NCBI GenBank assembly: GCA_005889275.1
Contig: VBFI01000043.1
Coordinates: 1-63,197 of the forward strand
Length of the DNA stretch: 63,197 nt
DNA from: Chloroflexota bacterium
GTDB lineage: Bacteria; Chloroflexota; Limnocylindria; P2-11E
Reading direction: 5' to 3'
Within the stretch, counting starts at the first letter, position 1. Each line of letters opens with the position of its first letter. The position numbers and the translations under genes are program-made. Under the pieces are notes generated by a model, which saw only the letters and a list, made by a program, of their open reading frames with translations, made no database searches and was not told where the DNA came from. This document shows positions 1 through 63,197 of the stretch, piece by piece.

Positions 1-984
1 GAGATGATGCAGTCCGTCATCGAGGCCGGAACGAAGATCTGCGCCGATATCAGCGAAGCCCGGAACGAGATCGCGACCCTGCGCGGAACGCTCGCGATGC
101 TCCTCCGCCCCGCCGGGCTGCGCATCGCGTCCGCGGGCACGCACCCGTTCTCGCATTGGCAGGACCAGCAGGTCACCGAGGCCGAGCGCTACAAGGTCCT
201 CGAGGACGAGCTGCAGGACGTGATCCGCGAGCTGCTGATCTTCGGCCTGCACGTCCACGTCGGGATCGCCGACCGCGAACGGCGGGTCGAGGTGATGAAC
301 GAGGCCCGGTATTTCCTTCCGCACCTGCTCGCCATCTCGACGTCGAGCCCGTTCTGGCTCGCGCGCAACACCGGCCTCAAGTCGTACCGTCAGGTCATCT
401 GGGGACGCTTCCCCCGTACGGGCATTCCCCCCGAGTTCGCGAGCTACGACGAGTTCGAGAACTTCGTCGAGCTTCTGGTGAAGACGGCCTCCATCGACAA
501 CGGACGGAAGATCTGGTGGGACCTCCGCCCGCACGCCTTCTACCCGACGATCGAATTCCGCGTCTGCGACGCGGCGACGAGGCTCGAGGAGACGCTCTGC
601 ATCGCCGCGCTCATTCAGGCGATCTGCGCGAAGCTCCTCGTGCTCCGTGAAAAGAACCTCGGCTTCCGCCGGTACGCCCCGAGCCTCATCCAGGAGAACA
701 AGTGGCGCGCGATGCGCGGCGGCATGGATGCCAAGCTCATCGACTTCGGCAAGCAGACCGAGGTCCCGATGAAGGAGCTCGCGGTCGAGCTCCTCGAGTT
801 CGTCGACGACGTCGTCGACGCGCTCGGTTCGCGCCGCGAGGTTTCGTACCTCGAGACGATCGTGCGCGACGGGACGAGCGCCGACCGCCAGCTCCGGATC
901 TGGAAGGAAACCGGGCACCTGCACGCGGTCGTCGACCAGGTCGCGGCCGAGACCGTGGCCGGGGTCGCCGAGGTGGTCGCGTAG
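1..984 (+). CDS. ybdK: Carboxylate-amine ligase, YbdK / glutamate-cysteine ligase family 2 (5' end cut by window edge)
   Basis: Frame is open from nt 1. The product aligns from about residue 55 of YbdK-type proteins (GTHPF..W, FGLHVHVG, WWDLRP....TIEFRVCD motifs). TAG stop at 982-984. Confidence 0.8.
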   Translation, partial: EMMQSVIEAGTKICADISEARNEIATLRGTLAMLLRPAGLRIASAGTHPFSHWQDQQVTEAERYKVLEDELQDVIRELLIFGLHVHVGIADRERRVEVMNEARYFLPHLLAISTSSPFWLARNTGLKSYRQVIWGRFPRTGIPPEFASYDEFENFVELLVKTASIDNGRKIWWDLRPHAFYPTIEFRVCDAATRLEETLCIAALIQAICAKLLVLREKNLGFRRYAPSLIQENKWRAMRGGMDAKLIDFGKQTEVPMKELAVELLEFVDDVVDALGSRREVSYLETIVRDGTSADRQLRIWKETGHLHAVVDQVAAETVAGVAEVVA

Positions 985-1826
985 TGCCGAGCGTCACCGA
1001 GGCCGTCGAGGCGCTGGTGCGCGCGACCGCGGATCTCCCCGACGAGGAGATGGACCGGCCCTGGACCTGGGACGCCTACGACGAGGAAGGCCTCCGCTTC
1101 GCGCTGCTCCTCGCGCAGCACGAGCTGCGCGACCTCGCGGTCCGGATGTCCGCGTTGCGCCGGGCTCCCGCGACGCAAGCGGAGCTCATCCTCACGCAGT
1201 ACCACGCCGCGTACCGTGACCTCACCGGCGCGCTCGCGGGCACACAGGACGAGGATCTCGACCGCGCGCCGGCGGCCGAGGAGTGGCCGGTCCGCGAGGT
1301 CCTGCGGCACATGCTCGGCGCGGAATACGGCTTCCTCGGCGTCGTGCAGTACGCGCGGTCGCCCGAGCGGCCGGCCGACGCCGCGCGGGCCGAGGCCGGG
1401 CTCTCAGGATTTCGCGAGCGCCACGGCTACCGCGGCCCGGCGGAGCTCCCCGGAGGGATCGCCGAGGTGCGGACGGCGCTCTTCGAGGTCCACCGGCGGG
1501 TCCTTCGCGAGCTCGCCGGCCTTACCGACGACGAGCTCGAGTGGCCCGCGTTCTTCTGGGACGGCGAAAGGCCGATCCGCTTCCGGCTGCACCGCTTCGC
1601 GGCGCACCTCGTGCAGCACACGGTCCAGGTGGACAAGACGCTGGTCGCGATCGGTGACGCCCCGACCGAAGCGCAGCGCCTCGTCCGGATCCTTTACCGC
1701 GAGCTCGCGCCGGTCGAGATGCTCGCCGCGGGCGGCGTCGGCGAGGCCGAGCGGCGCGCCGTGGCGGCCACGCTCTGGGACCGGGCCGGCGAGATCGAGG
1801 CGCTGGTGAACGTCGTCCCGCACTAG
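984..1826 (+). CDS. DinB-family (DinB_2 / MDMPI_N-like) metal-dependent protein
   Basis: GTG at 984 overlaps the upstream TAG (TAGTG). His-containing helices (RHMLGAEYGF, HRFAAHLVQHTVQ) are typical of the DinB fold. The longer 702-start ORF is R/G-rich and overlaps ybdK. Confidence 0.6.
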   Translation: MPSVTEAVEALVRATADLPDEEMDRPWTWDAYDEEGLRFALLLAQHELRDLAVRMSALRRAPATQAELILTQYHAAYRDLTGALAGTQDEDLDRAPAAEEWPVREVLRHMLGAEYGFLGVVQYARSPERPADAARAEAGLSGFRERHGYRGPAELPGGIAEVRTALFEVHRRVLRELAGLTDDELEWPAFFWDGERPIRFRLHRFAAHLVQHTVQVDKTLVAIGDAPTEAQRLVRILYRELAPVEMLAAGGVGEAERRAVAATLWDRAGEIEALVNVVPH

Positions 1827-1832
1827 ACCGGT

Positions 1833-3272
1833 TCAGTCGGCGGTCGCGAGATCCTTGGCGACCGCCGTCAGGACGTCGCCCGCCTTCTTGAGATGCGCCA
1901 CGTCGACGACCGCCGGCACGTCCTTGTACGTATGGAGGATGTAGTCCGACCAGCCGACGAAGACCGCGGGCACGCGACGCCGCACGAAGGTCGTCTGGTC
2001 GCTGCCGCCGCCACCGATCGGCTGGCTCGAGATGCCGAGCTTCGTCGCGGCGTCACGAACGCGCTTCTGCAGCTCGGGCGCCTCGCTCGAGACGATGAGC
2101 GAGCTGCCGCAGCAGCCGATCACGTCGAGGTCGATCATCGCGATGAGGCTCTCCACGCGTCCGGGCGTCACCGCCGTCTGCGCCGCGTACGCCTCGGATC
2201 CGAGCAGGCCCTCTTCCTCGCCGGCGAACGCGACGAACAGGACCGAATGGCGCAGCGAGGCCTTCGCCGCGGAGAGCGCGCGCGCCATCTCGATGACGAC
2301 CGCGGGTCCTGAGGCGTTGTCGTTGGCAGCCTGGAACACCGAGCCGTCCGGATCGGTCCCCACGCCGTCGAGATGGCCCCCGACCATGACCGCGCGCTTC
2401 GCGGCGTCGGGATCGGGTGCCCGGAGCAGGCCCACGACGTTGAACGCGTCGACGTCGTGCACGGGCGTGAGCGACACGCTCATGCGCACGACCGTCGGGA
2501 CGTCGAAGCCGGAGTCGGGCGCGTTCGGGTCGGCACGCCGGGCGTTCACCGCGGCCTGCTCGTCGCTCACCTTCTTGCCGCTCGCGGCCAAGAGGTCGTT
2601 CGCGACATCCTCCGTGATGACCAGCGTTGGGATCGTGGCGGACTGCAACCGCGGGATCGGCGAGTAGCGGATCGTCGCGCCGCCGATGACGAGGACTCCG
2701 GCCGCGCCCTCGGCGTACGCGTTCTCGACCGCGCTGCCGCCCCCGGGCATCACCGGTCCGGTCACAAGCGCGATCTTCCCTTTGACGTTCGCGCCCGCGA
2801 AGTCGTTCTGGCCATTTGCGCGCGCGGCTCCGCCGACGACGGCGATCTCCGCCTCCGCCGACCCGCTCCCGGATCGCCCGCCGACGCTCTCGGTGAAGTC
2901 GACCCGCGCCTTGTATTGCTTCGCGGCCGCCCCGGTGCGGCTCAGCGCCGGCATCGCGGTGTTGTCAACGATCGGCGTCGTGAAGTGCTGGAAGAAGGTG
3001 CCGCCGTCTCCCCACGGCTCGAGACCGATCTCGCTGAACCGGTCCGCGACGTACCCGGCGGCGTCCCGATATCCCGGCGAGCCGGTGTAGCGGCCACCCC
3101 GCGCCACGTCGGCGAGCCAATCGACGTGCGCCTTTGCTCTCGTCCCATCGAACTCCCCCGCGGTCTGGCTCGCAGCCGCGGGCGACGGCCGGGGTGTCGG
3201 CGAGTCAGCCGGCTGCGCGATGGGACCGCACGCCGCGAGGAGCACCGCTCCGACGACGAACGCCCGGATCAC
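1833..3272 (-). CDS. M28-family aminopeptidase lipoprotein with PA domain
   Basis: Motifs [15 protein letters not shown] and [11 protein letters not shown] are M28 zinc ligands. Signal plus lipobox LLAAC. GTG at 3272 overlaps the metG stop (GTGA). The upstream 40 codons of the tracked ORF are A/R-rich and lie inside metG. Confidence 0.8.
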
Positions 3273-5059
3273 TTGCCCCCGTGCTCTTCCATCCGGCGGA
3301 GCTCCTCCAGGACGATGCTGGGGTCCAGCTTCTTGAAGAGCGGCTGCGGCTCGCGAAGCTTCTGCCCGGGCTCGAGCTTCGGCGGCGCCCACGTCCCTGC
3401 GAGACGGCGGTAGTCGCCGGTGAGGACCTCGTGCGTCGACGCGTCCTCCTCGCGGACGGTGCGGCGCTCGGGCGCCGCGGCGATGACCCCGTCGTGCCCG
3501 AGGTACTCATGGAGCTTCTGGCTGGAGAACGGAACGAACGGGGTGAACATCAGCTTGAGGTCGTCGACGCAACGAAGCGCGACGTACAGGACCGTCCCCG
3601 CGCGCTCACGGTCCGTCGCGATCAGCTTCCAGGGCTCGTTCGTCGTGAGGTACTGGTTCACGAGCGCGGCGAGATGCAGGGCCTCCTGGAGCGCGGCACG
3701 AAAGCGTGCCGCCTCGAGGTGCTCTCCGACGCTCGTGAAGCCGTGGTCGACCGTCTCGACGAGGATGGTGTCCTCCGCCGTGAGCGGCCCGGGCCGGGGC
3801 ACCTCGCCGAAGCGGCGAAAGGCGTTCACAAGGGTCCGGTGCGCGAGGTTGCCCCAGGTCGCGACGAGCTCGTCGTTGTTGCGTCGCACGAAGTCCGCCC
3901 AGGTGAAGTCGGTGTCCTGCGTCTCGGGACCCGCGAGCATGAGGTAGAACCGCAGCGCGTCGGCGTCGTACCGCGAGAGGAAGTCATTGACGTAGACCGC
4001 GACCCCGCGGCTCGTCGAGAACTTTCTGCCCTCCATGGTGAGGAACTCGCTCGACACGACGTTGTACGGGAGCTGCAGCGGCTCGCCGCGCCCGCCCGCG
4101 ATCTTCCCGCCGTTGCCGTAGCCGAGCAGGATCGCGGGCCAGATGGTGGTGTGGAAGACGATGTTGTCCTTCCCCATGAAGTAGAAGTGGCGGCACGCGG
4201 GGTCCTGCCAGAAGTCGCGCCACGCCTCGGGCCGGTCGATCATCTTCGCCCACTCGACCGCCGCGGAGAAGTAGCCGATCACCGCGTCGAACCACACGTA
4301 CATGCGTTTGTCAGGGCGGTCTTCCCATCCCGGAAGCGGGATGGGCACGCCCCAGTCGATGTCGCGGGTGATCGCGCGCGGCTTGAGGTTCGCGATGTAG
4401 TTGAGCGAGAAGTTGCGCACGTTCGGCCGCCAGTGCGACTGACGTGAGATCCATCTGGTGAGCGGCTCGGCGAACGCCGGGAGATCGAGATAGAAGTGCT
4501 CGCTCTCCTTGAAGATCGGACGGGTGCCGTCGATCCGTGAGCGCGGGTTGATGAGCTGCTCGGGGTCGAGCTGGTTTCCGCAGTTGTCGCACTGGTCACC
4601 GCGGGCGCTCGGGAAGCCGCAGATCGGACACGTGCCCTCGATGTACCGGTCAGGCAACGTCCGTCCGGTCGATTCCTGGAAGGCGCCGAGGGCGGTCTTC
4701 TTGATGAGGTAGCCCTTGTCGAAGAGCGTCTTGAAGACGTCCTGCACCACGGTGGTGTGGTTGCGCGTCGTGGTGCGCGTGAAGCAGTCGTAGGAGAGTC
4801 CGAGCGCGCGGAGGTCCTCGCTGATGATCCGGTTGTACTTGTCGACGGCCTCCTTCGGCGTGAGGCCCTCGGCGTCGGCCTGGATGAGGTTCGGCGTTCC
4901 GTGCTCGTCGGTGCCGCTCACCATCAGGACGTCGTTCCCCTTCAGGCGGTGATAGCGCGCGAAGACGTCCGACGGGACGCCGAAACCGGCGACGTGGCCG
5001 AGATGTCGCGGGCCGTTCGTATACGGCCAGGCGACGGCGACGAAGATGCGCTCGGGCAT
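3269..5059 (-). CDS. metG: Methionine--tRNA ligase
   Basis: N-terminal HIGH-type motif ([13 protein letters not shown]), CxxC...CxxC zinc knuckle (CPICG...CDNCG) and KFSTSRG (KMSKS-like). Confidence 0.95.
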
Positions 5060-5069
5060 GTGCCCAAAC

Positions 5070-5075
5070 TAGCCT
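5070..5075 (+). promoter_or_regulatory. -10-like TAGCCT, 6 nt upstream of the tatD GTG (leaderless signature)
   Basis: TANNNT hexamer + N6 + GTG. No SD is possible in a 6-nt gap. Confidence 0.45.
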
Positions 5076-5081
5076 CTGCCC

Positions 5082-5870
5082 GTGATCGACGCACACGCTC
5101 ATCTCACCGATCGACGTTTCGCCGACGACGTCGACCTGGTCCTCGAGCGCGCTCGGCACGTCGGCATCGAGCGCGTGCTCACCGCCGGCGAAGACCTCGC
5201 GTCGAGCGAGGCCGCGCTTGCGCTCGCGCGCCGACACGATGACGTGCGCGTCGCGGTCGGCGTGCATCCGCACCGGGCCGAATCGTGGAACGACGACGTC
5301 GCGCGCGCGCTCGCGGAGCTCGCGCGCGACGGCAACGTCGTCGCGATCGGCGAGATCGGGCTCGACCACTCGGGGCGGAGCGCGCCGCTCGAGGCGCAGG
5401 AGCGCGCCCTTCGCGGCCAGCTCGCGCTCGCGCAGCGGCTCGGCCTCCCGGTCGTGCTGCACGTGCGGGACGCCGGGCCGCGCGTTCGCTCGGTGCTTGG
5501 GGAGGCGGGTCCGATCCGCGGGATGGTCCACTGCTACAGCGAAGGACCCGAGGAGCTCCCCGCCTGGATCGACCTCGGCTGCTTCGTCTCGTTCGCGGGC
5601 ACGCTCACGTATCCCGGGAGCGACCGGCTTCGCCAGGCGGCCGCGGCCGCGCCGCAGGATTGGATCCTCGCCGAGACCGATGCGCCGTACCTCGCGCCGC
5701 AGAACGTCCGCGGCCGGCGGAACGAGCCCCTCTACGTGGCGGCGACCCACGCCGCCCTCGCCCAGGCCCTCGGCGAGGACCTGGGCATCCTGGCCGGCCG
5801 GATCGCCCTGAACGCCCGGACCCTCTTCGGGGAGCGCTGGGGAACCTCGCCTGCCCGGCCGGCGTCTTGA
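5082..5870 (+). CDS. TatD-family metal-dependent hydrolase (DNase)
   Basis: MIDAHAHL start, HVRDA, HCYSG-like (VHCYSE) and ETDAPYL motifs. GTG start lies 6 nt after a TAGCCT -10-like hexamer. Confidence 0.85.
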   Translation: MIDAHAHLTDRRFADDVDLVLERARHVGIERVLTAGEDLASSEAALALARRHDDVRVAVGVHPHRAESWNDDVARALAELARDGNVVAIGEIGLDHSGRSAPLEAQERALRGQLALAQRLGLPVVLHVRDAGPRVRSVLGEAGPIRGMVHCYSEGPEELPAWIDLGCFVSFAGTLTYPGSDRLRQAAAAAPQDWILAETDAPYLAPQNVRGRRNEPLYVAATHAALAQALGEDLGILAGRIALNARTLFGERWGTSPARPAS

Positions 5871-5893
5871 CGGGCAGAACGTCTCGAAAGCAG

Positions 5894-6787
5894 GTGAAGC
5901 TCGTGGGCAAGCTCGTCCTTGGTCTCGCCGCGTTCGCACTGGTGCTCGGCGCCTGCTCGCAGGCCGCCACGACGGCGGGCGCGCCCGCCACGGTCGGCCG
6001 GACGGAGGTCGGATCCGGTTTCTCCACCGACGCCTCGTCCAAGGGGGGAGCGCCCCTGACCGTCGCGCCGCAGGAGGGCATCCCGGCGGTCGTCGTGAAC
6101 GCCGATCGCAACCTCATCCTCACGGCGAAGATCGACATGCGTACGAAGGACCCCTGGGCGACCAGCCAGACGGTCCAGCAGCTCGCCGGATCCCTCGGCG
6201 GTGACGTGCTGAACGTGAACGAGTCAGGCACGTCCGACAACCGCACCGCGTCGCTCACCATCCGCGTCCCCTCGCGCAGCTTCCAGGAGGCCCTTCGGCA
6301 GATCCGCGCGCTCGACGGCGAGGTCGTGACCTCGAACGTCAGCGGGCAGGACGTCACCGATCAGTTCGTCGACCTTCAGGCCCGTCTCACGGCGAAGCAG
6401 GCCGAGGAGGCCCGCTACAACGCGCTCCTCGTGCGCGCGAACACGATCGACGAGATCCTGAAGATCGACAGCGCGCTCTCGAACGTCCGCACGCAGGTCG
6501 AGCAGCTCACCGGACAGATCAACTCGATCAAGAGCCGGACCGACTTCTCGACCATCTCGATGTCGGTCTCGCCGATCACGATCCTGCCGGTGTCGGAGCC
6601 GGCGCGGGCGTGGGACCCCGCGAAGACCGTGGTCCGCGCGCTCGGCGCGCTCGCCGCGATGCTGCAGGTGTTCGGTGACGTCGCCATCTGGCTCATCGTC
6701 TTCGGCTGGATTCCGCTCATCGCGCTCGCCGGGATCTTCTTGGCGGCACGCGCCCGTCGTCCCGCGATAAGCCCACCGACCGCTTAG
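5894..6787 (+). CDS. DUF4349-like lipoprotein with C-terminal TM anchor
   Basis: Signal plus lipobox (LVLGAC), coiled-coil middle (LQARLTAKQAEEARYNALL...) and a C-terminal hydrophobic pair. The start could instead be GTG 5903. Confidence 0.6.
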   Translation: MKLVGKLVLGLAAFALVLGACSQAATTAGAPATVGRTEVGSGFSTDASSKGGAPLTVAPQEGIPAVVVNADRNLILTAKIDMRTKDPWATSQTVQQLAGSLGGDVLNVNESGTSDNRTASLTIRVPSRSFQEALRQIRALDGEVVTSNVSGQDVTDQFVDLQARLTAKQAEEARYNALLVRANTIDEILKIDSALSNVRTQVEQLTGQINSIKSRTDFSTISMSVSPITILPVSEPARAWDPAKTVVRALGALAAMLQVFGDVAIWLIVFGWIPLIALAGIFLAARARRPAISPPTA

Positions 6788-6812
6788 TTCCCTCAGCGCA
6801 TTCCCTCGCGAG

Positions 6813-6848
6813 CCGGCCCGCCCTCCACGGCGGGCCGGTTCGTGTTTG
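6813..6848 (+). terminator. Hairpin terminator after the DUF4349 gene
   Basis: 10-bp GC stem CCGGCCCGCC / GGCGGGCCGG, 6-nt loop, followed by TTCGTGTTTG. Confidence 0.55.
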
Positions 6849-6873
6849 CGTGGGCCGAGACGCGGCCTAGGCT
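6845..6873 (+). promoter_or_regulatory. Respiratory-operon promoter: TTTGCG-N17-TAGGCT, 6 nt upstream of the ctaC GTG (leaderless signature)
   Basis: Hexamers read directly. The GTG is at 6880. Confidence 0.5.
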
Positions 6874-6879
6874 CCGGGC

Positions 6880-7757
6880 GTGAGGCCGCCCGCCGAATCC
6901 ATCGGCAACCTCGCAGTGATCGTGGGGGCGATCGCGCTCCTCATCTTCGTCGCCGTTGAGGGCGCGCTCGTCTACGTGGTCTGGCGGTACCGCGCGTCGC
7001 GGACCACGACGCCCGCGCTCTTCGAAGGTCATACGCGGCTCGAGATCGCGTGGACCGCGATCCCCGCGCTCACGCTCGTCGTCGTCTTCGCCCTGATGCT
7101 CGGCACGCTCGGCGAGATCGGCGCCGCGCTCGAACCCGGGATGCGCGTGCGGGCCGTCGGCCACCAGTGGTGGTGGGAGTTCACGTACGGCGACGTCGTG
7201 ACCGCGAACGAGATGCACATCCCTGTCGGCACCGCCGTCGAGGTCGACCTTCTCTCCGCCGACGTGAACCACAGCTTCTGGGTGCCGGAGCTCGGCGGAA
7301 AGATCGACATGATCCCGGGCCAGACCAATCACGTCCGCCTGCTCGCGCGGCGCGCGGGCGTGTACGAGGGCCAGTGCGCCGAGTTCTGCGGGGTAGAGCA
7401 CGCGTGGATGCGCATTCGCGTCGTCGCCGAGCCCGCGGACGAGTTCGCTCGCTGGCTCGCCGCGCAGGCCGCGCCGGCCGCCGCCGCGGCGACCGATGGC
7501 GAGCGCGTGTTCATGGCCAACACCTGCGTGAGCTGCCACGCCATCCGTGGGACGCCGGCGACCGGCCGGGCGGGGCCCGACCTCACGCACGTGGGCGCGC
7601 GCGCCACCATCGGCGCGGGGGTGCTCCCGCAGGGCGTCGCGGATCTGCGCGAATGGCTCGCCGATCCGCAGCGCTACAAGCCGGGTTCGCTCATGCCGCG
7701 CGTGCCGCTCTCCGGCGCGGACCTCGACGCCGTCGCGGCGTACCTGGCGGCGCTCCG

Positions 7758-7761
<4 letters not shown>
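6880..7761 (+). CDS. ctaC: Cytochrome c oxidase subunit II with fused C-terminal cytochrome c domain (caa3-type)
   Basis: Two N-terminal TM helices. CuA site HSFWVPELGGK...CAEFCGVEHAWM. C-terminal CVSCH heme-c motif. Confidence 0.9.
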
Positions 7762-9382
<1,621 letters not shown>

Positions 9383-9386
<4 letters not shown>

Positions 9387-9940
9387 TCGCCGACGCCAGC
9401 CGCGCGCCCGCGCTCGTCACGAACCGGACCCTCCTCGGCATGGTCCTCTTCATCTCGTCGGAGTCGATCTTCTTCTTCGCCGTCGTCGTCGCCTATCTCG
9501 CGAACCGCGACGCCGGCCTCGCCGACGCGCGCGCGAATCTCGACCTCTTGCGCACCGCGATCTTCTCCGTCGCCCTCTTCGCGAGCAGCGGCACGGTCGC
9601 GGTCGCGGCGGCGCGGCGAGACGGGCGATGGATCGCCGCGACGTTCGCGCTCGGCGCGATCTTCCTGGGCGGCCAGGGGAGCGAATATCTGCGATTGCTC
9701 CAGACGGGCGTCGGCCCGCAGAGCGCGCTGTTCGGCACGACCTTCTTCACGCTGACCGGGCTGCATGGACTGCACGTCCTCGTCGGCCTCATCGCGCTGG
9801 CGGCGCTGGCGCTCGCGGCGCGGAGCCGTCGCGGCGCGGTCCGCCCCGTCGCGTGGGAGGCCGTGAGCATCTACTGGCACTTCGTCGACGCCGTCTGGGT
9901 CGTCGTCTTCACCGTCGTCTACGTGGGGACCTTCGTGTGA
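9383..9940 (+). CDS. ctaE: Cytochrome c oxidase subunit III
   Basis: ATGA overlap with ctaD. Polytopic hydrophobic product with FFTLTGLHGLHVLVG and YWHFVD motifs. Confidence 0.85.
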
Positions 9941-10110
9941 GCGGCCATGCGGTGCCCTCGCCATCGATCTGGCCGGTGACCCTCGCGGTCGGCGCCGGGC
10001 TTGCCGCGGTTGGTTTGCTCACGAACTGGGTCGTGCTCCTCGCCGGAGTGGCGATCCTGGCGCTCGGGATCGTCGGATGGATCGCCGAGTCGCTCGAGCA
10101 GACCGGATGA
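9937..10110 (+). CDS. Small two-TM membrane protein, possible oxidase subunit IV
   Basis: GTGA overlap with ctaE and ATGA overlap with the Rieske gene. The 57-aa product is two hydrophobic helices. The function is inferred from position only. Confidence 0.5.
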   Translation: MSGHAVPSPSIWPVTLAVGAGLAAVGLLTNWVVLLAGVAILALGIVGWIAESLEQTG

Positions 10111-10607
10111 GCCCGCTCGATCGCCGGACCTTTCTCTCCCGGATCACCGTCGCGCTCAGCGTGTTCATCGCCGGACTGGTCGGCGTCCCGATCCTCGGCA
10201 ACCTGCTCGCGCCGCTCTTCCGAGCGCCGCCCGACGGCTTCGTCGAGGTCGCCAAGGTGGCCGACTTCGCGCTCGGCGTCACGAAGCTCGTCTCCATCCG
10301 CGACCAGAGCCCGCTCGCCTGGGCGGGTCAGACGGCCGACACCGCGCTCTGGGTCCGGCGGCGTGAGGACGCGGGACCGCAGATGTTCCAGGTCTTCAAC
10401 GTGAACTGCACGCACCTCGGATGTCCGGTGAACTGGCAGGCGTCGGCGAAGATCTTTCTCTGCCCGTGCCACGGCGGCGTGTACTACGCCGACGGCACGG
10501 TCGCCGGCGGCCCGCCGCCGCGGCCGCTCTTCGAACGCGAGTGGCAGGTGAGCGGCGATCGACTGCTGGTGCGGCAGCAGCCTCTTCCCACCGTGAAGCA
10601 GGGATGA
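10107..10607 (+). CDS. Rieske [2Fe-2S] protein of a menaquinol/quinol:cytochrome c reductase
   Basis: Twin-arginine leader (DRRTFL). CTHLGC...CPCHGG cluster-binding boxes. Confidence 0.9.
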   Translation: MSPLDRRTFLSRITVALSVFIAGLVGVPILGNLLAPLFRAPPDGFVEVAKVADFALGVTKLVSIRDQSPLAWAGQTADTALWVRRREDAGPQMFQVFNVNCTHLGCPVNWQASAKIFLCPCHGGVYYADGTVAGGPPPRPLFEREWQVSGDRLLVRQQPLPTVKQG

Positions 10608-12025
10608 GCGTGCTTCGCGGTATCGGGAAAATCCCAGGCCAGATCGCGAGCTGGCTCGGGGAGCGGTTCGAGCTCGAGGACAGCGTGCTCGCCGTCCTTC
10701 GGCACCCCGTCCCGCGAGAGCTCGAGCGCCCCGTGGGCTGGTGGTACGTGTTCGGCAGCGCGACCCTCGCGGTCTTCGTCGTGCAGGTCGCGACCGGCGT
10801 CGGCCTCGCGATGACCTATGTCCCGGCGCCGAACAGCGCGTACGACTCGCTGCAGTTCATCAGCCACGACGCGACGCTCGGTGCGGTCGTACGCGGGATC
10901 CATTACTTCGGCGCGGGCGCCATGGTCGTGCTCGTCCTCATCCACATGACGCAGGTCTACCTCTTTGGCGCGTTCAAGTTCCCGCGCGAGGCGAACTGGC
11001 TCTCGGGCTCGCTGCTCCTTCTCGCGGTGCTGGCGATGGCCTTCACCGGCCAGCTGCTCCGATGGGACCAGGACGCGTTCTGGTCGATCGTCGTCGCGGC
11101 GGAGCAGGCGGCGCAGGCGCCGCTCATCGGCGACTGGCTCGCCCACCTGGTGGTCGCGGGCGCGAACGTCGGCGGCGCGACGCTCACGCGCTTCTACGCG
11201 ACCCATGTCTTCCTCATCCCGGCCGCGACCTTCGGACTGATCGGGATCCACCTGTACCTCGTCGTGAAACGAGGGATCTCGGAGCCGCCGGTCGCCGGAG
11301 TCGGCGTCGACAGGCGCACGTACCGCCGGCGCTACGAGGAGATCCTGGGCCGCGGCATCCCCTTCTGGCCGGACGCGGCGTGGCGCGACGCGGCCATCTC
11401 GGCGGTCGTCGTCGTGATCGTGGTCGTGCTCGCGGCGCTCATCGGCGCGCCGGCCCTTGGCCGGGCTCCGGATCCGACGGTCGTCATCGCGGACCCGCGG
11501 CCCGACTGGTACTTCCTCGGCTACTTCGCGCTGCTCGCGCTGATCCCGCCGGCGACCGAGGCGATCGTCATCATCGGCCTGCCCCTCCTCGCGTTCGTCT
11601 TCCTCTTTCTCGTGCCGATCTTCTGGCCCGACGGCGAGCGGCACTGGTCACGGCGTCCGGTCGCGATCGCCGCGGTCGCGTTGCCTTTCATCGCGTACGC
11701 CTCTCTGACCGTCGCCGGCCTTCAGTCGCCGTGGGTGCCGCTGCTCGAGGGCGCGAACCTGCCGACCTCGGTGACCGCCGGCCTCGAGCCGCAGGCGGCG
11801 CGCGGCGCACAGCTCTTCACGGCGAAGAGCTGCTGGGCGTGCCACCAGATCGACGGCAGCGGCGGGCGCAAGGGCCCGGACCTTTCGCACGTGGCCGCGC
11901 GCCTGACGCGAGAGCGGCTGGTCGCGCGGATCGCGGGTGGCGGCGGTGGGATGCCCGCCTTCGCCGGCAGTCTCGCGCCGCAGGAGCTCGACGACCTCAC
12001 CACGTTCCTCTTCACGCGCAAGTAG
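10604..12025 (+). CDS. Cytochrome b (b6 + subunit IV-like) with fused C-terminal monoheme cytochrome c
   Basis: ATGA overlap with the Rieske gene. Cytochrome b N-terminal signatures (WWYVFGS, RGIHYFGA, conserved His in helices), extra TM helices, and a C-terminal CWACH heme-c motif. Confidence 0.85.
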   Translation: MSVLRGIGKIPGQIASWLGERFELEDSVLAVLRHPVPRELERPVGWWYVFGSATLAVFVVQVATGVGLAMTYVPAPNSAYDSLQFISHDATLGAVVRGIHYFGAGAMVVLVLIHMTQVYLFGAFKFPREANWLSGSLLLLAVLAMAFTGQLLRWDQDAFWSIVVAAEQAAQAPLIGDWLAHLVVAGANVGGATLTRFYATHVFLIPAATFGLIGIHLYLVVKRGISEPPVAGVGVDRRTYRRRYEEILGRGIPFWPDAAWRDAAISAVVVVIVVVLAALIGAPALGRAPDPTVVIADPRPDWYFLGYFALLALIPPATEAIVIIGLPLLAFVFLFLVPIFWPDGERHWSRRPVAIAAVALPFIAYASLTVAGLQSPWVPLLEGANLPTSVTAGLEPQAARGAQLFTAKSCWACHQIDGSGGRKGPDLSHVAARLTRERLVARIAGGGGGMPAFAGSLAPQELDDLTTFLFTRK

Positions 12026-12101
12026 ACGAGCAGACACACGCCCCGATGTCTCGTGCGACCCCCTGCGTCGGGTTTGACAACTCGGTGAGCTGACTCAGGC
12101 C

Positions 12102-12107
12102 TAGCCT
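12102..12107 (+). promoter_or_regulatory. -10-like TAGCCT, 6 nt upstream of GTG 12114 (leaderless signature)
   Basis: Same TAGSCT-N6-GTG geometry. Confidence 0.45.
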
Positions 12108-12113
12108 CCGGCG

Positions 12114-14372
12114 GTGTCCGTCTCCCGTTACGTGTGCATCGGGTTGGTCTCCGCGGCGGCGCTCCTCTTCCAGGTCGCGCAGACACGGCTCTTCAGCGCT
12201 TCATACGGCTATCACCTCACCTACCTGGTGATCAGCGTCTCGCTTCTCGGGGTGGGGAGCGGCGCCACCCTGAGCGGGCTTTTCGATCGGCGCTTACGAC
12301 GGCCCTCGCTCAGTTCGCTCGCGCTCGGCGCGGCCGCGAGCGCTCTGGCGGCGCTCTTTCTCGAGACGCACATCGACCCGGGCGTCGCGCTCGCCGCCGC
12401 GATCCTCGTCGCGTTCGTCGCCGGCGCGCTGCCCTTCGTGTTCGCAAGCTGGATCGTCGTTCGGAGCCTTCGCGAAGCGCCGAGGCGCGCGGGTCGTCTC
12501 TACTCCGTGGACCTCGCCGGCGCCGCAGCCGGGAGCCTTTTCGCGTTCGCCGGTCTGCCGTCGCTCGGAGCTCCCGGGCTGTATGGCGCTTCGGCCTGCC
12601 TGTCAGCGCTCGCCGCCATCGTGATCGCGGGCCCGCGCCTACGCCCCATAGCGGGCGTCGTCTCCGCGTTCGCGCTGACCGTGGCCCTGACCCTGAACGG
12701 TGACGCGATCGCGCCCCCGCAGAGCGGTCCCGCGAAGCGACCGGTGTACGGCACAAACATCACCCATCTGGAGACGCGCTGGGACCCACACGCCCGAGTC
12801 GACGTCATTCATTACGAGGGACTTCCGGCCGGGGCGTTGTATCTCAACTTCATCGACCCCGCGTACGCGGCTCCACGGCCGGACGCGGACTTCATGCTCC
12901 TGGACCAAACCGCCGCGACTCAGATTCTCGACGGCTCCGGCGACCTCAGCGTCCTTCGCGCGAGCATCATCGCGGCGCCGTACGAGCTGTTGTCGCGGCC
13001 GCACGTTCTGATCATCGGTCCGGGGGGCGGCATCGACATCCAGAACGCGCTCATTCACGGCGCCTCCCAGGTCGACGCGGTCGAGGTGAATCGCGGGGTC
13101 TCGAGCCTGATGCGTGGCCCTCTGTCCGACTACAGCGGGCACGTGTACTCCGCGGCGCACGTGAACGTCGTCGAGGACGAGGCGCGGAGCTACATCAGGC
13201 GTTCGGCGGATCGGTACGACCTCATCCTGATGACGGTCGTCGACAGCTACGCCGCCCTCGCGAGCGGGGCGTACGCGCTCTCGGAGAGTTACCTGTACAC
13301 CGCCGAGGCCTTCGACGATTACCTCGGTCACATCGCGGACCACGGCGTCCTCGCGGTCGGGCGCTTCTATCGCGACCCGCCGATCGAGATGTTGAACACG
13401 GCGGCACTCGGGGTCGCGGCATTGCGGGAGCGCGGCGTCGCCGACCCGCTGGCGCACCTCGCGGTGCTCCGATATCTCGACTTCGGCCTGCTCATCGTTC
13501 GGGACGACGGGTTCGATGCGTCGTCGGCGACCGCCATCCGCCGGTTCGCCGCGGACCACCACTTCACCGTGGCGTTCGACCCGCTCGACCGGACCGGTCC
13601 GTTCGCCGAAGGCCTCGCCGGCACGCCGGTGCCGGCCACCGACGACCGGCCGTTCTTCTTCGCGAATCCGGGCACCAACGTGCCGATCGCTTATCTGATC
13701 CTTTTCGGCGCGCTGATCCCGGCGGTCGTGCTGTCGTGGGGGCTGCTTCTTCTTCCGCTGCGGAAGGTGATGGGTGCGGCGCTCGCCAGCGCGGTCGGCC
13801 GGCGCACCACGGTGCAGGCGCTCGCGGTCGGCTTCGGCTTCATCGCCGCGGAGATCGTCCTGCTCCAGCGACTCACGCTCTACCTGGGCCAGCCCGCACT
13901 CGCCCTCGCCGTCGGACTTGCCGCGCTCCTCGTGGGAGCGGCCGGCGGATCGGCCGCGTCCACCCGCGGCAGGGTTCCCGTCGCCCGCGCGGCCCTGGCG
14001 AGCGCCATCGTGGTGGCCGTCGCACTGCTCGTCTTCGACCGCATCGCGGCCGCCACGCTCGCGTGGCCGCTCCTCGCCCGCGGCGCGACAGCCTCTCTCG
14101 TGTCCATCGCGATCGGGCTTCCACTCGGATCCGTCTTCCCGAGTGTCATCGCGTCGGCCGGTGCGCACGACGATGGGCTCGTCGCGTGGGCCTGGGCGGT
14201 CAACGGTGCGGCGTCGGTCATCGGCTCCATCCTCGCGGTGGTCGCCGCGCTCACGATCGGCTTCACCGGCGTTGGTTTCCTCGCGGCGGCGTGCTACATC
14301 CTCGCCGTCGTCCCGTCCGCGTCCGGGCTGCGGCTCGGGTTCGGCGCAGAGAGGTCACCTCAACCCACGTAG
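12114..14372 (+). CDS. Polytopic membrane protein with central spermidine-synthase-like (SAM-MTase fold) domain
   Basis: N-terminal and C-terminal blocks of TM helices flank a soluble domain with VLIIGPGGG...DAVEVN...YDLILMTVVDS motifs. Confidence 0.7.
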   Translation: MSVSRYVCIGLVSAAALLFQVAQTRLFSASYGYHLTYLVISVSLLGVGSGATLSGLFDRRLRRPSLSSLALGAAASALAALFLETHIDPGVALAAAILVAFVAGALPFVFASWIVVRSLREAPRRAGRLYSVDLAGAAAGSLFAFAGLPSLGAPGLYGASACLSALAAIVIAGPRLRPIAGVVSAFALTVALTLNGDAIAPPQSGPAKRPVYGTNITHLETRWDPHARVDVIHYEGLPAGALYLNFIDPAYAAPRPDADFMLLDQTAATQILDGSGDLSVLRASIIAAPYELLSRPHVLIIGPGGGIDIQNALIHGASQVDAVEVNRGVSSLMRGPLSDYSGHVYSAAHVNVVEDEARSYIRRSADRYDLILMTVVDSYAALASGAYALSESYLYTAEAFDDYLGHIADHGVLAVGRFYRDPPIEMLNTAALGVAALRERGVADPLAHLAVLRYLDFGLLIVRDDGFDASSATAIRRFAADHHFTVAFDPLDRTGPFAEGLAGTPVPATDDRPFFFANPGTNVPIAYLILFGALIPAVVLSWGLLLLPLRKVMGAALASAVGRRTTVQALAVGFGFIAAEIVLLQRLTLYLGQPALALAVGLAALLVGAAGGSAASTRGRVPVARAALASAIVVAVALLVFDRIAAATLAWPLLARGATASLVSIAIGLPLGSVFPSVIASAGAHDDGLVAWAWAVNGAASVIGSILAVVAALTIGFTGVGFLAAACYILAVVPSASGLRLGFGAERSPQPT

Positions 14373-14413
14373 CCGGCGCCCTCGCACGGCGCTCGCCCCT
14401 AGACTTCGCGGCG

Positions 14414-14851
14414 ATGTCCGACCTCCGCGTGCGACCGATGAACGAGCTCGACATCGAGGGCATCTGCCGCATCGACGAGAAGATCACCGGTCGCTACCGC
14501 CCCGAGGTCTGGGAGCAGCGCGTCGCGTATTACATCCGGCGCGACCCGGACTCGTCGCAAATCGCCGAGCAGGGCGGACGCGTCGTCGGCTTCATGCTCG
14601 GCGAGGTACGGGGTGGTGAGTTCGGGCTCGAGGAGCCGACCGGCTGGGTCGAGTTCTTCGGCGTCGACCCCGGTGCGCGCGAGAAAGGGATCGGGCGGCG
14701 GCTCATCGAAGCGCTGCTCGCGCACTTCCGCGCTCGCGGCGCGCACGTCGCGCGCACCATGGTCGCCGCACAGGACAAGGAGATCGCCGGGTTCATCTCG
14801 GCGATGGGCTTCAGCCCGGCGCCGCTCAGCGCGCTGGAGAAGCGCCTCTAG
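14414..14851 (+). CDS. GNAT-family N-acetyltransferase
   Basis: Acetyl-CoA binding motif (VDPGAREKGIGRRLIEAL). 145 aa. Confidence 0.8.
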   Translation: MSDLRVRPMNELDIEGICRIDEKITGRYRPEVWEQRVAYYIRRDPDSSQIAEQGGRVVGFMLGEVRGGEFGLEEPTGWVEFFGVDPGAREKGIGRRLIEALLAHFRARGAHVARTMVAAQDKEIAGFISAMGFSPAPLSALEKRL

Positions 14852-15819
14852 CCAGCGACGACCTTCGCGCGATCGAGCGCCGGACGCAGCACCTTTTCCC
14901 AGAACGCGAGGAAGCCGTCCTGGTCGGGGCCGACCTGGTGCAGACCGACGTGATCGAAGCCCGCGTCGACGCACCGTTGGATCGCCTTCAGGTACGGCTC
15001 GGGGTCCGGCCCTACTGGGACGTCCTTCGTGGCCTCCTCGAGCGTCACGTGCTCGGTCGCCGCGGCGAAATCCGCCGGGCGGCGCAGCTCCTGCGAGAGC
15101 TGGCCGCCGAGCGCGCCCGTCGGCCAGAGCTGGTGCACGAGGCGGCGCGCGGCGCTCGCCTCGCGACCCCAGCAGACCTGCACCTCGACGTATTTCGGTT
15201 TCCCCGCGCCGCCGGCCTTCTCGTACCTCGCGACCAGCTCGTTGTCGGGCGCGCTCGCGATGAGGCCATCGCCGGCCCGCGCCGCGAGCTCGGCCGCCTT
15301 CGGGCCTTTCGCGGCGACGTAGATCGGCGGCGGCGACTCGCTAGCGGTGTAGAGACGCGCGTCCTCGACGGTGAAGTAGCGCCCGCGGAAGCTCCGCTCG
15401 CCGCCGCGGAACAGCGTTCGCAGCACGTCGATCGCCTCCTCGAGCATGTCGCGCCGCGCCTCGATCGGCGGCCAGCCGCGGCCGATGACGTGCTCGTTCA
15501 GGTTCTCACCGGTGCCGAGCCCCAGGAAGAAGCGGCCCTCGAGCATGACCGACGAGGTCGCCGCGGCCTGGGCGACGATCGCCGGGTGTATGCGGATGAT
15601 CGGGCACGTGACGCCGGTGCCCACGGTGAGCTTCGTCGTCGCGGCGATCCCACCGATGACTGACCAGACGAACGGGCTCTGGCCCTGCCGGTCGATCCAC
15701 GGGTGGAAGTGATCGGAGAGCTGGACGTACGGGAAACCCGCCGCCTCGGCGTGCTGGGCGGCACGCACCATCTCGGTCGGTCCGTGCTCCTCGCTGGAGA
15801 TCCAGAACCCGACCTGCAC
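14848..15819 (-). CDS. LLM-class (luciferase-like) F420-dependent oxidoreductase, G6PDH-related subfamily
   Basis: Family-typical N-terminus begins at VQVGFWISSEEHGP...SDHFHPW, plus LGLGTGENLNEH. I prefer GTG 15819 over the tracked ATG 15903, because 15903 sits inside the palindromic operator at 15890-15904. Confidence 0.7.
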   Translation of the reverse strand: MQVGFWISSEEHGPTEMVRAAQHAEAAGFPYVQLSDHFHPWIDRQGQSPFVWSVIGGIAATTKLTVGTGVTCPIIRIHPAIVAQAAATSSVMLEGRFFLGLGTGENLNEHVIGRGWPPIEARRDMLEEAIDVLRTLFRGGERSFRGRYFTVEDARLYTASESPPPIYVAAKGPKAAELAARAGDGLIASAPDNELVARYEKAGGAGKPKYVEVQVCWGREASAARRLVHQLWPTGALGGQLSQELRRPADFAAATEHVTLEEATKDVPVGPDPEPYLKAIQRCVDAGFDHVGLHQVGPDQDGFLAFWEKVLRPALDRAKVVAG

Positions 15820-15889
15820 GCCGGGGCGCCCATGCACCACGCGTGCCGCTTTGGCACGCGGTTCGCTTCGCACGACGTGCGCTTGGGCG

Positions 15890-15904
15890 AACGGTATGAC
15901 CATT
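15890..15904. promoter_or_regulatory. Operator A: AACGGTATGACCATT (reverse: AATGGTCATACCGTT), GntR/FadR-type palindrome
   Basis: Lies in the divergent region between the LLM oxidoreductase and the BoxB-like operon, 4 nt upstream of the TAGGCT -10. Confidence 0.7.
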
Positions 15905-15908
15905 TCGT

Positions 15909-15914
15909 TAGGCT
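15909..15914 (+). promoter_or_regulatory. -10-like TAGGCT, 6 nt upstream of the BoxB-like GTG 15921 (leaderless signature)
   Basis: Same geometry. Operator A occupies the spacer just upstream. Confidence 0.5.
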
Positions 15915-15920
15915 AGACGC

Positions 15921-17228
15921 GTGAACGACGAGATCCGGGCGCTTCCGAAGGCCTATCACGAGGCGATCGAGCACTGGCAGCGCCACAACTTCCCCGACTA
16001 TCCGAAGCTCGCGGAAGAGTGGGATCGCTTCTTCCCCAAGGACGAGCCGTTCTGCCTCTGCGCGAAGATCGCGACCGACACCCCCGACGACATCGAGGTG
16101 GGGGATCATCGCGGCGAGAGGAAGGCGCTCGTCCCGAAAGAGCTCCCGCCGGAGGCGGCCCAGCACCTGCTGATGCAGATCAAGGCGCAGGCTTCCACCG
16201 AATTCGGATCGATCCAGCAGCATCAGGGCACGCTCGCGCGCGCGCAGGAGCCGCAGGATCACGCGTGGGCGCTCCGCGTTATGGCCGAGGAGCTTCGCCA
16301 CGGCTACCAGATGGTCCACCTGCTCACGAGCGCGGACTGGTCGCCGGTGACCGACACGAAGGCCGCGGACATGGTCGAGGAGATCCTCTCGATGCAGACC
16401 GGCTCGCACGTGCTCGCGGCGTTCAACCTCGAGTACGACAGCTTCCTCGACAACGTCGTCTTCGCGGCCTTCATCGATCGGGTCGGCAAGTACCAGCTCA
16501 CGATGCAGAAGATCTCCGCGTACCGGCCGTACGCCTCGAGCATGCCGCCGATGCTCCGGGAGGAGGCGTTCCACCTCGCGGCCGGGGTGATCCCGCTCCG
16601 GCGCTGGGTCGAGGCCGCCGCGCGCGGCGACGGCTACATCTCGATGGGCGACATCCAGCGCGCGATCGCGAAGTGGTTCGGCCGGGGTCTCGAGATGTTC
16701 GGAGACGAACGCGGCGGGCAGACGAACGTGAAGTTCGGCCTCAAGGACATGGCCAACCGTGAGGCGCAGGACATGTACGTAGACGAGCTCCAGCGGATGC
16801 TCGACGACCTGAACGAGCGCTACGTGCGCGCGCGCTTCCCGAACCTGCCTCGCGACGAAGCGGAGGCGCGCTTCGCGCGGGTCAGAGCGGGCGAGACCGT
16901 CGAGGGCGTGGGGCCGGACGAGCTGCTGCGGCTGCCCGACCGGCGCTTCTTCCGGCGGCGCGGGGAGCCGGCCTACCAGATGGTCGGCGCGCACGGCGAG
17001 AGCTTCACCGACGTCGAGCGGTACGTCGCGCACGTGCTCGCGTACCTGCCGGAGGCGTACCGCGCCTCCATCGACGTCAAGCACTGGGCCGATCTGCAGC
17101 GTAAGGTCGCGCGCGGCGAGATGCCGCTCAAGGAGGCGATCAGCTCGATGCCCCGCCTCGCGCGCGTCGGGGGCGCGTGCCCCTGCGCGAAGTCGGTCCG
17201 CTGGGTCATGGAGTCGACTCCCAACTAG
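15921..17228 (+). CDS. BoxB-like di-iron aryl-CoA oxygenase (benzoyl-CoA 2,3-epoxidase B family, PaaA/BoxB ferritin-like fold)
   Basis: Recalled BoxB landmarks match: EHWQ near the N-terminus, STEFGSIQQHQ, AEELRH (ExxH), IDRVGKYQL, REEAFH (ExxH). The leaderless-type GTG is 6 nt after TAGGCT. Confidence 0.7.
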   Translation: MNDEIRALPKAYHEAIEHWQRHNFPDYPKLAEEWDRFFPKDEPFCLCAKIATDTPDDIEVGDHRGERKALVPKELPPEAAQHLLMQIKAQASTEFGSIQQHQGTLARAQEPQDHAWALRVMAEELRHGYQMVHLLTSADWSPVTDTKAADMVEEILSMQTGSHVLAAFNLEYDSFLDNVVFAAFIDRVGKYQLTMQKISAYRPYASSMPPMLREEAFHLAAGVIPLRRWVEAAARGDGYISMGDIQRAIAKWFGRGLEMFGDERGGQTNVKFGLKDMANREAQDMYVDELQRMLDDLNERYVRARFPNLPRDEAEARFARVRAGETVEGVGPDELLRLPDRRFFRRRGEPAYQMVGAHGESFTDVERYVAHVLAYLPEAYRASIDVKHWADLQRKVARGEMPLKEAISSMPRLARVGGACPCAKSVRWVMESTPN

Positions 17229-17246
17229 TCCGACCGGAGGGTCAAG

Positions 17247-17969
17247 GTGACGCAGTTCAACGACCGGATCGAGCCCAAGGACTTCGCGAAGATGCCCAAG
17301 GAGTACCAGAGTCTCCTCACGCGGCTGCTCACGATCCAGGCCGACTGCGAGATCGGCGGGCCGCACATCTACGTCGACCACTGGACGCTTCGCGCGCCGA
17401 CGGTCGACGATCAGTGGCGCGTCGCGAAGATCGCCATGGAGGAGATCGACCACTGCCGCAAGTTCCTCCGCATGCTCGGGCTCCTCGAGATCGATCGATC
17501 GGACATCCTCACGCGCCCGCGCAGCAAGCGCGAGGTCGACGCGTTCAAAGAGGACATGCCGCACTGGGCCGACTTCGCCGCGTTCGGCATGCTGATCGAC
17601 AAGGTGGGTGAGTACCAGCTCGAGGAGATGACGAGCTCGTCGTACCGTCCGGTCGAGGACTACCTGCCGCAGATCCTCCGCGAGGAGAAAGGCCACATCA
17701 GCTACGGGCAGCAGCAGCTCGAGAAACTGGTGAAATCGGGCGATGAAGGGCGCGCGGCCGCCCAGGCCGCGATCGACAAGTGGTACATCGTCGGTCTCGA
17801 CATGTTCGGGACATCGGGCTCGTCCCGGACCGAGCGCTACATCGAGTGGGGTCTGAAGCGTCGTACGAACGAGGAAGCGCGCCGCCAGTACATCGCCGAG
17901 GTCGACCCACAGATCGAGGCCCTGGGTCTCGTCATCCCGGACAAGCTCCAGGGCCGGAAGTACCTCTAG
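17247..17969 (+). CDS. PaaA/PaaC-family ferritin-like di-iron protein (short paralog of the upstream gene)
   Basis: GGAGGG SD 5 nt upstream of the GTG. Both ExxH boxes are kept (MEEIDH, REEKGH), plus IDKVGEYQL. Confidence 0.7.
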   Translation: MTQFNDRIEPKDFAKMPKEYQSLLTRLLTIQADCEIGGPHIYVDHWTLRAPTVDDQWRVAKIAMEEIDHCRKFLRMLGLLEIDRSDILTRPRSKREVDAFKEDMPHWADFAAFGMLIDKVGEYQLEEMTSSSYRPVEDYLPQILREEKGHISYGQQQLEKLVKSGDEGRAAAQAAIDKWYIVGLDMFGTSGSSRTERYIEWGLKRRTNEEARRQYIAEVDPQIEALGLVIPDKLQGRKYL

Positions 17970-18007
17970 CCACGGTCCGCGAGACCTTTAACCTCGCGGT
18001 CGCGCTC

Positions 18008-19492
18008 GTGGACGCGCACCTCGAGGCGGGTCGCGGCGATCGGCCGGCGATCCGCTCCTCGGGTGAGACTCTTTCATACGCCGCGGTCGCGGGCCGGGTG
18101 AACCGGGCCGGGAACGCGCTCCGGGCGCTCGGCGTCGAGCCCGAACAGCGCGTCGCCCTCATCCTCCCTGACTCGCCGGACTTCGTCGCTGCGTTCCTCG
18201 GCGCGATCAAGGTCGGGGCCGTGCCCGTGACGCTCTCGACGCTCCTCACGCCTTTTGACCAGGCAGTCCTGATCGACGACAGTCGAGCGCGCGTCCTCGT
18301 CGTCCACGAGACGCTCGCCCCGGCGCTCGAGGCACAGCGCGCCCAGCTCCGCCAGCTGCGGCACGTGCTCGTGGCGGGCGGTGCGCGCTCGTCGTTCGCC
18401 GCCGCCGTCGCGGGCGCGTCGGACGAGCTCGAGCCCGAGCCAACGCGGCCGGACGACATGTGCTTCTGGCAGTACTCGAGCGGCACGACCGGCAGACCGA
18501 AGGCGGTCGTGCATCTGCAGCAGAGCGCGCTTGCTCCCGCGGAGCTCCATGGCCGGCACGTCGTCGCGATGCGGCCGGACGATCGCGTGTTCAGCGTCGC
18601 GAAGCTCTTCTTCTCGTACGGCCTGAACAACTCTCTGGTCATCCCCTTCCGGCACGGCGCGCTGACGATCCTCGAGTCCGCTCGTCCGGAGCCCGCGACC
18701 GTGTTCGAGACCATCGCCCGGGAGCGCCCGACCGTGTTCTACGGCGTGCCGACGAGCTACGGCGCGATGCTCGCGCACGGCGGCGAGCCGGACACGAGCT
18801 CGATCCGCGTCTACGTCTCGGCCGGTGAGGCGCTGCCGAAGCCGCTGTTCCAGCGATGGAAGGCGCGTTTCGGCCAGGAGATCCTCGACGGCATCGGCTC
18901 GACCGAGATCGGATACATCGCGATCTCGAATTTCGCGGGCCGGGCCCGGCCCGGCACGTCGGGCGAGGTCATCCCCGGGTACGAGGCGAAGGTCGTCGAC
19001 GGCGAGGGTCAGCGGCTGCCTCCCGGCGAGATCGGCGACCTGCTCGTCCGGGGGCCGTCGACCGCGCTCGGCTACTGGAACAACCGCGCCGCGACGAAGC
19101 GGACCTTCCGCGGCGAATGGGTGTTCACCGGCGATCGCTATTCCGTGGACGCCGAGGGCTACCACATGTACCAGGGGCGCAGCGACGACCTCCTGAAGGT
19201 CGGCGGGATCTGGGTATCGCCGCTCGAGGTCGAGACGGCCCTGCTCGAGCACGACGCGGTGCTCGAGTGCGCGGTGGTCGCGCGTGAGGACTCGGACGGT
19301 CTCGTCAAACCGAGCGCCTACGTGGTCCTCCGCGAGGGCGGCGCGCCGAGCCAGGGTCTCGCCGGGGAGCTCCGTGCGTTCGTGAAAGACCGCCTGGCGC
19401 CGTACAAGTACCCTCGGTGGATCGAGTTCGTACCGGAGCTGCCGAAGACGTCCACCGGGAAGATCCAGCGCTTCAAGCTGCGGGCGCGATGA
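18008..19492 (+). CDS. Aryl-CoA ligase, benzoate / 4-hydroxybenzoate-CoA ligase family (AMP-forming); start uncertain
   Basis: YSSGTTGRPKAVVH AMP-binding box and C-terminal PKTSTGKIQRFKLR. The conserved N-terminal FNLAVALVDAHLEAGRGDRPA lies upstream of the first non-overlapping canonical start (GTG 18008). See findings. Confidence 0.75.
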   Translation: MDAHLEAGRGDRPAIRSSGETLSYAAVAGRVNRAGNALRALGVEPEQRVALILPDSPDFVAAFLGAIKVGAVPVTLSTLLTPFDQAVLIDDSRARVLVVHETLAPALEAQRAQLRQLRHVLVAGGARSSFAAAVAGASDELEPEPTRPDDMCFWQYSSGTTGRPKAVVHLQQSALAPAELHGRHVVAMRPDDRVFSVAKLFFSYGLNNSLVIPFRHGALTILESARPEPATVFETIARERPTVFYGVPTSYGAMLAHGGEPDTSSIRVYVSAGEALPKPLFQRWKARFGQEILDGIGSTEIGYIAISNFAGRARPGTSGEVIPGYEAKVVDGEGQRLPPGEIGDLLVRGPSTALGYWNNRAATKRTFRGEWVFTGDRYSVDAEGYHMYQGRSDDLLKVGGIWVSPLEVETALLEHDAVLECAVVAREDSDGLVKPSAYVVLREGGAPSQGLAGELRAFVKDRLAPYKYPRWIEFVPELPKTSTGKIQRFKLRAR

Positions 19493-19956
19493 CCACGCAC
19501 CGCGTCGCGTTCACGCTGAACGGCGCAGCGCGCGCGATCGACGTTCCCGCGGACCGCCTCCTCATCGACGCGCTTCGCGACGAACTCGGCGCGACGGGTA
19601 CGAAGCTCGGATGCGGCATCGGCGTGTGCGGCGCCTGCAGCGTGCTCGTCGACGGCGAGCTCCTCTCCGCATGCCTCCTGCCGGCCATCTTCGTCGACGG
19701 GCATGCCGTCACGACCGTCGAAGGGCTCGCCGCCGATGGCGAGCTCACCGCGACGCAGGATGCCTTCATCCGCGATGGTGGTTTCCAGTGCGGCATCTGC
19801 ACGCCGGGCCAGCTCGTCGCGGCGACCGCGCTGCTCGTCGAGCACCCCCGGCCGAGTCCCGACGAGATCCGGACGTGGATGATGGGGAATCTCTGCCGGT
19901 GCACCGGCTACTACGGCATCGAGCGCGCGATCGGCCGCGCGGCGGGGATGACGTGA
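19489..19956 (+). CDS. [2Fe-2S]-binding small subunit of a molybdenum hydroxylase (CoxS/XdhC-type)
   Basis: ATGA overlap with the ligase. CGIGVCGAC and CGICTPG...CRCTGY cluster motifs. Confidence 0.9.
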   Translation: MTTHRVAFTLNGAARAIDVPADRLLIDALRDELGATGTKLGCGIGVCGACSVLVDGELLSACLLPAIFVDGHAVTTVEGLAADGELTATQDAFIRDGGFQCGICTPGQLVAATALLVEHPRPSPDEIRTWMMGNLCRCTGYYGIERAIGRAAGMT

Positions 19957-20801
19957 GCTTCGACTACCACGCGCCGCGATCGGTCGGCGAGGCTCTCGCG
20001 CTCCTCGAGCGTTATGGCGAGGACGCGCATGTCATGGCGGGCGGCACCGCGACGGTGCTCCTCATGCGGCAGGGGCTCCTCCGTCCCGGTCACGTCGTCG
20101 GCCTTCGCGCGATCGACGAGCTTCGCGGTATCTCGCGCACCGGGAGCGGCGGCCTGCGGATCGGCGCGACCGTGACACACCGGGAAGTCGAGCGCTCCGC
20201 CGAGGCGCGCGCGTACAGCTCCGCGCTCATCGAGGCTTTCGCGAGCGTCGCGACCGTGCGCATCCGCAATCAGGCGACGGTCGCCGGGAATCTCGCGCAC
20301 GCGGATCCGGCTCAGGATCCGCCGCCGATGCTCGCGGCCTTTGGCGCGACCGTGAACGTCCGGTCGCCGCGCGGCGGCCGCGCGCTGCCGGTCAGCGAGC
20401 TCGCGGTCGATCACTTCACCACGTCGCTCGCGCACGACGAGGTCATCACGGAGATCGTGCTGCCCCCGCTCGAAGCGGGCTCGCGCGGCACGTACCTGAA
20501 GTTCCTCCCGAAGACCGCCGACGACTACGCGACGGTGTCCGTCGCCGCGACCCTGCGGCTGGCAGACGACGGGACGATCGCCGAGACGCGGATCGTGCTG
20601 GGCGCGGTCGGGCCGACACCCATCCGAGCCCGTCGCGTCGAGGAGGCGCTGCGTGGGCGAACCGCTCGAGCGGTCGCGGAAGCCGCGGCGCTGGTCCGGG
20701 AAGAGGTCGACCCGATCGACGACGCCCGCGGCTCGGTGTCGTACAAACGGGAGATGGCTCGGGTCTGGACCGGACGCGCGCTGGCGCGACTCCTCCGATG
20801 A
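19953..20801 (+). CDS. FAD-binding medium subunit of a molybdenum hydroxylase (CoxM-type)
   Basis: GTGA overlap. AGGTATVLLMR FAD motif, CO-dehydrogenase flavoprotein C-terminal domain. The protein contains no cysteine. Confidence 0.85.
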   Translation: MSFDYHAPRSVGEALALLERYGEDAHVMAGGTATVLLMRQGLLRPGHVVGLRAIDELRGISRTGSGGLRIGATVTHREVERSAEARAYSSALIEAFASVATVRIRNQATVAGNLAHADPAQDPPPMLAAFGATVNVRSPRGGRALPVSELAVDHFTTSLAHDEVITEIVLPPLEAGSRGTYLKFLPKTADDYATVSVAATLRLADDGTIAETRIVLGAVGPTPIRARRVEEALRGRTARAVAEAAALVREEVDPIDDARGSVSYKREMARVWTGRALARLLR

Positions 20802-21247
20802 AGTTCACGCACACCGCCACCGTCGCCGCGCCGCGCGCGAAGGTGTGGGCCCAGGTGATGGACGTCCCCGCGGCCGCGCGGTGCGTTCCGGGCGTCGCGT
20901 CGGTTCGTGCGTCGGGCAACGGCAAGTACCAGGGGACGCTCGCGGTCCAGGTTGGGCCGGTCCGCCTCGTCCTCGACGGCGACCTCGCGATCACCGCGCG
21001 CGATGAGACGGCGGGCACGGCGTCGCTTCGCGCCGAGGCAAAGGATTCGCGCGTCGGTGGCGCCATCCACGCGACGATGAACCTCGCGCTCGCCGAAAAA
21101 GGTGGCGAGACTGAGCTCCGCATCGACAGCGACCTCGCCGTGATGGGTCGCCTGGGCGAGTTCGGGCAGCCGGTCATCAAGCGGAAGGCCGACCAGCTCA
21201 TGCGCGACTTCGCCGAGTGCCTGGCGCGCCAGGCTTCCGCCCGGTGA
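20798..21247 (+). CDS. SRPBCC / CoxG-family protein
   Basis: ATGA overlap. 149 aa with the typical CoxG layout (VWAQVMD...CVPG...GEFGQPVIKRKADQLMRDF). Confidence 0.75.
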   Translation: MKFTHTATVAAPRAKVWAQVMDVPAAARCVPGVASVRASGNGKYQGTLAVQVGPVRLVLDGDLAITARDETAGTASLRAEAKDSRVGGAIHATMNLALAEKGGETELRIDSDLAVMGRLGEFGQPVIKRKADQLMRDFAECLARQASAR

Positions 21248-23442
21248 CGAACGTCGCCGACCGGACCGCTTCCGTCCTCGGCGATCCGGAGTACCGGGTC
21301 GAGGGGCGGGACAAGGTCACCGGCGCCGCCCGGTACGCGGCGGACGTCGCGATGCCTGGCATGCTCCATGTCGCCTTCGTCGCGAGTCCGTACGCGCACG
21401 CGCGCATCGTCGCGATCGACGTGTCCGACGCGCGCGCGCTTCCCGGGGTGCGGGCGGTGATCACGGGCGAGGACACGAAGCCGGCACGGCTCGGTCGGCG
21501 GCTGCAGGACTGGCCGGTCCTCTGCTGGGACCGCGTCCTCTTCATCGGCGACCGCGTCGCCGCGATCGCGGCGGACAGCGCGGCGATCGCCGAGGACGCG
21601 GCGCGCCGCGTGCGTGTGGAGTACGAGGAGCTTCCCGCCGTCCTCGATGCGGACGCCGCGCGCGGTCCCCAGGCGCCGGTGCTCCATCCCGACGCGTCCT
21701 CGTACCGGTATTTCGGCGGCGACCGTCCCTCGATCCCGCATCCGAATTTGCAGGCATACGCGGTCCACCGCCACGGCGACGTCGATGCCGGCTTTCGGGC
21801 GGCGCATCGCGTCTACTCCCACACGTTCACGGTGCCGCGGACGCATCAGGCGTACATCGAGCCCCGCGCCGCCCTCGTTTGGCTCGACGGCGAAGTGCTG
21901 CACGTCGTCACCACCAACAAGGCGCCGTTCGCGCTGCGCCAGCAGATGGCCGCCTCGCTTGGGATCGCCGAAGCGAACATCGTGGTGGACGCCGGACACA
22001 TCGGCGGCGATTTCGGCGGGAAGGGGCTCTCGCTCGACGAGTTCGCCCTCGCCTACCTCGCGCGCGCGAGCGGCCGCCCGGTTCGTTCGGTCACCCGCTA
22101 CGCCGACGACATGCAGGCCACGAACACGCGTCACGCCGCCACGATCGCGCTGACCACTGCGGTCGACGCCGACGGTCGGATCCTCGCCCACACCTCGCGA
22201 GTCGTGTTCGACGGCGGCGCGTACGCGGCGGGAAAGCCGGTCGCGACGCTCCTGCCGGGCGACGCGATGCTCACGCTCGCCGGGTACCGGGTCCCGGCGG
22301 CCTCGGTCGAGGCGATGAGCGTGTATACGAACCAGGTGCCGGCGGGCCACTCGCGCGCGCCGGGCCAGCCGCAGAACGCGTTCGCCGCGGAGTCGCACAT
22401 CGATCTCGTCGCGCGGTCGCTCGGCATCGATCCGCTGGTCATGCGCGAGCGCAACGTGGTACGGCCGGGCGACATCGATATCACCGGCGCGCCCTGGCAT
22501 GGCACCGACGGCGCGGAGGTGCTCGCGCGACTCCGGACCGCCGCTCACTACGCCGAGGCGCGAACGACCCCGCACAGCCTCGGCGCGCCCGCCATCGGCT
22601 CCGGCGTCGCGCTCGGCGTTCGGCACGTCGGACGGGGACGCGCGTCGATGGTGCTGCGCCTCAGTCGAGGCCGCGTGGAGCTTCGCACCGGCGTGGCCGA
22701 CCAGGGGGGCGGCGCCTACACGCTCTTCCAGCGCATCGTCGCGACCGAGCTCGGGATCCCGCTCGGTCGCGTCACCGTGACGCGCGGCGCGACGGACGCG
22801 GTGCCGAACGATCCGGGCGTGGGAGGAAGTCGGGTGACGCCGGTGCAGGGCGGCGCCGCCCTGGACGCGGCCCGCAAGCTCCGGGTCAGGCTCGCCGAGC
22901 TCGGCCGCGCTCTGGCCGACGCGGGCGATCTCGAGGTGATCGGCGAGGCGTCGCAGGAGACCCACGACGCCTCGATGTACGCCTACGCGCTGCGCGTCCT
23001 CGTGGACGTGGAGACCGGCTCCACGAAGGTCGAGCACGCGACCCTCGTCGCGGACGTGGGGACGGTCATCAACCCGGTTGCCCTGCGCGGGCAGCTCGAG
23101 GGTGGCTTCGTGTTCGGCCTCGGGCAGGCGCTCATGGAGGAGCTGCGCCTCGAGGACGGCCGCGTCACGAACCCGAGCTTCGCGGATTACAAGATCCCCA
23201 CGATCGCCGATGTCCCGCCGCTTCAGGTCGAGCTCATCACGGGCGACCCCGGGCCGGGGCCCTTCGGGGCGAAGTCCGTCGGCGAGCTCGCGAATCCGGC
23301 CGTCGGCGCGGCGGTCGCGAACGCGGTCCAAGACGCCGTCGGCGTCCGCGTGTGGAGCTTGCCGATCACGGCCGAGAAGATCTGGGCGGAGCTCACCCGA
23401 CCCGACGAAGTGCGCGAGGTCGCCGGCTCGGCCGAGGATTGA
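21244..23442 (+). CDS. Molybdopterin-binding large subunit of a xanthine-dehydrogenase-family hydroxylase (CoxL-like, not CO dehydrogenase)
   Basis: GTGA overlap. RVEGRDKVTGAARYAAD N-terminus, GGDFGGKG and AGHSRAPGQPQ motifs. I saw no AYxCSFR CODH signature. Confidence 0.85.
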   Translation: MTNVADRTASVLGDPEYRVEGRDKVTGAARYAADVAMPGMLHVAFVASPYAHARIVAIDVSDARALPGVRAVITGEDTKPARLGRRLQDWPVLCWDRVLFIGDRVAAIAADSAAIAEDAARRVRVEYEELPAVLDADAARGPQAPVLHPDASSYRYFGGDRPSIPHPNLQAYAVHRHGDVDAGFRAAHRVYSHTFTVPRTHQAYIEPRAALVWLDGEVLHVVTTNKAPFALRQQMAASLGIAEANIVVDAGHIGGDFGGKGLSLDEFALAYLARASGRPVRSVTRYADDMQATNTRHAATIALTTAVDADGRILAHTSRVVFDGGAYAAGKPVATLLPGDAMLTLAGYRVPAASVEAMSVYTNQVPAGHSRAPGQPQNAFAAESHIDLVARSLGIDPLVMRERNVVRPGDIDITGAPWHGTDGAEVLARLRTAAHYAEARTTPHSLGAPAIGSGVALGVRHVGRGRASMVLRLSRGRVELRTGVADQGGGAYTLFQRIVATELGIPLGRVTVTRGATDAVPNDPGVGGSRVTPVQGGAALDAARKLRVRLAELGRALADAGDLEVIGEASQETHDASMYAYALRVLVDVETGSTKVEHATLVADVGTVINPVALRGQLEGGFVFGLGQALMEELRLEDGRVTNPSFADYKIPTIADVPPLQVELITGDPGPGPFGAKSVGELANPAVGAAVANAVQDAVGVRVWSLPITAEKIWAELTRPDEVREVAGSAED

Positions 23443-23449
23443 CCCCGGC

Positions 23450-24244
23450 ATGAGCGTCTCGTGCGATCGCGTGACCATCCGCTTCCGAGCGAGCGTGGAA
23501 GCGGTGAGCGACGTCTCGCTCGACGTCGCTCGCGGCGAGTTCGTCGCGATCGTCGGGCCGAGCGGATGCGGGAAATCGACGCTGCTCAACGCGATCGCCG
23601 ATCTCCTCGATCCGGCGATCTGCGAGGTGACCGGCCGGATCGAGATCGACGGCGCCGGTCGTCGGGAGCGGACGCGCCGCGACGCGAACCTCGGCTACGT
23701 GTTCCAGCGGGACGCCCTGCTGCCGTGGCAGACGCTCCTCGAGAACACCCAGCTCGGCCTGGCGATCCGGGGCATCGGGAAGGAGCGCCGCCTCGCGCGC
23801 GCACGTGAGCTCATCGCGATGGCCGGGCTCGCCGGGTTCGAGCACTACTACCCGCACCAGGTCTCAGGCGGGATGCGGCAGCGTGCATCGCTCGTCCGGA
23901 CGCTCGCCTACGAACCGCAGACGATCCTCATGGACGAGCCGTTCGGCGCGCTCGACGCGCAGAACCGCATGGTGCTCCAGGCGGAGCTCCTCAAGATCTG
24001 GCAGGAGACGCCGCGCACGATCCTCTTCGTCACGCACGACCTCGCCGAGGCGATCGTGCTCGCGCAGCGCGTCATCGTCATGTCGCGGCGGCCCGGGCGG
24101 GTGAAAGCGGTCCACGCGATCGACCTGCCCTACCCGCGCGACGCCTTCGCGCTCCGCGGCTCGGCGGAGTTCGCCCGGCTCGAGACCACCATCTGGCAGG
24201 CGCTTCGCGACGAGTTCCGGCTCGCGACCGAAACGAACGCGTGA
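23450..24244 (+). CDS. ABC transporter ATP-binding protein (NitT/TauT family)
   Basis: Walker A GPSGCGKST, signature VSGGMRQR, Walker B ILMDEPFGALD. Confidence 0.9.
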   Translation: MSVSCDRVTIRFRASVEAVSDVSLDVARGEFVAIVGPSGCGKSTLLNAIADLLDPAICEVTGRIEIDGAGRRERTRRDANLGYVFQRDALLPWQTLLENTQLGLAIRGIGKERRLARARELIAMAGLAGFEHYYPHQVSGGMRQRASLVRTLAYEPQTILMDEPFGALDAQNRMVLQAELLKIWQETPRTILFVTHDLAEAIVLAQRVIVMSRRPGRVKAVHAIDLPYPRDAFALRGSAEFARLETTIWQALRDEFRLATETNA

Positions 24245-25029
24245 GCCGCACCTGGTCGCTCGCCCTTCGCCGCACGGCGCTCATCGTCGCGATCTTCGTG
24301 CTGTGGGAGGCGGTGACCGGGGGGTTCGGCCTGGGGATCGTCCTCGTGAGCCCGGCGATCCTCGCACGCCCATCGAGCGCACTCGGCGAGCTGGGCCCCT
24401 ACGCGCAGTCGGGCCTGCTCTGGCGGGACCTCTCGACGACCCTCACCGAAGCGATGGTCGGGCTCGTGCTCGGCATCATCGGCGGCGCGGCGCTCGGCCT
24501 GGGTCTCGCGTACCTCCGCGGCACCTCGGAGGTCGTCGAGCCCGTGCTCGTTTCGCTCAACTCGCTGCCGAGGATCGCGGTCGCGCCGATCCTCCTGCCG
24601 CTCTTCGGGCTCGGGATCGCGTCGAAGATCGCGCTCAGCTTCTTCACGGTGTTCTTCGTCGTCTTCTTCAACACGTATCTCGGCATCCGCTCGGTCGATC
24701 CGGAGCTGGTCAAGGCGGTGCAGGTGATGGGCGGGAGCCGCGCGCACCTCGCCCGCTTCGTCGTGCTCCCGTCGGTGTTCAGCTGGATCTTCGCGGCCCT
24801 TCGGACGAGCGTGAGCTTCGCGCTCACCGGTGCGGTGGTCGGCGAGTTCGTCGGGGCCTCGGCCGGCCTCGGCTACCGGCTCAACATCGCGGCGGGCCTT
24901 CTCGATACCAAGCGCGTCTATCTCATACTCCTCATCCTCATGGTCTTCGCGGTCACGCTGGTGGAGATCGCCAAGCGGGTGGAGGCGAGACTGCTGCGCT
25001 GGCGCCCCTCCGCGACGCTCGGCACGTAG
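24241..25029 (+). CDS. ABC transporter permease (NitT/TauT family)
   Basis: GTGA overlap. Six hydrophobic segments. EAA-like loop (RSVDPELVKAVQVMGGSRAHLARFVVLP). Confidence 0.85.
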   Translation: MSRTWSLALRRTALIVAIFVLWEAVTGGFGLGIVLVSPAILARPSSALGELGPYAQSGLLWRDLSTTLTEAMVGLVLGIIGGAALGLGLAYLRGTSEVVEPVLVSLNSLPRIAVAPILLPLFGLGIASKIALSFFTVFFVVFFNTYLGIRSVDPELVKAVQVMGGSRAHLARFVVLPSVFSWIFAALRTSVSFALTGAVVGEFVGASAGLGYRLNIAAGLLDTKRVYLILLILMVFAVTLVEIAKRVEARLLRWRPSATLGT

Positions 25030-25040
25030 GGGGGAACCAC

Positions 25041-26114
25041 ATGCGACGCGCATCCGGACCGCTCCTGGGCATCGCGATGGTGCTGGCCGCGTGCGGACAG
25101 GCGGCGCCGGCGGCAAGCTCGGCGCCGTCCGCCTCGGGATCCCAGGCCGCGGCCACGCCGAAGCCGCCGGCCGACAAGGTGACGCTCACCGGCATCAACT
25201 CGACGGAGCTCAATCTGCCCACGCTCGTGGCCATCGCCAAGGGCTACTTCGCCGAGGAGAACATCGAGCTCGCGGAGTTCGTCATCGGGTCGAGCGGCAC
25301 GCTGCGGCAGGGGATGATCGCCAAGCAGTACGACTTCGGTCTCTATGCCTTCGTGCACGTCCCGATCGCGCGGCTGGCCGGTTCGCCGTTCAAGATGGTC
25401 GTGCAGGTGCACGACCAGGAGATCTTCGGCCTCATCGCGCGGACCGCCCTCAAGGATCAGGTAAAGGCCGTCAAGGACCTCAAAGGAAAGAAGATCGGCT
25501 TCACCACACCGGGCTCGGGCACGTGGGCGCTCGCGAACGTCTACCTGAGGAAGGCGGGTCTCGATCCCGACAAGGACGTCGAGCTCGTCTCGCTCGGCGG
25601 CGACAACGCCGTCTTCTATACGGCGCTGCAGTCCGGCCGCGTCGACGCGATCGCGTCGTTCGAGCCGATCGGGACGAAGGTGATCGCCGACAACGTCGGG
25701 TACTACGTCCTCGACGCCTACGCAGCCGGGACCGCGAAGGAGCAGCTCGGCTCCGAGAAGGCCGACGCGCTCGGCCTGGTCACCCGCGAGGACGTCATCG
25801 CGGCGAAGCCCGATCTCGTGAAGCGGATGGTGAACGTGCAGAAGAAAGGCCTCGACTTCATCCGCGCGAACACCCCGAGCGCGATCGCCGGTCTCATCAT
25901 GGGCAACACGCAGGCGGCGCAGCAGTTCCAGGGCTACGACACGGCGCTCGTCGCGAGGGTCATCGAGCACGTCAAGGGCGGGTTCGGCACCGGATGCGTG
26001 AGCAAGTCGGGATTCGACTCCGAGATGAAGATCGCGCTCGACTACAAGCTCGTGAGCGGCCCGATCACCTTCGAGCAGTTCGCCGACACCTCGTTCGCCG
26101 GGAGCTGCCCCTAG
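25041..26114 (+). CDS. ABC substrate-binding lipoprotein, NMT1/SsuA-like (SBP-1, divergent paralog)
   Basis: Lipobox VLAAC. DLKGKKIGFTTPGSG motif typical of NitT/TauT SBPs. Confidence 0.8.
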   Translation: MRRASGPLLGIAMVLAACGQAAPAASSAPSASGSQAAATPKPPADKVTLTGINSTELNLPTLVAIAKGYFAEENIELAEFVIGSSGTLRQGMIAKQYDFGLYAFVHVPIARLAGSPFKMVVQVHDQEIFGLIARTALKDQVKAVKDLKGKKIGFTTPGSGTWALANVYLRKAGLDPDKDVELVSLGGDNAVFYTALQSGRVDAIASFEPIGTKVIADNVGYYVLDAYAAGTAKEQLGSEKADALGLVTREDVIAAKPDLVKRMVNVQKKGLDFIRANTPSAIAGLIMGNTQAAQQFQGYDTALVARVIEHVKGGFGTGCVSKSGFDSEMKIALDYKLVSGPITFEQFADTSFAGSCP

Positions 26115-26117
26115 GGG

Positions 26118-27908
26118 CTACCGCGGGACGATCCGGACGTCGATGAGGGCCGGGCCGCCTTCGTCGACAGCCGCGACGGCCTGGCGCATCGCGCCGGCGA
26201 GCGCCGCCGGCTCGCTCACCGGACCGATGCCGGTGACGCCGAGATCGCGCGCGAGTCTCGCGAAGTCCACGGCCGGGGTGTCCATCCGCTGGCCGACCCA
26301 GCGATTCTCCACCGGCCGGAGGCGCGCGCGAGCGACCCGCTCCTGGTGCTCCTCGTCGTTGAAATAGCTCTGGTTGTTCGCGATCACGAACAGGATCGGG
26401 ATCGCGTGGTGCGCCGCCGTCCAGAGGGCGGTCGGAGCGGCGAGGAGCTCGCCGTCGCCGATGACCGCGACCACGGTGCGGCCGCTGCCGCGCGCCGCCA
26501 GGGCCGCCCCGACCGCGATCCCCGGGCACGAGCCGACTCCGGCGCCGCCGTCGTGGCCAAGGTGAGCATGCGGGCGAGTGAACTCCCACGCGGTCGTCGG
26601 CCAGGGACCGAGCGGCGCCTGCGCCACGATCGCGTCGTCCGCCCGCCGTCCGAGCGCGGCGCGCAGCTCGCCGAGCGCGCGCGCGAGGTGGACCGGGGAG
26701 CTGTCGCGCCGCGCGTCGTTCTCGGCGGTCCAGGCCGCGCGGCGTTCGCGCGAGCGCCGGCCGACGACCTTCGCGCGGTCTTCGGCCCTCCGGCGCGCGT
26801 TCGGCGCATCCGCGAGCAGCCGCTCCACGGCGGAGCGCAGGGCCGCGATCGTCGGATCGGCGCTCGCGGTGATCGCGATCTCAGCGAGAACGACCTCCTG
26901 GTAGTCGGCCGACCAGGAGCGCGTCGCGTAGGACTCGAGCGAGACGTTCACCAGGTGGACCGGTCGGCCCGCCCGCGACCGAAGCGCCCCCGCGACATCG
27001 AGACGGTCCACGGCGAGGATCACGTCGGCGTCACCGATCTCCGCCACCGCCGCGTCGTGTGACTGCGAGCGCCACATGCCCTGGTGGAGCGGGTGGTCCG
27101 TCGGAAACGAGGTCGGGCCGGAGCGGTCGGTGGTGACCGCGGCGCCGACGAGCTCCGCGAGCGCGACCGTGTCCGCCCACGCGGCGTCGCTCGCGCTCGT
27201 GCGCCCGAGCAGCAGCAGCGGGCGCTCGGCCTCGACGAGGAGCCTCGCCGCGCGATCGACCGCGTCAGGGTCCGGCGCCGGCGCGGTCGCCGGCACGACG
27301 TTCGTCAGATCGGGGATGGCGATGGGCGCCGCGAGGCGCTCCTCCTGCAGTCCCTGGTCGAGACAGACGTAGACGGGTCCGCGGGGCTCGAGGTGCGCGA
27401 GCTGCCATGCCCGCAGAAGGGAGCCGGGCATCGCCGCCACGCTCGCGGGCTGATCCTCCCACTTCGTGAAGTCGCGAACGAGCTCGCCCTGCGCGTGCGC
27501 GGTGTGGATCCAGTCGATCCAGGGCCGCCGCGCGGTCGCGTCCATCGGTCCGGTCCCACCGAGAACGAGGACCGGGACCCGGTCGCACCACGCGCAGAAG
27601 ATGGTCATCGTCGCGTGCATGAGCCCGACCGTGCTGTGGACCGCCGCGGCCATCGCGCGCCCGGTGAGCTTCGCGTAGCCGTGGGCGACGGCCACCGCGA
27701 CCTCTTCGTGGTTGCAGAGGACGAGCGACGGGCCGTCGTTGGAGAGGTAGTTGACGATGCTGTCGTGCAACCCGCGAAACGACGCCCCCGGCATGAGCGC
27801 GATGTACGGGACGCGAAGCCGCCGCAGCATCTCGGCCGCGACGTCCGACCCCCACTCCGGAGAGGCCGGACGCGCGGAGACGATCGTCGGGACGTCGCGG
27901 AGGCTCAT
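26118..27908 (-). CDS. Thiamine-diphosphate-dependent enzyme (acetolactate synthase / benzoylformate decarboxylase / Xsc superfamily), copy 1
   Basis: N-terminal Pyr domain (HEEVAVAVAHGYAK), C-terminal ThDP box IGDGELL...NNQSY. Confidence 0.8.
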   Translation of the reverse strand: MSLRDVPTIVSARPASPEWGSDVAAEMLRRLRVPYIALMPGASFRGLHDSIVNYLSNDGPSLVLCNHEEVAVAVAHGYAKLTGRAMAAAVHSTVGLMHATMTIFCAWCDRVPVLVLGGTGPMDATARRPWIDWIHTAHAQGELVRDFTKWEDQPASVAAMPGSLLRAWQLAHLEPRGPVYVCLDQGLQEERLAAPIAIPDLTNVVPATAPAPDPDAVDRAARLLVEAERPLLLLGRTSASDAAWADTVALAELVGAAVTTDRSGPTSFPTDHPLHQGMWRSQSHDAAVAEIGDADVILAVDRLDVAGALRSRAGRPVHLVNVSLESYATRSWSADYQEVVLAEIAITASADPTIAALRSAVERLLADAPNARRRAEDRAKVVGRRSRERRAAWTAENDARRDSSPVHLARALGELRAALGRRADDAIVAQAPLGPWPTTAWEFTRPHAHLGHDGGAGVGSCPGIAVGAALAARGSGRTVVAVIGDGELLAAPTALWTAAHHAIPILFVIANNQSYFNDEEHQERVARARLRPVENRWVGQRMDTPAVDFARLARDLGVTGIGPVSEPAALAGAMRQAVAAVDEGGPALIDVRIVPR

Positions 27909-27947
27909 CGCAGCCGCGACTCTATGGGAGGCGCGCCCGCGGCGCCG

Positions 27948-28982
27948 TTACCGCTTGTCGACGCCCCGGTCCGCTGCGCTCTTCACGAATGACTCGTCGA
28001 TCATCGTCTTGACGTCGACCGACTTCACCGCCGCGTTCGACGCGGCGAGCGTCTCCTGCGCGGCCGCGAAGAGCTCCGCCTTCGGGTAGGGCAGCGCCGC
28101 GAGCGCCTCGGCGAGGTAGAAGTCGACCGCCTCCTCGAAGCCCTTCTGTGTCGGCGGCGCGTTGAAGTACTTGCGCATGATCGTGACGGTCTGCGGCTTG
28201 TTCTTCCTCATCCAGGCGTTCGCCTCGACGATCGAGTCGATGAACCGCTGCATCACCTCCTTCTTCGCTGAGACGAACGAGCTCTGCACCACGATGCCCG
28301 TCTGCGCCGTGGCGAGCTTCTGGCCCGCGAGGTCGTAGATGCTGTGGAAGCCCTTGTCGATGAGCTCCGCGGTGTTCGGCGGATCGTCGACGGCCGCCTG
28401 GATCGAGCCCGCGAACAGCGCGGCAGTTCGCTGCGCGTGGGAGCTCAGCGGGATGAGCGTGACGTCCTTGTCCGGGTCGAGTCCGAGCGCCTTCAACGCC
28501 TTGCGCGTCGCGATGTCGGACGAGCCGCCGGGATTCGAGATGCCGATCTTCTTGCCTTTGAGATCCTGCGCCGTCTTGATCTCGGGCGCGGCCATGAGGT
28601 GATACGGGAACACCGGCGTCAGCACGGCGGTCACGGTGATCTTTCCGCCACTTGCTGTCGCCGAGAGCGCCTCGGCGCCGCCGACGCCGATGATCTCGAC
28701 CCCGCTCGCGAGGAGCGCGGCCATCCCCTGGGCGCCGCCGTTGATCGACTGCAAGTCGACGGTCAGTCCGTTCTTCGTGAAGATCCCGGCGTCCATGGCC
28801 GTCCAGATGGGAAGGCTGTCGCCGGTGAGGTTCGTGTACGCGACCTTCACGGCGATCGGTGTCATGGGCGTCGCCGACGCGGCGGCCGATTCCGCGACCG
28901 TCGGGGTGGGTGGCGTCGTCGCACCGCCGCACGCGGCGAGGACGACGCAGGCGATCGTGACGAGGCTGATGAGCTGGCGCAT
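27948..28982 (-). CDS. ABC substrate-binding lipoprotein, NMT1/SsuA-like (SBP-2)
   Basis: ATG 28982 preceded by AGGAGGAG. Lipobox VLAAC. DLKGKKIGISNPGGSSD. Paralogous to SBP-3 and SBP-4. Confidence 0.85.
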   Translation of the reverse strand: MRQLISLVTIACVVLAACGGATTPPTPTVAESAAASATPMTPIAVKVAYTNLTGDSLPIWTAMDAGIFTKNGLTVDLQSINGGAQGMAALLASGVEIIGVGGAEALSATASGGKITVTAVLTPVFPYHLMAAPEIKTAQDLKGKKIGISNPGGSSDIATRKALKALGLDPDKDVTLIPLSSHAQRTAALFAGSIQAAVDDPPNTAELIDKGFHSIYDLAGQKLATAQTGIVVQSSFVSAKKEVMQRFIDSIVEANAWMRKNKPQTVTIMRKYFNAPPTQKGFEEAVDFYLAEALAALPYPKAELFAAAQETLAASNAAVKSVDVKTMIDESFVKSAADRGVDKR

Positions 28983-28990
28983 ATCTCCTC

Positions 28991-30733
28991 CTAGCGGAAA
29001 CGCTTTTCTTCTCTGTGTCGGACGACCGTGTCGACGAGGGCAGGCCGCTTTTCCGTGCGGACGACCGCGAGCGCGCGCTCGAGCGCGGGCCGCACCTTCG
29101 CGGGCTCGACGATCGGACCTTCGGCGTGCCAGCCGAATGAGCGCGCCAGCATCGCGAAGTCTGGCGCGGGGTCGTCGATCTCCTGCCCGACCCGCGCGTT
29201 CTCCTTCGGCGTCCCGCGGTGCTGCGCGACGCGCAGCTGATGCTCCCAGTCGTTGTAGTAGGCGCGGTTGTTGTACATGACCACGAGGAGCGGGATGCGG
29301 TGCCGCACCGCGGTCCAGAGCGCGCCCGGGTCGTACAGCAGGTCGCCGTCGGGCTGGATGTCGACGACGAGCCGTTCGGTGCCGCGATACGCGAGCCCGA
29401 CCCCGATCGAGGTCCCGATCTGCGTCGCCGTGCCCGACGAGCGCCCGGCGTGCCGATGGGGACCATCGACGTCCCAGAGGCGGAGGGCCCAGTCCTCCAG
29501 CGTGTTCGAGGTGAGGATCCAGTCCTCGCCCTTGATGACCGACCAGATCTCCGACGCGAGCCGTGGCGCCGTGAGTGGCGAGGCGTCCCAATCCTCGCGC
29601 GCCTCCTTTTCCCACCGCGCCCGGATCGCCTCATGCGCGCGCCGGAGCTCGGCGCAGCGGACGCTCCGATCGCGCGTCCCGCGCTCGCGCACGGCGACGC
29701 GAAGGGCAGGGAGCGCGAGCCGCGTGTCGGCGACGATCGAGAGGGTGACCGGCTGGAACTCGCCAAGGTCCTCGGCCCACTGGCTCTGCCGGAGCTCGGA
29801 GAGGCCGATGTCCACGATCGGCGTGCCCGACCGGACGCGCGAGCGCTTCTCGTTCGTCAGCCGATCGAGCTCGTTCAGCGGCCGCGAAAGGTCGCCGACG
29901 TCGAGCGCCAGCACGAGATCGGCGTCCGCGAGCGCGTCGCCGCCGGTGAGGTTCTGCGAATGGCGGTTCGGGAAGCTCACGCGGCCGCCGAGATCGATCA
30001 CCGCGGCGGCGGTCTCCTCGGCGAGCCCGATGAGCTCGCCGACCGCCTCGGCGTGACGGCCGGTGAACTCGGTCAGGATGACCGGGCGTTCGGCATGGGC
30101 GAGGAGCTCGGCGGCGCGCGCGATGGCGGCCGGATCGGCCTGCGCGGGGCTGGGCCGTGCGCCCGCGGCGACGGCCGACACATCGATCGGGCGATCGAGC
30201 TTCTCCTCCTGGAGCCCGGCGTCGTAACACACGTACACCGGACCGGCAGGCTCGGTCGTCGCCATGCGGTAGGCGCGCGCGAACGAGGCGGGGAAGTCGG
30301 GCACCGTCGCGGGCTGGTCGTCCCACTTCGTGTAGTCGCGGACCGCGTTCGCGTTCACCTGCGCGGTGTGGATCCAATCGATATGCGGCCGCCGCTTCGT
30401 CCGGTCGACGGGTCCTGTCGCTCCGAGGACGAGGACCGGGGCGCGGTCGACGTGCGCGTAGTAGATGGTCATCGTGGCGTGGAGGAGCCCGACGACGTCG
30501 TGCACCGCGGCGGCCATCGGCCGGCCGGTGACCTTCGCGTAGCCGTGCGCGATCGACACGGCGATCTCCTCGTGCGTGCAGAGGATGATCTCCGGTTTGT
30601 TCCCGCCGTAGTTGACGAGCGAGTCATGGAGGCCGCGATAGGACGCGCCCGGATTCAGCGCGACATAGTCGATCCCGAAGGCCCGGAGGAGATCGACGAT
30701 GACATCGGAGCCGTAGCGCTGCTGCGGCGCTAT
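28991..30733 (-). CDS. Thiamine-diphosphate-dependent enzyme, copy 2 (paralog of 26118-27908); non-canonical start likely
   Basis: The tracked ORF starts at GTG 30559. The same frame stays open and encodes the conserved YGSDVIVDLLRAFGIDYVALNPGASYRGLHDSLVNY...HEEIAVSIAHGYAK up to 30733. ThDP box DGDLL...NNRAY. Confidence 0.7.
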   Translation of the reverse strand: MAPQQRYGSDVIVDLLRAFGIDYVALNPGASYRGLHDSLVNYGGNKPEIILCTHEEIAVSIAHGYAKVTGRPMAAAVHDVVGLLHATMTIYYAHVDRAPVLVLGATGPVDRTKRRPHIDWIHTAQVNANAVRDYTKWDDQPATVPDFPASFARAYRMATTEPAGPVYVCYDAGLQEEKLDRPIDVSAVAAGARPSPAQADPAAIARAAELLAHAERPVILTEFTGRHAEAVGELIGLAEETAAAVIDLGGRVSFPNRHSQNLTGGDALADADLVLALDVGDLSRPLNELDRLTNEKRSRVRSGTPIVDIGLSELRQSQWAEDLGEFQPVTLSIVADTRLALPALRVAVRERGTRDRSVRCAELRRAHEAIRARWEKEAREDWDASPLTAPRLASEIWSVIKGEDWILTSNTLEDWALRLWDVDGPHRHAGRSSGTATQIGTSIGVGLAYRGTERLVVDIQPDGDLLYDPGALWTAVRHRIPLLVVMYNNRAYYNDWEHQLRVAQHRGTPKENARVGQEIDDPAPDFAMLARSFGWHAEGPIVEPAKVRPALERALAVVRTEKRPALVDTVVRHREEKRFR

Positions 30734-31764
30734 TTGGTCCCGACCCCGCGCTTCTCTGCGTCCTGCACGAACGAGTCGTCGATCGCCCTGGTCACGTCGA
30801 GATCCTTCACCGTCGGGTTCGTCGCCACGAGCGTCTGCTTCGTGTAATCGAACGCCGCCCGATCGAGGTGCGGGTAGGTCGGCATGATCTGCGTGACGTA
30901 GAAGTCGTAGGCCTGCGACAGGGCGTCCTGGTCGTCCACGCTCAGGAGCTTCGCCATGACCTTGACCGTTCCGGGCTTGTCTTTCTTCGCGGCGGCGATC
31001 GCCTCGATCTCGGCGTCGATGAACGCCTGAACCGTCTGACGGTTCGCGGTGAGGTAGGAGCGGCGCACGATCGTGCAGTTGTCCGTCGCCGGGATCTTTT
31101 CCGCGGCGAGGTCCACCACGACCTTGAAGCCCTGCTTGAGCAGCAGGACCGTGTCCGGCGGGTGGCCCGGACCGGCGTACGCGGCGCCGCCGAGCATGCC
31201 CTTCGTGAGGTTGGCGACGGAGCCGAACGCCTGCTTCGTCACGTCCTTCTGGGGATCGAGCCCGAGCCGCTGCAGCGAGAGGTCCGCGGCGACCTCGCTG
31301 GAGCCGCCCTTCGACGCGAGCCCGACGACCTTGCCTTTGAGGTCAGCGGGCGTCTTGTAGTCGGTCTTGGCGAGCAGCTGCCACGGCGTGACCGGGACGA
31401 ACAGCGCGACCGCGACCATGTCGGAGCCGGCCGCGACGCCGCTCATCGTCTCCGTCCCGCCGAAGTTCGCGAATTGCACCTGACCCGAGATGAGCGCCGC
31501 GGCCGAGGGCGAGCCGCCGTCGATGAGCGAGAGATCGACGTCGAGTCCGTGCTTGCTGAAGATGCCCATCTCCTTCGCGAAGAAGGGCGCGAGGTTCGCC
31601 GGCGAAACGTTTCCGTAGGAAGCCTTGATCTTGATGGGCTCGGGCGCCGCGCTCCCGCCGGATGCGACCGGCTGGCTTGGCGTGGCCGTCGTCCCGCTGC
31701 CACACGCCGCGATGACGATCGCTACAAGTGCGATCGGAACGAGTGCGCGTGAGAGTCTGCGCAT
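30730..31764 (-). CDS. ABC substrate-binding lipoprotein, NMT1/SsuA-like (SBP-3)
   Basis: ATG 31764 is 8 nt after GGAGG. Lipobox IAAC. DLKGKVVGLASKGGSSE. Confidence 0.85.
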   Translation of the reverse strand: MRRLSRALVPIALVAIVIAACGSGTTATPSQPVASGGSAAPEPIKIKASYGNVSPANLAPFFAKEMGIFSKHGLDVDLSLIDGGSPSAAALISGQVQFANFGGTETMSGVAAGSDMVAVALFVPVTPWQLLAKTDYKTPADLKGKVVGLASKGGSSEVAADLSLQRLGLDPQKDVTKQAFGSVANLTKGMLGGAAYAGPGHPPDTVLLLKQGFKVVVDLAAEKIPATDNCTIVRRSYLTANRQTVQAFIDAEIEAIAAAKKDKPGTVKVMAKLLSVDDQDALSQAYDFYVTQIMPTYPHLDRAAFDYTKQTLVATNPTVKDLDVTRAIDDSFVQDAEKRGVGTK

Positions 31765-31805
31765 CACCGCCACCTCCGCGCCGTCGCCCGCCCGCGGCGG
31801 CGGCC

Positions 31806-31820
31806 AAAGGTTATACCATT
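31806..31820. promoter_or_regulatory. Operator B: AAAGGTTATACCATT
   Basis: Lies 42 nt upstream of the SBP-3 start (minus strand). One mismatch to the palindrome. Confidence 0.6.
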
Positions 31821-31865
31821 CGGCGGTCCGCTCAGAGGGCCCTCCAGCGGGTATGACGCGGTGGT

Positions 31866-32150
31866 CTATCTCGAGGATGCCGCCGGATCAGAGCGCGCGA
31901 TGGCGCGCTCGAGCGCCCCCTCGAGGTAGACCGGCTCGATCCCACTCGCCCAGTAGCGCAGCGACTCGAGGTTCGGCTGCGTCGTCTCCGCGTCGGTGCG
32001 GCGCACGATCCCGCGCCCGCCGCGTGGCTGGAACTCGAACCATCCGATCCAGGTCCCGTCCTCGCGGGGACGCCCGACCGCGCGCGCGGCGTAGAGGTGT
32101 CCGTCCTCGTCCGCGACCTCGCTCGTGAACTCATGGATCGTCGTGTCCAC
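31866..32150 (-). CDS. Small conserved hypothetical protein (94 aa)
   Basis: Balanced, acidic composition unlike GC-artefact ORFs. Motif TTQPN...YWASG..PVYLEGAL resembles a small protein family I recall from high-GC Gram-positives. Confidence 0.5.
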   Translation of the reverse strand: MDTTIHEFTSEVADEDGHLYAARAVGRPREDGTWIGWFEFQPRGGRGIVRRTDAETTQPNLESLRYWASGIEPVYLEGALERAIARSDPAASSR

Positions 32151-32226
32151 GTCGTCTTTAGCCTGGCGGATTGCGTGCCGTTACGCTCGCGTTACCTCGG
32201 GCCGGCGACCGCCGGCAGCGGGCTCA

Positions 32227-33333
32227 TCAGGCAAAGTTCCGATCTTCGACCGTGAGCGCGAGGTCACCTCCGGAAACCCAGACCCCCGGCGTGATCTGCT
32301 CATCGACCACCATCGGCATCCAGTTCCCGAAGAGCACGACGACGCGCCGAACGAACGGCTCGCGCAGGGTGGCGCCGCCGGCGTTCGTGGTGAGCAGCGT
32401 CGCCCGGATCTGGACCGTGGCCAGACCGTCCGGAACCGGGGAGACCCCGTTCGTGTCGCGGAACGTGTCGTACCGCTCGATGGTCGCCGTCACGTTCGCG
32501 AACGTGCGCGACGGCGTGTCCGCGCGGTCGAGGGAGGCGAGATATGCCTTGTGGCCCGTCGCGTAGGGCGTATCGCCGTGCATCCCAAAGGACTCGACGG
32601 CCGATCCCGGGACCCAGCTCTCCTCACGGAGCAGGACCCCGATCGCCTCTGCGGTCTGCCGGCGGACGCCGTCGACGACCACCGTCTGCGGTCCGTTGAA
32701 CCAGCGCCCGTTCGACGCGTCCCAGGCATCGACGACCATCGGGCTGTCGCCGACCAGCCGGAGGCGGCCGGTCTCGGTCTGGTCCGGGGCGGAGCCGTCG
32801 ACCGCTTTGTCCACGATCGTCGCCGTGACCTCGGCGACGGCGCGCGTTCCCCACGGCTTCACCAGGACGCGATCGACGTGGATGGAGCCTACCGCGAACT
32901 TCCGTTTCACTCCGTCGTTCGAAGCGCCGATGCCGGCGACGACCGCGTCACGGAACCGGCCGCTGATCGCTCCGAGCTGCGAGGGATCCTTGCCGCCGGA
33001 GTCGCGGAAGCGGTCGAGGGCGTCGAGGTACCGCTCGAGGCCGATCCGGATCCGACCCTCGTGGTCGTCGTTGCTGGCCACCGACTGAAGGATCAGCGAT
33101 GGGCTGATCGGGAAGGCCGGCGCGACGATGACCGCGGGCGTCTCGACACTTGCCGTCGGGGAGTCGGGCTTGGGCGAGGCCGCCGGCGCGAGTGTGGACG
33201 ACGGCTCCGGCGACGCGGTCGCGTCCGGCGCCGCGGCGGTCGTGGGCGACGGCTGTAGGGCGTCGTCGCGCTGCGCCGGCGCGCACGCGGCGACGGCGGT
33301 CGCGAGCAGTACGAGCGCGATGACCGGGCGCAT
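32227..33333 (-). CDS. Lipoprotein of unknown function
   Basis: Signal plus lipobox (AVAAC), Pro/Ala/Ser-rich linker, then a globular domain with normal composition. Confidence 0.6.
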   Translation of the reverse strand: MRPVIALVLLATAVAACAPAQRDDALQPSPTTAAAPDATASPEPSSTLAPAASPKPDSPTASVETPAVIVAPAFPISPSLILQSVASNDDHEGRIRIGLERYLDALDRFRDSGGKDPSQLGAISGRFRDAVVAGIGASNDGVKRKFAVGSIHVDRVLVKPWGTRAVAEVTATIVDKAVDGSAPDQTETGRLRLVGDSPMVVDAWDASNGRWFNGPQTVVVDGVRRQTAEAIGVLLREESWVPGSAVESFGMHGDTPYATGHKAYLASLDRADTPSRTFANVTATIERYDTFRDTNGVSPVPDGLATVQIRATLLTTNAGGATLREPFVRRVVVLFGNWMPMVVDEQITPGVWVSGGDLALTVEDRNFA

Positions 33334-33441
33334 CCGCGGAAACGGTAGGGTGGGCCCGGCCCGCCGACAATGCGGATTTCGTCAGGGGTTTGTCGTACGC
33401 ACGGCCTACGACTTATCGCGCGGGCAGCCGGGGGGTCGCTC

Positions 33442-34920
33442 CTACGGCAGGTCCTTCGGCTTCTCTCCCTTGCCGACGAGCCAGCCCCAGCGCTCGAGCG
33501 CGAGACGCTTCGTCTCCGGTGTGGGAAGCTGCGAGACCGGGAAGCGATCGCGCCACTCCCACGGCCGCGTCGCGTCGATGATCGCGCGCGAGCTGAAGCC
33601 CTTCTTGTCCGGGTGGATGCGCGGATCGAGCGGGCCGCTCCACGCGCGCGGGATGATGTCGATCGATTCGGCCGGCTCGCTGCGGGTGCACATCGCCCAG
33701 AGGACCTGCTCGAGATCCATCACGTCGATGTCGTCGTCGACGACGACGGTGTAGCGACCCAGGTACGCGCCGGTATGCACGCTCGCCGCCGCGTGCCCGA
33801 CCTGCCGCGCGTGACCGGCGTACCGCTGGCTGATCGAGACCGCGTTGAAGAGACGCGAGCCGCCGACCTCGTGGCACCACACGCCGACGATGCCCGGGAT
33901 CGACGCCGCCTCGAGGTCGCCGCGCAGGCGCGCGCTCCGCATGAACGCACGGTAGAAGGACTGCTCGTCGGGCGGCACGTTCGGCGGCGAGGCGAGGATG
34001 ATCGGATCGCTGCGGTGGTAGATCGCTTCGACGCGGAACACCGGCTCCGCACGCTCGCCCGAGGCGTAGTAGCCGGTCCACTCGCCGAAGGGACCCTCGA
34101 CCTCGCGCTCCTCGGGGTCGACCCAGCCCTCCATGACGATCTCGGCATCGGCCGGGATCGGCAGCCCGGTGACCGGCCCCTTCACGACGCGATACGGCGC
34201 GCCGCGGACGCCCCCGGCCCAGTCGTACTCGGTCGTCCCGTAGGGGATCTCGGTGCAGGCGGCGAGGAAGAGGAGCGGGTCGCCGCCGGGGCAGAAGGCG
34301 AGCGGCATGCGCTCCTTGCGCGCGAACCACTTGTCGCGATGCTGCCGGCCGTGCTTGCCCGGTGAGATGTAAAAGCCAAGGCGCGTCTTGTCGTGGACCA
34401 TCACCCGATACGTCCCGAGGTTCACCCAGCCCTCGTCGGGGTCGCGGGTGATGTCGAAGCTCCCGGTGCCGAGGTAGCGTCCCCCGTCGAACTCGTGCCA
34501 CTTCGGGGCGGGGAACATGAGGCAGTTGACCTCGCTGCCGCGCAGGACGTTCTCGAACACGGGTCCGTCCTTGACGACCTCCGCCGGGATGGTGGGGATG
34601 CCCTTGCGCACGCGCTCCTGCCAGCTGCGCACGAGCTCGTGCGGCGAGGCGTTCGGGTCGAGACCGAGCGTCACCGCGATTCGTGGGAAGGAGCCGAGGC
34701 CGTTCGACAGGACGCGGAATCCCTTGCGGTAACCCTTGATCTCGTCGAAGAGCGTCGCTTTCGACGGGCGCGTGCGGCCGAGCAGTTCGGTCGCCATGCC
34801 GATGTCCTCTTCGGTGTTCGCGCCGCGTACCGTCTGAAGCTCGCCGAGCGCATCGACCCGCGTCAGCCAGTCGCGGAGGTCGGTGGGGGTGCTCACCTTT
34901 GTAGGGATCGTGGTGGTCAT
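33442..34920 (-). CDS. UbiD-family (prFMN-dependent) decarboxylase, paralog 1
   Basis: VNLGTYR, EGPFGEWTGYY and C-terminal IIDATRPW motifs. SD GGAGA 7 nt upstream. Confidence 0.85.
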   Translation of the reverse strand: MTTTIPTKVSTPTDLRDWLTRVDALGELQTVRGANTEEDIGMATELLGRTRPSKATLFDEIKGYRKGFRVLSNGLGSFPRIAVTLGLDPNASPHELVRSWQERVRKGIPTIPAEVVKDGPVFENVLRGSEVNCLMFPAPKWHEFDGGRYLGTGSFDITRDPDEGWVNLGTYRVMVHDKTRLGFYISPGKHGRQHRDKWFARKERMPLAFCPGGDPLLFLAACTEIPYGTTEYDWAGGVRGAPYRVVKGPVTGLPIPADAEIVMEGWVDPEEREVEGPFGEWTGYYASGERAEPVFRVEAIYHRSDPIILASPPNVPPDEQSFYRAFMRSARLRGDLEAASIPGIVGVWCHEVGGSRLFNAVSISQRYAGHARQVGHAAASVHTGAYLGRYTVVVDDDIDVMDLEQVLWAMCTRSEPAESIDIIPRAWSGPLDPRIHPDKKGFSSRAIIDATRPWEWRDRFPVSQLPTPETKRLALERWGWLVGKGEKPKDLP

Positions 34921-35029
34921 CGTTCCGTCTCCCCGCCGCTATTCATCGCCGCGTAACGGTACGCGTGGGGTGCGACCGAACGGTCGCTGGGTCCGCGTCG
35001 CACCACCAGCGCGAGGGCGTCTTGCGGCG

Positions 35030-35044
35030 AATGATCATACCATT
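35030..35044. promoter_or_regulatory. Operator C: AATGATCATACCATT
   Basis: Lies in the divergent region between UbiD-1 and the second ABC system. One mismatch. Confidence 0.65.
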
Positions 35045-35072
35045 GGACCAACCGTGCGATGCTGAGGTGAGC

Positions 35073-35870
35073 GTGGCGGTAAAGCTCGAAGCACGGCGCG
35101 TGGCGATCAAATACCGGCGGCAGAGCACCGGGCTCGATCTCGTCGCGGTCGATGGCGTCGACCTCCGGATCGATGACGGTGAGTTCGTGTCGATCGTCGG
35201 TCCATCCGGCTGCGGCAAGACGACGTTCCTCAACGCTGTCGACGGCCTGATCGCGATCGAATCCGGCGCGCTCGTGCTCGATGGACGCGAGATCGCGGCG
35301 CCCGGTCCGGATCGCGCGATGGTGTTCCAGCAGCCGAGCCTCCTGCCGTGGCGCACGGTCACCGGGAACGTCCTCTACGGCCTCGAGATGCAGCACCGCG
35401 GCGGGGAGGAATCGCGGAAGACCGCGGCGCGGCTCATCGATCTCGTCGGCCTGGAGGGATTCGCGGACTCGTGGCCCTCCGAGCTCTCCGGGGGGATGCA
35501 GCAGCGCGTGAACCTGGCCCGTGCGCTCGCGACGGACCCCGAGCTGCTGCTGCTGGACGAGCCGTTCGCGGCGCTCGACGCGCAGACCCGAGAGACGATG
35601 CAGCAGGAGCTCCTCCGCATCTGGGGCGCGACGCGCAAGACCGCTCTCTTCATCACCCACGACATCACCGAGGCTGTGTACCTCGCGGACCGCGTCATCG
35701 TGTTCACGGCTCGGCCGGGGCGCGTGAAGCTCGACGTGAGGATCGACCTGCCGCGCCCGCGGGACCTGCGCCTCAAGCGCGAGGCACGATTCATCGAGTA
35801 CGAGCGCACCATCTGGGAGTCGATCCGCGAAGAGGTGCTGCGGACCGAGTCGCGAGCCCAGGTCGCCTGA
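35073..35870 (+). CDS. ABC transporter ATP-binding protein (NitT/TauT family), second system
   Basis: Walker A GPSGCGKTT, LSGGMQQR, LLLDEPFAALD. I prefer GTG 35073 (GAGG 5 nt upstream) because ATG 35031 lies inside operator C. Confidence 0.85.
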   Translation: MAVKLEARRVAIKYRRQSTGLDLVAVDGVDLRIDDGEFVSIVGPSGCGKTTFLNAVDGLIAIESGALVLDGREIAAPGPDRAMVFQQPSLLPWRTVTGNVLYGLEMQHRGGEESRKTAARLIDLVGLEGFADSWPSELSGGMQQRVNLARALATDPELLLLDEPFAALDAQTRETMQQELLRIWGATRKTALFITHDITEAVYLADRVIVFTARPGRVKLDVRIDLPRPRDLRLKREARFIEYERTIWESIREEVLRTESRAQVA

Positions 35871-36802
35871 TGTCGCAGCAGCCGCCCGGAAATATCGACT
35901 CCGGCGTCGTCCTGGATGGCTCGTACCTGGCTGCGTCGCCAACACCCGCCGAGGCCGTGGCCCTCGCGCCCCGAGGCGCCGCGCGCGCGAGTGCCATTCG
36001 CGGCCACGAGCCGGTGATCATCGGCACGGTCACGGTCCTTCTCTTCTTCGTCGTCTGGCAGGGCATCGGCCTCCTTCGCGACCGCTCCCCGGACGGCCTG
36101 GCCCTCGGGCCGTTCCTGTTCGTGCCGCCGTCGCAGCTCTTCCTCCCCGCGCCGCTCGACATCGCGAAGGCGTTCCAGGCGTACGTCCAGGACGGACGGA
36201 TCTGGAAAGACGTCGCGGTGAGCGGCCAGGAGCTGGCCATCGGGTACGTCGCCGCGGCGATCCTCGGGATCATCCTCGGCCTCCTGGTCGGGTGGTACGC
36301 GCGCCTGCGCTACGCGCTCGATCCGTTCATCACCTTCCTCTACGCGACGCCGCGGATCGTCCTGCTCCCGCTCTTCATCATCTGGTTCGGGATCGGCGTC
36401 GAATCGAAGATCGCGGTGGTCTTCCTCGGGGCGATCTTCGCGATCCTCATCAACACGACCGCCGGAGTGCGGAACCTCGACGCCAACCTCGTGAAGGTGG
36501 CTCGATCGTTCGGAGCGTCGGACTTCCAGCTGTTCCGCACGATCGCGCTCCCCGGATCCGTGCCGTTCATCCTGACCGGGCTGCGCCTGGGGATCGGGCA
36601 CGCGCTCACCGGTGTCGTCGTCGGGGAGCTTGTCGCCGCTCAGTTCGGCGTCGGGCAGATGATGGCCGTCGCCGGCGCGACCTTCCAGAGCTCGAAGGTC
36701 TTCGCCGGGCTCTTCCTGATCGCGGGCGCCGGGATGCTCATGACCTTCACGCTCCAGCGGCTCGAGCAGCGCTTCCAGGCCTGGCGGCCGAAGCCGAACT
36801 AG
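35870..36802 (+). CDS. ABC transporter permease (NitT/TauT family), second system
   Basis: TGATG overlap with the ATPase. Polytopic. EAA-like loop (RNLDANLVKVARSFGASDFQLFRTIALP). Confidence 0.85.
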   Translation: MSQQPPGNIDSGVVLDGSYLAASPTPAEAVALAPRGAARASAIRGHEPVIIGTVTVLLFFVVWQGIGLLRDRSPDGLALGPFLFVPPSQLFLPAPLDIAKAFQAYVQDGRIWKDVAVSGQELAIGYVAAAILGIILGLLVGWYARLRYALDPFITFLYATPRIVLLPLFIIWFGIGVESKIAVVFLGAIFAILINTTAGVRNLDANLVKVARSFGASDFQLFRTIALPGSVPFILTGLRLGIGHALTGVVVGELVAAQFGVGQMMAVAGATFQSSKVFAGLFLIAGAGMLMTFTLQRLEQRFQAWRPKPN

Positions 36803-36889
36803 GTCGCCCGAGGCGCAGCCGCACTCCCGCGCGCGGGCCCACTCGTCGCGGGAGGCTAGGCTTGTCGGACAACACAGGGGAGGAAGCCC

Positions 36890-37279
36890 ATGGCAGGGAA
36901 CATCGTTCACTTCGAGATCAACGCCAAGGACGCCGGCCGCGCGAAGCGCTTCTACAGCACCGTCTTCGGTTGGAAGTTCAAGGACTCGGCCATGCCCGGT
37001 ATCGAGTACTACCTGACGGACGGGACGCAGCCTCCCGGGGCGATCAACCCGATGCAGCAGGACCCCGGTCCGGTCGTGTACTTCGACACGGACGACATCG
37101 ATGCGTCCATCAGGAAGATCCGCGAGCTCGGCGGAAAGGCCGACGACAAGCAGCCGATCCAGGGCCAGGGCTGGTTCGCGGCATGTGTCGACACAGAGGG
37201 AAACAAGATCTCGCTCTTCCAGGCCGACCCGAGCGTGACGGTGGAGACCGAGCGCCAGTACCAGCAAGCCCGCGCATAA
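36890..37279 (+). CDS. VOC-family (glyoxalase/bleomycin-resistance fold) protein
   Basis: IVHFEI...AKRFYSTVFGW...GWFAACVDTEGNKISLFQ. Strong SD GGGGAGGAAG. Confidence 0.8.
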   Translation: MAGNIVHFEINAKDAGRAKRFYSTVFGWKFKDSAMPGIEYYLTDGTQPPGAINPMQQDPGPVVYFDTDDIDASIRKIRELGGKADDKQPIQGQGWFAACVDTEGNKISLFQADPSVTVETERQYQQARA

Positions 37280-37312
37280 GGTCGAACCAACAGCAGCTCT
37301 CATACGCGACCT

Positions 37313-37347
37313 GAGGCCGCCGGGACGCGGGTTGGCCCGGCGGCCTC
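37313..37347 (+). terminator. GC-rich hairpin after the VOC gene (no U-tract)
   Basis: Perfect 12-bp stem GAGGCCGCCGGG / CCCGGCGGCCTC with an 11-nt loop, abutting operator D. Confidence 0.45.
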
Positions 37348-37362
37348 AATGGTCATACCATT
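37348..37362. promoter_or_regulatory. Operator D: AATGGTCATACCATT (perfect 6-3-6 palindrome), autoregulatory site
   Basis: Ends 9 nt upstream of the gntR GTG and directly follows a 12-bp-stem hairpin. Confidence 0.75.
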
Positions 37363-37371
37363 CGCAGCGCT

Positions 37372-38133
37372 GTGTTCACTCCGATCCACCAGGCGCGCGC
37401 CTCGGGTGAGATCGTTTCCCAGATCGAGCGGGCGATCTTCGCCGAGGAGCTCTCGGCGGGCGACCGGCTCCAATCAGAGCGCGAGCTGGCCGAGCAGTTC
37501 GGCGTCTCACGCATCACCGTGCGTGACGCGCTCCGCGTCCTCGAGGCGCGCGGCCTCATCCGTGTGAAGGTCGGCGCGACCGGCGGGGCGTTCGGCGCGG
37601 ACGCGAGCACCGACCGCGTGGCCGAATCGCTCTCGACGATGATCCGACTCAAGCGCATGACCCTCTCCGAGCTCGCGGAGGCGCGGACGGTCGTCGAGGC
37701 GGCCACCGCCGCGCTCGCCGCCCAGCGCGCCAACGCCGGAGCCGTCTCGCGCCTCGCGCAGAACGCGCAGCAGGGCCGCGCGGTGATCCGCGAGAGCGTC
37801 ACCCACGCGGAGGCGAGCATGGACTTCCATGTCGAACTCGCGCGCGCGGCCGGCAACGAGGTCCTCTACGCGACGGTCGCGGCGTATCGCGAGCTGCTCG
37901 TCCCGGCGCTCCGCGATCTGCGCAACCCGAGCACGGTGAACAAGACGCAGAAGATCCACGAGGAGCTCGTCGAGGCGGTCCGCCGCCACGATGCGGAAGG
38001 GGCGCGCGAGCTGATGGTGGCGCATCTCGAGGACTTCGAGAAGCGTCTGCGCAGGCGGCTCGTGGAACGGGAAGAGGAGCGCCTTCCGACCGGCAACGTG
38101 CATCGACTCGTCCGTCCCGGAGGAAAACGCTGA
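37372..38133 (+). CDS. GntR-family transcriptional regulator, FadR subfamily (FCD ligand domain)
   Basis: wHTH LQSERELAEQFGVSRITVRDALRVLEARGLI, followed by an all-helical FCD-type domain (HVELARAAGNEVL...H). Confidence 0.9.
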   Translation: MFTPIHQARASGEIVSQIERAIFAEELSAGDRLQSERELAEQFGVSRITVRDALRVLEARGLIRVKVGATGGAFGADASTDRVAESLSTMIRLKRMTLSELAEARTVVEAATAALAAQRANAGAVSRLAQNAQQGRAVIRESVTHAEASMDFHVELARAAGNEVLYATVAAYRELLVPALRDLRNPSTVNKTQKIHEELVEAVRRHDAEGARELMVAHLEDFEKRLRRRLVEREEERLPTGNVHRLVRPGGKR

Positions 38134-39935
38134 TGGCGGTCGCAGCGAGACCCAGCCAGCGGACCGGCCGCGGCTACCCGGACCTGCGCGAGCATCTCGA
38201 GGCGCTCGACCGGGCCGGCCTGCTCGTCAGGGTCCGCCGTCCGATGCTCGCCGAGACCGAGATCCATCCGCTCGTGCGGTGGCAGTACCGCGGCGGCTTG
38301 CCGGAGGAGGACTGGAACGCGTTCCTCTTCGAGGACGTCCGGACCGTGAAGGGCGGGCGGTCTCCTTTCCGCGTCGGCGTCGGCGTGCTCGCCGCATCCA
38401 GGTACGTCTACGCGACCGGCCTCGGCTGCGCGCCTGATGAGATCGCCGCCCGGTGGGAGCGCGCGCTCGCTGAGCGCATCGCGCCGACCATCGTCGAGAC
38501 CGGGCCGGTGCACGAGGAGGTGCACATGGGCGACGCGCTCCTCGAGAAGGGCGGGACCGCGGAGTTCCCGATCCCGATCTCGACGCCCGGCTTCGACAAC
38601 GGGCCGTACACGACGTGCACGCACTGGTTCACGAAGGATCCCGAGACCGGCGTGCGCAACCAGGGCAACTACCGGGGTCAGATCAAGAGCCCGACGCGCA
38701 TCGGCATCTTCCCCTCGGGGCTCGGTCAGGACGTTTACATCCACTGGCAGAAGGCGCGCAAGAAGGGAGAGCACCTGCCGGCCGCGCTGGTGATCGGCGG
38801 CCCGCCCGTGGTCAGCTATGCGGCAGTGCAAAAGGTGCCGTACGGGATCGACGAGCTCTCGATCGCCGGCGGCCTCGCGGGCGAGCCGATCCGGCTCGTG
38901 CGTTGCAAGACCGTCCCGCTCGAGGTGCCGGCCGAGGCGGAGATCGTCTTCGAGGGGTACATCAACACGCAGGAGCTCGAGGAAGAGGGCCCCTTCGGCG
39001 AGAGCCACGGCTACATGCACCCGCGCCAGCTCAATCCCTTCTTCGAGGTCACCGCGATCACGCACCGGAAGGACGCGATCTGGGTCTCGTTCATCAGCCA
39101 GGTCACGCCCTCGGAATCGAGCGTCATCAAGAAGGTCGCCTACGAGCCGATCTTCACGCAGCATCTGCGGCAGACCTGCAACATCCGCAGCGTGAAGCGC
39201 GTCGTCATGCACGAGCCGCTCACGAACCTCCGCAAGCTCATCGTCGTGCAGATGGCGAACGGCGCGCGCGAAGCGGAGATCTGGCGCGCCTTGCGCGCCG
39301 CATCGTCGTTCAACCAGGGAGTGGGAAAGATCTGCGTGGCGGTCGACGAGGACATCGATCCGGAGGACTCGACCGCGCTCTGGTGGGCGGTCTGCTACCG
39401 ATCGCGCCCCGCGCAGGACGTCGAGATCACCGGCCATCTCGAGAAGGGCCACGCGCCGCCGTTCAAGGGCACGGGCATCGAGCAGGCCGCCGAAGGGCGC
39501 GACGTCGTGGGGCACGGCGACCCGGCGGACGACAGCGGCATGCTCATCAATGCCTGCCTCAAGGAGCCGTGGCCGCCGATCTCGCTTCCGAGCAAAGAGC
39601 ACATGGAGAACGCGCTCGAGATCTGGAACGAGCTCGGCCTGCCAAAGGTCCGCCCGCAGCGGCCCTGGTACGGCTATTCGCTCGGGCAGTGGGACGCCGA
39701 GCTCGAGGAGGAGGCTCGACTCGCCCTCCTGGGGGAGCACTTCAAGACCGGAGAGAAGATGGCGAAGCGCCGCGTGAAGCTCTCCGACACCCGCGCCGCG
39801 CGAGCCGACGCCTATCTCGGCACCGACCCGGTCCCCGGCACGCCGGTCGACCGGCGAGCCGCGGAGCAGGGTCCGGGCGGGCCCGGGTACGACGACGAGG
39901 CCCCGCGCGAAGTCCCGAACGACGACGCAGTGTGA
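38133..39935 (+). CDS. UbiD-family decarboxylase, paralog 2, with ~95-aa charged C-terminal extension
   Basis: TGATG overlap with gntR. NQGNYRGQ and EGPFGESHGYM motifs. Confidence 0.85.
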   Translation: MAVAARPSQRTGRGYPDLREHLEALDRAGLLVRVRRPMLAETEIHPLVRWQYRGGLPEEDWNAFLFEDVRTVKGGRSPFRVGVGVLAASRYVYATGLGCAPDEIAARWERALAERIAPTIVETGPVHEEVHMGDALLEKGGTAEFPIPISTPGFDNGPYTTCTHWFTKDPETGVRNQGNYRGQIKSPTRIGIFPSGLGQDVYIHWQKARKKGEHLPAALVIGGPPVVSYAAVQKVPYGIDELSIAGGLAGEPIRLVRCKTVPLEVPAEAEIVFEGYINTQELEEEGPFGESHGYMHPRQLNPFFEVTAITHRKDAIWVSFISQVTPSESSVIKKVAYEPIFTQHLRQTCNIRSVKRVVMHEPLTNLRKLIVVQMANGAREAEIWRALRAASSFNQGVGKICVAVDEDIDPEDSTALWWAVCYRSRPAQDVEITGHLEKGHAPPFKGTGIEQAAEGRDVVGHGDPADDSGMLINACLKEPWPPISLPSKEHMENALEIWNELGLPKVRPQRPWYGYSLGQWDAELEEEARLALLGEHFKTGEKMAKRRVKLSDTRAARADAYLGTDPVPGTPVDRRAAEQGPGGPGYDDEAPREVPNDDAV

Positions 39936-40012
39936 TGCGCATGGCGGTCTCGTCGAAGGCGGGATGAAATGAGCGACGAGCGGTTCATCCGCGAGGAGCG
40001 AATCTGCCAGCC

Positions 40013-40480
40013 ATGAGCACGTCTGCGCGGCGGAGCCGCGAGATTGAGCAGGATCGGTATGCCGCGGCGAAGCAGATTCTCTCGCGGATCGCGGCGATCG
40101 CCGAGCATCCTGGTTCACGGACGACGCGGCTGATCCAGGCCTCACGAGAGTTCAGCGTTTCGCTCCTCCACGACGCGCAGCAGGACCTCGCGATGGCCGC
40201 CGGCCGCTCGGCCGAGGGCCCCGACAAGTTCGCGGCACTGGGGATCCCGGTCGCGACGCAGCCTGAGTTCAAGGCTCCGGCCGTCGACGGCAGTCTCGCG
40301 ATGCTCTGGTGCAGGGTCGTCGAGGAGCGCCCGACCGGCGATCACATCCTCTTCGTCGGCGAGATCCAGGGCGCCGTCACCAACGACCGGAAGTTCGACG
40401 CGCTCCTTCGATATCGGCGGCGCTACCTGCGCATGGGCCACTGGACCTCCGAGGAAGCTCCCGAGGGATACCCGACGTAG
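40013..40480 (+). CDS. Flavin-reductase-like domain protein, N-terminal half aberrant (possible remnant)
   Basis: The C-terminal 100 aa match flavin reductase domain landmarks (FSVSLL..DQ..LA..., PDKF, GDHILFVGEI, LLYRRRY). The first ~45 aa do not. Confidence 0.5.
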   Translation: MSTSARRSREIEQDRYAAAKQILSRIAAIAEHPGSRTTRLIQASREFSVSLLHDAQQDLAMAAGRSAEGPDKFAALGIPVATQPEFKAPAVDGSLAMLWCRVVEERPTGDHILFVGEIQGAVTNDRKFDALLRYRRRYLRMGHWTSEEAPEGYPT

Positions 40481-40482
40481 GC

Positions 40483-41058
40483 GTGCGGCGGATCGTCGTC
40501 GGGATCTCGGGTGCCTCCGGCGCGATCTACGGCATCCGCATGCTCGAGGCCCTGCAGAAGGCGAAGGACGTCGAGACCCACCTGATCGTCTCGACCGGCG
40601 CGAAGGCGACGATCGCGTATGAGACGCCGTGGCGGATGGAGAATGTTCTTGGCCTCGCCGACATCGTCCACGACGAGCGCGATCTCTCCGCGACCCTCGC
40701 GAGCGGCAGCTTTCAGACCCACGGCATGGTCGTCGCGCCGTGCTCGATCCGGACGATGTCGTCGATCGCCAACTCGTTGAACGACAACCTCATCGTGCGG
40801 GCGGCGGACGTCCACTTGAAGGAGCGCCGCACGCTCGTGCTCATGGTGCGCGAGACCCCGCTCCACGCGGGACACCTCCGCCTGATGCACGAGCTCGCGC
40901 TCACCGGTGCGGTCATCCTTCCGCCCGCTCCCGGCTTCTACCACCTGCCCAAGACGATCGAGGATCTCGTCGATCACAGCGTCGGCAAGGCGCTGGACCA
41001 GCTCGGGATCGAGCACGCGCTCTTCCGAAGGTGGAACGGAGTCGCCAAGACGGAGTGA
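40483..41058 (+). CDS. ubiX: Flavin prenyltransferase UbiX (prFMN synthase)
   Basis: RIVVGISGASGAIYG, VVAPCS..T...IA and LVLMVRETPLH motifs. GTG 2 nt after the upstream stop. Confidence 0.9.
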   Translation: MRRIVVGISGASGAIYGIRMLEALQKAKDVETHLIVSTGAKATIAYETPWRMENVLGLADIVHDERDLSATLASGSFQTHGMVVAPCSIRTMSSIANSLNDNLIVRAADVHLKERRTLVLMVRETPLHAGHLRLMHELALTGAVILPPAPGFYHLPKTIEDLVDHSVGKALDQLGIEHALFRRWNGVAKTE

Positions 41059-41774
41059 GCGTCCGGAGCCCGTCCGGCCTCGCCCTCCAGGTCGCCGCGG
41101 CGAGCCGGGCGCTCGCGGTCGCCGGCCTCTTCGACATGCACGGCCACCTGAGCGTCCGCGAGGGCGACATCGCGTATGTGAACGCGCACAGCGCGAGCCG
41201 GATCGCGATCCGACCCGACGAGGTCGCGAGTGTGCGCATCGGGGACGGGGCCACGGTCGGCGGGACCCCACCGAGCGAGCTGCCCATTCATCTTGAGATC
41301 TACCGGGCGCGCGCCGACGTCGGCGCGGTCGTCCACTTCCATGCGCTCTACGCGACCGCGCTGGCGGTCGCAGGGAAGCCCTTCGTCGCCGCCTTCAACG
41401 CGGGCGCCCCGTTCGGTCGCGAGGTCCCCGTCTTCGACGATCCGCGGCTCGTACGCGACGACGCGATGGGCCGGAGGGTCGCCGCCGTCGTGGGGAGCGG
41501 GCGCGCGGCGGTCCTGCGTGGGCACGGCGCGGTGATCGCCGCGGCGGGCATCGTTGACGCGGTCGCCCTGGCCCTCGAGCTCGAGGAGAGCGCTCGGCGG
41601 CTCTGGCTCAGCTACGCGATCGGCGGGCCCCGACGCTTCAGCGCGGACGAGCTCGCGAGCGTTGCCGCCGGGATCGGTGAGCCGCGCGTCACGCGCAAGA
41701 TCTGGATCGACGCGCTCGAACGTGCCCGCCTCGCGGGGGCCCTGGCCGGACTCGACATTGAGTCGCTGATCTGA
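41055..41774 (+). CDS. Class II aldolase / adducin N-terminal domain protein
   Basis: GTGA overlap with ubiX. ELPIHLEIY and VVHFHALYATA (HxH metal ligands) motifs. Confidence 0.75.
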   Translation: MSVRSPSGLALQVAAASRALAVAGLFDMHGHLSVREGDIAYVNAHSASRIAIRPDEVASVRIGDGATVGGTPPSELPIHLEIYRARADVGAVVHFHALYATALAVAGKPFVAAFNAGAPFGREVPVFDDPRLVRDDAMGRRVAAVVGSGRAAVLRGHGAVIAAAGIVDAVALALELEESARRLWLSYAIGGPRRFSADELASVAAGIGEPRVTRKIWIDALERARLAGALAGLDIESLI

Positions 41775-41877
41775 ACCCGAACGGTCCCGGCGGCCCGCCC
41801 GCGCTACGGCCTCCTCGCGCTCTGTCAAGGCAGGCCGACCCTCGCCATGGCGGGCCTCGACCCGCGCGCGTCGGCTC

Positions 41878-42639
41878 GTGATACTCCCCGGCGTGCCGGT
41901 CGATCAGGACGAGCGCGAGATCGAGGAGAGCCGGGAGAGCTACCGCGAGTGGCTCGCCGGCCCCGAGTCGTTCCTTGCGGCCGTCGCGCGTCATGAGCTC
42001 CCGATCGGCGAGACCCTGCGGTTCGGCGCGAACGCCGACGTCGACCTCCCCGACGCGGGCGCGCGCCTCGAGATCGCCGCGAGCGAGGATGGCTTCCGGG
42101 TCGATGGCTTTAAACGCGGCCCGGGGATCGTCCGGCTCGGCCGCTACCGCCTCCGGCTCTCGCACCAGAACGCGCCCGCCGTCGTGATCCTCGATCCGGA
42201 GGCGCCTCGACCGACGCTCGCGCCACGGTGGTACCCGTACGACGCGCGCTTTCGGCTGACGCTCTCGCTGGAGCCGGACGCGCTGCGGATCGCGCTCGGA
42301 TCGACGCGCGAGCACGATCGGTCGGCCGAGCGGGTGGGCTGGTTCGCGTTCACCCTGGAGGGCAACGCCTGCCGGCTCGCGGCCACGCGCCTCATCGAGC
42401 CGGGCGTGCCGAAGGACTCGCTCCAGCTCTTCTTCCGGGACCGCACCAGCGGCGAAACCACGTACGGCCTCGGCCGCTATCTCGATCTCGAGGACTCCGG
42501 AGATGGCCGCTACGTCGTCGACTTCAACCGCGCATACAACCCGGCATGCGCGTTTTCGCCCTACTACAACTGCCCGGTCCCTCCGGAAGAGAACCGCCTT
42601 CCGGTCATGATCACCGCGGGAGAGATGACACCCCGGTAG
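41878..42639 (+). CDS. DUF1684-family protein
   Basis: C-terminal AYNPACAFSPYYNCPVPPEENRLPVMITAGE is the signature of DUF1684. Confidence 0.7.
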   Translation: MILPGVPVDQDEREIEESRESYREWLAGPESFLAAVARHELPIGETLRFGANADVDLPDAGARLEIAASEDGFRVDGFKRGPGIVRLGRYRLRLSHQNAPAVVILDPEAPRPTLAPRWYPYDARFRLTLSLEPDALRIALGSTREHDRSAERVGWFAFTLEGNACRLAATRLIEPGVPKDSLQLFFRDRTSGETTYGLGRYLDLEDSGDGRYVVDFNRAYNPACAFSPYYNCPVPPEENRLPVMITAGEMTPR

Positions 42640-42684
42640 GGCTGGCATGGTCCCTGCGGCCGCTTTCCGGCAGGAGGTCACGAA

Positions 42685-42999
42685 ATGGATACACGCACCC
42701 AGGAGGTCCACGTCCCGAGCGAGCACGTGGCTGTTGTCGCGATCTTCGCGGACCGCGAGGCGGCGGAAGCCGCGATCGATGCCCTCCTCGACCAGCGCTT
42801 CACCGACGATCAGATCTCGCTCGTCGCGCGCGGCGCCGGCACCGACGAGTCCGGAAAGTTCGTGCCGGGCGGGCTCATGGTGACGGTGAATGCGACGGGC
42901 CGCGAGCACGACGCCGAGCGGATCCTCACCAGCCACGAGGCCAGCGAGGTGACGACGAACCGCGTCGGCGCGACGGGAAGGGTCGGCGAGGAGACCTAG
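42685..42999 (+). CDS. Small general-stress-like protein (YflT/DUF1269-like N-terminal domain)
   Basis: VVAIFADREAAEAAIDALLDQRF..DQISLVARG motif. 104 aa. Confidence 0.45.
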   Translation: MDTRTQEVHVPSEHVAVVAIFADREAAEAAIDALLDQRFTDDQISLVARGAGTDESGKFVPGGLMVTVNATGREHDAERILTSHEASEVTTNRVGATGRVGEET

Positions 43000-43874
43000 C
43001 GGGCGGCCGCCGGCCGCAACGAGACCGCGCTGTCGATCCAGCGGGTGATGGCGTCGGCCACATCGCGTTCGTGCCCCGAATAGAGATGGTTGGCGCCGGC
43101 GATCATCGCGCCGGTGAAGCGGTCCGGGATGACCTGCCTGAGACGCTCGAGGTCGCTCTCACCACCTACCGCGGCCTCGTCGGTGCCATACATCGCAAGG
43201 ACCGGGCAGCTCGTCGTCACGAGAAGGCCGGAGGGATCGCCAACGAGGGAGCGCGAAAGGATTGTCGCCGCGCTGAGCCGCCCGAACGTGAGTCCCGCGG
43301 TTCCGAGATCGACGAGCTCCTGTGGCCGACCGGCGTTCACGGCTTCACGGGCCCTCGCCAAGAGATCCTCGCCGGGCCGGGCGGCGAAGCCTCGGAGCGG
43401 CGGAGAGGCGAGGATCAGCCCGACGAGCTCGCGGTCGGGTCGGGCGCTCGTGTAGAGGAGCGCCTTCACGGCGCCGAGACTGTGCCCGAGCAGCACGATG
43501 CGCCTCGCGCCGGATGCGAGCGCGAGATCGATCCAGGCGTCGAGATCCTCGGCGGCGTCCTCGAGTCGTTCGAACCAGGCGCCGCCGAGGCGCACACCAT
43601 CGCGGGTCGGCAACGGAGTCGCGAGGCCCGACCCACGATTGTTGCCGGCGATGACCGTGTATCCAGCCGCACCGAGTTCGCGCCCGACCCGCACGTGCCC
43701 CTGCCGGAACACGGAGCTTCGGACCCCATGCATGTAGACGATCGCGAGATCGCTCGGCGGCGGCCCATGCCGGACGCCCTCGAGCAGCAGTCCGTCGGAG
43801 GTGTACGCGTGGAGCAGCTCTTCCGTCACCGAGTCCGGCAACGCTACTCCGCCGGACCGCGGGCCCCCGCGCAT
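42996..43874 (-). CDS. Alpha/beta-fold hydrolase
   Basis: Nucleophile elbow GHSLGA. ATG 43874 is chosen because the longer tracked ORF would run through operator E and into the SBP-4 gene. Confidence 0.7.
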   Translation of the reverse strand: MRGGPRSGGVALPDSVTEELLHAYTSDGLLLEGVRHGPPPSDLAIVYMHGVRSSVFRQGHVRVGRELGAAGYTVIAGNNRGSGLATPLPTRDGVRLGGAWFERLEDAAEDLDAWIDLALASGARRIVLLGHSLGAVKALLYTSARPDRELVGLILASPPLRGFAARPGEDLLARAREAVNAGRPQELVDLGTAGLTFGRLSAATILSRSLVGDPSGLLVTTSCPVLAMYGTDEAAVGGESDLERLRQVIPDRFTGAMIAGANHLYSGHERDVADAITRWIDSAVSLRPAAAR

Positions 43875-44031
43875 CGCGTCGATCACCGCCTGCGCGAGGA
43901 TCCAACCCCACTTCTTGCGTGTCTCGCGCTTGGTCTCGGCGTCGGGGCCGATCGCGATCGAAGACGAGCGGCTCGACGCCGCAGACGACCGCTCGCGGAG
44001 GTCTCCGCATTCTCCGCCGCGTCGGTGGTCA

Positions 44032-44046
44032 AATGGTCTTACCATT
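44032..44046. promoter_or_regulatory. Operator E: AATGGTCTTACCATT (perfect palindrome)
   Basis: Lies 34 nt upstream of the SBP-4 ATG, at the head of the SBP4-UbiD3-CoA-transferase-fni operon. Confidence 0.75.
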
Positions 44047-44079
44047 CTTGCGGAGCAACGGTTCGTGGGAGGTGTGGCC

Positions 44080-45102
44080 ATGCGTCGAGCGCTCGGTGCC
44101 GGTCTCGCTCTGGTCGTGCTGGCCGCCGCCTGTGGGGGCACCGGCCAGGTCTCGACGCCGAGCGCGTCCGCGGGTGGCACGCTCGCGCCGCCGCCGGCCG
44201 TCCACCTCGAGGTCAGCTACAGCAACGTCATCGGGGACGAGCTGCCGCTCTGGGCCACGAAGGAGGGCGGCTTCTTCGACAAGAACGGTCTTGACGTGAA
44301 CCTCTCCAACATCGCGAGCGCGCAGGGCGTGCCGGCGGTGATCGCCGGGCAGGTCACCTTCGCCCAGGTCGGCGGGTCCGAGGTCCTCTCAGCGAACGCG
44401 GGAGGCGCCGATCTCGTCGTCGTCGCGCAGCTCGCCGGCGTGTATCCCTTCGTGCTCGAGGTCGCGGCCGACATCAAGACCGTCGCCGACCTGAAGGGCA
44501 AGAAGATCGGGGTGTCGACCGTGGGCTCGTCCTCCGACATCGCGACGCGGGTGGCGCTCAAGAAGATGGGGCTCGATCCTGAGAAGGACGTGAGCATCCT
44601 GGCGGTCGGCTCCGCGGCGAACCGCGTCGCGGCGCTCTTCGCCGGATCCATCCAGGGTGGCGTCTCCCAGCCGCCGGACTCGCTCGACCTCGAGGCGAAG
44701 GGTTTCCATGTCCTCTACGACCTCGCCTCGCAGAAGCTGCCGTCGGCGAACACGTCGGTGGCCGTTCGGCGCTCGTACATCGCGCAGAACAAGGACGTCG
44801 TCCAGCGCTACGTCGACTCGATCGTCCTCGGGATCAAGAAGCTGAAGTCCGACAAGGCCTTCGGGATCTCGGTCCTGAAGAAGTACTTCAACTCGACCGA
44901 CGATGCGAAGATGGGCGTGACCTACGACTTCTACGCGCTGAGCGTCGCGCCGGTACAGCCGTTCGCGAAGCTCGAGATGTACACCGATTCGCAGGTCACG
45001 CTCGGCGCGACGAACGCTGCCGTGAAGAGCTACGACTTGAGCAAGATGCTCGACTCGACCTTCGTTCAGAGTTCGATCGACCGCAACCTCGACAAGAACT
45101 GA
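44080..45102 (+). CDS. ABC substrate-binding lipoprotein, NMT1/SsuA-like (SBP-4)
   Basis: SD GGGAGGTG. Lipobox LAAAC. DLKGKKIGVSTVGSSSD. Close paralog of SBP-2. Confidence 0.85.
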   Translation: MRRALGAGLALVVLAAACGGTGQVSTPSASAGGTLAPPPAVHLEVSYSNVIGDELPLWATKEGGFFDKNGLDVNLSNIASAQGVPAVIAGQVTFAQVGGSEVLSANAGGADLVVVAQLAGVYPFVLEVAADIKTVADLKGKKIGVSTVGSSSDIATRVALKKMGLDPEKDVSILAVGSAANRVAALFAGSIQGGVSQPPDSLDLEAKGFHVLYDLASQKLPSANTSVAVRRSYIAQNKDVVQRYVDSIVLGIKKLKSDKAFGISVLKKYFNSTDDAKMGVTYDFYALSVAPVQPFAKLEMYTDSQVTLGATNAAVKSYDLSKMLDSTFVQSSIDRNLDKN

Positions 45103-45116
45103 TCAGGGAGCAGCTG

Positions 45117-46742
45117 ATGGCAACGGCGCAAGCGGACGTCCGGCGGAAGGCGGCAAAGACCCCGCTCCGCGATCCGAGGGAGGCGCCTCGAGCGCCGCAG
45201 GAGGCCCTTCGCTCGCTCCCGAAGACGATCGAGTGGCTGCGCCGTGAGGGCCTGCTCATGGAGACGGACACCCCGGTATCGGGAGACCTCGAGCTCACCG
45301 GCATCCAGAAGCACTTCGATGGGAGCTATCCCATCCTCTTCAACAATGTGAAGGGCTACCCGAACGTGCGGGCGATCACGAACTTCTTCGCGAACATGGA
45401 CATCGTCGATCGCCTCTTCGGATGGCAGGACCGCACCGCCCGCACACGCGAGCTCGCGCACGCGCTCACGCACCCGATCCCGAGCGAGGTCGTCTCGCAG
45501 GAGGAGGCGCCCTGTCAGCAGGAGGTCATCACCGACGACCTCGACGTGAACAAGTACATCCTGCCGATCCGGCATACCCACCTCGAGTCGGAGATCACGA
45601 TCGGCTCCGGCAACAGCGTCGTCGTCGGCGACAAGTTCTGGGGCGGCAGCCACATCGGCTACAACCGCATGAACTTCCGCTGGGGCAACATCGGCACCTT
45701 CCAGATCTCGCCCGGCTCGCACATGTGGCAGGTCATGACGAAGTACTACAAGGACGAGCCGGTCCCGCTCACGGTTTGCTTTGGACTCCCCGCGGCGGCG
45801 ACGCTGCTCGCGGGCGGCGGCTTCGACTATGTCGTGCTCCCGCGCGGCGGCGACGAGCTCGGCGCGGCCGGCGCGGTGCAGGGGTTCCCGATGCGCCTCG
45901 TGAAGGCTCGCACCGTCGACGCGTACGCGGTCGCCGACTGCGAGTACGTGCTCGAGGGCTACCTCCATCCCCGCGACAAGCGGTATGAGACGAAAGAGGC
46001 CGAGGAGCACGACACCCAGGGGCGCTACCACTTCCACCCGGAATGGGCCGGCTACATGGGCAAGGCGTACAAGGCGCCGACCTTCCACGTCAGCGCGATC
46101 ACGATGCGCCGGCGCTCGGATCGCCCGTTCATCTACCCGATGGGCGTGCACATGTACGACTGCAACAACATCGACACGACCGTGCGCGAGGCGGCATTCT
46201 TCGAGTTGTGTGAAAGGATTCAGCCGGGGCTGATCCAGGACGTCAACATCCCGTTCCCGATGACCGACTGGGCCGGCGCGATCCTGCAGGTGCGCAAGCG
46301 CCTCAAGACCGACGACGGCTTCACGAGAAACTTCCTCGCCGCGGCGATGGCCTGCAGCTCGGGCATGCGCCTCTGCATCGCGGTCGACAGCGACGTCGAC
46401 ATCTACTCGATGGACGACATCATCTGGGCGCTCACGACGCGGGTGAACCCGCGCGACGACATCCTGAATCCGGTGCCAGGGGGCGCGGGACAGACGTTCA
46501 TCCCGTCGGAACGGCTCACCGCGGGTGGCGCGCAGTGGACCGCGATGAACACGCGGTTCGAAGGCGGCATGGCGATCGACGCGACCGTTCCGTACGGGTT
46601 CGAGAACGACTTCATGCGGCCGGTCTATCCGATCGACCGGGTGGACCCCTCAGGTTGGTTCGACGAGGACCAGATCACGAAGGGCAAGGCGGCCATGAAG
46701 ACGTCGTCGTGGGCGGAGGTCCTCGCGCGCACCGGCCGCTAA
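45117..46742 (+). CDS. UbiD-family decarboxylase, paralog 3 (divergent active-site region)
   Basis: Overall UbiD architecture (NNVKGYP, IGYNRMNF, HPEWAGYMG in place of EGPFGE.TGY, C-terminal AIDATVPY). Confidence 0.75.
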   Translation: MATAQADVRRKAAKTPLRDPREAPRAPQEALRSLPKTIEWLRREGLLMETDTPVSGDLELTGIQKHFDGSYPILFNNVKGYPNVRAITNFFANMDIVDRLFGWQDRTARTRELAHALTHPIPSEVVSQEEAPCQQEVITDDLDVNKYILPIRHTHLESEITIGSGNSVVVGDKFWGGSHIGYNRMNFRWGNIGTFQISPGSHMWQVMTKYYKDEPVPLTVCFGLPAAATLLAGGGFDYVVLPRGGDELGAAGAVQGFPMRLVKARTVDAYAVADCEYVLEGYLHPRDKRYETKEAEEHDTQGRYHFHPEWAGYMGKAYKAPTFHVSAITMRRRSDRPFIYPMGVHMYDCNNIDTTVREAAFFELCERIQPGLIQDVNIPFPMTDWAGAILQVRKRLKTDDGFTRNFLAAAMACSSGMRLCIAVDSDVDIYSMDDIIWALTTRVNPRDDILNPVPGGAGQTFIPSERLTAGGAQWTAMNTRFEGGMAIDATVPYGFENDFMRPVYPIDRVDPSGWFDEDQITKGKAAMKTSSWAEVLARTGR

Positions 46743-46752
46743 CCGCGCGGTA

Positions 46753-48987
46753 GTGCTCGACGGGATTCGCGTCCTCGACCTCGGCGACGATTCCGGCGCG
46801 CACTGCGCGCGGATCCTCGCCGAGCTTGGGGCCGAGGTCAGGCGATCGCGCGACCCCACACGTGCCGCCTCGGCCGACGTCGTCGTCCAGACCGAGGATC
46901 GTCTCCACTACGACAGGCTCGCGACGGCGAACCCGCGCACGATCCTCGTCACCATCACGCCCTACGGCACGACGGGACCGCTCGCCGGCGTGCCCGCGTC
47001 GGATCTCGAGGTCACCGCGGCGAGCGGGTGCCTCTGGCTCGCGGGGGAGCCCGGCCGCACTCCCGTTCGGACCACCCTTCCGCAGTCGCCGTACTGGACC
47101 GGCATGTACGCGGCTCTCGGCGCGCTCGCCGCCCTGGCGGCGCGCGAGCGGAGCGGACGGGGGCAGCACGTCGACGTCTCGGCCCAGGCCGCCATGGCGA
47201 CCGTGCACCCACCGGCCATCGTGTTCTGGGAGACCTTGCGCGAGGAGCATCGCCGCCTCGGCCCCTATCTCATCGGACGGAGTGTCGTCGGCGCCAAGTT
47301 CCGCAACATCTGGCCCTGCGCTGACGGGTATCTCGCGTTCGCGATCCAGGGCGGTCCGATCGGCCGCCACACCGGTCGGATGCTCGCCGATTGGATGCGC
47401 GAGAAAGACGCCGTCGATCCGGTCATCGGCGCGATCGATTGGGAGCGATTCGACAATCGAACGCTCACGCAGGACGAGGTCGACCGCCTCGAGTCGGCCG
47501 TCGGAGCGTTTCTCGCCACGCTCACGAAGCGCGAGTTCTTCGCGGGGGTGATCGCGCGGAACATGCTCGGGTATCCGGTCGCCGACGTCCGCGACATCTT
47601 CGCCGACGAGCAGCTCGGCTCTCGCCGGTTCTGGCAGGAGGTCGTGCACGAGGGCCGCACCCTTCGCGTGCCGGGCGGGTTCGCCCTCTTCGACGGCGAG
47701 CGGCCACGCACGGCTCACCTGAAGCCAGACGCGGTGGCCGGCGAGGACTGGAGCGACGCGACGCGACCAAAGAGCGCGGAGCTCTTGGCGGAGGAAAGCC
47801 CCAACCGAGCGGTGTCGTCAGCCTTGAGCGGCCTCCGAGTCATCGAGTTCGGGTGGGCGGCGGCGGGACCGCTCGTCGGAAAATACCTGGCGAATCTCGG
47901 CGCCGAAGTGATCCACGTCGAAAGCGGCACCGTGCTCGATCCGTTTCGATCGACCTACCCGCCGTTCAAGGGCGAGCCCGCCCCCAACACGGCCGCGATG
48001 TTCGCGTTCTACGACGACGGCAAGAAGGGCGTCACCCTCAACCTGAAGCATCCCCGTGCGGCCGAGCTCGCGCTTCGGCTCATCGCCAAGGCGGACGTGG
48101 TGATCGAAAGCTTTCCCGCGGGGACGCTCGCCCGGCGCGGCCTCACGGTCGACGCGATGCGCGCGGCAAAGCGGGACCTCGTCATCCTCTCGAGCTGCAA
48201 CCAGGGACAGACCGGCCCGCACGCGCAGCATCCCGGGTACGGCAGCCAGCTCACCGCGCTCGCGGGCTTCAACGAGCTGCTCGGCGAGCGCGGTCGGACC
48301 CCGGTCATCCTGTACGGGCCGTACATCGACTACATCGCCGTCGGCTACGGCGTCATCGCCATCCTCGCGGCCCTCCAGCGGCGGCGCCGCGACGGCGACG
48401 GCTGCGTCATCGACCTCTCCCAGTACGAGGCCGGGTTGCAGTTCATGGCGCCGGCCCTCCTCGAGCACGCGCGCGATGGGTCCGTCCCCACACGGGACGG
48501 CAACCGGGACGCCGTCGCGCGTCCGCACGGCGTCTACCGGTGCGCGGGCGACGACCGCTGGGTCGCGCTCAGCATCTGGGACGAGGATGAGTTCGCGCGT
48601 CTCCGGTCGCTCGCGGGACACTTCGAATGGTCGCGCGCCGATCCCGACCTCGACGCCTGCATCGAGCAATGGACCGGCGTGCGGTCGCGCGAGGAGATCG
48701 TCGAGGCGCTTCGCGAGGAACGTCTGCGGGTCGCGCCCGTGGTCACCATCTCCGAGCTCGCCGCCGATCCCCAGCTCGCGGCGCGCAGGTTCTGGCGCCG
48801 CACGAGCCATCCCGTGCTCGGCGCACTGACCGTCATGGCGCCGCCGTTCATCCTTTCGCGAACCCCGGCCGTCCTGGAGCGCGCGGGGCCGACGCTCGGG
48901 GAACACAACGGCGAGGTGTGGCAGGGGCTTCTCGGCCTCGGCGACACCGAGTACCGTGCCCTCGCGTCGGAGGGGGTGTTCGACTGA
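46753..48987 (+). CDS. Fused tandem family III CoA-transferase (CaiB/BaiF/Frc type), two domains in one 744-aa chain
   Basis: Two repeats of the GxRVxxxG...LAxLGAEV Rossmann start (residues ~4 and ~360). Each is followed by a ...AALAAL/ILAAL helix and a C-terminal small domain. Confidence 0.8.
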   Translation: MLDGIRVLDLGDDSGAHCARILAELGAEVRRSRDPTRAASADVVVQTEDRLHYDRLATANPRTILVTITPYGTTGPLAGVPASDLEVTAASGCLWLAGEPGRTPVRTTLPQSPYWTGMYAALGALAALAARERSGRGQHVDVSAQAAMATVHPPAIVFWETLREEHRRLGPYLIGRSVVGAKFRNIWPCADGYLAFAIQGGPIGRHTGRMLADWMREKDAVDPVIGAIDWERFDNRTLTQDEVDRLESAVGAFLATLTKREFFAGVIARNMLGYPVADVRDIFADEQLGSRRFWQEVVHEGRTLRVPGGFALFDGERPRTAHLKPDAVAGEDWSDATRPKSAELLAEESPNRAVSSALSGLRVIEFGWAAAGPLVGKYLANLGAEVIHVESGTVLDPFRSTYPPFKGEPAPNTAAMFAFYDDGKKGVTLNLKHPRAAELALRLIAKADVVIESFPAGTLARRGLTVDAMRAAKRDLVILSSCNQGQTGPHAQHPGYGSQLTALAGFNELLGERGRTPVILYGPYIDYIAVGYGVIAILAALQRRRRDGDGCVIDLSQYEAGLQFMAPALLEHARDGSVPTRDGNRDAVARPHGVYRCAGDDRWVALSIWDEDEFARLRSLAGHFEWSRADPDLDACIEQWTGVRSREEIVEALREERLRVAPVVTISELAADPQLAARRFWRRTSHPVLGALTVMAPPFILSRTPAVLERAGPTLGEHNGEVWQGLLGLGDTEYRALASEGVFD

Positions 48988-50105
48988 GCGAAGCGGAGGA
49001 CATCGCGCGGCGGAAGGGGGAGCACCTGAAGCTCGCCGCCGAGGCGGACGTCGAGACGAGGACCCCGGCGGGATGGGACGACGTGCAGATCGTCCACGAC
49101 GCGCTGCCGGATCTTGACGCGACGGACGTCGACCTCGGTACCAGCTTCCTCGGGCGGAAGCTCGCGTTGCCGCTCGTCATCTCGGGCATGACCGGTGGGC
49201 ACGGGCGCGCGCTCGCCGTGAACGAGCTCCTCGCGCGGGTCGCCGAGAAGCACGGCATCGCGATGGGCGTCGGGAGCCAGCGCGCGGCGATCCGGGACCC
49301 GCTGCTCGCGCCGACCTACTCGGTCGTCCGAGAGGCGGCACCACACGCCTTCGTGATCGCGAACGTCGGGATCTCGCAGCTCGTGAAGCAGGACCGCGAG
49401 GCGGCACTCGGAGCGCGCGACATCGCCCAGATCGTCTCCATGGTCCGCGCCGACGCGCTCGCGGTACACCTCAACTACCTCGAAGAGTCGGTGCAGCCCG
49501 AGGGGCAGACGCGGGCGCGGGGCGCGCTTGCCGCGATCGCGGCGCTCGCGCGCCGATCGCGCGTGCCGATCATCGCGAAGGAGACCGGGGCCGGGATCAC
49601 GCGCGAGGTGGCCCTGCGCCTGCGGCGTGCGGGTGTGAAAGCGATCGACGTCGGCGGGGTCGGCGGGACCTCGTTCGCCGCGATCGAAGCGCTGCGGGCC
49701 GCGGCGCAGTCCGAGACCGCGCGCATGACTCTCGGCAACCGGTTCCGCGACTGGGGTGTGCCGACGGCGGTCGCCGTCGCCGGCGTCGCGACCGTCGGAC
49801 TGCCGGTGATCGCGACCGGCGGTGTTCGGAGCGGCCTCGACGCGGCGAAGGCGCTCGCGCTCGGAGCGACGCTTGTCGGGGTCGGCCGGCCGCTGCTCCA
49901 GGCCGCGCTCCGCGGCGAGGAGGCGGTCGACCAATGGATCGCCGAGTTCGAGCTCGAGCTCCGGACGGCGGTATTTCTGTCAGGAGCCCGGCGCGTGGGA
50001 GAGCTTCGCCGCGCCGCGATCGTGATCACCGGAGCGTCGAAGCAATGGATCGACCAGCTCGGCTATCGGCGAGTCGGCGTTCGCGCTTCCCCGACCCGCC
50101 GCTGA
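48984..50105 (+). CDS. fni: Type 2 (FMN-dependent) isopentenyl-diphosphate delta-isomerase; probable CTG start
   Basis: RKGEHL near the N-terminus, SGMTGG, GVGSQRA, IAKETGAG, VGGVGGTSFAAIE, ATGGVRSGLDAAKALALGA. GGAGGGGG SD 7 nt upstream of CTG 48984, which overlaps the upstream TGA. Confidence 0.8.
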   Translation: MSEAEDIARRKGEHLKLAAEADVETRTPAGWDDVQIVHDALPDLDATDVDLGTSFLGRKLALPLVISGMTGGHGRALAVNELLARVAEKHGIAMGVGSQRAAIRDPLLAPTYSVVREAAPHAFVIANVGISQLVKQDREAALGARDIAQIVSMVRADALAVHLNYLEESVQPEGQTRARGALAAIAALARRSRVPIIAKETGAGITREVALRLRRAGVKAIDVGGVGGTSFAAIEALRAAAQSETARMTLGNRFRDWGVPTAVAVAGVATVGLPVIATGGVRSGLDAAKALALGATLVGVGRPLLQAALRGEEAVDQWIAEFELELRTAVFLSGARRVGELRRAAIVITGASKQWIDQLGYRRVGVRASPTRR

Positions 50106-50178
50106 ATCGTCCCCCGGTCGTTCGTCCCCCGGTCCAGTGACCGTTAGGTGAGGCTGATGGTGCAACCTAATCCCGATC

Positions 50179-51435
50179 TTGCGGAGACGTGCTGTCTACA
50201 CGACGCTGCTGGCGATCGGGCTCATGGTCCTGCCCTCCCACGCGGCCAGCGCGGATGACGATCGCCCGACCCCGACGCCGAAGCCCACCCCGACGCCCGG
50301 TCCCGGGCTGACCACCGCGCAGACACCCGCGCCGATCCCCACGCCGGCACCGCGCTCCTCCGCGACGGCGGCCCCCACGCCGACGGCCACGGCGTCGCCC
50401 TCGCCGACCGGCGATCCGGCGAGCTCCGATCCGGCGGAGGCACGCGCACGCGACGCGGCGCTCCTCGCGAACGCGCGGACGCTCGCTCAGGTCATCGACG
50501 CGCAGGCCCGTGTGGCACAGGACGAGCTCGTCGCGCTCGGCCACGAGGTGACCCAGGTGTCCTCGGACCTCGACGGGGTGAACGCGGACATCGCCGATCT
50601 CGCGGCGCGCTCAGCCGAGCGCCGCGCCCTGCAGGATCGGCTCGCGCGTGATGCCTTCCGGCTGAACGCACGCTCGCCGAGCCCGGCGCCTGCCGCGATC
50701 AGCCAGGCGCAGAGCGAGGCCCTGGACGATCTGCGCGCGCTCGAGGCGGGGCTGGGCTCCGCGCAGGCGCGACTCGAGGATCGGGCGACGACGCTCGCCC
50801 GGCTCACCGAGTCGGTCGGTGCGAAGCAGGGACAGCTGGCGCGTCTTCGCGATCGCGCGCGCGTGCTCGCCGCCGCAGCGGCGAACGGCGACGGCGACGC
50901 ACGCGCCGCGCAGGTCGCCGTGCTCCGCGCGCTCGCTCAGGACGCCGCGGCCGCGCAGACGTCCCTCGCGCAGCTCGTCGCGTCGGCGATGACGAGCGAC
51001 GGCTTGTCGACGACGTCGTGGTCCTTGCCGATGCGCGGGCCGATCACCCAGCCGTTCGGTCCGAGCGCGCTCGAGCTCGAGCCGGCCCGGATCTATCGGG
51101 GAACCTTCTACGAGCACTTCCACGACGCGATCGACATCGCGGCGTCGCTGGGCACGCCGGTCATGGCTGCCGCGGATGGCCAGGTCACGTTCGTCGGTCA
51201 CCTGCCTGACGGCGCGATGATCGTCCTCGTCGCGCATGCCGGCGGCTTCGTGACGGAGTACGCGCACCTTGACGACACCTTCGTCCTGCCGCCCGTCCGC
51301 GCGGGGCAGAACGTGAAGGCCGGCCAGGTCATCGGATTCGTCGGGCTTACCGGCATCACCACCGGCCCGCACGTGCACTTCGCGGTGCTGCGAAGTGGCG
51401 AGCCGGTGGACCCACTGTCGCTCATCGGCCGGTAG
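50179..51435 (+). CDS. M23-family metallopeptidase with N-terminal signal, Pro/Thr-rich linker and coiled-coil (EnvC-like)
   Basis: HDAIDI...GFVGLTGITTGPHVHF M23 zinc motifs. TTG start. Confidence 0.8.
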   Translation: MRRRAVYTTLLAIGLMVLPSHAASADDDRPTPTPKPTPTPGPGLTTAQTPAPIPTPAPRSSATAAPTPTATASPSPTGDPASSDPAEARARDAALLANARTLAQVIDAQARVAQDELVALGHEVTQVSSDLDGVNADIADLAARSAERRALQDRLARDAFRLNARSPSPAPAAISQAQSEALDDLRALEAGLGSAQARLEDRATTLARLTESVGAKQGQLARLRDRARVLAAAAANGDGDARAAQVAVLRALAQDAAAAQTSLAQLVASAMTSDGLSTTSWSLPMRGPITQPFGPSALELEPARIYRGTFYEHFHDAIDIAASLGTPVMAAADGQVTFVGHLPDGAMIVLVAHAGGFVTEYAHLDDTFVLPPVRAGQNVKAGQVIGFVGLTGITTGPHVHFAVLRSGEPVDPLSLIGR

Positions 51436-51982
51436 CGGCCGGTCGGCTCAGCTCGAGCACGCCGAGCGCGAGCGCCGCGGCCGATGAGAGCTGCGCGATC
51501 TCGCCCGCACGCAGCCGCCCGGCGATCTCGGCGAGGGGCACGAGCAGGATCTCCATCTCCTCGAGGTCACCCGACGCGGGCTCGGCGACGCGTCGTGCGC
51601 CGCGACCCAGGAACACGTGCTCCGTGGCCACACCGTAGTTGCCATCGACCACGAATCGTCCGAGCGCGGACCATTCGCCCGCTTCGTATCCGGTCTCCTC
51701 GCGCAGCTCGCGCCTCGCCGCGGCGAGCTGGTCCTCGCCGCCCTCGACGTAGCCCGCGGGCACGGCGAGCGAGATCGTGCGCGGTCCGTGCTTGTACGAG
51801 CGGATCAGGACAAACTCGTCCTGTTCGGTCACCGCGACGATCGCGACGAAGTCGCGCGTTCGTACCGACAGGAACCCGTCGATCTCCCGCCCGTCCGGAA
51901 GGGCGACGCGCTCCTCGGCGACCTCCATCCACGGCGGCCGTGACAGAAGCGTCCGGCGAGCAAGCGTGCGCCACGGTCGCAT
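51422..51982 (-). CDS. Nudix hydrolase (ADP-ribose pyrophosphatase-like)
   Basis: Nudix box GGEDQLAAARRELREETGYEA. ATG 51982 overlaps the upstream TGA (TGATG). Confidence 0.8.
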   Translation of the reverse strand: MRPWRTLARRTLLSRPPWMEVAEERVALPDGREIDGFLSVRTRDFVAIVAVTEQDEFVLIRSYKHGPRTISLAVPAGYVEGGEDQLAAARRELREETGYEAGEWSALGRFVVDGNYGVATEHVFLGRGARRVAEPASGDLEEMEILLVPLAEIAGRLRAGEIAQLSSAAALALGVLELSRPAATGR

Positions 51983-53106
51983 CAGCGAAGGGCGTACTTC
52001 TCGAGTTTCTTTCGGTCGAGTGACAGCCCGAGCCCGGGCCGTTCGGGAAGCGCGAGCTCGCCGTTTACCGGTTGTGGAAGGGGCGTCGTGAAGATCTCGG
52101 CGAGCGGGTTGGCGATCCACATCCACTCCAGGCGCGCCAGCGACGGGGTGGCGGCCGCGAGATGTAACGACGCGAGCTGCGCGACGCCACACGAAAAGCC
52201 GGTGTGCGGCGCGACCTTCACGTTATGGGTTTGAGCGAGGGCGCCGAGGCGCATCGCGGCGGTGAAGCCACCGATGCGCGCGATCTCCGGCTGGACGTAA
52301 TCGAGGGCCCGTCGCTTGAGGAGCTCGCGGAAACCGAAGAGCCCGAACTCGGATTCGCCCGCGGCCACGGGGATGGGCTGCGAGCGCCGGACGAGCTCGT
52401 AGCCGTCGATGTCGTCGGGAAAGACCGGCTCCTCGATGAACCAAAGGTCGAACTTCGCGACTCGGTGACACACGCGCACCGCGGTCGCCGCGTCGTAGGC
52501 GGAGTTCACGTCCGCGCCCATCGCGATCTCCGGGCCGATCGCCTCCCGGATCACGCGACAGACCTCGACGTCGGCGTTCGGTCCGCCCCACTCGGCCGAT
52601 CTCCCGAGCTGGATCTTGATCGCGTGATGCCCGCGCGCGACGGCGGCCCTCGCTTCCTCCGCCATCGCGCGTGGCTCGGCCGTGTACACCTTCGAGCCGT
52701 ACACCGGGACGCGCTCGCGCGCCGCGCCGCCGAGCGCTCTGTAGAGCGGAACGCGCTGCGCCTGCGCGACGATGTCCCAGAGGGCCTGGTCGATGCCGCT
52801 CATGCCCTCCTGGACGAAGCCGCGGTAATGGCCCCAGGGACGGAGCGTCGCGAACATCGCGTCGTGGAGACCTTGGACGTCGCGCGCGTCCTTGCCCTCG
52901 ACCACCGGCCAGAGGAGGTCGCGCACCACGGTCTCGACGACCCGGGGCGCGCGCCGCGCGATGCACTCGCCGACGCCGGTGATGCCGTCGTCCGTCGTGA
53001 TCTCGACGAGGGTCGCGGTGAAGGTGTCGTACGCGCCTGCGCCGAAATGGATCGTCTTCTCGGCCTTGGCCGAGAGCGCCCAGGTATCGAGCTTGACGAT
53101 CTTCAG
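51982..53106 (-). CDS. Enolase-superfamily enzyme (mandelate racemase / muconate lactonizing enzyme family); probable CTG start
   Basis: Barrel-domain metal ligands (DVNSAY, FIEEP, AAGESE). The capping domain (KIVKLDTWAL...LVEITTDDGITGVGEC) is encoded upstream of the first canonical start, in the same open frame. Confidence 0.75.
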   Translation of the reverse strand: MKIVKLDTWALSAKAEKTIHFGAGAYDTFTATLVEITTDDGITGVGECIARRAPRVVETVVRDLLWPVVEGKDARDVQGLHDAMFATLRPWGHYRGFVQEGMSGIDQALWDIVAQAQRVPLYRALGGAARERVPVYGSKVYTAEPRAMAEEARAAVARGHHAIKIQLGRSAEWGGPNADVEVCRVIREAIGPEIAMGADVNSAYDAATAVRVCHRVAKFDLWFIEEPVFPDDIDGYELVRRSQPIPVAAGESEFGLFGFRELLKRRALDYVQPEIARIGGFTAAMRLGALAQTHNVKVAPHTGFSCGVAQLASLHLAAATPSLARLEWMWIANPLAEIFTTPLPQPVNGELALPERPGLGLSLDRKKLEKYALR

Positions 53107-53165
53107 GCTTGCTTACCCCCTCAGAGGGCGACAGGCTAGCCGAGTTGGCCCACCATGTCCGCGAT

Positions 53166-55232
53166 ATGACCGCGGATCAGCGGGCGCGCTCCTCGTACGA
53201 GCGCCGCGTCCGAGTGGCGTCGGAGATCGCGAGCTGGGGTATCGGAGCGGCCCTCCTCGGGACGGCGGCGCTGCCCACGACCGATCCGGCGTCGCGGATC
53301 GGCCTGCTCGCGAGCTCGGCGCTCCTCTTTCTCTTCGCGACCCTCTGGTTCCACGTGTTCCCGGACAACTGGCTGGGACACAGCCGGTTCGCGGTCGGCA
53401 CCGCCACGACGCAGATCATCGCGGCGATCCTCCTCGTCCTGACCGGCGGCATCGACTCCCGGTACTTCCCGTTCTACGTGCTGCCGGTCCTCGCGACGGT
53501 CTTCGGGATGCGGATCTCGGGAACGCTCTTCACCGGCACGATCGCCGTCGTCGGCTTCATCGCGACGATGGCCGGGGAGATCTTCCTCGCTCGCGAGCCG
53601 GCGATGCTCGACCTCGGCGTCATCCGCTTCTTCGCGCTCGTCTCCGTCATCGCGATCGCCGCGCTCATCTCGCGTACGACTCAGGAGACGCGCTCGCTGC
53701 TGCGGCAGCGGACCGACGAGCTCGCGGAACAGAACGTCGAGCTGGAGGTCGCTCGCAACACCGCGCTCGCGCTCGCGCGCGTGCGCGAGCTTCACGAGCT
53801 CGTCCGGGTGGTCTACGAGGCGGCGAAGAACTCGCTCGCCATCGACCGTCTCTATCTCTTCGCGTCGCAGCCCGACTTCACCGACGGCTACACGATCGGG
53901 CCGACCGGGACGATGGAAGAATTCCACGCCGATCCGGCCCTCCCCGAGGACGCGCCCCGCCGGCGCGCGGTCCGCGAAAAGCGGACCGTCGCGGTGAACG
54001 ACGCCCGTGACGAAGGCGGAGGCGTCCGCGTCCCCACGCACCATCATTTCGCGGCAGGCCTGTTCGTTCCGCTCATCCAACGGAGCGAGGTGATCGGATT
54101 GATGGCCGTCTCGAGCCACGAGGCGCGTCAGTGGACGGCCCACGAGATCCGCCTCGCCGAGGTCATCGGCGACGCCTCCGCGGCGGCGGTCGCGTCATTT
54201 CTCGCGCTCGAGGAAGTCCGCGCGCAGAGCGAGCGGCTCGAGCGGCGGATGAAAGTCCTCGAGAGCATGGACAACCTCGTGGACTCGCTCGGCCTCGCGA
54301 CCGATGAGCCATCGCTCGCGCAGACCGCCGCCCGGAGCATCCAGCAGGGCTTCCACCTGCCGGCGGCGACCGTCCTGTTCACCGACCCGTCCGTCGCGAT
54401 CCTCGAGCCGGTCGGAACGGCGGGCAAGGCCACGGCCCATCCGGTGGTGAACGGACCCACGAGCTGCCCGGCGATCCGGAGCGGGCGCTTCTTCGAGGTG
54501 AAATCGGCGGAGGACCCGGTGGTGTGCCCGTTCATGCCGTTCCGTTCGCACTACTCCTGCCTGCCGCTCGTGGCCGGCGGCGATTCTGTCGGCGCGCTCT
54601 TTCTGGAGCCCGACGAGGAATCGCTCCTCGACATCGCGGTCCTGCGCGCGGCCGCCGACCGCGTGGCTCTCAGCCTCGCCACGCGGCGCGTGCTCGAGAC
54701 CGCGCAGCGCCAGGCGACGACGGACGGTCTCACCGGGCTCCACAATCGGCACTTCCTCGCCGAGCAGATCCGGCTGATGCACTCGCTCGCGGCGCGCCAT
54801 GGCCAGCCGTACAGCGTCGTCGCGATCGACGTCGACGGCCTGAAGAGGGTGAACGACACCTACGGCCACGAGCAGGGGGATCTCGCCCTCCGCGGCCTGG
54901 CGAACACGCTTCGCCGCACGGTGCGCTCCTCCGACGTCGGGGTCCGCACGGGCGGCGACGAGTTCCTCGTGCTCATGCCGCAATCGACCCTGGACGAAGC
55001 CCGGATCGCCGCCGAGCGGGTCCGCGAGGCGGTCGATGTGCAGGGCCGCGCGGACCCGCGGATCGCGATCACCGTCAGCGCGGGCGTCGCCAGCTGGCGG
55101 CCCGGCCGGAGCGCCGAGCAGGTCCTCGAGGCCGCCGACCTGATGCTGTACGCGGCCAAGCGAGCCGGGAAAGACCGGGTCATGGCCGAGGTTTCCCTCG
55201 CGGCGGCTGGAGGCGACCCGGCCGCGACTTGA
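53166..55232 (+). CDS. Membrane-anchored GAF-GAF-GGDEF diguanylate cyclase
   Basis: About 5-6 N-terminal TM helices. C-terminal DGLTGLHNRH...RTGGDEFLVL with an RSSD I-site 5 residues upstream. Confidence 0.8.
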   Translation: MTADQRARSSYERRVRVASEIASWGIGAALLGTAALPTTDPASRIGLLASSALLFLFATLWFHVFPDNWLGHSRFAVGTATTQIIAAILLVLTGGIDSRYFPFYVLPVLATVFGMRISGTLFTGTIAVVGFIATMAGEIFLAREPAMLDLGVIRFFALVSVIAIAALISRTTQETRSLLRQRTDELAEQNVELEVARNTALALARVRELHELVRVVYEAAKNSLAIDRLYLFASQPDFTDGYTIGPTGTMEEFHADPALPEDAPRRRAVREKRTVAVNDARDEGGGVRVPTHHHFAAGLFVPLIQRSEVIGLMAVSSHEARQWTAHEIRLAEVIGDASAAAVASFLALEEVRAQSERLERRMKVLESMDNLVDSLGLATDEPSLAQTAARSIQQGFHLPAATVLFTDPSVAILEPVGTAGKATAHPVVNGPTSCPAIRSGRFFEVKSAEDPVVCPFMPFRSHYSCLPLVAGGDSVGALFLEPDEESLLDIAVLRAAADRVALSLATRRVLETAQRQATTDGLTGLHNRHFLAEQIRLMHSLAARHGQPYSVVAIDVDGLKRVNDTYGHEQGDLALRGLANTLRRTVRSSDVGVRTGGDEFLVLMPQSTLDEARIAAERVREAVDVQGRADPRIAITVSAGVASWRPGRSAEQVLEAADLMLYAAKRAGKDRVMAEVSLAAAGGDPAAT

Positions 55233-55257
55233 CGGCTCTCGGGGCCTCTCGTAGAGT
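55229..55257 (+). promoter_or_regulatory. groESL promoter: TTGACG-N17-TAGAGT
   Basis: Near-consensus -35 and -10 with 17-nt spacing, immediately upstream of CIRCE. Confidence 0.7.
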
Positions 55258-55258
55258 C

Positions 55259-55285
55259 TTAGCAGTCAAGCCTGGCGAGTGCTAA
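55259..55285. promoter_or_regulatory. CIRCE element (HrcA operator): TTAGCAGTC-N9-GAGTGCTAA
   Basis: 17 of 18 matches to the consensus TTAGCACTC-N9-GAGTGCTAA, upstream of groES. Confidence 0.9.
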
Positions 55286-55349
55286 TCCAGTTCTGACGCC
55301 CTGCGGCGGGCACGCCGCGCCCGAAATCAACCAAGGAGGGGAGAACCCA

Positions 55350-55679
55350 GTGGCAGTCGCAACCGCACCCCAGCCCAAAGGGAAGCTCAAGCTCAGGCCG
55401 CTTGGCTCCCGCGTCGTGATCAAGGCCCTCGAGCGCGAGGAAGTCACGAAGAGCGGGATCGTCCTGCCGGACACCGCGAAGGAGAAGCCCCAGGAGGGCA
55501 AGATCCTGGCGGTCGGTCCCGGCGACCGGCACCCGGACACCGGCGAGCGCATCCCGGTGGAGCTCAAGGAGGGCGATCGCGTCCTCTTCCAGAAGTACGC
55601 GGGCACCGAATTCAAGCTCGACGACGAGGACCTTCTCATCTTGAGTGAGAAAGACGTCCTCGCGATCGTGCAGAACTAG
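55350..55679 (+). CDS. groES: Co-chaperonin GroES
   Basis: [11 protein letters not shown]...[34 protein letters not shown]. Confidence 0.95.
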
Positions 55680-55691
55680 CGGGAGAACCAG

Positions 55692-57323
55692 ATGGCAAAA
55701 CAGCTCGTCTTCACTGACGACGCACGCAAGAAGCTCAAGGCTGGCATCGACACGATGGCCAACGCCGTCAAGACAACGCTCGGGCCCAAGGGCCGAAACG
55801 TCGCCGTCGACAAGAAGTTCGGCTCCCCGACCGTCACGCACGACGGCGTCACCGTCGCGCGCGAGGTCGAGCTCGAGGACCCCTTTGAGAACATGGGCGC
55901 GCAGCTTCTCAAGGAAGCGGCCACCAAGACGAACCACATCGCCGGCGACGGCACGACCACCTCGGTCGTCCTCGCGCAGGCGATCGTCCACGAGGGCCTG
56001 CGGAACATCGCGGCAGGCGCCAACCCGATGCTCCTGAAGCGGGGCCTCGAAAAGGGCGTCGCGGCGGTCGTCGAGGAGATCAAGAAGCAGGCGACGCCGG
56101 TGAAGGGCAAGGAAGAGATCGCCCAGATCGCGACCATCTCCGCGGCCGACAAGCAGATCGGCGAGCTCATCGCCGAAGTCATGGAGAAGGTCGGACGCGA
56201 AGGCGTCATCACCGTCGAGGAGTCCAAGGGGCTGCAGTTCGAGACCGAGTTCGTCGAAGGAATGCAGATCGACCGCGGGTACATCTCGGCGTACTTCGTC
56301 ACCAACGCCGACCGCATGGAAGCGGTCATCGAGGATCCCTACATCCTCATCACCGACAAGAAGATCTCGGCGATCACGGACATCCTCCCTGTGCTCGAGA
56401 AGCTCGTGCAGGTTTCGAAGAACCTCGTGATCGTCGCCGAGGACATCGACGGCGAGGCGCTCGCGACGCTCGTCGTGAACAAGCTCCGCGGCACGCTGAA
56501 CGTGCTCGGGGTGAAGGCACCCGGGTTCGGCGACCGCCGCAAGGCCATGCACGAGGACATCGCGATCCTCACCGGCGGACAGGTCATCACCGAAGAGGCC
56601 GGCAAGAAGATCGACGCGACCACGGTCCAGGACCTCGGCCGCGCTCGCCGCGTGACGGCGAACAAGGACGAGACCACGTTCGTCGAGGGCCACGGCTCTC
56701 AGGACAAGATCATGGCGCGCGTGAAGCAGATCAAGGCGCAGATCGAGGAGACCACCAGCGACTTCGACAAGGAGAAGCTCCAGGAGCGTCTCGCGAAGCT
56801 CGCCGGCGGCGTCGCCGTCATCAAGGTCGGCGCGGCCACCGAGGTGGAGCTCAAGGAGAAGAAGCACCGCGTCGAGGACGCGCTCTCGGCGGCCCGCGCG
56901 GGCGTCGAGGAGGGCATGGTCCCCGGTGGTGAGATCACGCTCATCAACGCGATCAAGGCGCTCGACACCGTGAAGGCCGAAGGCGACGAGAAGACCGGCG
57001 TGAACATCCTCCGCCGGGCGCTCGAGGAGCCCTTCCTCCAGCTCGTGCGCAACGCCGGCCAGGACGGATCCGTGGTCCTCGCGGACGTCCGCCGCAAGCA
57101 GATCGACACGAAGTCCCCGAGCTGGGGCTACGAGGTCATCAGCGGCCAGATCGTCGACCTGCCCAAGGCCGGGATCATCGACCCGGTCAAGGTCGTCCGA
57201 TCGGCGGTCGAGAACGGCGCGTCCATCGCGGCGATGATCCTCACGACCGAGGCGCTCATCACCGACCTTCCCGAGAAGGAGAAGGCTCCCGCGATGCCTC
57301 CGGGCGGCGGGATGGACTACTAG
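55692..57323 (+). CDS. groEL: Chaperonin GroEL
   Basis: AGDGTTT and [13 protein letters not shown] motifs, C-terminal GGM-type tail (PPGGGMDY). Confidence 0.97.
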
Positions 57324-57350
57324 CCGCTCAGCTCACGTCGAAGCCGCGTC

Positions 57351-57383
57351 GAGGCCCGCTCTCCGGAGCGGGCCTCTCTTTTT
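57351..57383 (+). terminator. Intrinsic terminator of groEL
   Basis: 11-bp stem GAGGCCCGCTC / GAGCGGGCCTC, 4-nt loop, then TCTTTTT. It overlaps the stop codon of the convergent anti-sigma gene. Confidence 0.8.
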
Positions 57384-58143
57384 ACGGGACGGCCGGAGTC
57401 GGCGCCGTCGCGATGCGGGACTCCATGACCACCTGACCCGAGCGCGCACCCCACGACGAGTCCTCGAGCGTCACCGCGCAGCGGTCGAAGCCGGAGACCT
57501 CCATGGTGATCGGCACCGCTTGAAGGTCGCGACCATTCGGATGAAAGGAAGCGGCGCGCGCCCAGGTGCTGTCCGGGCTGACCAGCCACACGGTGAGCAC
57601 CTTTCCCGACGCGACCGGCGGCAGGTCGTGGAAGAGCACGAACGGCGCATATCCGTCGGCACGCGGGTCGACGAGAGTGCCACCCGCGCCGGCGAACGCG
57701 TCCTTTCCGGCCATGTACCACCAGCGGCCTCCCTGCCGGAGGCCCTCGAGCGTCGCGTAGAGGTCGTTGCGCTCGCTCGCGGCCGTGTCCAGGCGGCGGT
57801 ACGCGTCGAGATCGACCGCACCCAGCACGACGACCGCGGCCACCAGCGCAGCGAGGCCGACACGCGAGAGACGGACTCGGCCGAGCGACCAGGGCACCGG
57901 CGATGGTCGGCGCCCGACGACGGCCCCGGCCCTCGCGGCCGCGAGCAACCGGTCGCGCAGCGCGGCGCTGGGCTCACGCGACGGAACCGCATCGGGAAGC
58001 GTGCTCACGACCTCGGCGAGAGCCGCGGCCTCGGCGCGACACGGGGAGCATTCGGCGATGTGCGCCGCAACCCGCTCGGCATCGGTCTCGGTGAGCGCGC
58101 CGAGCGCGTAGGCGTCGAGATCGTCGATGACGTGCTCGTTCAC
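57382..58143 (-). CDS. Anti-sigma factor, zf-HC2 / RskA-type, single TM
   Basis: N-terminal H..ECSPC zinc motif, a central TM helix and an extracytoplasmic RskA-like domain. 4-nt overlap with the sigma gene. Confidence 0.8.
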   Translation of the reverse strand: MNEHVIDDLDAYALGALTETDAERVAAHIAECSPCRAEAAALAEVVSTLPDAVPSREPSAALRDRLLAAARAGAVVGRRPSPVPWSLGRVRLSRVGLAALVAAVVVLGAVDLDAYRRLDTAASERNDLYATLEGLRQGGRWWYMAGKDAFAGAGGTLVDPRADGYAPFVLFHDLPPVASGKVLTVWLVSPDSTWARAASFHPNGRDLQAVPITMEVSGFDRCAVTLEDSSWGARSGQVVMESRIATAPTPAVP

Positions 58144-58691
58144 CGCGTCCGCTCCAGGACCCGCCGCATCTTCTGAAGCCCGATGCGCATCCGGCCCTTC
58201 ACGGTCCCGAGCGGCACGCCCATGAGCTCCGAAAGCTCGACGTGCGTGTAGCCGCCGAAGTACGCCAGCTCGATCGTCCGTCGCTGCGCCGGGGGCAGGC
58301 CCTCGAGGGCGTCGCGAACGGTCTTGTGCTCGACGTTGCGCTCGGCGGAGACGGCCGTGTCCTCATCGCCGGGCTGCAGCTCGGCCGCCTCGAGCGGGGC
58401 CGGTCGAAAGGTGGTCTTGCGGCGGAGGATGTCGACCGCACGGTGATGGACGATCGAGAGGAGCCAAGCCCGGGGGTTGCCACGTTCGCGGCGGTATCCG
58501 GTCGCGCCGCGCCAGGCCGAGAGGAACGCGTCCTGGACCACGTCCTCGGCCGACTCGCTCTCGCCGAGGATGCGGTACGCGAGGGAGTACGCCAGACGGC
58601 CATACCGGTCGTAAAGGGCGGCGAGCGCGCCAAGATCGCGCTCGGCGAGAGACCGGAGAAGTGCGTCGTCGGACGGCTGTGGGTCAGGCAC
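58140..58691 (-). CDS. ECF-type RNA polymerase sigma-70 factor
   Basis: Region 2 (DVVQDAFLSAW) and region 4 (LPPAQRRTIELAYFGGYTHVELSELMGVPLGTVKGRMR). Confidence 0.9.
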   Translation of the reverse strand: MPDPQPSDDALLRSLAERDLGALAALYDRYGRLAYSLAYRILGESESAEDVVQDAFLSAWRGATGYRRERGNPRAWLLSIVHHRAVDILRRKTTFRPAPLEAAELQPGDEDTAVSAERNVEHKTVRDALEGLPPAQRRTIELAYFGGYTHVELSELMGVPLGTVKGRMRIGLQKMRRVLERTR

Positions 58692-59056
58692 CTTGCTGAA
58701 TGTACGGTGGACGGACAGCCGCGGATGTCATGGTGGGGGAAAAGAAAGCGTCCCGAGCGACCTGCCTCCGTGCCCTACCGCAGCTTCGAAGCTCTGCGGC
58801 CTGGCCGTGGAGCCGATCCTCGATATCCTCTCGGACCGCCTTTGATGCTATCTCCGGTTGCGCTCCCGGGGACCGGTGCCCTTGATGGAATCTCGGACCC
58901 GTTCCCTTTAGCAGACCCCTCGGGACGAGAGGAAATCTACGGTCCGCCCAGTCGCCGAGCAACGGACTTATCCACCAAATCGAGACGCCGCCACGAAAAT
59001 TTGTCCACGACTTCAGCGCGCTTTTCCACCATCCGTCAACACGCGGCCGCGATTCC

Positions 59057-59062
59057 TACGAT
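59057..59062 (+). promoter_or_regulatory. -10-like TACGAT, 6 nt upstream of the pcrA GTG 59069 (leaderless signature)
   Basis: TANNNT + N6 + GTG. Confidence 0.4.
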
Positions 59063-59068
59063 GGAGGC

Positions 59069-61330
59069 GTGGCCGACCCGATCCTCGATCCGCTGAATCC
59101 CGAGCAGCGCGCCGCCGTGAGCCACGGCGACGGGCCGCTGCTGATCCTCGCCGGCGCGGGTTCTGGAAAGACCCGCGTGCTGACGCATCGGATCGCCTAT
59201 CTGATCCGCGATCTGGCCGTCCCGCCGAGCGCCATATTGGCCGTGACTTTCACGAACAAGGCCGCCCGCGAGATGCGCGAGCGACTCGACCGCCTCGTCG
59301 GCAAGGAGCGGCTCGCCGAGCTGACGGTCGGCACCTTCCACGCGTTCTGCGCGCGACTCCTCCGCCGCGAAGGACCGCTCGTCGGGATCGAACGCTCGTT
59401 CGCGATCTACGACGAGGCCGACCAGCGGGCGGTGCTGCGCCAGGCGATGAGCGAGACGAACGCCAGCGAGAAGATCTTCGCTCCAGGCGCGGTCTCGAAC
59501 GTCATCTCCGGCGCCAAGAACGAGCTTCGCGGCCCCGCTGACCTGGCGAGCAGCCCGAAGGGACAGCTCGACCGGATCGCGGCCATCGTGTGGAAGCGGT
59601 ACGACGAGCTCCTTCGAGAGAACAACGCCGTCGACTTCGACGACCTCCTGCTCCTCGGCTGCCGGTTGTTCGAGACGTCCGACCGCGCGCTCGAGCGCTG
59701 GCAGGACCGCTACCAGCACATCCTCGTGGACGAGTACCAGGACACCAACCGTGCGCAATACGTGCTCCTCCGCTATCTCGCCGGGTACCGCCAGAACCTC
59801 GCCGTCGTCGGCGACGACGACCAATCGGTTTTCAGCTGGCGCGGCGCCGACGTGCGCAACATCCTCGACTTCGAACGCGATTACCCGAACGCGAGAGTGG
59901 TCAAGCTCGAGCAGAACTATCGGTCGACCCAGCGGATCCTCGACGCGGCGCATTCGGTCGTCCGCAACAACGCGGCGCGCAAAGAAAAGAAGCTCTGGAC
60001 CGATCGTCTTGGTGGCCACGACCTCGTGGTGATGCAGGCCTACGACGAGTCGCACGAGGCCGAGCTCGTGGCACGCGAGATCGAGCGGCTGCAACGCGAG
60101 GGTGAGGCGCACGGAACGCGGGACGTCGCGATCCTCTACCGGACGAACGCGCAGTCCCGCGCGATCGAGGACACCTTCCGGGCGTTCGGCCTCGCCTACC
60201 AGATCGTCGGCGGCGTCTCCTTCTATCAGCGGCGCGAGGTGAAGGACACGCTCGCGTACCTCCGGCTCATCCGTAATCCGCAGGACGCGTTCGCGCTCGG
60301 ACGCGTCGTCAACACGCCGCCTCGCGGCCTCGGCGACAAGAGCCGGGCCGCGCTCCTCGCCTTCGCGCGCGAGCGCGAGATCAGTCTCGGCGAGGCGCTC
60401 ACCGAGGCCGGCCAGATCCCCAACATCCAGAAGCGCCAGCAGGAAGCGCTCATGGGCTTCGGCAGGCTCATGGAGCGGCTTCGTGCCGAGGCCGAGCGGC
60501 TCGAGCTGCCGCGGCTCATCGACGAGGTCGTCGCTCAGGCCGGATTCACCGCGTACCTGCGCGACGGCACCGAGGAAGGTGAGGAGCGCTGGGCGAACGT
60601 GCTCGAGCTGCGGACGCTCGCCGAGGACTACGCCGCGATCCCGCAGGACGAGCAGCTCCCGACCTTCCTCGAGGAGATCGCGCTCGTGTCCGACGTCGAC
60701 GAATACCAGGACGCCAAGCCGGCGGCGACGCTCATCACCATGCACGCCGTGAAGGGACTCGAGTTCCCGATCGTGTTCCTCACCGGGATGGAGGAAGGCG
60801 TGTTCCCGCACATGCGTGCCATCGACAGCGGCAGTGAGGCCGAGCTCGAGGAGGAGCGCCGCCTCTGTTACGTCGGCATCACGCGCGCGAAGGATCGCTG
60901 CTATCTGACGTACGCGCGGCGGCGCACGCTCTTCGGCCGCACGAACATGAACCCGCCCTCGCGGTTCTTGATGGAGCTTCCGAGCGAAGGCGTCGAGCTT
61001 CGCGGCAACGTCGAGACAGAGGAGCGCGACTCGTGGGCCGAGCTCGATTGGGAGCGCGACCGCGTGCGCTACGAGGAGCGCAAGCAGGCGCGGCGCGACG
61101 CGATGCTCGCCGGCCTGCCGGCGGCCTGGTCCGGTCGGGCGGCCAAGCTCCGCGTCGTGGCCGGCGACACCAGCTTCCGCGCGGGCGACCGGGTCCGGCA
61201 TCCGTCGCTCGGCGAAGGAATGGTCGTGTCGAGTGTGGCGCGCGACGACGACGAGGAAGTCACTGTCGCGTTCCCGGACAAGGGCGTGAAAAAGCTCATG
61301 GCCAGCTTCGCCAAGCTAGCGAGGGCCTAG
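59069..61330 (+). CDS. pcrA: ATP-dependent DNA helicase PcrA/UvrD
   Basis: LNPEQRAAV, AGAGSGKT, DEYQDTN, QNYRST, VGITRAK motifs. GTG 6 nt after TACGAT. Confidence 0.92.
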   Translation: MADPILDPLNPEQRAAVSHGDGPLLILAGAGSGKTRVLTHRIAYLIRDLAVPPSAILAVTFTNKAAREMRERLDRLVGKERLAELTVGTFHAFCARLLRREGPLVGIERSFAIYDEADQRAVLRQAMSETNASEKIFAPGAVSNVISGAKNELRGPADLASSPKGQLDRIAAIVWKRYDELLRENNAVDFDDLLLLGCRLFETSDRALERWQDRYQHILVDEYQDTNRAQYVLLRYLAGYRQNLAVVGDDDQSVFSWRGADVRNILDFERDYPNARVVKLEQNYRSTQRILDAAHSVVRNNAARKEKKLWTDRLGGHDLVVMQAYDESHEAELVAREIERLQREGEAHGTRDVAILYRTNAQSRAIEDTFRAFGLAYQIVGGVSFYQRREVKDTLAYLRLIRNPQDAFALGRVVNTPPRGLGDKSRAALLAFAREREISLGEALTEAGQIPNIQKRQQEALMGFGRLMERLRAEAERLELPRLIDEVVAQAGFTAYLRDGTEEGEERWANVLELRTLAEDYAAIPQDEQLPTFLEEIALVSDVDEYQDAKPAATLITMHAVKGLEFPIVFLTGMEEGVFPHMRAIDSGSEAELEEERRLCYVGITRAKDRCYLTYARRRTLFGRTNMNPPSRFLMELPSEGVELRGNVETEERDSWAELDWERDRVRYEERKQARRDAMLAGLPAAWSGRAAKLRVVAGDTSFRAGDRVRHPSLGEGMVVSSVARDDDEEVTVAFPDKGVKKLMASFAKLARA

Positions 61331-61382
61331 CGAGCCGACCGGGTGGGGCACGAACGGCACGCTGCTTGCCTGTGGGGCGCAC

Positions 61383-62495
61383 GTGCGGGGACGAGAGGGA
61401 GTTCGCCGGCGCGCGCGGCGCATCCAGGTGCGCGTTCCGCTCACACGGTCGAGTGATCTCTCCGTCGGTTTCTTCGTGCGGTCGTCGCGGCGCCGCCGTG
61501 GGAAGCGCGGCGCGATCCGGCGATGGGCCCACACCGCCGCTATCGCGGCGTGCATCGTCGTCGCGGCCCTGACCCCGGTCGCCACCGTGGCCGGCGCGAA
61601 CGAGCTCACCCGGGTGGCCGCCGTGGCCTGGGGCGAGCCGCGCGCGGCCCCGCTCGTCACGCGGGAGTACGAGCCGCCCCGGCCGGTCCTGTATGCGCGA
61701 CACGCGCCGATAACCGCCATTCGCGAGGATCCGCCGGCGCTCGAGGCGCATGTGGTCGGTCGGGGCGAGACGCTCCTCTCGATCGCCGCGGGGTACGGCA
61801 TCACCCCGCAGACCCTCGCCTACAACAATGGCCTCGCCGACACGGCCTCATTGCGCGACGGCCAGGCGCTGGTGGTGCCACCGCTCGACGCGGCGATCTA
61901 TGTCGTGCGCGAGGGCGAGACGATCGCCGACATCGCGACGCGTTTCGGCGCCGACCCGGGCGAGGTCCGCGACCTCAACCGCGTCGCGTACGAGCCGACC
62001 GACGTCACCGACGGCCGGGTGCTCCTCGTTCCCGTCCCGGACGGTCGTTTCCCCGGCTTCCGCCTGCGCGTGACCGACGCTCCGCGCGTCCTCGCGCCGC
62101 ACGTCCTCTGGCCGACCGCGGGTGTCGTGACGCAGCTCTTCTCGGCATCGCATACCGGGGTCGACATCGCCGCGCCGTACGGATCGCCGATCGTCGCGAG
62201 CGACGCCGGGACCGTGACCGAGGTGGGATGGCGTGGCCCCGGTGGCCTGTCCGTGTGTGTCCTCCACGACTGGGGCCTGGAGACGTGTGACTACCACGCC
62301 TCCGCGGTCAACGTCGAGCTCGGCGAGCGCGTCGCGCGCGGCGAGCGGATCGCGTCGGTCGGATCGACAGGCACCTCGACCGGTCCCCACGTGCACTGGG
62401 AAGCGCGCACGAACGGCGTCCTCGTCGATCCGATGACCTACGCGCCGACGACCGCCGTGGTGACGAAGGTCGGTGGAGCTACCGGCCAGCCCTGA
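61383..62495 (+). CDS. LysM (x2) - M23 peptidoglycan hydrolase
   Basis: Two LysM repeats (GETLLSIAAGYGI...; GETIADIATRFGA...) and M23 motifs (HTGVDIAAP, GSTGTSTGPHVHWE). The exact start is uncertain. Confidence 0.8.
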   Translation: MRGREGVRRRARRIQVRVPLTRSSDLSVGFFVRSSRRRRGKRGAIRRWAHTAAIAACIVVAALTPVATVAGANELTRVAAVAWGEPRAAPLVTREYEPPRPVLYARHAPITAIREDPPALEAHVVGRGETLLSIAAGYGITPQTLAYNNGLADTASLRDGQALVVPPLDAAIYVVREGETIADIATRFGADPGEVRDLNRVAYEPTDVTDGRVLLVPVPDGRFPGFRLRVTDAPRVLAPHVLWPTAGVVTQLFSASHTGVDIAAPYGSPIVASDAGTVTEVGWRGPGGLSVCVLHDWGLETCDYHASAVNVELGERVARGERIASVGSTGTSTGPHVHWEARTNGVLVDPMTYAPTTAVVTKVGGATGQP

Positions 62496-62498
62496 GCG

Positions 62499-62957
62499 CT
62501 ACCGGCGCTGGATGTCGAATGGTCCGGCGCGAACGCGATCGACTCTCACCAGTACCGCGGCACCCTGCCGATCCTTGTCCATGTCCTTCTCGATCTGCAG
62601 GACGCGGTCCCAGATGCGTTCGACCAGCCGCGGATCGTCGACCACACGCGCCTCGCCGTAGAAGCGGAGCGTCCGCCGGTCGCGCCCGGGGTTGCGGACG
62701 AAGACCGCCACCTTCGGGTTCGCCGAGAGCGCCGCATAGGTCTCGCGTTTCGCGCGCTCCCACCAGGCGAGGTGATCCCGGTCCCAGACCATGAGGCTTC
62801 CTTTGAGCGCGATGTCGGGCTGCCCGTCCTGCGCCGTCGCCACCAGACCCGTCGTCAGGGCGGCCTCGTGATCGATCCGTGCGGTGTCGACGATCGCCGC
62901 GAACGCCAGCAGGTCGATCTCGGTCACCGGCGGAGGACCTGGCGGCGCGGATGCCAT
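62499..62957 (-). CDS. Pyridoxamine 5'-phosphate oxidase-family (FMN/F420-binding split-barrel) protein
   Basis: About 150 aa with the typical LATVDxDGxP-like (LVATAQDGQPDI) and ...RTLRFYGEARV pattern. ATG 62957. Confidence 0.65.
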   Translation of the reverse strand: MASAPPGPPPVTEIDLLAFAAIVDTARIDHEAALTTGLVATAQDGQPDIALKGSLMVWDRDHLAWWERAKRETYAALSANPKVAVFVRNPGRDRRTLRFYGEARVVDDPRLVERIWDRVLQIEKDMDKDRQGAAVLVRVDRVRAGPFDIQRR

Positions 62958-62972
62958 CGCCGGCGACGCTAG

Positions 62973-63197
<225 letters not shown>

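Follow-up and report, generated by a model that had tools for sequence, protein, structure and literature searches.

A conserved palindrome predicted to place an aromatic-acid degradation island of uncultured soil Chloroflexota under one FadR-type GntR regulator

Catabolic islands governed by a single FadR-type regulator have been described before. DipR of Alcaligenes faecalis JQ135, which belongs to the GntR/FadR family and represses the dipicolinate dip cluster, recognizes a short palindrome in six promoter regions and governs six transcription units, its own gene among them, as proven by EMSA, footprinting, 5'-RACE and mutants; the units serve to degrade an aromatic dicarboxylate (PMC11472048). 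Operators of the FadR subfamily follow the consensus TKGT/ACMA, an A/T-rich palindrome with 3 nt between GT and AC (PMC4494728). With regard to enzymes, the anaerobic type of o-phthalate module, present in Thauera, Aromatoleum and Azoarcus, comprises SptAB (succinyl-CoA:phthalate CoA-transferase), Pcd (phthaloyl-CoA decarboxylase, UbiD family) and UbiX (PMC13040137). Other UbiD systems include PhdA/PhdB of Mycobacterium fortuitum (phenazine-1-carboxylate decarboxylase and its UbiX partner) and HmfF/HmfG (furandicarboxylate decarboxylase); both PhdA and HmfF depend on a co-encoded UbiX.

Here, we analyzed a window of 63,197 nt (the whole stretch of DNA under study), which belongs to a Limnocylindria-type genome of uncultured soil Chloroflexota. 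A first-pass annotation had reported five copies of the palindrome AATGGT-N3-ACCATT and had linked them to one GntR regulator. A scan of the whole window for this palindrome at no more than one mismatch returned exactly five matches, starting at 15890, 31806, 35030, 37348 and 44032, each with 0-1 mismatch and each at the position reported. The predicted operator sites are given below with scores from a 19-mer weight matrix trained on orthologous sites; no strand is assigned to them.

15890..15904, site A, AACGGTATGACCATT (reverse strand AATGGTCATACCGTT), 1 mismatch, 22.9 bits, between the divergent LLM oxidoreductase gene and the di-iron/ligase/Mo-hydroxylase/ABC operon
31806..31820, site B, AAAGGTTATACCATT, 30.1 bits, 32 nt ahead of the SBP gene that opens the SBP-ThDP-SBP-ThDP operon (minus strand)
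35030..35044, site C, AATGATCATACCATT, 33.0 bits, flanked by UbiD1 on the minus strand and, on the plus strand, by the second ABC transporter operon, which starts 22 nt downstream
37348..37362, site D, perfect, AATGGTCATACCATT, 33.2 bits, predicted autoregulatory site
44032..44046, site E, perfect, AATGGTCTTACCATT, 29.9 bits, flanked by the alpha/beta-hydrolase gene on the minus strand and the SBP-Pcd-CoA-transferase-IDI2 operon on the plus strand

All five boxes are located in the 5' regions of called genes, 9-32 nt from start codons. The earlier statement that the motif occurs nowhere else in the window is correct because of the gap in matrix scores, the five sites reaching 22.9-33.2 bits and the runner-up position only 1.9 bits. 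Relaxing the search to 3 mismatches added two matches, at 50044 and 57523, both at chance level. Dinucleotide shuffles of the window gave an expected count of 0.23 boxes, and none of 100 shuffles gave five.

The genes of the island, with the searches that identified them, are as follows.

14848..15903, minus strand, g15, luciferase-like (LLM) oxidoreductase (Pfam Bac_luciferase); start probably GTG 15873
15921..26114, plus strand, g16-g25 (Pfam, NCBIfam and PDB matches), two BoxB/PaaA-like di-iron proteins, a benzoate-CoA-ligase-family enzyme and a Mo-hydroxylase (2Fe-2S, FAD, CoxG and large subunit), followed by an ABC ATPase, a permease and an NMT1-type lipoprotein SBP
26118..31773, minus strand, g29-g26, SBP, ThDP enzyme, SBP, ThDP enzyme (Pfam, NCBIfam, lipoprotein signal peptides)
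31866..34920, minus strand, g32-g30, UbiD1 (PhdA-like), a 368-aa lipoprotein without Pfam match and a 94-aa protein (Pfam, PDB)
35067..37279, plus strand, g33-g35, ABC ATPase, permease and glyoxalase-fold protein (Pfam)
37372..38133, plus strand, gntR (g36, 253 aa), FadR subfamily, winged HTH and FCD domain
38133..42999, plus strand, g37-g42 (Pfam), same predicted unit as gntR, UbiD2 (600 aa), flavin reductase, UbiX, class II aldolase-fold protein, DUF1684 protein and a 104-aa protein
42996..43886, minus strand, g43, alpha/beta hydrolase (Pfam), divergent from site E and 145 nt away
44065..50105, plus strand, g44-g47 (PDB, Pfam, NCBIfam), NMT1-type SBP, phthaloyl-CoA-decarboxylase orthologue (UbiD3), fused double family-III CoA-transferase and type-2 IPP isomerase

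The five sites had been thought to head five transcription units; since A, C and E each lie between divergent genes, up to eight units are headed instead. The ligase of g16-g25 matched the NCBIfam benzoate-CoA ligase family with 607 bits (cut-off 375), and the closest NCBIfam family of the Mo-hydroxylase large subunit, at a score below its cut-off, was 4-hydroxybenzoyl-CoA reductase alpha. In g29-g26 the SBPs are NMT1-type lipoproteins and the ThDP proteins benzoylformate-decarboxylase-like, while the isomerase of g44-g47 matched NCBIfam IPP_isom_2 with 352 bits (cut-off 281). Called genes without a Pfam match are g13, g30, g31, g42 and g59. An ECF sigma/anti-sigma pair is also encoded in the window, at 57382-58691.

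Orthologous regulators (62-94% identical) were found in 59 loci, about 47 of which represent species-level MAGs. These loci contain 109 unique boxes, 105 of them at gene starts even though only 6.6% of bases are intergenic, so the box is not a feature of coding sequence. At no more than one mismatch it occurred 99 times in 855 kb of loci with orthologous regulators, upstream of orthologous operons in the relatives, and 0 times in 539 kb of control loci carrying GntR paralogues less than 50% identical. Of 75 independent metagenome loci, 56 keep site A, which lies 21 kb away from gntR, ahead of their g16 orthologue; it is the sole match at this threshold in these 546 kb. The first gene behind the box was most often GntR (23 cases), followed by UbiD1 (21), ABC2 (19), NMT1-c (14), UbiD3 (13) and flavin reductase (9). 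Although gene order is shuffled between genomes, the gene families behind the boxes are constant; the order gntR-UbiD600-flavin reductase-UbiX-aldolase is kept in loci L001-L005.

The other sites have counterparts as well. The orthologous position of site B upstream of NMT1-c is kept in many loci, site C recurs with the same sequence at the same position in many loci, and boxes precede UbiD3/NMT1-d orthologues, as site E does, in more than 15 loci. Between site D and the start codon of gntR lie 9 nt, and L001-L005, L012-L020 and others likewise have a perfect box at 9-10 nt from gntR. As had been noted at first, D lies directly upstream of the only GntR-family gene, g36, among the 59 called genes of the window. 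The autoregulation proposed on this basis would be common, but not universal: a box with at most 2 mismatches precedes gntR or its operon in 31 of 53 loci, whereas one locus subgroup has a 3-mismatch site and another has none.

The consensus of the 109 unique sites is CGAATGGTnAtACCATTCG. Its core, TGGT/ACCA with a 3-nt gap separating GT from AC, has the form of FadR-subfamily operators, so that the suggested fit to a GntR-family operator proved to be canonical for this subfamily; the dyad with its A/T-rich flanks resembles the operators of PdhR, LldR and GlcC (TKGT-N3-ACMA) (PMC4494728). Conservation is clearly stronger in the right half together with the spacer T at position 9 (TACCAT) than in the left half, and an asymmetric conserved SGACC follows immediately 3' of the box; part of the box conservation could thus belong to the promoter instead of the operator.

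The protein itself is consistent with such an operator. Its N-terminal GntR domain (PF00392, 56.2 bits, cut-off 27) spans residues 12-68, and the DNA-binding part of the AF2 model has three helices and a two-strand wing; the FCD domain (PF07729, 79.7 bits, cut-off 24.3) corresponds to a C-terminal part with seven helices between residues 82 and 236. All matches listed by Foldseek for this model were GntR-family regulators, with NanR, LldR, PmiR, DhdR, FadR and Atu1419 near the top, and PDB sequence matches were NanR, LldR and PdhR (E 1e-9 to 1e-15), to which similarity is low (about 25% identity). Some source databases call g36 orthologues 'PdhR-like'. Across 29 orthologues, R47/R51, H153, H196 and H218 do not vary. 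The alignment pairs the three histidines with H148, H196 and H218 of LldR, three of its four Zn ligands (PMC2602784), but the equivalent of the fourth, Asp144, is not conserved (S149 stands at i-4 from H153); the invariant H145 or the near-invariant D151 may substitute for it. Compared with DipR, R47 and R51 are 4 residues apart, as are R63 and R67, the DipR pair that contacts DNA, and H196/H218 matches the effector pair H196/H218 in residue number and spacing, the basis of this comparison. Both regulator genes lie inside their islands, with a palindrome at several promoter regions. On the other hand, the DipR operator is GWATAC rather than AATGGT-N3-ACCATT, its enzyme set is unrelated and its host is a proteobacterium. 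Unlike those of LldR and PdhR, the regulon predicted here concerns aromatic-acid catabolism, not lactate or pyruvate metabolism.

It had also been suggested that a bound repressor would occlude the -10 element. Spacer position 9 is T in 88 of the 109 sites (81%), and because of this T the right half TACCAT fits the pattern TAnnnT, so that occlusion is plausible for most sites. It does not hold for the di-iron operon, on whose side the half-site of site A reads GACCAT and where a separate hexamer is found:

15909..15914, plus strand, putative -10 hexamer TAGGCT, separated by 6 nt from the start codon GTG (15921)

The orthologous loci listed for site A likewise have a TAnnnT, equally far from the start codon. 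The position of TAGGCT 6 nt before the GTG suggests a leaderless-type promoter for the di-iron operon, in which case the operator would lie over the -35/spacer region. Since a promoter search detected no sigma-70 promoter of the E. coli type, we infer the overlap of operator and promoter from the TAnnnT rule only. The ATG at 15903, chosen by the ORF caller for g15, is operator site A's own ATG, and the in-frame GTG at 15873 is probably the more plausible start.

The gene set had not been recognized as a described pathway. This holds only in part, since the site-E operon corresponds to the known module leading from phthalate via phthaloyl-CoA to benzoyl-CoA (PMC13040137). UbiD3 (g45) matched PDB entries 8pmk/8oz5 at E = 1e-239 (800 bits), is 65.2% identical to crystallized Pcd over 508 aligned residues, and has AroY as its next best PDB family at only 1e-42; at this identity, activity on o-phthalate/phthaloyl-CoA is likely but not certain. 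Adjoining it, g46 contains two CoA_transf_3 stretches (448 bits in total), for which two separate genes of 386 and 410 aa stand in one relative (L010); the comparison with SptAB is one of family and gene layout, fused here and two genes in relatives. UbiX (g39, Pfam Flavoprotein, 147.5 bits) belongs to the gntR operon behind site D and thus to the same predicted regulon. In contrast to the described phthalate module, the operon also holds an NMT1-type ABC SBP and a type-2 IPP isomerase, a GntR operator would govern about eight units, of which the module is one, and the host is a Chloroflexota that encodes cytochrome c oxidase and a bc-type complex and is therefore presumably aerobic. The best solved relative of UbiD1 is PhdA (7pda, E = 1e-107) (PMC10850782) and that of UbiD2, whose Pfam UbiD-domain matches stop at residue 433 of 600, is HmfF (6h6v, E = 1e-42); these likenesses are family-level, not orthology, and here too a UbiX is part of the predicted regulon.

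Taken together, conservation, location at gene starts, site A and operator form support the proposal that the palindrome ties the whole island to one FadR-type regulator, which most likely acts as the on/off switch of a 34-kb island for aromatic-acid degradation. Those refuting tests named in the first-pass annotation that can be carried out in silico did not speak against this proposal. We consider it quite probable that the box is the operator of g36 and acts in ligand-released repression. A g36 dimer would bind the TGGT-N3-ACCA core at all five sites, each overlapping or directly abutting a promoter that lies 9-32 nt from a start codon, and would repress 33 genes in up to eight transcription units, gntR included. 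Binding of a small carboxylate-type ligand, most likely an aromatic acid imported by the ABC systems of the island, to the putatively metal-containing FCD domain would then release g36 from DNA. Such a regulon would couple uptake (four lipoprotein SBPs and two ABC systems) to three prFMN-dependent UbiD decarboxylases, one being the Pcd orthologue with its CoA-transferase, and to prFMN supply by UbiX, flavin reductase and type-2 IPP isomerase, and would also include aryl-CoA-processing enzymes (the benzoate-CoA-ligase-family enzyme, BoxB/PaaA-like di-iron proteins and Mo-hydroxylase). The sites, their non-random occurrence, their conservation alongside the regulator across the lineage and the protein families are observed, and from these we infer physical binding, sign of regulation, inducer and substrates.

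That the five matches arose by chance, or are copies of a small repeat or mobile element without regulatory role, deserves mention because the box is AT-rich in a genome of 70% GC and therefore falls preferentially into intergenic DNA. Yet 0.0015 boxes are expected against five observed even when only intergenic DNA (segments padded by 20 nt) is shuffled, the flanks of the sites lack extended homology to each other, and the box is kept at orthologous 5' regions across dozens of species; this explanation has next to no probability left and is effectively already refuted. Another transcription factor, or an alternative sigma factor with TACCAT as its -10 element, might instead read the palindrome, the location beside gntR being a coincidence. 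The better conserved right half with T9, the promoter-like asymmetric SGACC and the ECF pair within the window speak for it, but the box has precisely the dyad form of FadR-subfamily operators, is found only where an orthologous regulator is present, stands directly before gntR in most loci and would serve both strands in divergent regions, and site A has its separate TAnnnT on the di-iron side. We therefore judge such a reader very improbable.

The same regulator might, at some or all of the same sites, be an activator or a dual regulator: in most relatives the box stands 28-30 nt before the leaderless-type di-iron start and is thus centred near -37, from which some regulators activate. Dual action is known from some members of the FadR family, for example E. 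coli FadR, which can repress as well as activate. However, at the gntR, ABC2, NMT1-d/UbiD3 and flavin-reductase genes the box covers the only TAnnnT, 9-40 nt from the start, and the closest characterized analogues in catabolic islands (DipR, Atu1419/VanR, LldR and NanR) are repressors, so that activation appears unlikely and repression by g36 is preferred.

The regulatory design is ordinary, but lineage-conserved, and the controlled genes are more interesting than the switch. Tentatively, and with less than even confidence, g36 may act across the lineage as the master switch of an aerobic programme, not described before, that centres on prFMN and consumes aromatic mono-, di- and polycarboxylic acids in Limnocylindria, a class of soil Chloroflexota that is abundant but uncultured. 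If so, candidate substrates would include phthalate isomers and carboxylates of the phenazine or heteroaromatic type, perhaps also benzene-polycarboxylates derived from humic or pyrogenic carbon, and the 'anaerobic' phthaloyl-CoA decarboxylase route would be run by an oxygen-respiring organism. The supply by UbiX, flavin reductase and IDI-2 would be transcriptionally slaved to substrate availability, and several SBP/ThDP/UbiD/bicupin modules would be swapped in and out between species under the same operator.

A search of the whole window with AATGGTNNNACCATT, allowing up to two mismatches, returned exactly five matches, at positions 15890, 31806, 35030, 37348 and 44032 (sites A to E), each with no or one mismatch. 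When three mismatches were allowed, only two further matches appeared (50044 and 57523), which is the chance level. Dinucleotide shuffles of the window gave an expectation of 0.23 boxes, and five were reached in none of 100 shuffles. An AT-rich word is favoured in the intergenic DNA of a window with about 70% GC, and we therefore also shuffled the intergenic segments only (40 segments, padded by 20 nt), where 0.0015 boxes were expected against the five observed. In addition, a weight matrix for 19-mers, derived from the orthologous sites, gave sites A to E 22.9-33.2 bits, against 1.9 bits for the next best position of the window. Mismatch search, shuffles and weight matrix thus agree with the first-pass annotation, which had placed the 15-bp palindrome AATGGT-N3-ACCATT at these five positions and nowhere else in the window.

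Because ORF lists were useless at this GC content, the 59 genes of the window were called by a codon-usage score and annotated with Pfam, NCBIfam and PDB; gene starts obtained in this way are approximate, and several divergent genes were missed or mis-started. The catabolic island extends from g15 (14848) to g47 (50105) and has housekeeping genes on both sides, namely MetRS, TatD, cytochrome c oxidase and a Rieske/cytochrome b cluster on the left, and GroES/EL, an ECF sigma/anti-sigma pair and UvrD on the right. The regulator gene gntR (g36, 37372-38133, + strand, 253 aa) is the sole GntR gene among the called genes, and its end overlaps the start of the gene for UbiD2. Each of the five boxes has at least one neighbouring gene whose start codon is 9-32 nt away.

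Boxes in the window and the genes next to them
Site A, 15890: LLM oxidoreductase (- strand) on one side; g16-g25 di-iron/ligase/Mo-hydroxylase/ABC operon (GTG 15921, 16 nt) on the other
Site B, 31806: 32 nt ahead of the g29-g26 SBP-ThDP-SBP-ThDP operon (SBP, substrate-binding protein)
Site C, 35030: flanked by UbiD1-g31-g30 (- strand) and the second ABC system (ABC2)-glyoxalase (+ strand, 22 nt)
Site D, 37348: 9 nt ahead of gntR, followed by UbiD2, flavin reductase, UbiX, class II aldolase, DUF1684 and g42
Site E, 44032: flanked by an alpha/beta hydrolase (- strand, 145 nt) and SBP-UbiD3-CoA-transferase-IDI2 (+ strand, 18 nt)

Five transcription units had been proposed; from this layout, the five sites could head up to eight units, with 33 genes. 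For the LLM gene, a start at GTG 15873 is more plausible than the ATG 15903 chosen by the ORF caller, an ATG that belongs to the operator itself. A 752-aa ORF (12114-14372) that lies between the island and the respiratory cluster has a strong coding signal and no Pfam match.

An exact-sequence look-up of the window GntR protein returned no record, and orthologues were used instead. It has 601 homologues at E < 1e-20, the best 120 of which are 62-90% identical to it; those with names among these 120 are 'FadR-family' or 'PdhR-like' proteins from 'Chloroflexi' or 'Candidatus Limnocylindria' MAGs. We collected 11 loci via exact-protein look-ups and 80 further loci from species-representative genomes via an alignment of 29 orthologues. 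Among the latter, L012-L058 and L062 are orthologue loci (regulator 62-94% identical), nearly all labelled Limnocylindria or Chloroflexota, and L059-L061 and L063-L091, with GntR paralogues at about 48% identity or less, served as controls. At up to one mismatch, 99 boxes were found in the orthologous loci (855 kb), with at least one box in 47 of 59 loci, versus no box in the paralogue control loci (539 kb). The orthologous loci include redundant and closely related genomes, so that the fair number is not the raw count but the 109 unique sites that remain after de-duplication. All but four of these (105) are intergenic or at a gene start, with intergenic bases making up only 6.6%, and in three of the four remaining cases the gene caller had misplaced the start codon. 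The boxes of the fetched loci are hence not spread in coding sequence; a similar density there, genome-wide, had been named in the first-pass annotation as an outcome that would refute the proposal.

Gene order is strongly shuffled across genomes, yet the boxes still accompany the same gene families. The first gene behind the box was gntR in 23 cases, UbiD1 in 21, the ABC2 ATPase in 19, an NMT1-type SBP in 14, UbiD3 in 13 and flavin reductase in nine; ThDP enzymes, bicupins, an SBP_bac_1-type ABC system, EutA-like proteins and MFS or Tct transporters were also found behind boxes. Site A was not reached by this first set of loci because it is 21 kb from gntR, and its footprint comes from an independent metagenome scan with the di-iron protein g16 as query. 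Of the 75 metagenome loci with enough upstream sequence, 56 have AACGGTATGACCATT, or a sequence close to it, 28-30 nt ahead of the start codon, and these were the sole matches at up to one mismatch in 546 kb of fetched metagenome loci. Phylogenetic footprinting, suggested earlier as a check of the proposal, thus came out in its favour both at the orthologous loci and at site A.

Several observations were made on individual relatives. In a JGI soil metagenome locus (L092, Ga0066673_10002991, 6360 bp), g16 is 100% identical to that of the window and the site-A region differs by 1-2 bases over 60 nt; both are probably from one population. The MAG SMAG_U4566 has two regulator paralogues (L015, DASYTL010000010.1, and L019, DASYTL010000040.1), 91% and 83% identical to the window regulator, with the same perfect box 9 nt upstream of each, and cross-regulation of duplicated regulons is possible there. 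Marine Rhodospirillaceae/Rhodospirillales MAGs (L068, L069, L071, L078, L079, L082 and L083) encode GntR proteins with only 31-35% identity to that of the window and have, about 90-105 nt upstream of gntR (e.g. L068 9911-9925), a conserved box of related sequence, AATTGTTATATCATT; similar operators may extend to a wider clade of regulators.

The consensus of the 109 unique sites is CGAATGGTnAtACCATTCG, with a TGGT/ACCA core, three bases from GT to AC and A/T-rich flanks. This is in line with the earlier reading of the box as a GntR-family operator, and it matches the published FadR-subfamily consensus, 'TKGT/ACMA boxes' in which GT and AC are typically 3 nt apart, as in DgoR, ExuR, FadR, GlcC, LldR and PdhR (PMC4494728). 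CG flanks lengthen the dyad to 19 bp. A 25-bp palindrome GGTC...GACC was rejected, as the 'GACC' at +17 to +20 has no left mirror and position -2 is T in nine of the 109 sites. Directly 3' of the box, on the gene-proximal side, an asymmetric, conserved [C/G]GACC at +16 to +20 (e.g. GGACC at 35045-35049) may serve as a discriminator/TSS-region element or as a further contact for a protein.

The regulator itself had been described as FadR-type, and the winged-HTH and FCD domains and the operator form of the FadR subfamily were all found here. The protein scores above the Pfam threshold for both GntR and FCD; its AlphaFold model (pLDDT 75) has a winged HTH followed by seven helices; the Foldseek matches listed are GntR-family regulators, with NanR, LldR, PmiR, DhdR, FadR and Atu1419/VanR near the top; and the PDB sequence search returned NanR, LldR and PdhR. 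R47, R51, H153, H196 and H218 are invariant in the 29-sequence alignment. The spacing of R47/R51 equals that of the DNA-contact pairs R63/R67 of DipR and R45/R49 of Atu1419, and the spacing of H196/H218 that of the effector pairs H196/H218 of DipR and H192/H214 of Atu1419. Of the four residues that bind Zn in LldR (D144, H148, H196, H218), the three His are matched in the alignment by H153, H196 and H218 but the Asp is not conserved, and a metal site is probable rather than certain. We consider it very likely that the box is bound by this protein.

Conservation is far higher in the right half-site and the last spacer base than in the left half-site. Of the 109 sites, 88 have T at position 9, and positions 10-15 are near-invariant; the left half-site occurs as AATGAT, AATTGT, AATGTT or AAACGT. 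TACCAT (T9 plus right half-site) fits TAnnnT, the only -10-like pattern seen in the lineage. Genes without a box have TAnnnT 6-7 nt ahead of GTG/ATG start codons; TAGGAT is found ahead of gntR in locus L008 (9975-9993), and TAGGCT, TACGCT or TACCCT just upstream of the di-iron gene (g16 orthologues; window 15909-15921, L098, L148, L168 and L171). The recurrence of TAnnnT suggests that leaderless or near-leaderless transcripts may be common in the lineage and, together with half-site conservation, that the box may overlap promoters. A scan for E. coli-type sigma-70 promoters (31700-44150) gave no match, and the promoter positions are thus all predicted from the TAnnnT rule alone.

A bound repressor had been proposed to occlude the -10. 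This may apply to gntR, ABC2, the NMT1-type gene NMT1-d and the flavin-reductase genes, where a bound dimer would cover the -10, but not to the di-iron operon, which has a separate TAnnnT at 15909-15914; there the operator would lie over the -35/spacer (from -31 to -17 in the window and, in most relatives, from about -44 to -30). Both are classical repression positions. DipR, Atu1419, LldR and NanR are characterised repressors of catabolic islands that are released by a carboxylate effector and, because of these analogues, we regard repression as the probable outcome if the protein binds. Autoregulation, which had been suggested from site D, appears to be frequent rather than universal: a site lies ahead of gntR or its operon in 31 of 53 loci, but a distant subgroup has only a three-mismatch site, GATTGTTATACCTTT, ahead of a bicupin-gntR operon, and another subgroup of loci has no site ahead of gntR.

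With regard to gene content, UbiD3 (g45) is 65% identical over 508 residues to the crystallised phthaloyl-CoA decarboxylase (Pcd; 8pmk/8oz5, E = 1e-239). It is followed by a fused double family-III CoA-transferase in one 744-aa ORF (46753-48987), whose subunits are two genes in relatives (386 and 410 aa in L010). Judged by sequence, this is a succinyl-CoA:phthalate CoA-transferase/Pcd/UbiX module, which is known from denitrifying and sulfate-reducing bacteria and yields benzoyl-CoA (PMC13040137). The first-pass annotation had not recognised the gene combination as a described pathway; part of it, the site-E operon, can now be placed as the predicted Pcd module. In the literature searched, no paper ties phthaloyl-CoA decarboxylase or UbiD enzymes to Limnocylindria, or the Pcd pathway to Chloroflexota, and nothing relevant came up on GntR with phthaloyl-CoA decarboxylase.

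UbiD1 (g32) is closest to PhdA, phenazine-1-carboxylate decarboxylase (7pda, E = 1e-107), and UbiD2 (g37) is distantly HmfF-like (E = 1e-42). UbiD2 (38133-39935) has 600 aa, with Pfam UbiD-domain matches that stop at residue 433; in relatives with only 83-91% identity in the regulator, UbiD2 reaches 92-94%, and it is nearly always directly behind gntR with overlapping stop/start codons. Its substrate is a good candidate for the inducer. UbiX requires reduced FMN and a dimethylallyl donor. The gntR operon encodes UbiX and a flavin reductase, and the site-E operon also holds an NMT1-type SBP and a type-2 IPP isomerase (IDI-2; 352 bits vs a cut-off of 281); we infer that UbiX, flavin reductase and IDI-2 supply prFMN to three UbiD clients under the same predicted operator.

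The site-A operon encodes a benzoate-CoA-ligase-family enzyme (607 bits vs a cut-off of 375), two di-iron proteins that are distant relatives of BoxB and PaaA, and a four-gene Mo-hydroxylase whose large subunit has its highest score, far below the cut-off, against 4-hydroxybenzoyl-CoA reductase; this gene set suggests aryl-CoA chemistry. All four NMT1-type proteins and g31 have lipoprotein signal peptides and are therefore genuine extracytoplasmic binding proteins, which rules out NMT1/THI5-like cytoplasmic enzymes. Assignment of the island as a furfural/HMF (Hmf) or picolinate/nicotinate cluster was not made, given the distant UbiD2-HmfF relationship and the Mo-hydroxylase below cut-off. A multi-substrate regulon for aromatic-carboxylate uptake and decarboxylation/CoA activation, with substrates predicted only as a class, is a reasonable reading.

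For the second ThDP enzyme, g28 (28991-30559, - strand), about 57 conserved N-terminal residues (QRYGSDVIVDLLRAFGIDYVALNPGASYRGLHDS..., parallel to g26) are encoded upstream of the first ATG/GTG/TTG (30560-30733, - strand). From the g29 stop to 30559 there is no canonical in-frame start for g28, only ATA 30733 and ATC codons; a sequencing error, a 5'-truncated pseudogene, or translation by coupling or from a non-canonical start would explain this.

Directly left of the island, a respiratory cluster (6880-12025) encodes cytochrome c oxidase subunits II (which has a cytochrome c fused to it), I, III and IV, followed by a Rieske protein and cytochrome b with fused cytochrome c. An aa3-type oxidase and a bc-type complex are thus encoded next to the island, and the host is therefore presumably aerobic and respires oxygen. 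The predicted Pcd module here lies outside denitrifying and sulfate-reducing Proteobacteria, in a host with cytochrome c oxidase.

In Alcaligenes faecalis, one FadR-type repressor, DipR, acts through six palindromic sites on six units, including its own gene, for the degradation of an aromatic dicarboxylate (PMC11472048). The predicted window system is of the same kind in mechanism and is also similar to many regulons that comparative genomics has reconstructed (PMC4494728), but differs from known systems in lineage (uncultured Limnocylindria), operator word and gene content. As a mechanism, the regulatory finding is solid, unsurprising and nothing new in principle. What is worth pursuing is the gene content: Pcd in presumably aerobic soil Chloroflexota, the putatively co-regulated prFMN supply and the modular SBP/ThDP/UbiD/bicupin units. 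Once its ligand is identified, the regulator with its 15-bp operator would be a candidate biosensor for phthalate and other aromatic carboxylates.

Limnocylindria (Ellin6529/CSP1-4-type Chloroflexota) are abundant in soils. To our knowledge, they have no cultured, genetically tractable member, and almost nothing is known about their regulation for this reason. The box and its regulator provide a conserved predicted operator/regulator pair for this class. The box defines a predicted co-regulated gene set that may be used for reading metatranscriptomes and for assigning function to unannotated neighbours, such as the 600-aa UbiD, the DUF1684 protein, the SBP-ThDP pairs and the bicupins.

Follow-up and report, generated by a model that had tools for sequence, protein, structure and literature searches.

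A PaaA-like di-iron oxygenase, an aryl-CoA ligase and an XDH-family molybdenum (Mo) hydroxylase form a real, conserved gene association in the window analyzed here, a stretch of 63,197 nt from a Chloroflexota genome. This pairing recurs in many relatives yet fits no described pathway of aromatic degradation, and our literature searches found no description of the combination. We propose, with a probability of roughly 0.55, that these genes belong to a GntR-controlled operon of ten genes, which is built of separable modules and opens an aromatic-acid island of ~33 kb. Positions 15921-26114 would then be a single catabolic operon at the start of an accessory island of the phthalate/benzoate type, the genome being that of a soil Candidatus Limnocylindria bacterium. 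The operon would comprise three modules, namely a BoxB-like protein (G1), a cassette of a minimal PaaA-like protein (G2), the ligase and the Mo hydroxylase (S, M, CoxG-like and L), and an ABC importer (Table 1).

Organization of the operon

Profile searches and a check of the sequence recovered the seven genes between positions 15921 and 23442 with the families, overlaps and motifs given in the first-pass annotation. Stop and start codons overlap at four junctions (ATGA at 19489, GTGA at 19953, ATGA at 20798 and GTGA at 21244), and G1, which starts with GTG, is separated from G2 by 18 nt containing GGAGG. The start of the ligase gene is uncertain: gene callers give the GTG at 18008, and the N-terminus typical of the family is encoded from ~17981. 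The end of the operon had to be moved from the seventh gene, as the importer genes continue it past 23442 on the same strand to a tenth gene ending at 26114. A terminator scan found no terminator-like site ahead of them. On the upstream side, the gene of an LLM-class oxidoreductase sits between the GNAT gene and G1; it adjoins G1 in several relatives and stands between G1 and G2 in locus L090.

Table 1. Features of the operon and of the associated island in the window.
Feature	Position	Strand	Evidence and remarks
GNAT acetyltransferase	14414-14851	+	Pfam Acetyltransf_1; usual upstream neighbour of G1 in relatives
F420-dependent LLM-class oxidoreductase	14848-15903	-	TIGR03557, 434 bits (above cut-off of 210); divergent from G1
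Palindromic operator, 15 nt, AACGGTATGACCATT	15890-15904		Ends 16 nt before GTG of G1; first base 31 nt upstream
G1, BoxB-like di-iron protein, 435 aa	15921-17228	+	PF05138; BoxB model 59 bits (cut-off 499)
G2, minimal PaaA-like di-iron oxygenase, 240 aa	17247-17969	+	PF05138, 104 bits; PaaA model 104 bits (cut-off 280)
Aryl-CoA ligase, benzoate-CoA ligase family	18008-19492	+	TIGR02262, 616.6 bits (above cut-off of 375)
Mo-hydroxylase small subunit (S), two [2Fe-2S] clusters	19489-19956	+	Fer2, Fer2_2; 8 Cys; ATGA overlap with ligase
Mo-hydroxylase FAD subunit (M), 282 aa	19953-20801	+	FAD_binding_5, CO_deh_flav_C; 0 Cys, no [4Fe-4S] insertion
CoxG-like SRPBCC protein (G)	20798-21247	+	PF06240, 62 bits
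Mo-hydroxylase large (molybdopterin) subunit (L), 732 aa	21244-23442	+	Ald_Xan_dh_C, MoCoBD_1, MoCoBD_2
NitT/TauT-type ABC importer, whole	23450-26114	+	ABC_tran, BPD_transp_1, NMT1
ABC ATPase	23450-24244	+	ABC_tran
ABC permease	24241-25029	+	BPD_transp_1; GTGA overlap with ATPase gene
ABC SBP	25041-26114	+	NMT1; SsuA family, 82 bits
Second operator copy	37348-37362		Perfect consensus match
GntR/FCD regulator	37372-38133	+	Just after second operator copy
Flavin-reductase-like protein, gntR-UbiD2 operon	40013-40480	+	PF01613, 78 bits
Third operator copy	44032-44046		Perfect consensus match
Phthaloyl-CoA decarboxylase (Pcd)	45117-46742	+	800 bits to Pcd structures 8PMK and 8OZ5
Fused family-III CoA transferase	46753-48987	+	CoA_transf_3, 448 bits

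Conservation of the cassette

Among the 32 informative metagenome loci anchored on G2, 28 carried the Mo subunits, 29 the ligase and 25 both, and either or both were linked to G2 in all 32. A second, diverged copy of the cassette with the gene order unchanged and 52-75% identity was found on another contig (C29) of the same genome. The coupling of a di-iron oxygenase, a ligase and a Mo hydroxylase claimed in the first-pass annotation is thus confirmed; the conserved unit is G2, the ligase and S-M-CoxG-L, with G2 as its core. At least four gene orders were seen for the cassette: G1-G2-lig-S-M-G-L, G1-G2-S-M-G-L, G2-lig'-S'-M'-G'-L' and G1-S-M-G-L-G2-lig. CoxG orthologues (~77% identity) also lie directly 3' of G1 in 12 of 57 G1 loci, where the Mo enzyme is absent, and the CoxG orthologue of L090 is placed after G2-ligase.

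The shared operator and the missing partners

Perfect matches to the operator consensus AAyGGTmwkACCrTT occur only at 15890, 37348 and 44032 in the whole genome of 2.78 Mb, all on the present contig, and precede G1, gntR and the operon of a bona fide Pcd, respectively. Many Limnocylindria loci keep an operator site ~43 nt before G1. The distance from G1 to GGDEF-groESL is 3.2 kb in the close relative L017 versus ~36 kb here. Pcd and the CoA transferase are a predicted source of benzoyl-CoA within the same regulon and, in our reading, the operon is the aryl-CoA oxidation module of the ~33-kb island and would serve a form of aerobic, CoA-dependent breakdown of aromatics, for which substrate and chemistry are predictions.

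No orthologue of BoxA, BoxC, PaaB or PaaE, and no B/C subunit of class-I benzoyl-CoA reductase, was found in the whole genome; these absences are provisional because the assembly is 91% complete and in 235 contigs. The lack of BoxC noted earlier for the window therefore extends to the genome-wide search. The lack of a reductase in the window holds for the BoxA and PaaE types and fails for the flavin-reductase-like gene of the island. Under the operator we found this gene, and neither a BoxA/PaaE-type reductase nor a ring-opening gene. Its product is a predicted alternative electron donor, and in locus L190 a homologue comes directly after L in the type-B cassette. Candidates for a crotonase and an ALDH are on contig C217, from which the operator is absent.

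Two di-iron proteins with separate distributions

Alignment to BoxB (3PER: E120, E150, H153, D211, E240 and H243) indicated that G1 keeps all six di-iron ligands, and its E94, E124, H127, D186, E215 and H218 are invariant columns in the family alignment. The full set of six is likewise present in G2 as aligned to PaaA (3PVR). AEELRH and REEAFH are found in G1, and MEEIDH and REEKGH in G2. In agreement with the first-pass annotation, neither paralogue has lost its ligands. BoxB was the best full-length match of the AF2 model of G1 (TM 0.52).

G1 is a lineage-conserved gene beside GNAT, independent of the rest of the operon, and is not a dedicated partner of G2. Of 76 genome loci, from Limnocylindria as well as Eisenbacteria, 72 have a GNAT homologue ahead of G1. 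G2 follows G1 in 12 of 57 loci and is absent from the other 45, including every Eisenbacteria locus, and 30 of the 57 contain no part of the cassette. In a phylum sample, 22 other genomes of the same class had no G2 orthologue and only weak G1-like matches (26-39% identity). G1 probably acts alone, as an aryl-CoA oxygenase of the benzoyl-CoA type.

G2-like proteins without G1 were found in other classes of Chloroflexota, next to genes for PaaX, two crotonases, ALDH, NuoE/NuoF-like proteins, a CCG FeS protein and EtfAB. These neighbourhoods suggest that G2 may be a Paa/Box-type oxygenase with a redox partner that differs among lineages. In a single locus (L138), the G2-like gene adjoins homologues of Pcd and the CoA transferase.

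The molybdenum hydroxylase

For the FAD subunit, the best model was the beta subunit of glyceraldehyde (aldehyde) dehydrogenase (214 bits), and the model of the beta subunit of 4-hydroxybenzoyl-CoA reductase (4-HBCR) gave 98 bits against a cut-off of 405. The best models of the large subunit all scored below their cut-offs (4-HBCR alpha, 441 bits with a cut-off of 995; PucD, 385 bits; CODH, 284 bits), PaoC and MOP-type aldehyde oxidoreductases ranking below 4-HBCR alpha. Its top PDB matches were 6-hydroxypseudooxynicotine DH (277 bits) and 4-HBCR (259 bits). The large subunit bears GGDFGGK and AGHSRAPGQPQ, and the motif check found neither an AYxCSFR nor an AYRGAGR loop in it. In agreement with the first-pass annotation, we rejected both a CO dehydrogenase, given the missing AYxCSFR loop and the low CODH score, and a canonical 4-HBCR. 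4-HBCR is a CoA-ester enzyme, in which the FAD subunit carries a [4Fe-4S] cluster that serves reverse electron flow; the FAD subunit here lacks this cluster because it has no cysteine. No characterised hydroxylase with which the Mo enzyme clusters firmly emerged from the profile models and PDB matches. As the large subunit is about equidistant from CoA-ester enzymes (4-HBCR) and from those acting on free N-heterocycles or CO, the proposed action of the Mo enzyme on a CoA ester is putative.

Proposed pathway and alternatives

We propose that an aromatic carboxylate would be imported and then thioesterified, the co-regulated Pcd being an alternative supplier of benzoyl-CoA. G2 would use O2 to epoxidise or hydroxylate the ring of the CoA ester, and the Mo enzyme, using water as furoyl-CoA dehydrogenase does, would oxidise either this CoA-bound intermediate or the following one. 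The Hmf pathway, in which a Mo hydroxylase acts on a heteroaryl-CoA with a ligase and a UbiD decarboxylase nearby, is a precedent (PMC3223595). The two electrons needed by G2 might come from the FeS/FAD chain of the Mo enzyme or from the flavin-reductase-like protein, and later ring processing might be performed by enzymes whose genes lie elsewhere, for example in the crotonase/ALDH cluster of C217.

It is possible, though rather unlikely, that the Mo enzyme precedes the ligase in the pathway and has a free compound as its substrate, acting as an aryl-aldehyde oxidoreductase or a hydroxylase of free (hetero)aromatic acids. The neighbouring BFD-like ThDP decarboxylase would produce the aldehyde, the link to G2 would exist at the pathway level only (the aldehyde yields the acid and then the aryl-CoA, which undergoes ring oxygenation), and electrons would pass through CoxG to the respiratory chain, not to G2. 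The cassette has BFD-like ThDP enzymes (benzoylformate decarboxylase, 176 bits) as neighbours both in the window and in loci of types B and C, an arrangement that fits an aldehyde-oxidase role. The best model of the FAD subunit, the S-M-G-L of L143 without ligase or G2, and the NAD-type ALDH that replaces the Limnocylindria Mo enzyme in the G2-like clusters of other classes point in the same direction. On the other hand, the large subunit is best matched by 4-HBCR alpha, four loci with G2-S-M-G-L (L153, L157, L177 and L202) retain G2 and the Mo enzyme but drop the connecting ligase step, and L090, with G2-ligase-CoxG, lacks S, M and L yet still has the ThDP enzyme. The 4-HBCR alpha match would also suit an oxygen-tolerant reductive dehydroxylase that converts hydroxybenzoyl-CoA to benzoyl-CoA before epoxidation by G1 or G2, as would the second-best model of the ligase, HbdA (3-hydroxybenzoate-CoA ligase; 414 bits, below the cut-off of 1000). 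The lower identities of the ligase and Mo subunits (51-64%) than of G2 (~75%) to the copies on C29 fit substrate-specific peripheral enzymes with a common oxygenase. We nevertheless give this reading very little probability, as none of the three subunits comes near its equivalog cut-off, the cluster for reverse electron flow is missing, and donors would be needed for two enzymes with no BoxA-/PaaE-type reductase encoded.

The proposal of separable modules also has to be weighed against the earlier suggestion that G1 and G2 are subunits of one enzyme, a heteromeric epoxidase resembling the PaaA/PaaC pair with both metal sites kept. The two genes are adjacent under a common operator-controlled promoter, both products have full ligand sets, and G1 adjoins the cassette in 14 of the 23 G2-anchored loci with enough upstream sequence. 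Nevertheless, the two share 28% identity, G1 resembling the catalytic BoxB and G2 the catalytic PaaA, and S-M-G-L stands between them in type-C loci, while the cassette of L190 is away from G1. With the independent distributions described above, the suggestion was not borne out and we regard such a pair as improbable. Some functional cooperation between G1 and G2 may still be conceivable, because the operator is common to both and the cassette adjoins G1 in most of the genomes bearing it.

Gene content and extent of the operon

The operon encodes, in this order, a BoxB-like di-iron protein of 435 aa (G1), a PaaA-like di-iron protein of 240 aa (G2), a ligase (lig) and the [2Fe-2S], FAD, CoxG-like and molybdopterin proteins of a Mo hydroxylase (S, M, G and L, respectively; see the table below). 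The Pfam and TIGR family matches confirmed the seven genes as described in the first-pass annotation, and the four ATGA/GTGA overlaps and the motifs quoted there were all found in the sequence, of which the G+C content is ~70%. By the source names of its closest public proteins, the window belongs to a Candidatus Limnocylindria (Chloroflexota) genome from soil. The unit does not end with the seventh gene as had been assumed. The gene calls on near-identical metagenome contigs place the start of an ABC ATPase gene 7 bases past the Mo subunit gene, followed through a GTGA overlap by a permease gene and then by the gene of an NMT1/SsuA-type binding protein (SBP). Thus, we regard the operon as a unit of ten genes, beyond which a convergent gene for a ThDP enzyme is located. 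No promoter-like site was detected in the scanned stretch, and the sole terminator-like site, weak evidence in such a scan, was found at position 25595 within the last (SBP) gene.

The ligase scored well above the subfamily cut-off of TIGR02262 (375 bits) and covered model positions 1-507 of 508. Its conserved N-terminus (FNLAVALVD...) is encoded after the stop codon of G2 but ahead of the first canonical start, GTG at 18008 (region 17966-18010), which suggests a non-canonical or coupled translation start. Five orthologous loci (L166, L162, L065, L016 and L013) have no ATG, GTG or TTG in the corresponding stretch, while others have a GTG ~11 codons upstream.

Coordinates of the operon, its putative operator and the associated features on the contig
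Feature	Position	Match or remark
Small GNAT gene	14414-14851	
F420-dependent LLM oxidoreductase	14848-15903 (minus)	TIGR03557, 434 bits
GNAT to G1	14414-17228	first part of the conserved GNAT-G1/groES-groEL order
Palindrome	15890	first base 31 nt before the G1 start
G1	15921-17228	PF05138; weak BoxB match
G2	17247-17969	PF05138; best match PaaA
Benzoate-CoA-ligase-family ligase	end 19492	TIGR02262, 616.6 bits
2x[2Fe-2S] subunit, FAD subunit, CoxG-like SRPBCC protein, molybdopterin subunit	19489-23442	
ABC importer binding protein (SBP)	end 26114	last gene of the unit
Palindrome, one mismatch	35030	
Palindrome	37348	before gntR
Flavin-reductase-like gene	40013-40480	PF01613; in the gntR operon
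Palindrome	44032	before the SBP-Pcd-CoA-transferase operon
UbiD-family gene (Pcd orthologue)	45117-46742	8PMK and 8OZ5
Pcd orthologue and fused family-III CoA transferase	45117-48987	transferase of 744 aa
groES-groEL	55350-57323	second part of the conserved order

Two di-iron proteins with complete ligand sets

G1 scored 59 bits against the BoxB model TIGR03225, being below the equivalog cut-off of 499, and its six di-iron ligands all align to E120, E150, H153, D211, E240 and H243 of BoxB (3PER). The ligand columns were invariant among the distant members in the family alignment, and the best full-length fold match of the AF2 model of G1 (pLDDT 72) was BoxB. G2 scored 104 bits against the PaaA model TIGR02156 (equivalog cut-off of 280; 30 bits for G1) and 45 bits against TIGR03225. 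Residues 7-232 of G2 align to chain A of PaaA (3PVR), with the ligands of the E...ExxH...D...ExxH pattern all kept. Altogether, six of the six ligands are present in each protein. A PaaC-like structural role was rejected for both G1 and G2, because neither has lost a ligand.

The G1 family is small: a search of 1.8 billion proteins gave 422 representatives at E<=1e-3. G2 matches more than 1,400 protein clusters (90% identity) at E<=1e-20 in the public data. The source names among the 120 best matches of G2 were all automatic (e.g., PaaA, PaaI and 'phenylacetic acid catabolic protein').

G2-like proteins of other Chloroflexota classes share 43-58% identity with G2, and their genes are clustered with those for PaaX, two crotonases, an aldehyde dehydrogenase (ALDH), NuoE-like and NuoF-like proteins, a CCG/4Fe-4S membrane protein, EtfAB and a hydrolase of the FAH family. 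In one locus (L138), the G2-like gene adjoins the homologues of the phthaloyl-CoA decarboxylase (Pcd) and CoA transferase described below. These partners place G2 as a probable oxygenase of a Paa/Box-style CoA-thioester pathway. The redox module beside G2 varies by lineage, and the adjacent redox proteins in Limnocylindria are S and M of the Mo enzyme. In four of the loci from other classes (L135, L136, L140 and L141), the recurrent set comprises ALDH, PaaX, two crotonases, a NuoE-like 2Fe-2S protein, a NuoF-like protein, a CCG/4Fe-4S membrane protein of 680 aa, the G2-like protein, EtfB, EtfA, an MFS transporter and FAH, and resembles a pathway of the Paa/Box kind supplied with electrons by an unusual module.

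A molybdenum hydroxylase distant from characterised enzymes

Judged from its sequence, the Mo enzyme is an S/M/L hydroxylase of the xanthine-oxidase family with every feature present: the Fer, FAD, hammerhead and MoCoBD_1/2 Pfam domains were all detected above the cut-offs, the small subunit has 8 cysteines, and L bears GAKSVGE, with the C-terminal catalytic Glu, at residue 675. We rejected a CO dehydrogenase, since L lacks the VAYRCSFR loop, in agreement with the first-pass annotation, and scored 284 bits against the CoxL model (TIGR02416) with a cut-off of 991. The top curated model for L was the alpha subunit of 4-hydroxybenzoyl-CoA reductase (4-HBCR). However, the scores against the HcrABC models (TIGR03194/03195/03193) were 441 of 995 (alpha), 98 of 405 (beta) and 155 of 258 (gamma), and the FAD subunit (282 aa) is indeed free of cysteine and lacks the [4Fe-4S] insertion of 4-HBCR. 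The Mo enzyme is thus not regarded as a canonical 4-HBCR. Among the structures, L matched 6-hydroxypseudooxynicotine dehydrogenase (277 bits), 4-HBCR (259 bits), CoxL (248 bits) and quinoline oxidoreductase (247 bits), and neither the curated models nor PDB gave a close match to any characterised member. A tblastn search of plasmids with L returned generic matches of the XDH family at <=37% identity and no informative annotation.

Conserved linkage of the oxygenase, ligase and molybdenum enzyme genes

We searched for the loci anchored by G2 and obtained 57 from metagenomes, 32 of which had enough flanking sequence. In these 32 loci, the Mo subunits were found in 28, the ligase in 29 and both in 25, and every locus had at least one of them. 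Four gene orders were recognized. Besides G1-G2-lig-S-M-G-L as in the window, we found G1-G2-S-M-G-L, in which the ligase has been lost and S begins 17 nt past G2, and G1-S-M-G-L-G2-lig. The fourth is the diverged order G2-lig'-S'-M'-G'-L', sometimes with a UbiD decarboxylase and an ABC importer ahead. A second, diverged cassette resides in the same genome on another contig (C29:1-4630, minus strand), the contig ending inside G2' and inside L'. Its identity to the copy in the window is 75% for G2, 52% for the ligase, 64% for S, 53% for M, 52% for CoxG and 62% for L. As the set was kept through rearrangement and an old duplication, these data argue for a functional link among the di-iron oxygenase, the ligase and the Mo enzyme. 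No described system combining a di-iron oxygenase, a Mo hydroxylase and a ligase was found in the literature.

The set is separable to some extent. One locus (L143) possesses S-M-G-L with neither G2 nor the ligase, and another (L090) possesses G2, the ligase and CoxG with none of S, M and L. The CoxG-like gene stays beside G1 or G2 where the Mo enzyme is absent, implying that its product does not serve the Mo enzyme alone.

The linkage of G1 is of another kind. We mapped the window proteins onto 80 genome loci with G1 orthologues (59-90% identity). The small GNAT gene was found upstream of G1 in 72 of 76 loci, both in Limnocylindria and in Candidatus Eisenbacteria. Of 57 loci, 12 have G2 on the downstream side, 15 have Mo subunits there, 12 have a CoxG-like gene alone and 30 have none of the three. 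In a close relative (L017, of which G1 is 87% identical), the order is GNAT, LLM, G1, CoxG-like, (VOC), DUF1684, GGDEF, groES and groEL, and the distance from G1 to GGDEF is 3.2 kb versus ~36 kb in the window. Furthermore, when 400 genomes of the phylum were sampled, 22 of the same class gave matches to G2, all of them weak and G1-like (26-39% identity), and a G2 orthologue was present in none. Thus, G1 is conserved across the lineage and sits at one edge of a variable island of ~33 kb. The coupling of di-iron and Mo genes first noticed in the window is real and conserved as a set, albeit within other limits than the seven genes, and the idea of G1 and G2 as two subunits was not supported by the survey, given that the constant neighbour of G1 is GNAT rather than G2.

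A putative shared operator and a predicted source of benzoyl-CoA

The genes in the far part of the island were annotated with Pfam and NCBIfam. They encode three UbiD decarboxylases, a fused family-III CoA transferase, a PhtC-like class-II aldolase, a flavin-reductase-like protein, a GntR/FCD regulator and two BFD-like ThDP enzymes, each with a binding protein. No exact-sequence match was found for the GntR and M23 proteins of the window. One of the UbiD proteins matched Pcd (8PMK and 8OZ5) with 800 bits (E 1e-239, residues 32-541), whereas the next UbiD structure scored 148 bits, and it is by this match a clear orthologue of Pcd. Downstream of the Pcd orthologue comes the fused CoA transferase, and the host is an aerobe with an operon for cytochrome oxidase. 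In anaerobic phthalate degraders, o-phthalate is processed by succinyl-CoA:phthalate CoA transferase and a UbiD-type Pcd (PMC13040137). Thus, the island is predicted to be able to make benzoyl-CoA by the same route.

A perfect 15-nt palindrome, AAyGGTmwkACCrTT, occurs at three sites in the 2.78-Mb assembly, all of which are on this contig, and precedes G1, gntR and the SBP-Pcd-CoA-transferase operon; a fourth copy carries one mismatch. The same palindrome was found ahead of G1 in many loci of Limnocylindria and is probably the operator of the GntR/FCD regulator. This putative operator being shared, the G1-led operon appears to be co-regulated with the production of benzoyl-CoA.

Absent partners and candidate substitutes

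In this genome, which is 91% complete, the best matches to BoxA and BoxC were 25 bits (cut-off of 459) and 69 bits (cut-off of 712), respectively, that to PaaE was an FNR-like fragment of 93 bits on another contig (C5), and neither PaaB nor the B/C subunits of class-I benzoyl-CoA reductase were found. Only three PF05138 genes are present, namely G1, G2 and the C29 copy. The former two are complete with full ligands, the last is cut at the contig end, and no ligand-free gene of the PaaC type was found among them. An AOR-family gene on contig C154 was considered as a class-II benzoyl-CoA reductase of the BamB type but set aside, since it is a single gene with no Bam-like neighbours.

The claim that no partner exists thus holds for the orthologues of BoxA, PaaE and BoxC, but is qualified by two sets of genes. 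The PF01613 gene in the operator-controlled gntR operon is a candidate electron donor, and a homologue lies directly 3' of the L gene of the diverged cassette in locus L190. As for ring processing, the best matches in the same genome to the genes flanking G2-like proteins in other classes (50-61% identical) are on contig C217, where no operator was found. The region C217:33132-41602 has ALDH, crotonase and CoA-transferase-like genes, all candidates for ring processing, beside two aryl-CoA ligase paralogues, one of which is 53% identical to the ligase in the window.

Relation to known pathways and possible chemistry

We read the operon, with its parts in conserved linkage, its operator shared with a co-regulated source of benzoyl-CoA and the classical partner enzymes absent, as a variant of aerobic, CoA-dependent catabolism of aromatics that is abundant among the uncultured Chloroflexota of soil and would use an oxygenase and a Mo hydroxylase. 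It shares with the aerobic box pathway (BoxAB, BoxC and BoxD; BoxB 3PER and 3PF7) a ligase of the benzoate-CoA ligase family and the strategy of CoA thioesters in an aerobe, and G1 resembles BoxB in architecture as well as in ligands and fold, its low score notwithstanding. On the other hand, BoxA and BoxC were not found, and the genome has instead a PaaA-like second oxygenase along with the Mo hydroxylase. The likeness to PaaABCDE (PaaAC 3PVR and 3PW1) is in the catalytic PaaA and in the PaaX, crotonase and ALDH genes adjoining the G2-like genes of other Chloroflexota. However, G2 is ~70 residues shorter than the 311-aa PaaA chain, PaaB, PaaE and the ligand-free PaaC type are missing, and the redox proteins adjacent to G2 are the Mo-hydroxylase subunits. 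HcrABC (1RM6 and 1SB3) is the closest curated model for L, with the same three-subunit Mo/FeS/FAD architecture and an adjacent aryl-CoA ligase, but differs from the enzyme here in the scores and FAD subunit described above, in the CoxG gene between M and L and in the aerobic host. The anaerobic o-phthalate pathway resembles the island in the Pcd orthologue and the family-III CoA transferase. In its known hosts benzoyl-CoA passes to benzoyl-CoA reductase (PMC13040137), while the two di-iron proteins are the only candidate takers of benzoyl-CoA found here.

In the chemistry that we propose, an imported aromatic acid would be thioesterified, or benzoyl-CoA would be supplied by Pcd; G2 and, independently, G1 would oxygenate the ring of the CoA ester; and the Mo enzyme would use water to oxidise either the same CoA-bound intermediate or the following one, by analogy with furoyl-CoA dehydrogenase. 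The latter, HmfABC, is Mo-dependent and clustered with the ligase HmfD and the UbiD/UbiX decarboxylase HmfFG (PMC3223595). The main rival puts the Mo enzyme before the ligase as an oxidoreductase of an aryl aldehyde or a free acid, fed by the ThDP decarboxylase. For the oxidation of a CoA ester, Hmf provides the precedent of Mo-dependent hydroxylation of a ring borne on a CoA thioester (PMC3223595), and both systems cluster UbiD, a ligase and a three-subunit Mo enzyme of the XDH family. Hmf nevertheless has neither a di-iron oxygenase nor CoxG, and its thioesterase/hydratase HmfE has no counterpart in the operon. [quoted passage not shown]

A bolder extension of the CoA-ester chemistry, which we consider improbable, is that the cassette works as a self-contained, NAD(P)H-independent machine for ring oxidation, the electrons of the Mo enzyme re-reducing the di-iron site. 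With O2, G2 would epoxidise benzoyl-CoA or a closely related compound, and the oxepin tautomer of the epoxide would be an O-heterocyclic acyl-CoA. The Mo enzyme would then hydroxylate it next to the ring oxygen with water, as furoyl-CoA dehydrogenase acts on 2-furoyl-CoA, giving a lactone that opens by hydrolysis, and the two electrons freed at Mo would return to the di-iron site via [2Fe-2S] and FAD, for which the CoxG-like protein would provide a docking adaptor. One Mo enzyme would thereby replace BoxA, BoxC and BoxD, which would explain why the cassette encodes neither a reductase nor a ring hydrolase nor an aldehyde dehydrogenase. With this cassette, the idea that a Mo hydroxylase can serve a di-iron oxygenase as its reductase becomes open to testing.

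Candidatus Limnocylindria are uncultured bacteria that are abundant in soil. If our reading is correct, they would degrade acids of the benzoate and phthalate types via CoA thioesters with a pair of an oxygenase and a Mo hydroxylase, and such degraders would be missed by the current markers, BoxABC, PaaABCDE and benzoyl-CoA reductase. It would also show how aerobes outside Proteobacteria dispose of the benzoyl-CoA from the so-called anaerobic Pcd route.

Further observations on the G1 loci

G1 is ~60% identical between the phyla of Limnocylindria and Candidatus Eisenbacteria, and GNAT-G1 with groES-groEL shortly downstream is common to both (L070-L089, L017 and L019). The cysteine motifs FCLCAK and GGACPCAK (residues 45, 47, 420 and 422) are invariant in 21 orthologues of 60-93% identity, including those of Eisenbacteria. 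These four cysteines may form a metal site, although the C-terminus carrying the conserved CPC motif has a pLDDT of ~31-35 in the AF2 model. The F420-dependent LLM oxidoreductase, located between GNAT and G1 in the window, is flanked by G1 and G2 in L090, where it is on the coding strand, and is thus a recurrent companion. G1 was also found (62-88% identity) on four contigs assigned to the MAGs of Udaeobacter, Bathyarchaeia, Saccharimonadales and Saccharimonadaceae (L011, L020, L043 and L080). These contigs are probably mis-binned, and in L020, L043 and L080 G1 is preceded by GNAT as in Limnocylindria.

Follow-up and report, generated by a model that had tools for sequence, protein, structure and literature searches.

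At 33.4-50.1 kb of the window, that is, of the whole 63,197-nucleotide stretch of DNA analysed here, a predicted group of operons built around three subfamilies of UbiD decarboxylase ends in a gene (fni) for a type-2 isopentenyl-diphosphate isomerase (IDI-2) in which an active-site Gln is replaced by Glu. On balance, we favour the reading that Glu-type fni is an accessory gene of UbiD/UbiX systems that supplies their dimethylallyl donor, and we regard it as somewhat probable. The Glu-type IDI-2 is probably a dedicated prFMN-support enzyme, and as such a previously unrecognised helper for UbiD cofactor synthesis; our literature search found no prior description of an association between Glu-type IDI-2 and UbiD.

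Gene content of the region

The window has a GC content of ~70% and is assigned to Ca. Limnocylindria, Chloroflexota (a soil genome). The genes of interest are listed in Table 1. The original prediction placed three UbiD genes, one ubiX gene and a terminal gene for a type-2 IPP isomerase in this region, and the profile matches confirm all three points: each UbiD gene matches the three UbiD domain profiles, no second ubiX is found in the 63-kb window, and HMM classification places the fni product above the cutoff of its family.

Table 1. Genes of the region and the matches that support their assignment
Gene or product	Position	Strand	Evidence
UbiD1, PhdA-like UbiD-family decarboxylase, 492 aa	33442..34920	-	UbiD_N, UbiD, UbiD_C matches
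GntR/FCD regulator, overlaps UbiD2 start	37372..38133	+	GntR and FCD matches
UbiD2, HmfF-like UbiD-family decarboxylase, 600 aa, C-terminal extension	38133..39935	+	UbiD_N, UbiD, UbiD_C matches
Flavin-reductase-fold ORF, 155 aa, in-frame deletion of ~31 aa relative to orthologues	40013..40480	+	Flavin_Reduct 1.1e-21
UbiX flavin prenyltransferase	40483..41058	+	NF004685 270.6 bits (cutoff 188)
Class II aldolase/adducin-family protein, overlaps ubiX stop codon	41055..41774	+	Aldolase_II 3.7e-30
NMT1/SsuA-type solute-binding protein (SBP), start approximate	44200..45102	+	NMT1, NMT1_2, SsuA_fam matches
UbiD3, Pcd orthologue	45117..46742	+	UbiD_N, UbiD, UbiD_C matches; PDB 8pmk/8oz5, E 1e-239
Fused two-domain family-III CoA-transferase (CoAT), 744 aa	46753..48987	+	CoA_transf_3, two stretches, 4e-134
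Glu-variant type-2 isopentenyl-diphosphate isomerase (fni)	48984..50105	+	TIGR02151 377.3 bits (cutoff 281.3)
Nudix gene	51422-51982	-	generic NUDIX domain

The three UbiDs share only 25-34% pairwise identity, and are therefore old paralogues belonging to different subfamilies. The nearest solved structure to UbiD1 is 7pda (E 1.2e-107), the phenazine-1-carboxylate decarboxylase PhdA, and genes similar to UbiD1 (50-61% identity) stand beside Pcd or fni at many loci. UbiD2 is nearest to 6h6x/6h6v (1.3e-42); its orthologue in locus L089 (63%) comes after a Pcd-CoAT-CoAT row, and Pcd clusters likewise have GntR/FCD genes beside them in L085, L087 and L089 and in numerous loci from metagenomes. UbiD3 aligns with the solved Pcd 8pmk at 65% identity over 511 positions (800 bits), with the next-best family, AroY, reaching only 148 bits, and it has relatives of 64-91% identity in several phyla. 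By this similarity, UbiD3 is an orthologue of phthaloyl-CoA decarboxylase (Pcd), with a predicted activity of converting phthaloyl-CoA into benzoyl-CoA.

The two halves of the fused CoA-transferase match subunits A and B of the benzylsuccinate CoA-transferase 9fn0, and the protein is the expected partner that would form the aryl-CoA substrate of UbiD3. The transferase is split into two genes in L011, L012, L024 and L085-L089; more generally, family-III CoA-transferase genes flank Pcd, mostly as a pair, at almost every one of the 80+ Pcd loci whose contig is long enough. The ORF of the solute-binding protein opens at 43801, and the frame marked by GC3 switches near 44100-44200. In the row SBP-UbiD3-CoAT-fni, successive genes are separated by 14 nt and 10 nt and finally overlap by 4 nt, and we infer that the four genes are co-transcribed.

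In the pathway that we propose, the operons at 33.4-50.1 kb would degrade aromatic or dicarboxylic acids around the PhdA-like, HmfF-like and Pcd UbiDs. In the last operon, the solute-binding protein would deliver the acid, the fused family-III CoA-transferase would turn it into a CoA thioester of the phthaloyl-CoA type, and the Pcd orthologue would take off the free carboxyl group to leave an aryl-CoA. The single UbiX would use FMNH2 and a dimethylallyl phosphate donor to make prFMN for all three UbiDs, and the Glu-variant fni product may isomerise an isopentenyl compound into this donor (IPP to DMAPP, possibly IP to DMAP); the supply of prenyl donor would then rise along with decarboxylase expression. 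A flavin-reductase-fold partner, whose gene is damaged in the window genome, would supply or handle reduced flavin for both IDI-2 and UbiX. The supply of DMAPP by fni, the substrate of the fni product and any influence on prFMN loading are all predicted from the genes. Note that the donor generally reported for bacterial UbiX enzymes is DMAP, not DMAPP. In the paper on PhdC, the prenyl donor is written as 'dimethylallyl-(pyro)phosphate' (PMC13040415).

The Glu variant of the isomerase

The fni product covers positions 1-337 of the 338 in TIGR02151 and aligns from end to end (256 bits) with the solved IDI-2 2zru. The codon at 48984 is CTG, which fits the N-terminal consensus shared by the orthologues, M-[ST]-[ED]-AEEIARRK; the nearest canonical start, a GTG at 48918, would make the gene overlap the CoA-transferase gene by 70 nt. 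As in canonical IDI-2/Fni (S. shibatae 2zru, B. subtilis 1p0k and T. thermophilus 1vcf), the match is full-length and the protein is predicted to be an FMN-dependent TIM barrel. The residues that bind diphosphate, Mg2+ and FMN (R7, K8, H11, R98, H155, N157, E161 and K193 in S. shibatae numbering) are all identical to those of 2zru, and no clade-specific change hits a diphosphate- or Mg-binding residue. Because these residues are conserved, the enzyme likely still binds IPP/DMAPP, and as a member of the IDI-2 family it is predicted to interconvert the two.

Unlike the canonical enzymes, the window protein has Glu (Glu167) in place of the active-site Gln160 of S. shibatae, which is adjacent to both substrate and flavin. 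Gln occupies this position in all five solved IDI-2 enzymes, none of which has Glu, and in 110 of the 150 nearest family representatives at 50% identity, only six of which have Glu; His or Met occurs in a few natural IDI-2 sequences. Among the relatives of the window protein, by contrast, Glu is found in 116/116 of the motif-readable sequences in a first search (120 matches) and in 107/107 further matches. These Glu-type members form a tight clade (neighbour-joining bootstrap 196/200), and share a co-varying Arg177, where an acidic or amide residue stands elsewhere, together with five further clade-specific positions.

Since Gln160 is replaced by Glu and Arg177 co-varies with this change, the protein may not be a plain IPP isomerase. 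One alternative is that it has a new role in the prFMN system, either converting IP directly into DMAP or binding the prenylated flavin for maturation, isomer correction or repair, rather than boosting the general DMAPP pool. This is suggested by the invariance of the Gln-to-Glu change in the clade and its co-variation with Arg in the mobile 162-177 segment, by the isoprenyl unit being stacked ~4 Å from the flavin in IDI-2, and by the linkage of the clade to both Pcd-like and PhdA-like UbiDs, which points to a common cofactor rather than to one substrate; in addition, prFMN-handling accessories are known, namely the PhdC maturase and the LpdD chaperone (PMC13040415). However, conservation of every diphosphate and Mg2+ residue argues against a switch to a monophosphate, the score is well above the IDI-2 equivalog cutoff, and Gln is not absolutely required because His or Met also occurs naturally. 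We therefore consider such a new role unlikely, and retain donor supply by an isomerase as the preferred reading.

Gene neighbourhood of Glu-type fni

The original prediction called for a neighbourhood analysis of the fni-UbiD/UbiX linkage, and allowed that the adjacency might be unique to one genome; instead, the linkage recurs in three phyla, with Glu-type loci in Limnocylindria, Dormibacteraeota and Actinomycetota. In 9/9 look-ups centred on Glu-type fni, in lineages that include Limnocylindria, Acidimicrobiales, Streptosporangiaceae and Dactylosporangium, UbiD or UbiX is nearby, and UbiD, UbiX or flavin-reductase genes adjoin fni, usually in one operon. Dormibacteraeota were added through look-ups centred on Pcd. 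When all loci are pooled, UbiD or UbiX lies within 5 kb of fni in 33 of the 35 Glu-type loci, a count to be read with the bias of loci L085-L169 towards UbiD adjacency, for which Pcd served as the query; in the two exceptions, the contig ends just upstream of fni. Among loci of the Gln, His or Met type, only 2/62 have such neighbours, and both are archaeal. Because the linked loci fall into few lineages, these counts do not represent independent events.

In Limnocylindria, Pcd-CoAT directly precedes fni in every locus with enough upstream flank, including relatives with a split CoAT; the fni genes at these loci range from 67% to 87% identity. In Dormibacteraeota L087 and L088, the order is Pcd-CoAT-CoAT-fni with a 14-nt overlap and other surrounding genes, and the fni product there is 56% identical and scores 380 bits on TIGR02151; in L091 the arrangement is different, with fni divergently upstream. 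The remaining arrangements are UbiX-FlavRed-fni in L013 (Acidimicrobiaceae; FlavRed denotes the flavin-reductase-fold gene and AldoII the aldolase-like gene), UbiX...UbiD-AldoII-RpiR-FlavRed-fni in L170 (Acidimicrobiales), UbiD and then a separate Pcd-CoAT-CoAT-fni in L172, ABC-UbiD-fni with a 4-nt gap in L174 (Dactylosporangium sp. NPDC005572), FlavRed-UbiX-UbiD-fni-AldoII with overlapping genes in L176 (Streptosporangiaceae), FlavRed-fni, AldoII and UbiX in this order in L177, and FlavRed-UbiX-UbiD-fni-AldoII in the P0285 locus.

These arrangements bear on whether fni might simply be the housekeeping IPP isomerase of the lineage, with its UbiD adjacency an inherited gene order of no functional meaning. 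A genome scan found only one fni per Limnocylindria MAG, the Limnocylindria fni lies at the edge of a conserved M23-Nudix-MR_MLE-GGDEF-groESL block, and the clade branches from other Chloroflexota fni genes in housekeeping contexts (the sister Gln-type genes adjoin chorismate synthase and other housekeeping genes). Against this, the linkage occurs in at least five gene orders and three phyla with ORFs that overlap or nearly touch, the block is absent outside Limnocylindria, and UbiD/UbiX neighbours are rare among the non-Glu-type loci counted above. In addition, actinomycetes mostly use the MEP pathway, and IDI is dispensable there. No isoprenoid-pathway gene was found in any of the fni flanks looked up in Limnocylindria, Dormibacteraeota and Actinomycetota. 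We find a purely housekeeping role improbable.

Another possibility is a catabolic role for the fni-like protein in the degradation pathway of the decarboxylases, in which it would shift a double bond in a non-isoprenoid intermediate, acting with the class II aldolase-like protein, TPP enzymes and CoA-transferases. Genes for Aldolase_II proteins, an NMT1 solute-binding protein with ABC transporter, a TPP enzyme, a CoA_transf_3 pair and RpiR/GntR regulators do recur around Glu-type fni across phyla, and Aldolase_II often overlaps fni. Yet the IPP diphosphate and metal residues are fully conserved in a protein that scores at the IDI-2 equivalog level, the tightest partners in L013 and L177 are the cofactor genes UbiX and the flavin-reductase-fold gene, and the linked UbiDs span different substrate classes; of the readings weighed for fni, we give this one the least credence. 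The aldolase-like protein of the window has a weak match to 3,4-dihydroxyphthalate decarboxylase (75 bits against a cutoff of 200), and its family recurs in L089, L142, L170, L176, L177 and the P0285 locus.

UbiX and the flavin-reductase-fold ORF

UbiX also matches a second profile, TIGR00421, over its full length and above the cutoff (238.4 against 108.9 bits). In vitro synthesis of prFMN requires FMN, DMAP, NADH, a flavin reductase and UbiX (PMC13040415), and the original prediction took the ORF beside ubiX as the source of FMNH2. The ORF has the flavin-reductase domain and its stop codon lies 2 nt before ubiX, but it is internally deleted: the Flavin_Reduct match is confined to positions 42-150 of the 153 in the profile, ~31 residues are missing relative to the 98%-identical sequence of L118 and also to those of L015 and L128, and the SxxP strand is lost. 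Although the GDH motif is retained, the ORF lacks the complete domain (with SxxPP plus GDH) of an HpaC-like (class I) NAD(P)H:flavin reductase, and its NCBIfam matches are all far below the cutoffs. Orthologues adjoin UbiX or fni in L013, L170, L176, L177 and the P0285 locus.

A further difficulty is that PhdC, which has the same HpaC-like fold, is a prFMN maturase in the phdABC operon and not a supplier of FMNH2 (PMC13040415). For this ORF only, the alternative is thus a maturase or carrier like PhdC/YclD that takes the prFMN radical or prFMNH2 to the iminium form, instead of an NAD(P)H:FMN reductase feeding UbiX. The phdABC operon of Mycolicibacterium fortuitum combines a UbiD (PhdA), a UbiX (PhdB) and this small accessory, which activates UbiD enzymes (PMC13040415). 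UbiD1 and the actinobacterial UbiDs beside FlavRed-UbiX or beside Glu-type fni are PhdA-like, and a conserved C-terminal YP[TLI] tail common to the orthologues suggests a specialised subfamily. However, PhdC lacks the SxxPP and GDH motifs (PMC13040415), and the orthologues keep SxxP(P) and GDH (as a GNY/GDY variant in L013 and L170). When PDB sequences were searched with the ORF of the window at E<=0.001, no PhdC was returned, only generic flavin-reductase or FMN-binding proteins, and reduced FMN is needed by both UbiX and IDI-2. Conserved Glu47, Glu136 and Trp138 would be marks of a PhdC-type maturase. We consider a maturase possible, if doubtful.

From the phdABC operon it is clear that helpers dedicated to the cofactor do become part of UbiD operons; the window differs in that its copy of the accessory is internally deleted, and no IDI-2 is reported for phdABC.

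Comparison with known systems

The last operon resembles the clusters for anaerobic o-phthalate degradation in Thauera chlorobenzoica, Aromatoleum aromaticum and Azoarcus sp. PA01 (the succinyl-CoA:phthalate CoA-transferase PhtSa/Sb, Pcd/PhtDa and the UbiX-like PhtDb) in that a gene 65% identical to Pcd is followed by a BbsEF-related family-III CoA-transferase pair, with a cluster-associated UbiX that in the window lies 4 kb upstream. Pcd needs a very high production level, and a UbiX gene of its own is part of every anaerobic phthalate cluster known (PMC13040137). There is thus a precedent for inducing cofactor supply together with the decarboxylase, and the logic is shared: a cofactor gene accompanies a decarboxylase made in very large amounts. 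Unlike these clusters, the window belongs to an aerobic-type soil Chloroflexota, its transferase subunits are fused, its UbiX is not adjacent, and its substrate is predicted from the genes alone. It also differs in having a type-2 IDI close the operon, a combination not found in the literature searched for any known phthalate cluster. Among 30 complete Pcd clusters, fni is adjacent in nine and UbiX in eight, with no cluster having both; because the other 21 have no fni, fni is not required for Pcd function.

Canonical IDI-2 genes are set among isoprenoid or housekeeping genes, unlike the UbiD/UbiX operons considered here. The sole other setting found with UbiD, UbiX and IDI-2 within 10 kb is in Aenigmatarchaeota (L071 and L076), and it recalls the archaeal modified mevalonate pathway, in which a UbiD-family anhydromevalonate-phosphate decarboxylase with a UbiX partner is followed by IDI-2 (PMC9128505). 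In the archaeal system, however, UbiD itself catalyses a step in isoprenoid synthesis, and IDI-2 is of the normal Gln type; the archaeal UbiDs are only 25% identical to UbiD2, and those of the window are of the catabolic Pcd-, PhdA- and HmfF-like kinds.

Surroundings of the region

The original prediction described the region as an island and suggested that the nearby Nudix hydrolase might convert DMAPP into DMAP. No compositional sign of an island was found in the region, and no phosphatase is linked to the UbiX/fni module. The Nudix gene has no support as a DMAPP/IPP diphosphatase: it lies on the strand opposite to fni, at a variable distance (L004 has extra genes between the two), as part of the housekeeping block described above; it was not found beside the Glu-type fni of Dormibacteraeota and Actinomycetota; and its best specific match is to a NudE-type ADP-compound hydrolase (63 bits, below the cutoff of 169).

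Cytochrome oxidase genes are present in the window, in keeping with an aerobic-type host. At 15.9-19.5 kb, there are also PaaA/BoxB-like genes and a gene of the benzoate-CoA ligase family; these would fit a benzoyl-CoA sink, although the connection is only circumstantial.

Gene content of the UbiD region

Genes in the window, where GC content is about 70% throughout, were called by using third-position GC to select the real genes, and were named from Pfam and NCBIfam. The inventory contains three UbiD genes, a single ubiX, one fni (the gene for type-2 isopentenyl-diphosphate isomerase, IDI-2), and one flavin-reductase-like ORF, and thus bears out the gene set on which the original prediction of a supply of precursors for prFMN, the prenyl-flavin cofactor made by UbiX, was built.

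Genes of the UbiD region and its 3' flank
Feature	Coordinates or position	Strand
UbiD1	33442-34920	minus
ABC ATPase + permease, then glyoxalase-fold protein	between UbiD1 and the GntR/FCD regulator	
GntR/FCD regulator	37372-38133	
UbiD2	38133-39935	
Flavin_Reduct ORF	40013-40480	
UbiX	40483-41058	
Class II aldolase-like protein (AldoII)	41055-41774	
DUF1684, 104-aa ORF, alpha/beta hydrolase	in this order, between AldoII and the NMT1/SsuA-type protein	minus (alpha/beta hydrolase)
NMT1/SsuA-type binding protein	about 44200-45102	
UbiD3	45117-46742	
Double CoA_transf_3 protein, 744 aa	46753-48987	
fni	48984-50105	
Peptidase_M23, Nudix, MR_MLE, GAF-GGDEF, groES-groEL	3' of fni	minus (Nudix, MR_MLE)

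The closest relatives of the fni product are annotated as Candidatus Limnocylindria or Chloroflexi MAGs. We considered that the region might be a foreign island and ruled this out, since GC is flat (0.66-0.72) across the window. A promoter and terminator scan of 37.0-51.6 kb returned one promoter-like and one terminator-like site, not above the level of shuffled sequence.

In fni, the conserved N-terminus maps to a CTG (48984) that shares nucleotides with the CoA-transferase stop codon; the same position is ATG or GTG in several relatives. A start at the nearest canonical codon, the GTG at 48918, would lengthen the product by 22 residues that are not conserved and make fni overlap the upstream gene by 70 nt. 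There are also four NMT1/SsuA-type binding-protein genes within 20 kb (25461-31773 and 44200-45102), together with two TPP-enzyme genes (26118-27908 and 28991-30559), and both families occur again near UbiD modules in three other loci (L004, L170, and L177). Two ORFs, of 752 aa (12114-14372) and 368 aa (32227-33333), have a strong coding signal (GC3 0.87-0.90) and no Pfam or NCBIfam match.

A Glu-variant clade of IDI-2

In an alignment of all fni sequences, every fni linked to UbiD or UbiX reads HLN[YF]LEE, and the others read HLNxxQE or, rarely, have H or M at the variable position. Alignment to the Sulfolobus shibatae structure (2zru) places the Glu (Glu167 in the window) at Gln160, after His155-Leu-Asn157 and before Glu161. 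According to a review, which prints the residue as Gln161, this stretch is in the active site and adjoins the mobile segment 162-177. Gln occupies this position in each of the five IDI-2 enzymes of known structure. In a library of 1.8 billion proteins, the 150 nearest representatives at 50% identity include 110 with Gln and 6 with Glu.

The Glu-type sequences form a clade in 196 of 200 neighbor-joining bootstraps, the sister of which consists of Gln-type fni from other Chloroflexota that adjoin chorismate synthase and other housekeeping genes. Six further positions are specific to the clade, notably Arg177 in the mobile segment. We also looked for a switch to a monophosphate substrate in the form of lost diphosphate-binding residues, and rejected this reading: the diphosphate- and Mg-binding residues are all conserved, and the seven clade-specific positions all lie elsewhere. 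A search with the fni of L013, an Acidimicrobiaceae contig, gave 107 further sequences among the 120 matches listed, and all 107 are Glu-type; those listed include sequences from Acidimicrobiales, Streptosporangiaceae, and a Dactylosporangium isolate. For annotation, HLN[YF]LEE versus HLNxxQE therefore separates the Glu-type clade from housekeeping IDI-2.

Conservation of the fni neighborhood

To compare gene neighborhoods, we used the fni product to query a collection in which each species has one genome, and mapped the window proteins onto the 80 loci returned. The order Pcd-CoAT-fni (Pcd, phthaloyl-CoA decarboxylase; CoAT, family-III CoA-transferase) is present in all Limnocylindria loci with enough upstream sequence, with fni identities of 67-87%. 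In Dormibacteraeota (P0222, L087/L088), the order is Pcd-CoAT-CoAT-fni with a 14-nt overlap in unrelated surroundings, and the fni product is 56% identical to that of the window (TIGR02151, 380 bits); at L091, fni lies upstream in divergent orientation. The scan also found UbiX-Flavin_Reduct-fni on a single strand in L013. Other arrangements are UbiX...UbiD-AldolaseII-RpiR-FlavRed-fni (L170; FlavRed, flavin-reductase-fold gene), UbiD / Pcd-CoAT-CoAT-fni (L172), ABC-UbiD-fni in Dactylosporangium sp. NPDC005572 (L174), FlavRed-UbiX-UbiD-fni-AldolaseII (the P0285 locus, and L176 with overlapping genes), and FlavRed-fni with AldolaseII and UbiX (L177). The proximity of fni to UbiD genes is thus not peculiar to this genome, but is conserved in Limnocylindria, Dormibacteraeota, and Actinomycetota.

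UbiD or UbiX is present in all nine Glu-type contexts obtained by fni-centered look-ups only, and lies within 5 kb in 33 of the 35 Glu-type loci overall, the two exceptions being contigs cut upstream. Among non-Glu loci the figure is 2 of 62, both from Aenigmatarchaeota; in archaea, the UbiD/UbiX pair itself belongs to the mevalonate pathway (PMC9128505). This comparative evidence shows a functional tie between the Glu-variant clade and UbiD/UbiX systems. It is possible to suppose instead that fni is a housekeeping gene placed beside UbiD without functional reason; we consider this explanation improbable in view of the contrast between Glu and non-Glu loci. No isoprenoid gene was found in any flank looked up. 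Among 30 complete Pcd clusters flanked on each side by at least 1.3 kb, fni is adjacent in 9, UbiX in 8, neither in 13, and both in none.

The UbiX proteins in loci with Glu-type fni or Limnocylindria-type genes (L013, L106, L149, L164, L169, L170, L176, and L177) are 61-77% identical to the window UbiX, and those directly adjoining Pcd in fni-free clusters (compared loci L131-L167) just 47-54%, so that a UbiX subclade may travel with Glu-type fni. In addition, a class II aldolase/adducin-family gene recurs with UbiD, UbiX, FlavRed, and fni across phyla (the window, L089, L142, L170, L176, L177, and the P0285 locus), often overlapping the stop codon of ubiX or fni; the sole hint of its function is a weak, below-cutoff match to 3,4-dihydroxyphthalate decarboxylase.

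UbiD subfamilies and the proposed role of Glu-type IDI-2

The three UbiD proteins are mutually only 25-34% identical. UbiD1 is nearest to PhdA, phenazine-1-carboxylate decarboxylase (7pda, E 1.2e-107), and UbiD2 to HmfF-type enzymes; UbiD3 matches the phthaloyl-CoA decarboxylase of known structure (E 1e-239), to which it is 65% identical across 511 positions. The 744-aa protein 3' of UbiD3 joins two family-III CoA-transferase subunits in one chain, and its halves find their matches in subunits A and B of benzylsuccinate CoA-transferase. The fused form (744-800 aa) is shared by this genome and closely related ones; deeper Limnocylindria, Dormibacteraeota, and Thermoleophilia (L011, L012, L024, and L085-L089) encode each subunit by a gene of its own. 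A link to fni through the mevalonate pathway, with UbiD3 as an archaeal-type anhydromevalonate-phosphate decarboxylase, is ruled out by the identity to Pcd; moreover, archaeal UbiD+UbiX+fni loci have Gln-type fni and distant UbiD genes.

The same pair of a Pcd-type enzyme and a family-III CoA-transferase operates in anaerobic o-phthalate degradation, every known cluster of which also has a UbiX; Pcd must be produced at a very high level because phthaloyl-CoA is unstable (PMC13040137, a 2026 review). Within such an operon a catabolic role for fni could be imagined. However, Glu-type fni accompanies genes of different UbiD subfamilies, and what these have in common is the cofactor; we regard a catabolic role as very unlikely.

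The simplest mechanism, and the one that we favor with some reservation, is that Glu-type IDI-2 would make the dimethylallyl donor for UbiX, while the flavin-reductase-fold protein would provide or handle reduced flavin. This is the original prediction with a specific enzyme clade attached. A clearly less probable alternative is that the enzyme has taken on a new role in the prFMN system. The Glu-variant clade would then be a dedicated fourth component of UbiD/UbiX systems, beside UbiX, PhdC-type maturases, and LpdD-type chaperones, rather than an isoprenoid-pathway enzyme, and might either convert isopentenyl phosphate directly to DMAP, the true substrate of UbiX, or have the prenylated flavin itself as its substrate. 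If true, it would answer where bacterial DMAP originates, and the enzyme could serve to render recalcitrant UbiD enzymes active on heterologous expression.

Flavin-reductase-like ORF and Nudix gene

The original prediction had the flavin-reductase-like ORF feeding UbiX. The ORF is real and ends 2 nt 5' of ubiX; however, compared with its relatives L118 (98% identity), L015, and L128, the window copy lacks about 31 residues through an in-frame deletion that removes the strand with SxxP; the GDH motif is kept. At the deletion site the window reads SRIA-AIAEHPGS and the relatives SRIA-HPVAIIGAADGDERSCSTGTVMYVSHSPAMV-AIA(E/Q)HPGS. The HPVAIIGAADGDERSCSTGTVMYVSHSPAMV segment is whole in L015 and L128, and its C-terminal part is present in L118, whose contig begins inside it. 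The deletion may reflect either a true loss of function or a collapse in the assembly.

In vitro, prFMN is synthesized with a flavin reductase, NADH, FMN, DMAP, and UbiX (PMC13040415). PhdC, a demonstrated prFMN maturase of the phdABC operon, has the same fold as the ORF, but lacks the SxxPP and GDH motifs (PMC13040415) that the orthologues of the ORF keep. In a PDB sequence search, the ORF had no similarity to PhdC at E<=0.001. Judged by these motifs and matches, the family is therefore somewhat more likely to be an FMN reductase than a prFMN maturase or carrier, which is a live alternative.

The proposal that the Nudix gene converts DMAPP to DMAP found no support in linkage or in a specific family match. 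The gene is generic, its best match (NudE-like) being below cutoff; it lies on the opposite strand inside a conserved housekeeping block, is parted from fni by inserted genes in L004, and is absent from the Dormibacteraeota and actinobacterial fni loci examined.

Relation to known UbiD systems

A full-text literature search, mostly without subscription journals, found no IDI-2 described in phthalate or UbiD clusters, no description of Glu-type IDI-2, and nothing on Gln160 of IDI-2; no paper combined phthaloyl-CoA decarboxylase with isopentenyl, and the papers that brought UbiX or UbiD together with IDI were unrelated work on CoQ or terpenes. The gene for Glu-type IDI-2 probably joins the known UbiX, PhdC, and LpdD as an accessory gene for the cofactor in UbiD operons.

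UbiD decarboxylases are widely sought biocatalysts for (de)carboxylation and plastic-monomer degradation, but are often inactive as obtained because cofactor supply and maturation are limiting, and the cellular source of the dimethylallyl donor of UbiX is poorly defined. In Chloroflexota, Dormibacteraeota, and Actinomycetota, a conserved and recognizable IDI-2 subfamily accompanies UbiD, UbiX, and a flavin-reductase-fold protein, and is a concrete, testable candidate for this supply. The Dactylosporangium isolate is a named strain and not a MAG, and may therefore be open to direct experiment.

Soil metagenomes commonly contain Pcd homologues with 64% identity or more, and such homologues also occur in other phyla; the frequency of Pcd-type operons in uncultured soil phyla bears on phthalate turnover in soil. 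Elsewhere in the window (15921-19492), a benzoate-CoA ligase family gene (TIGR02262, 616 bits) comes after two genes for PaaA/BoxB-like di-iron oxygenase subunits, and an F420-dependent LLM oxidoreductase gene (14848-15903) adjoins them; together, these could form an aerobic sink for the aryl-CoA made by Pcd.
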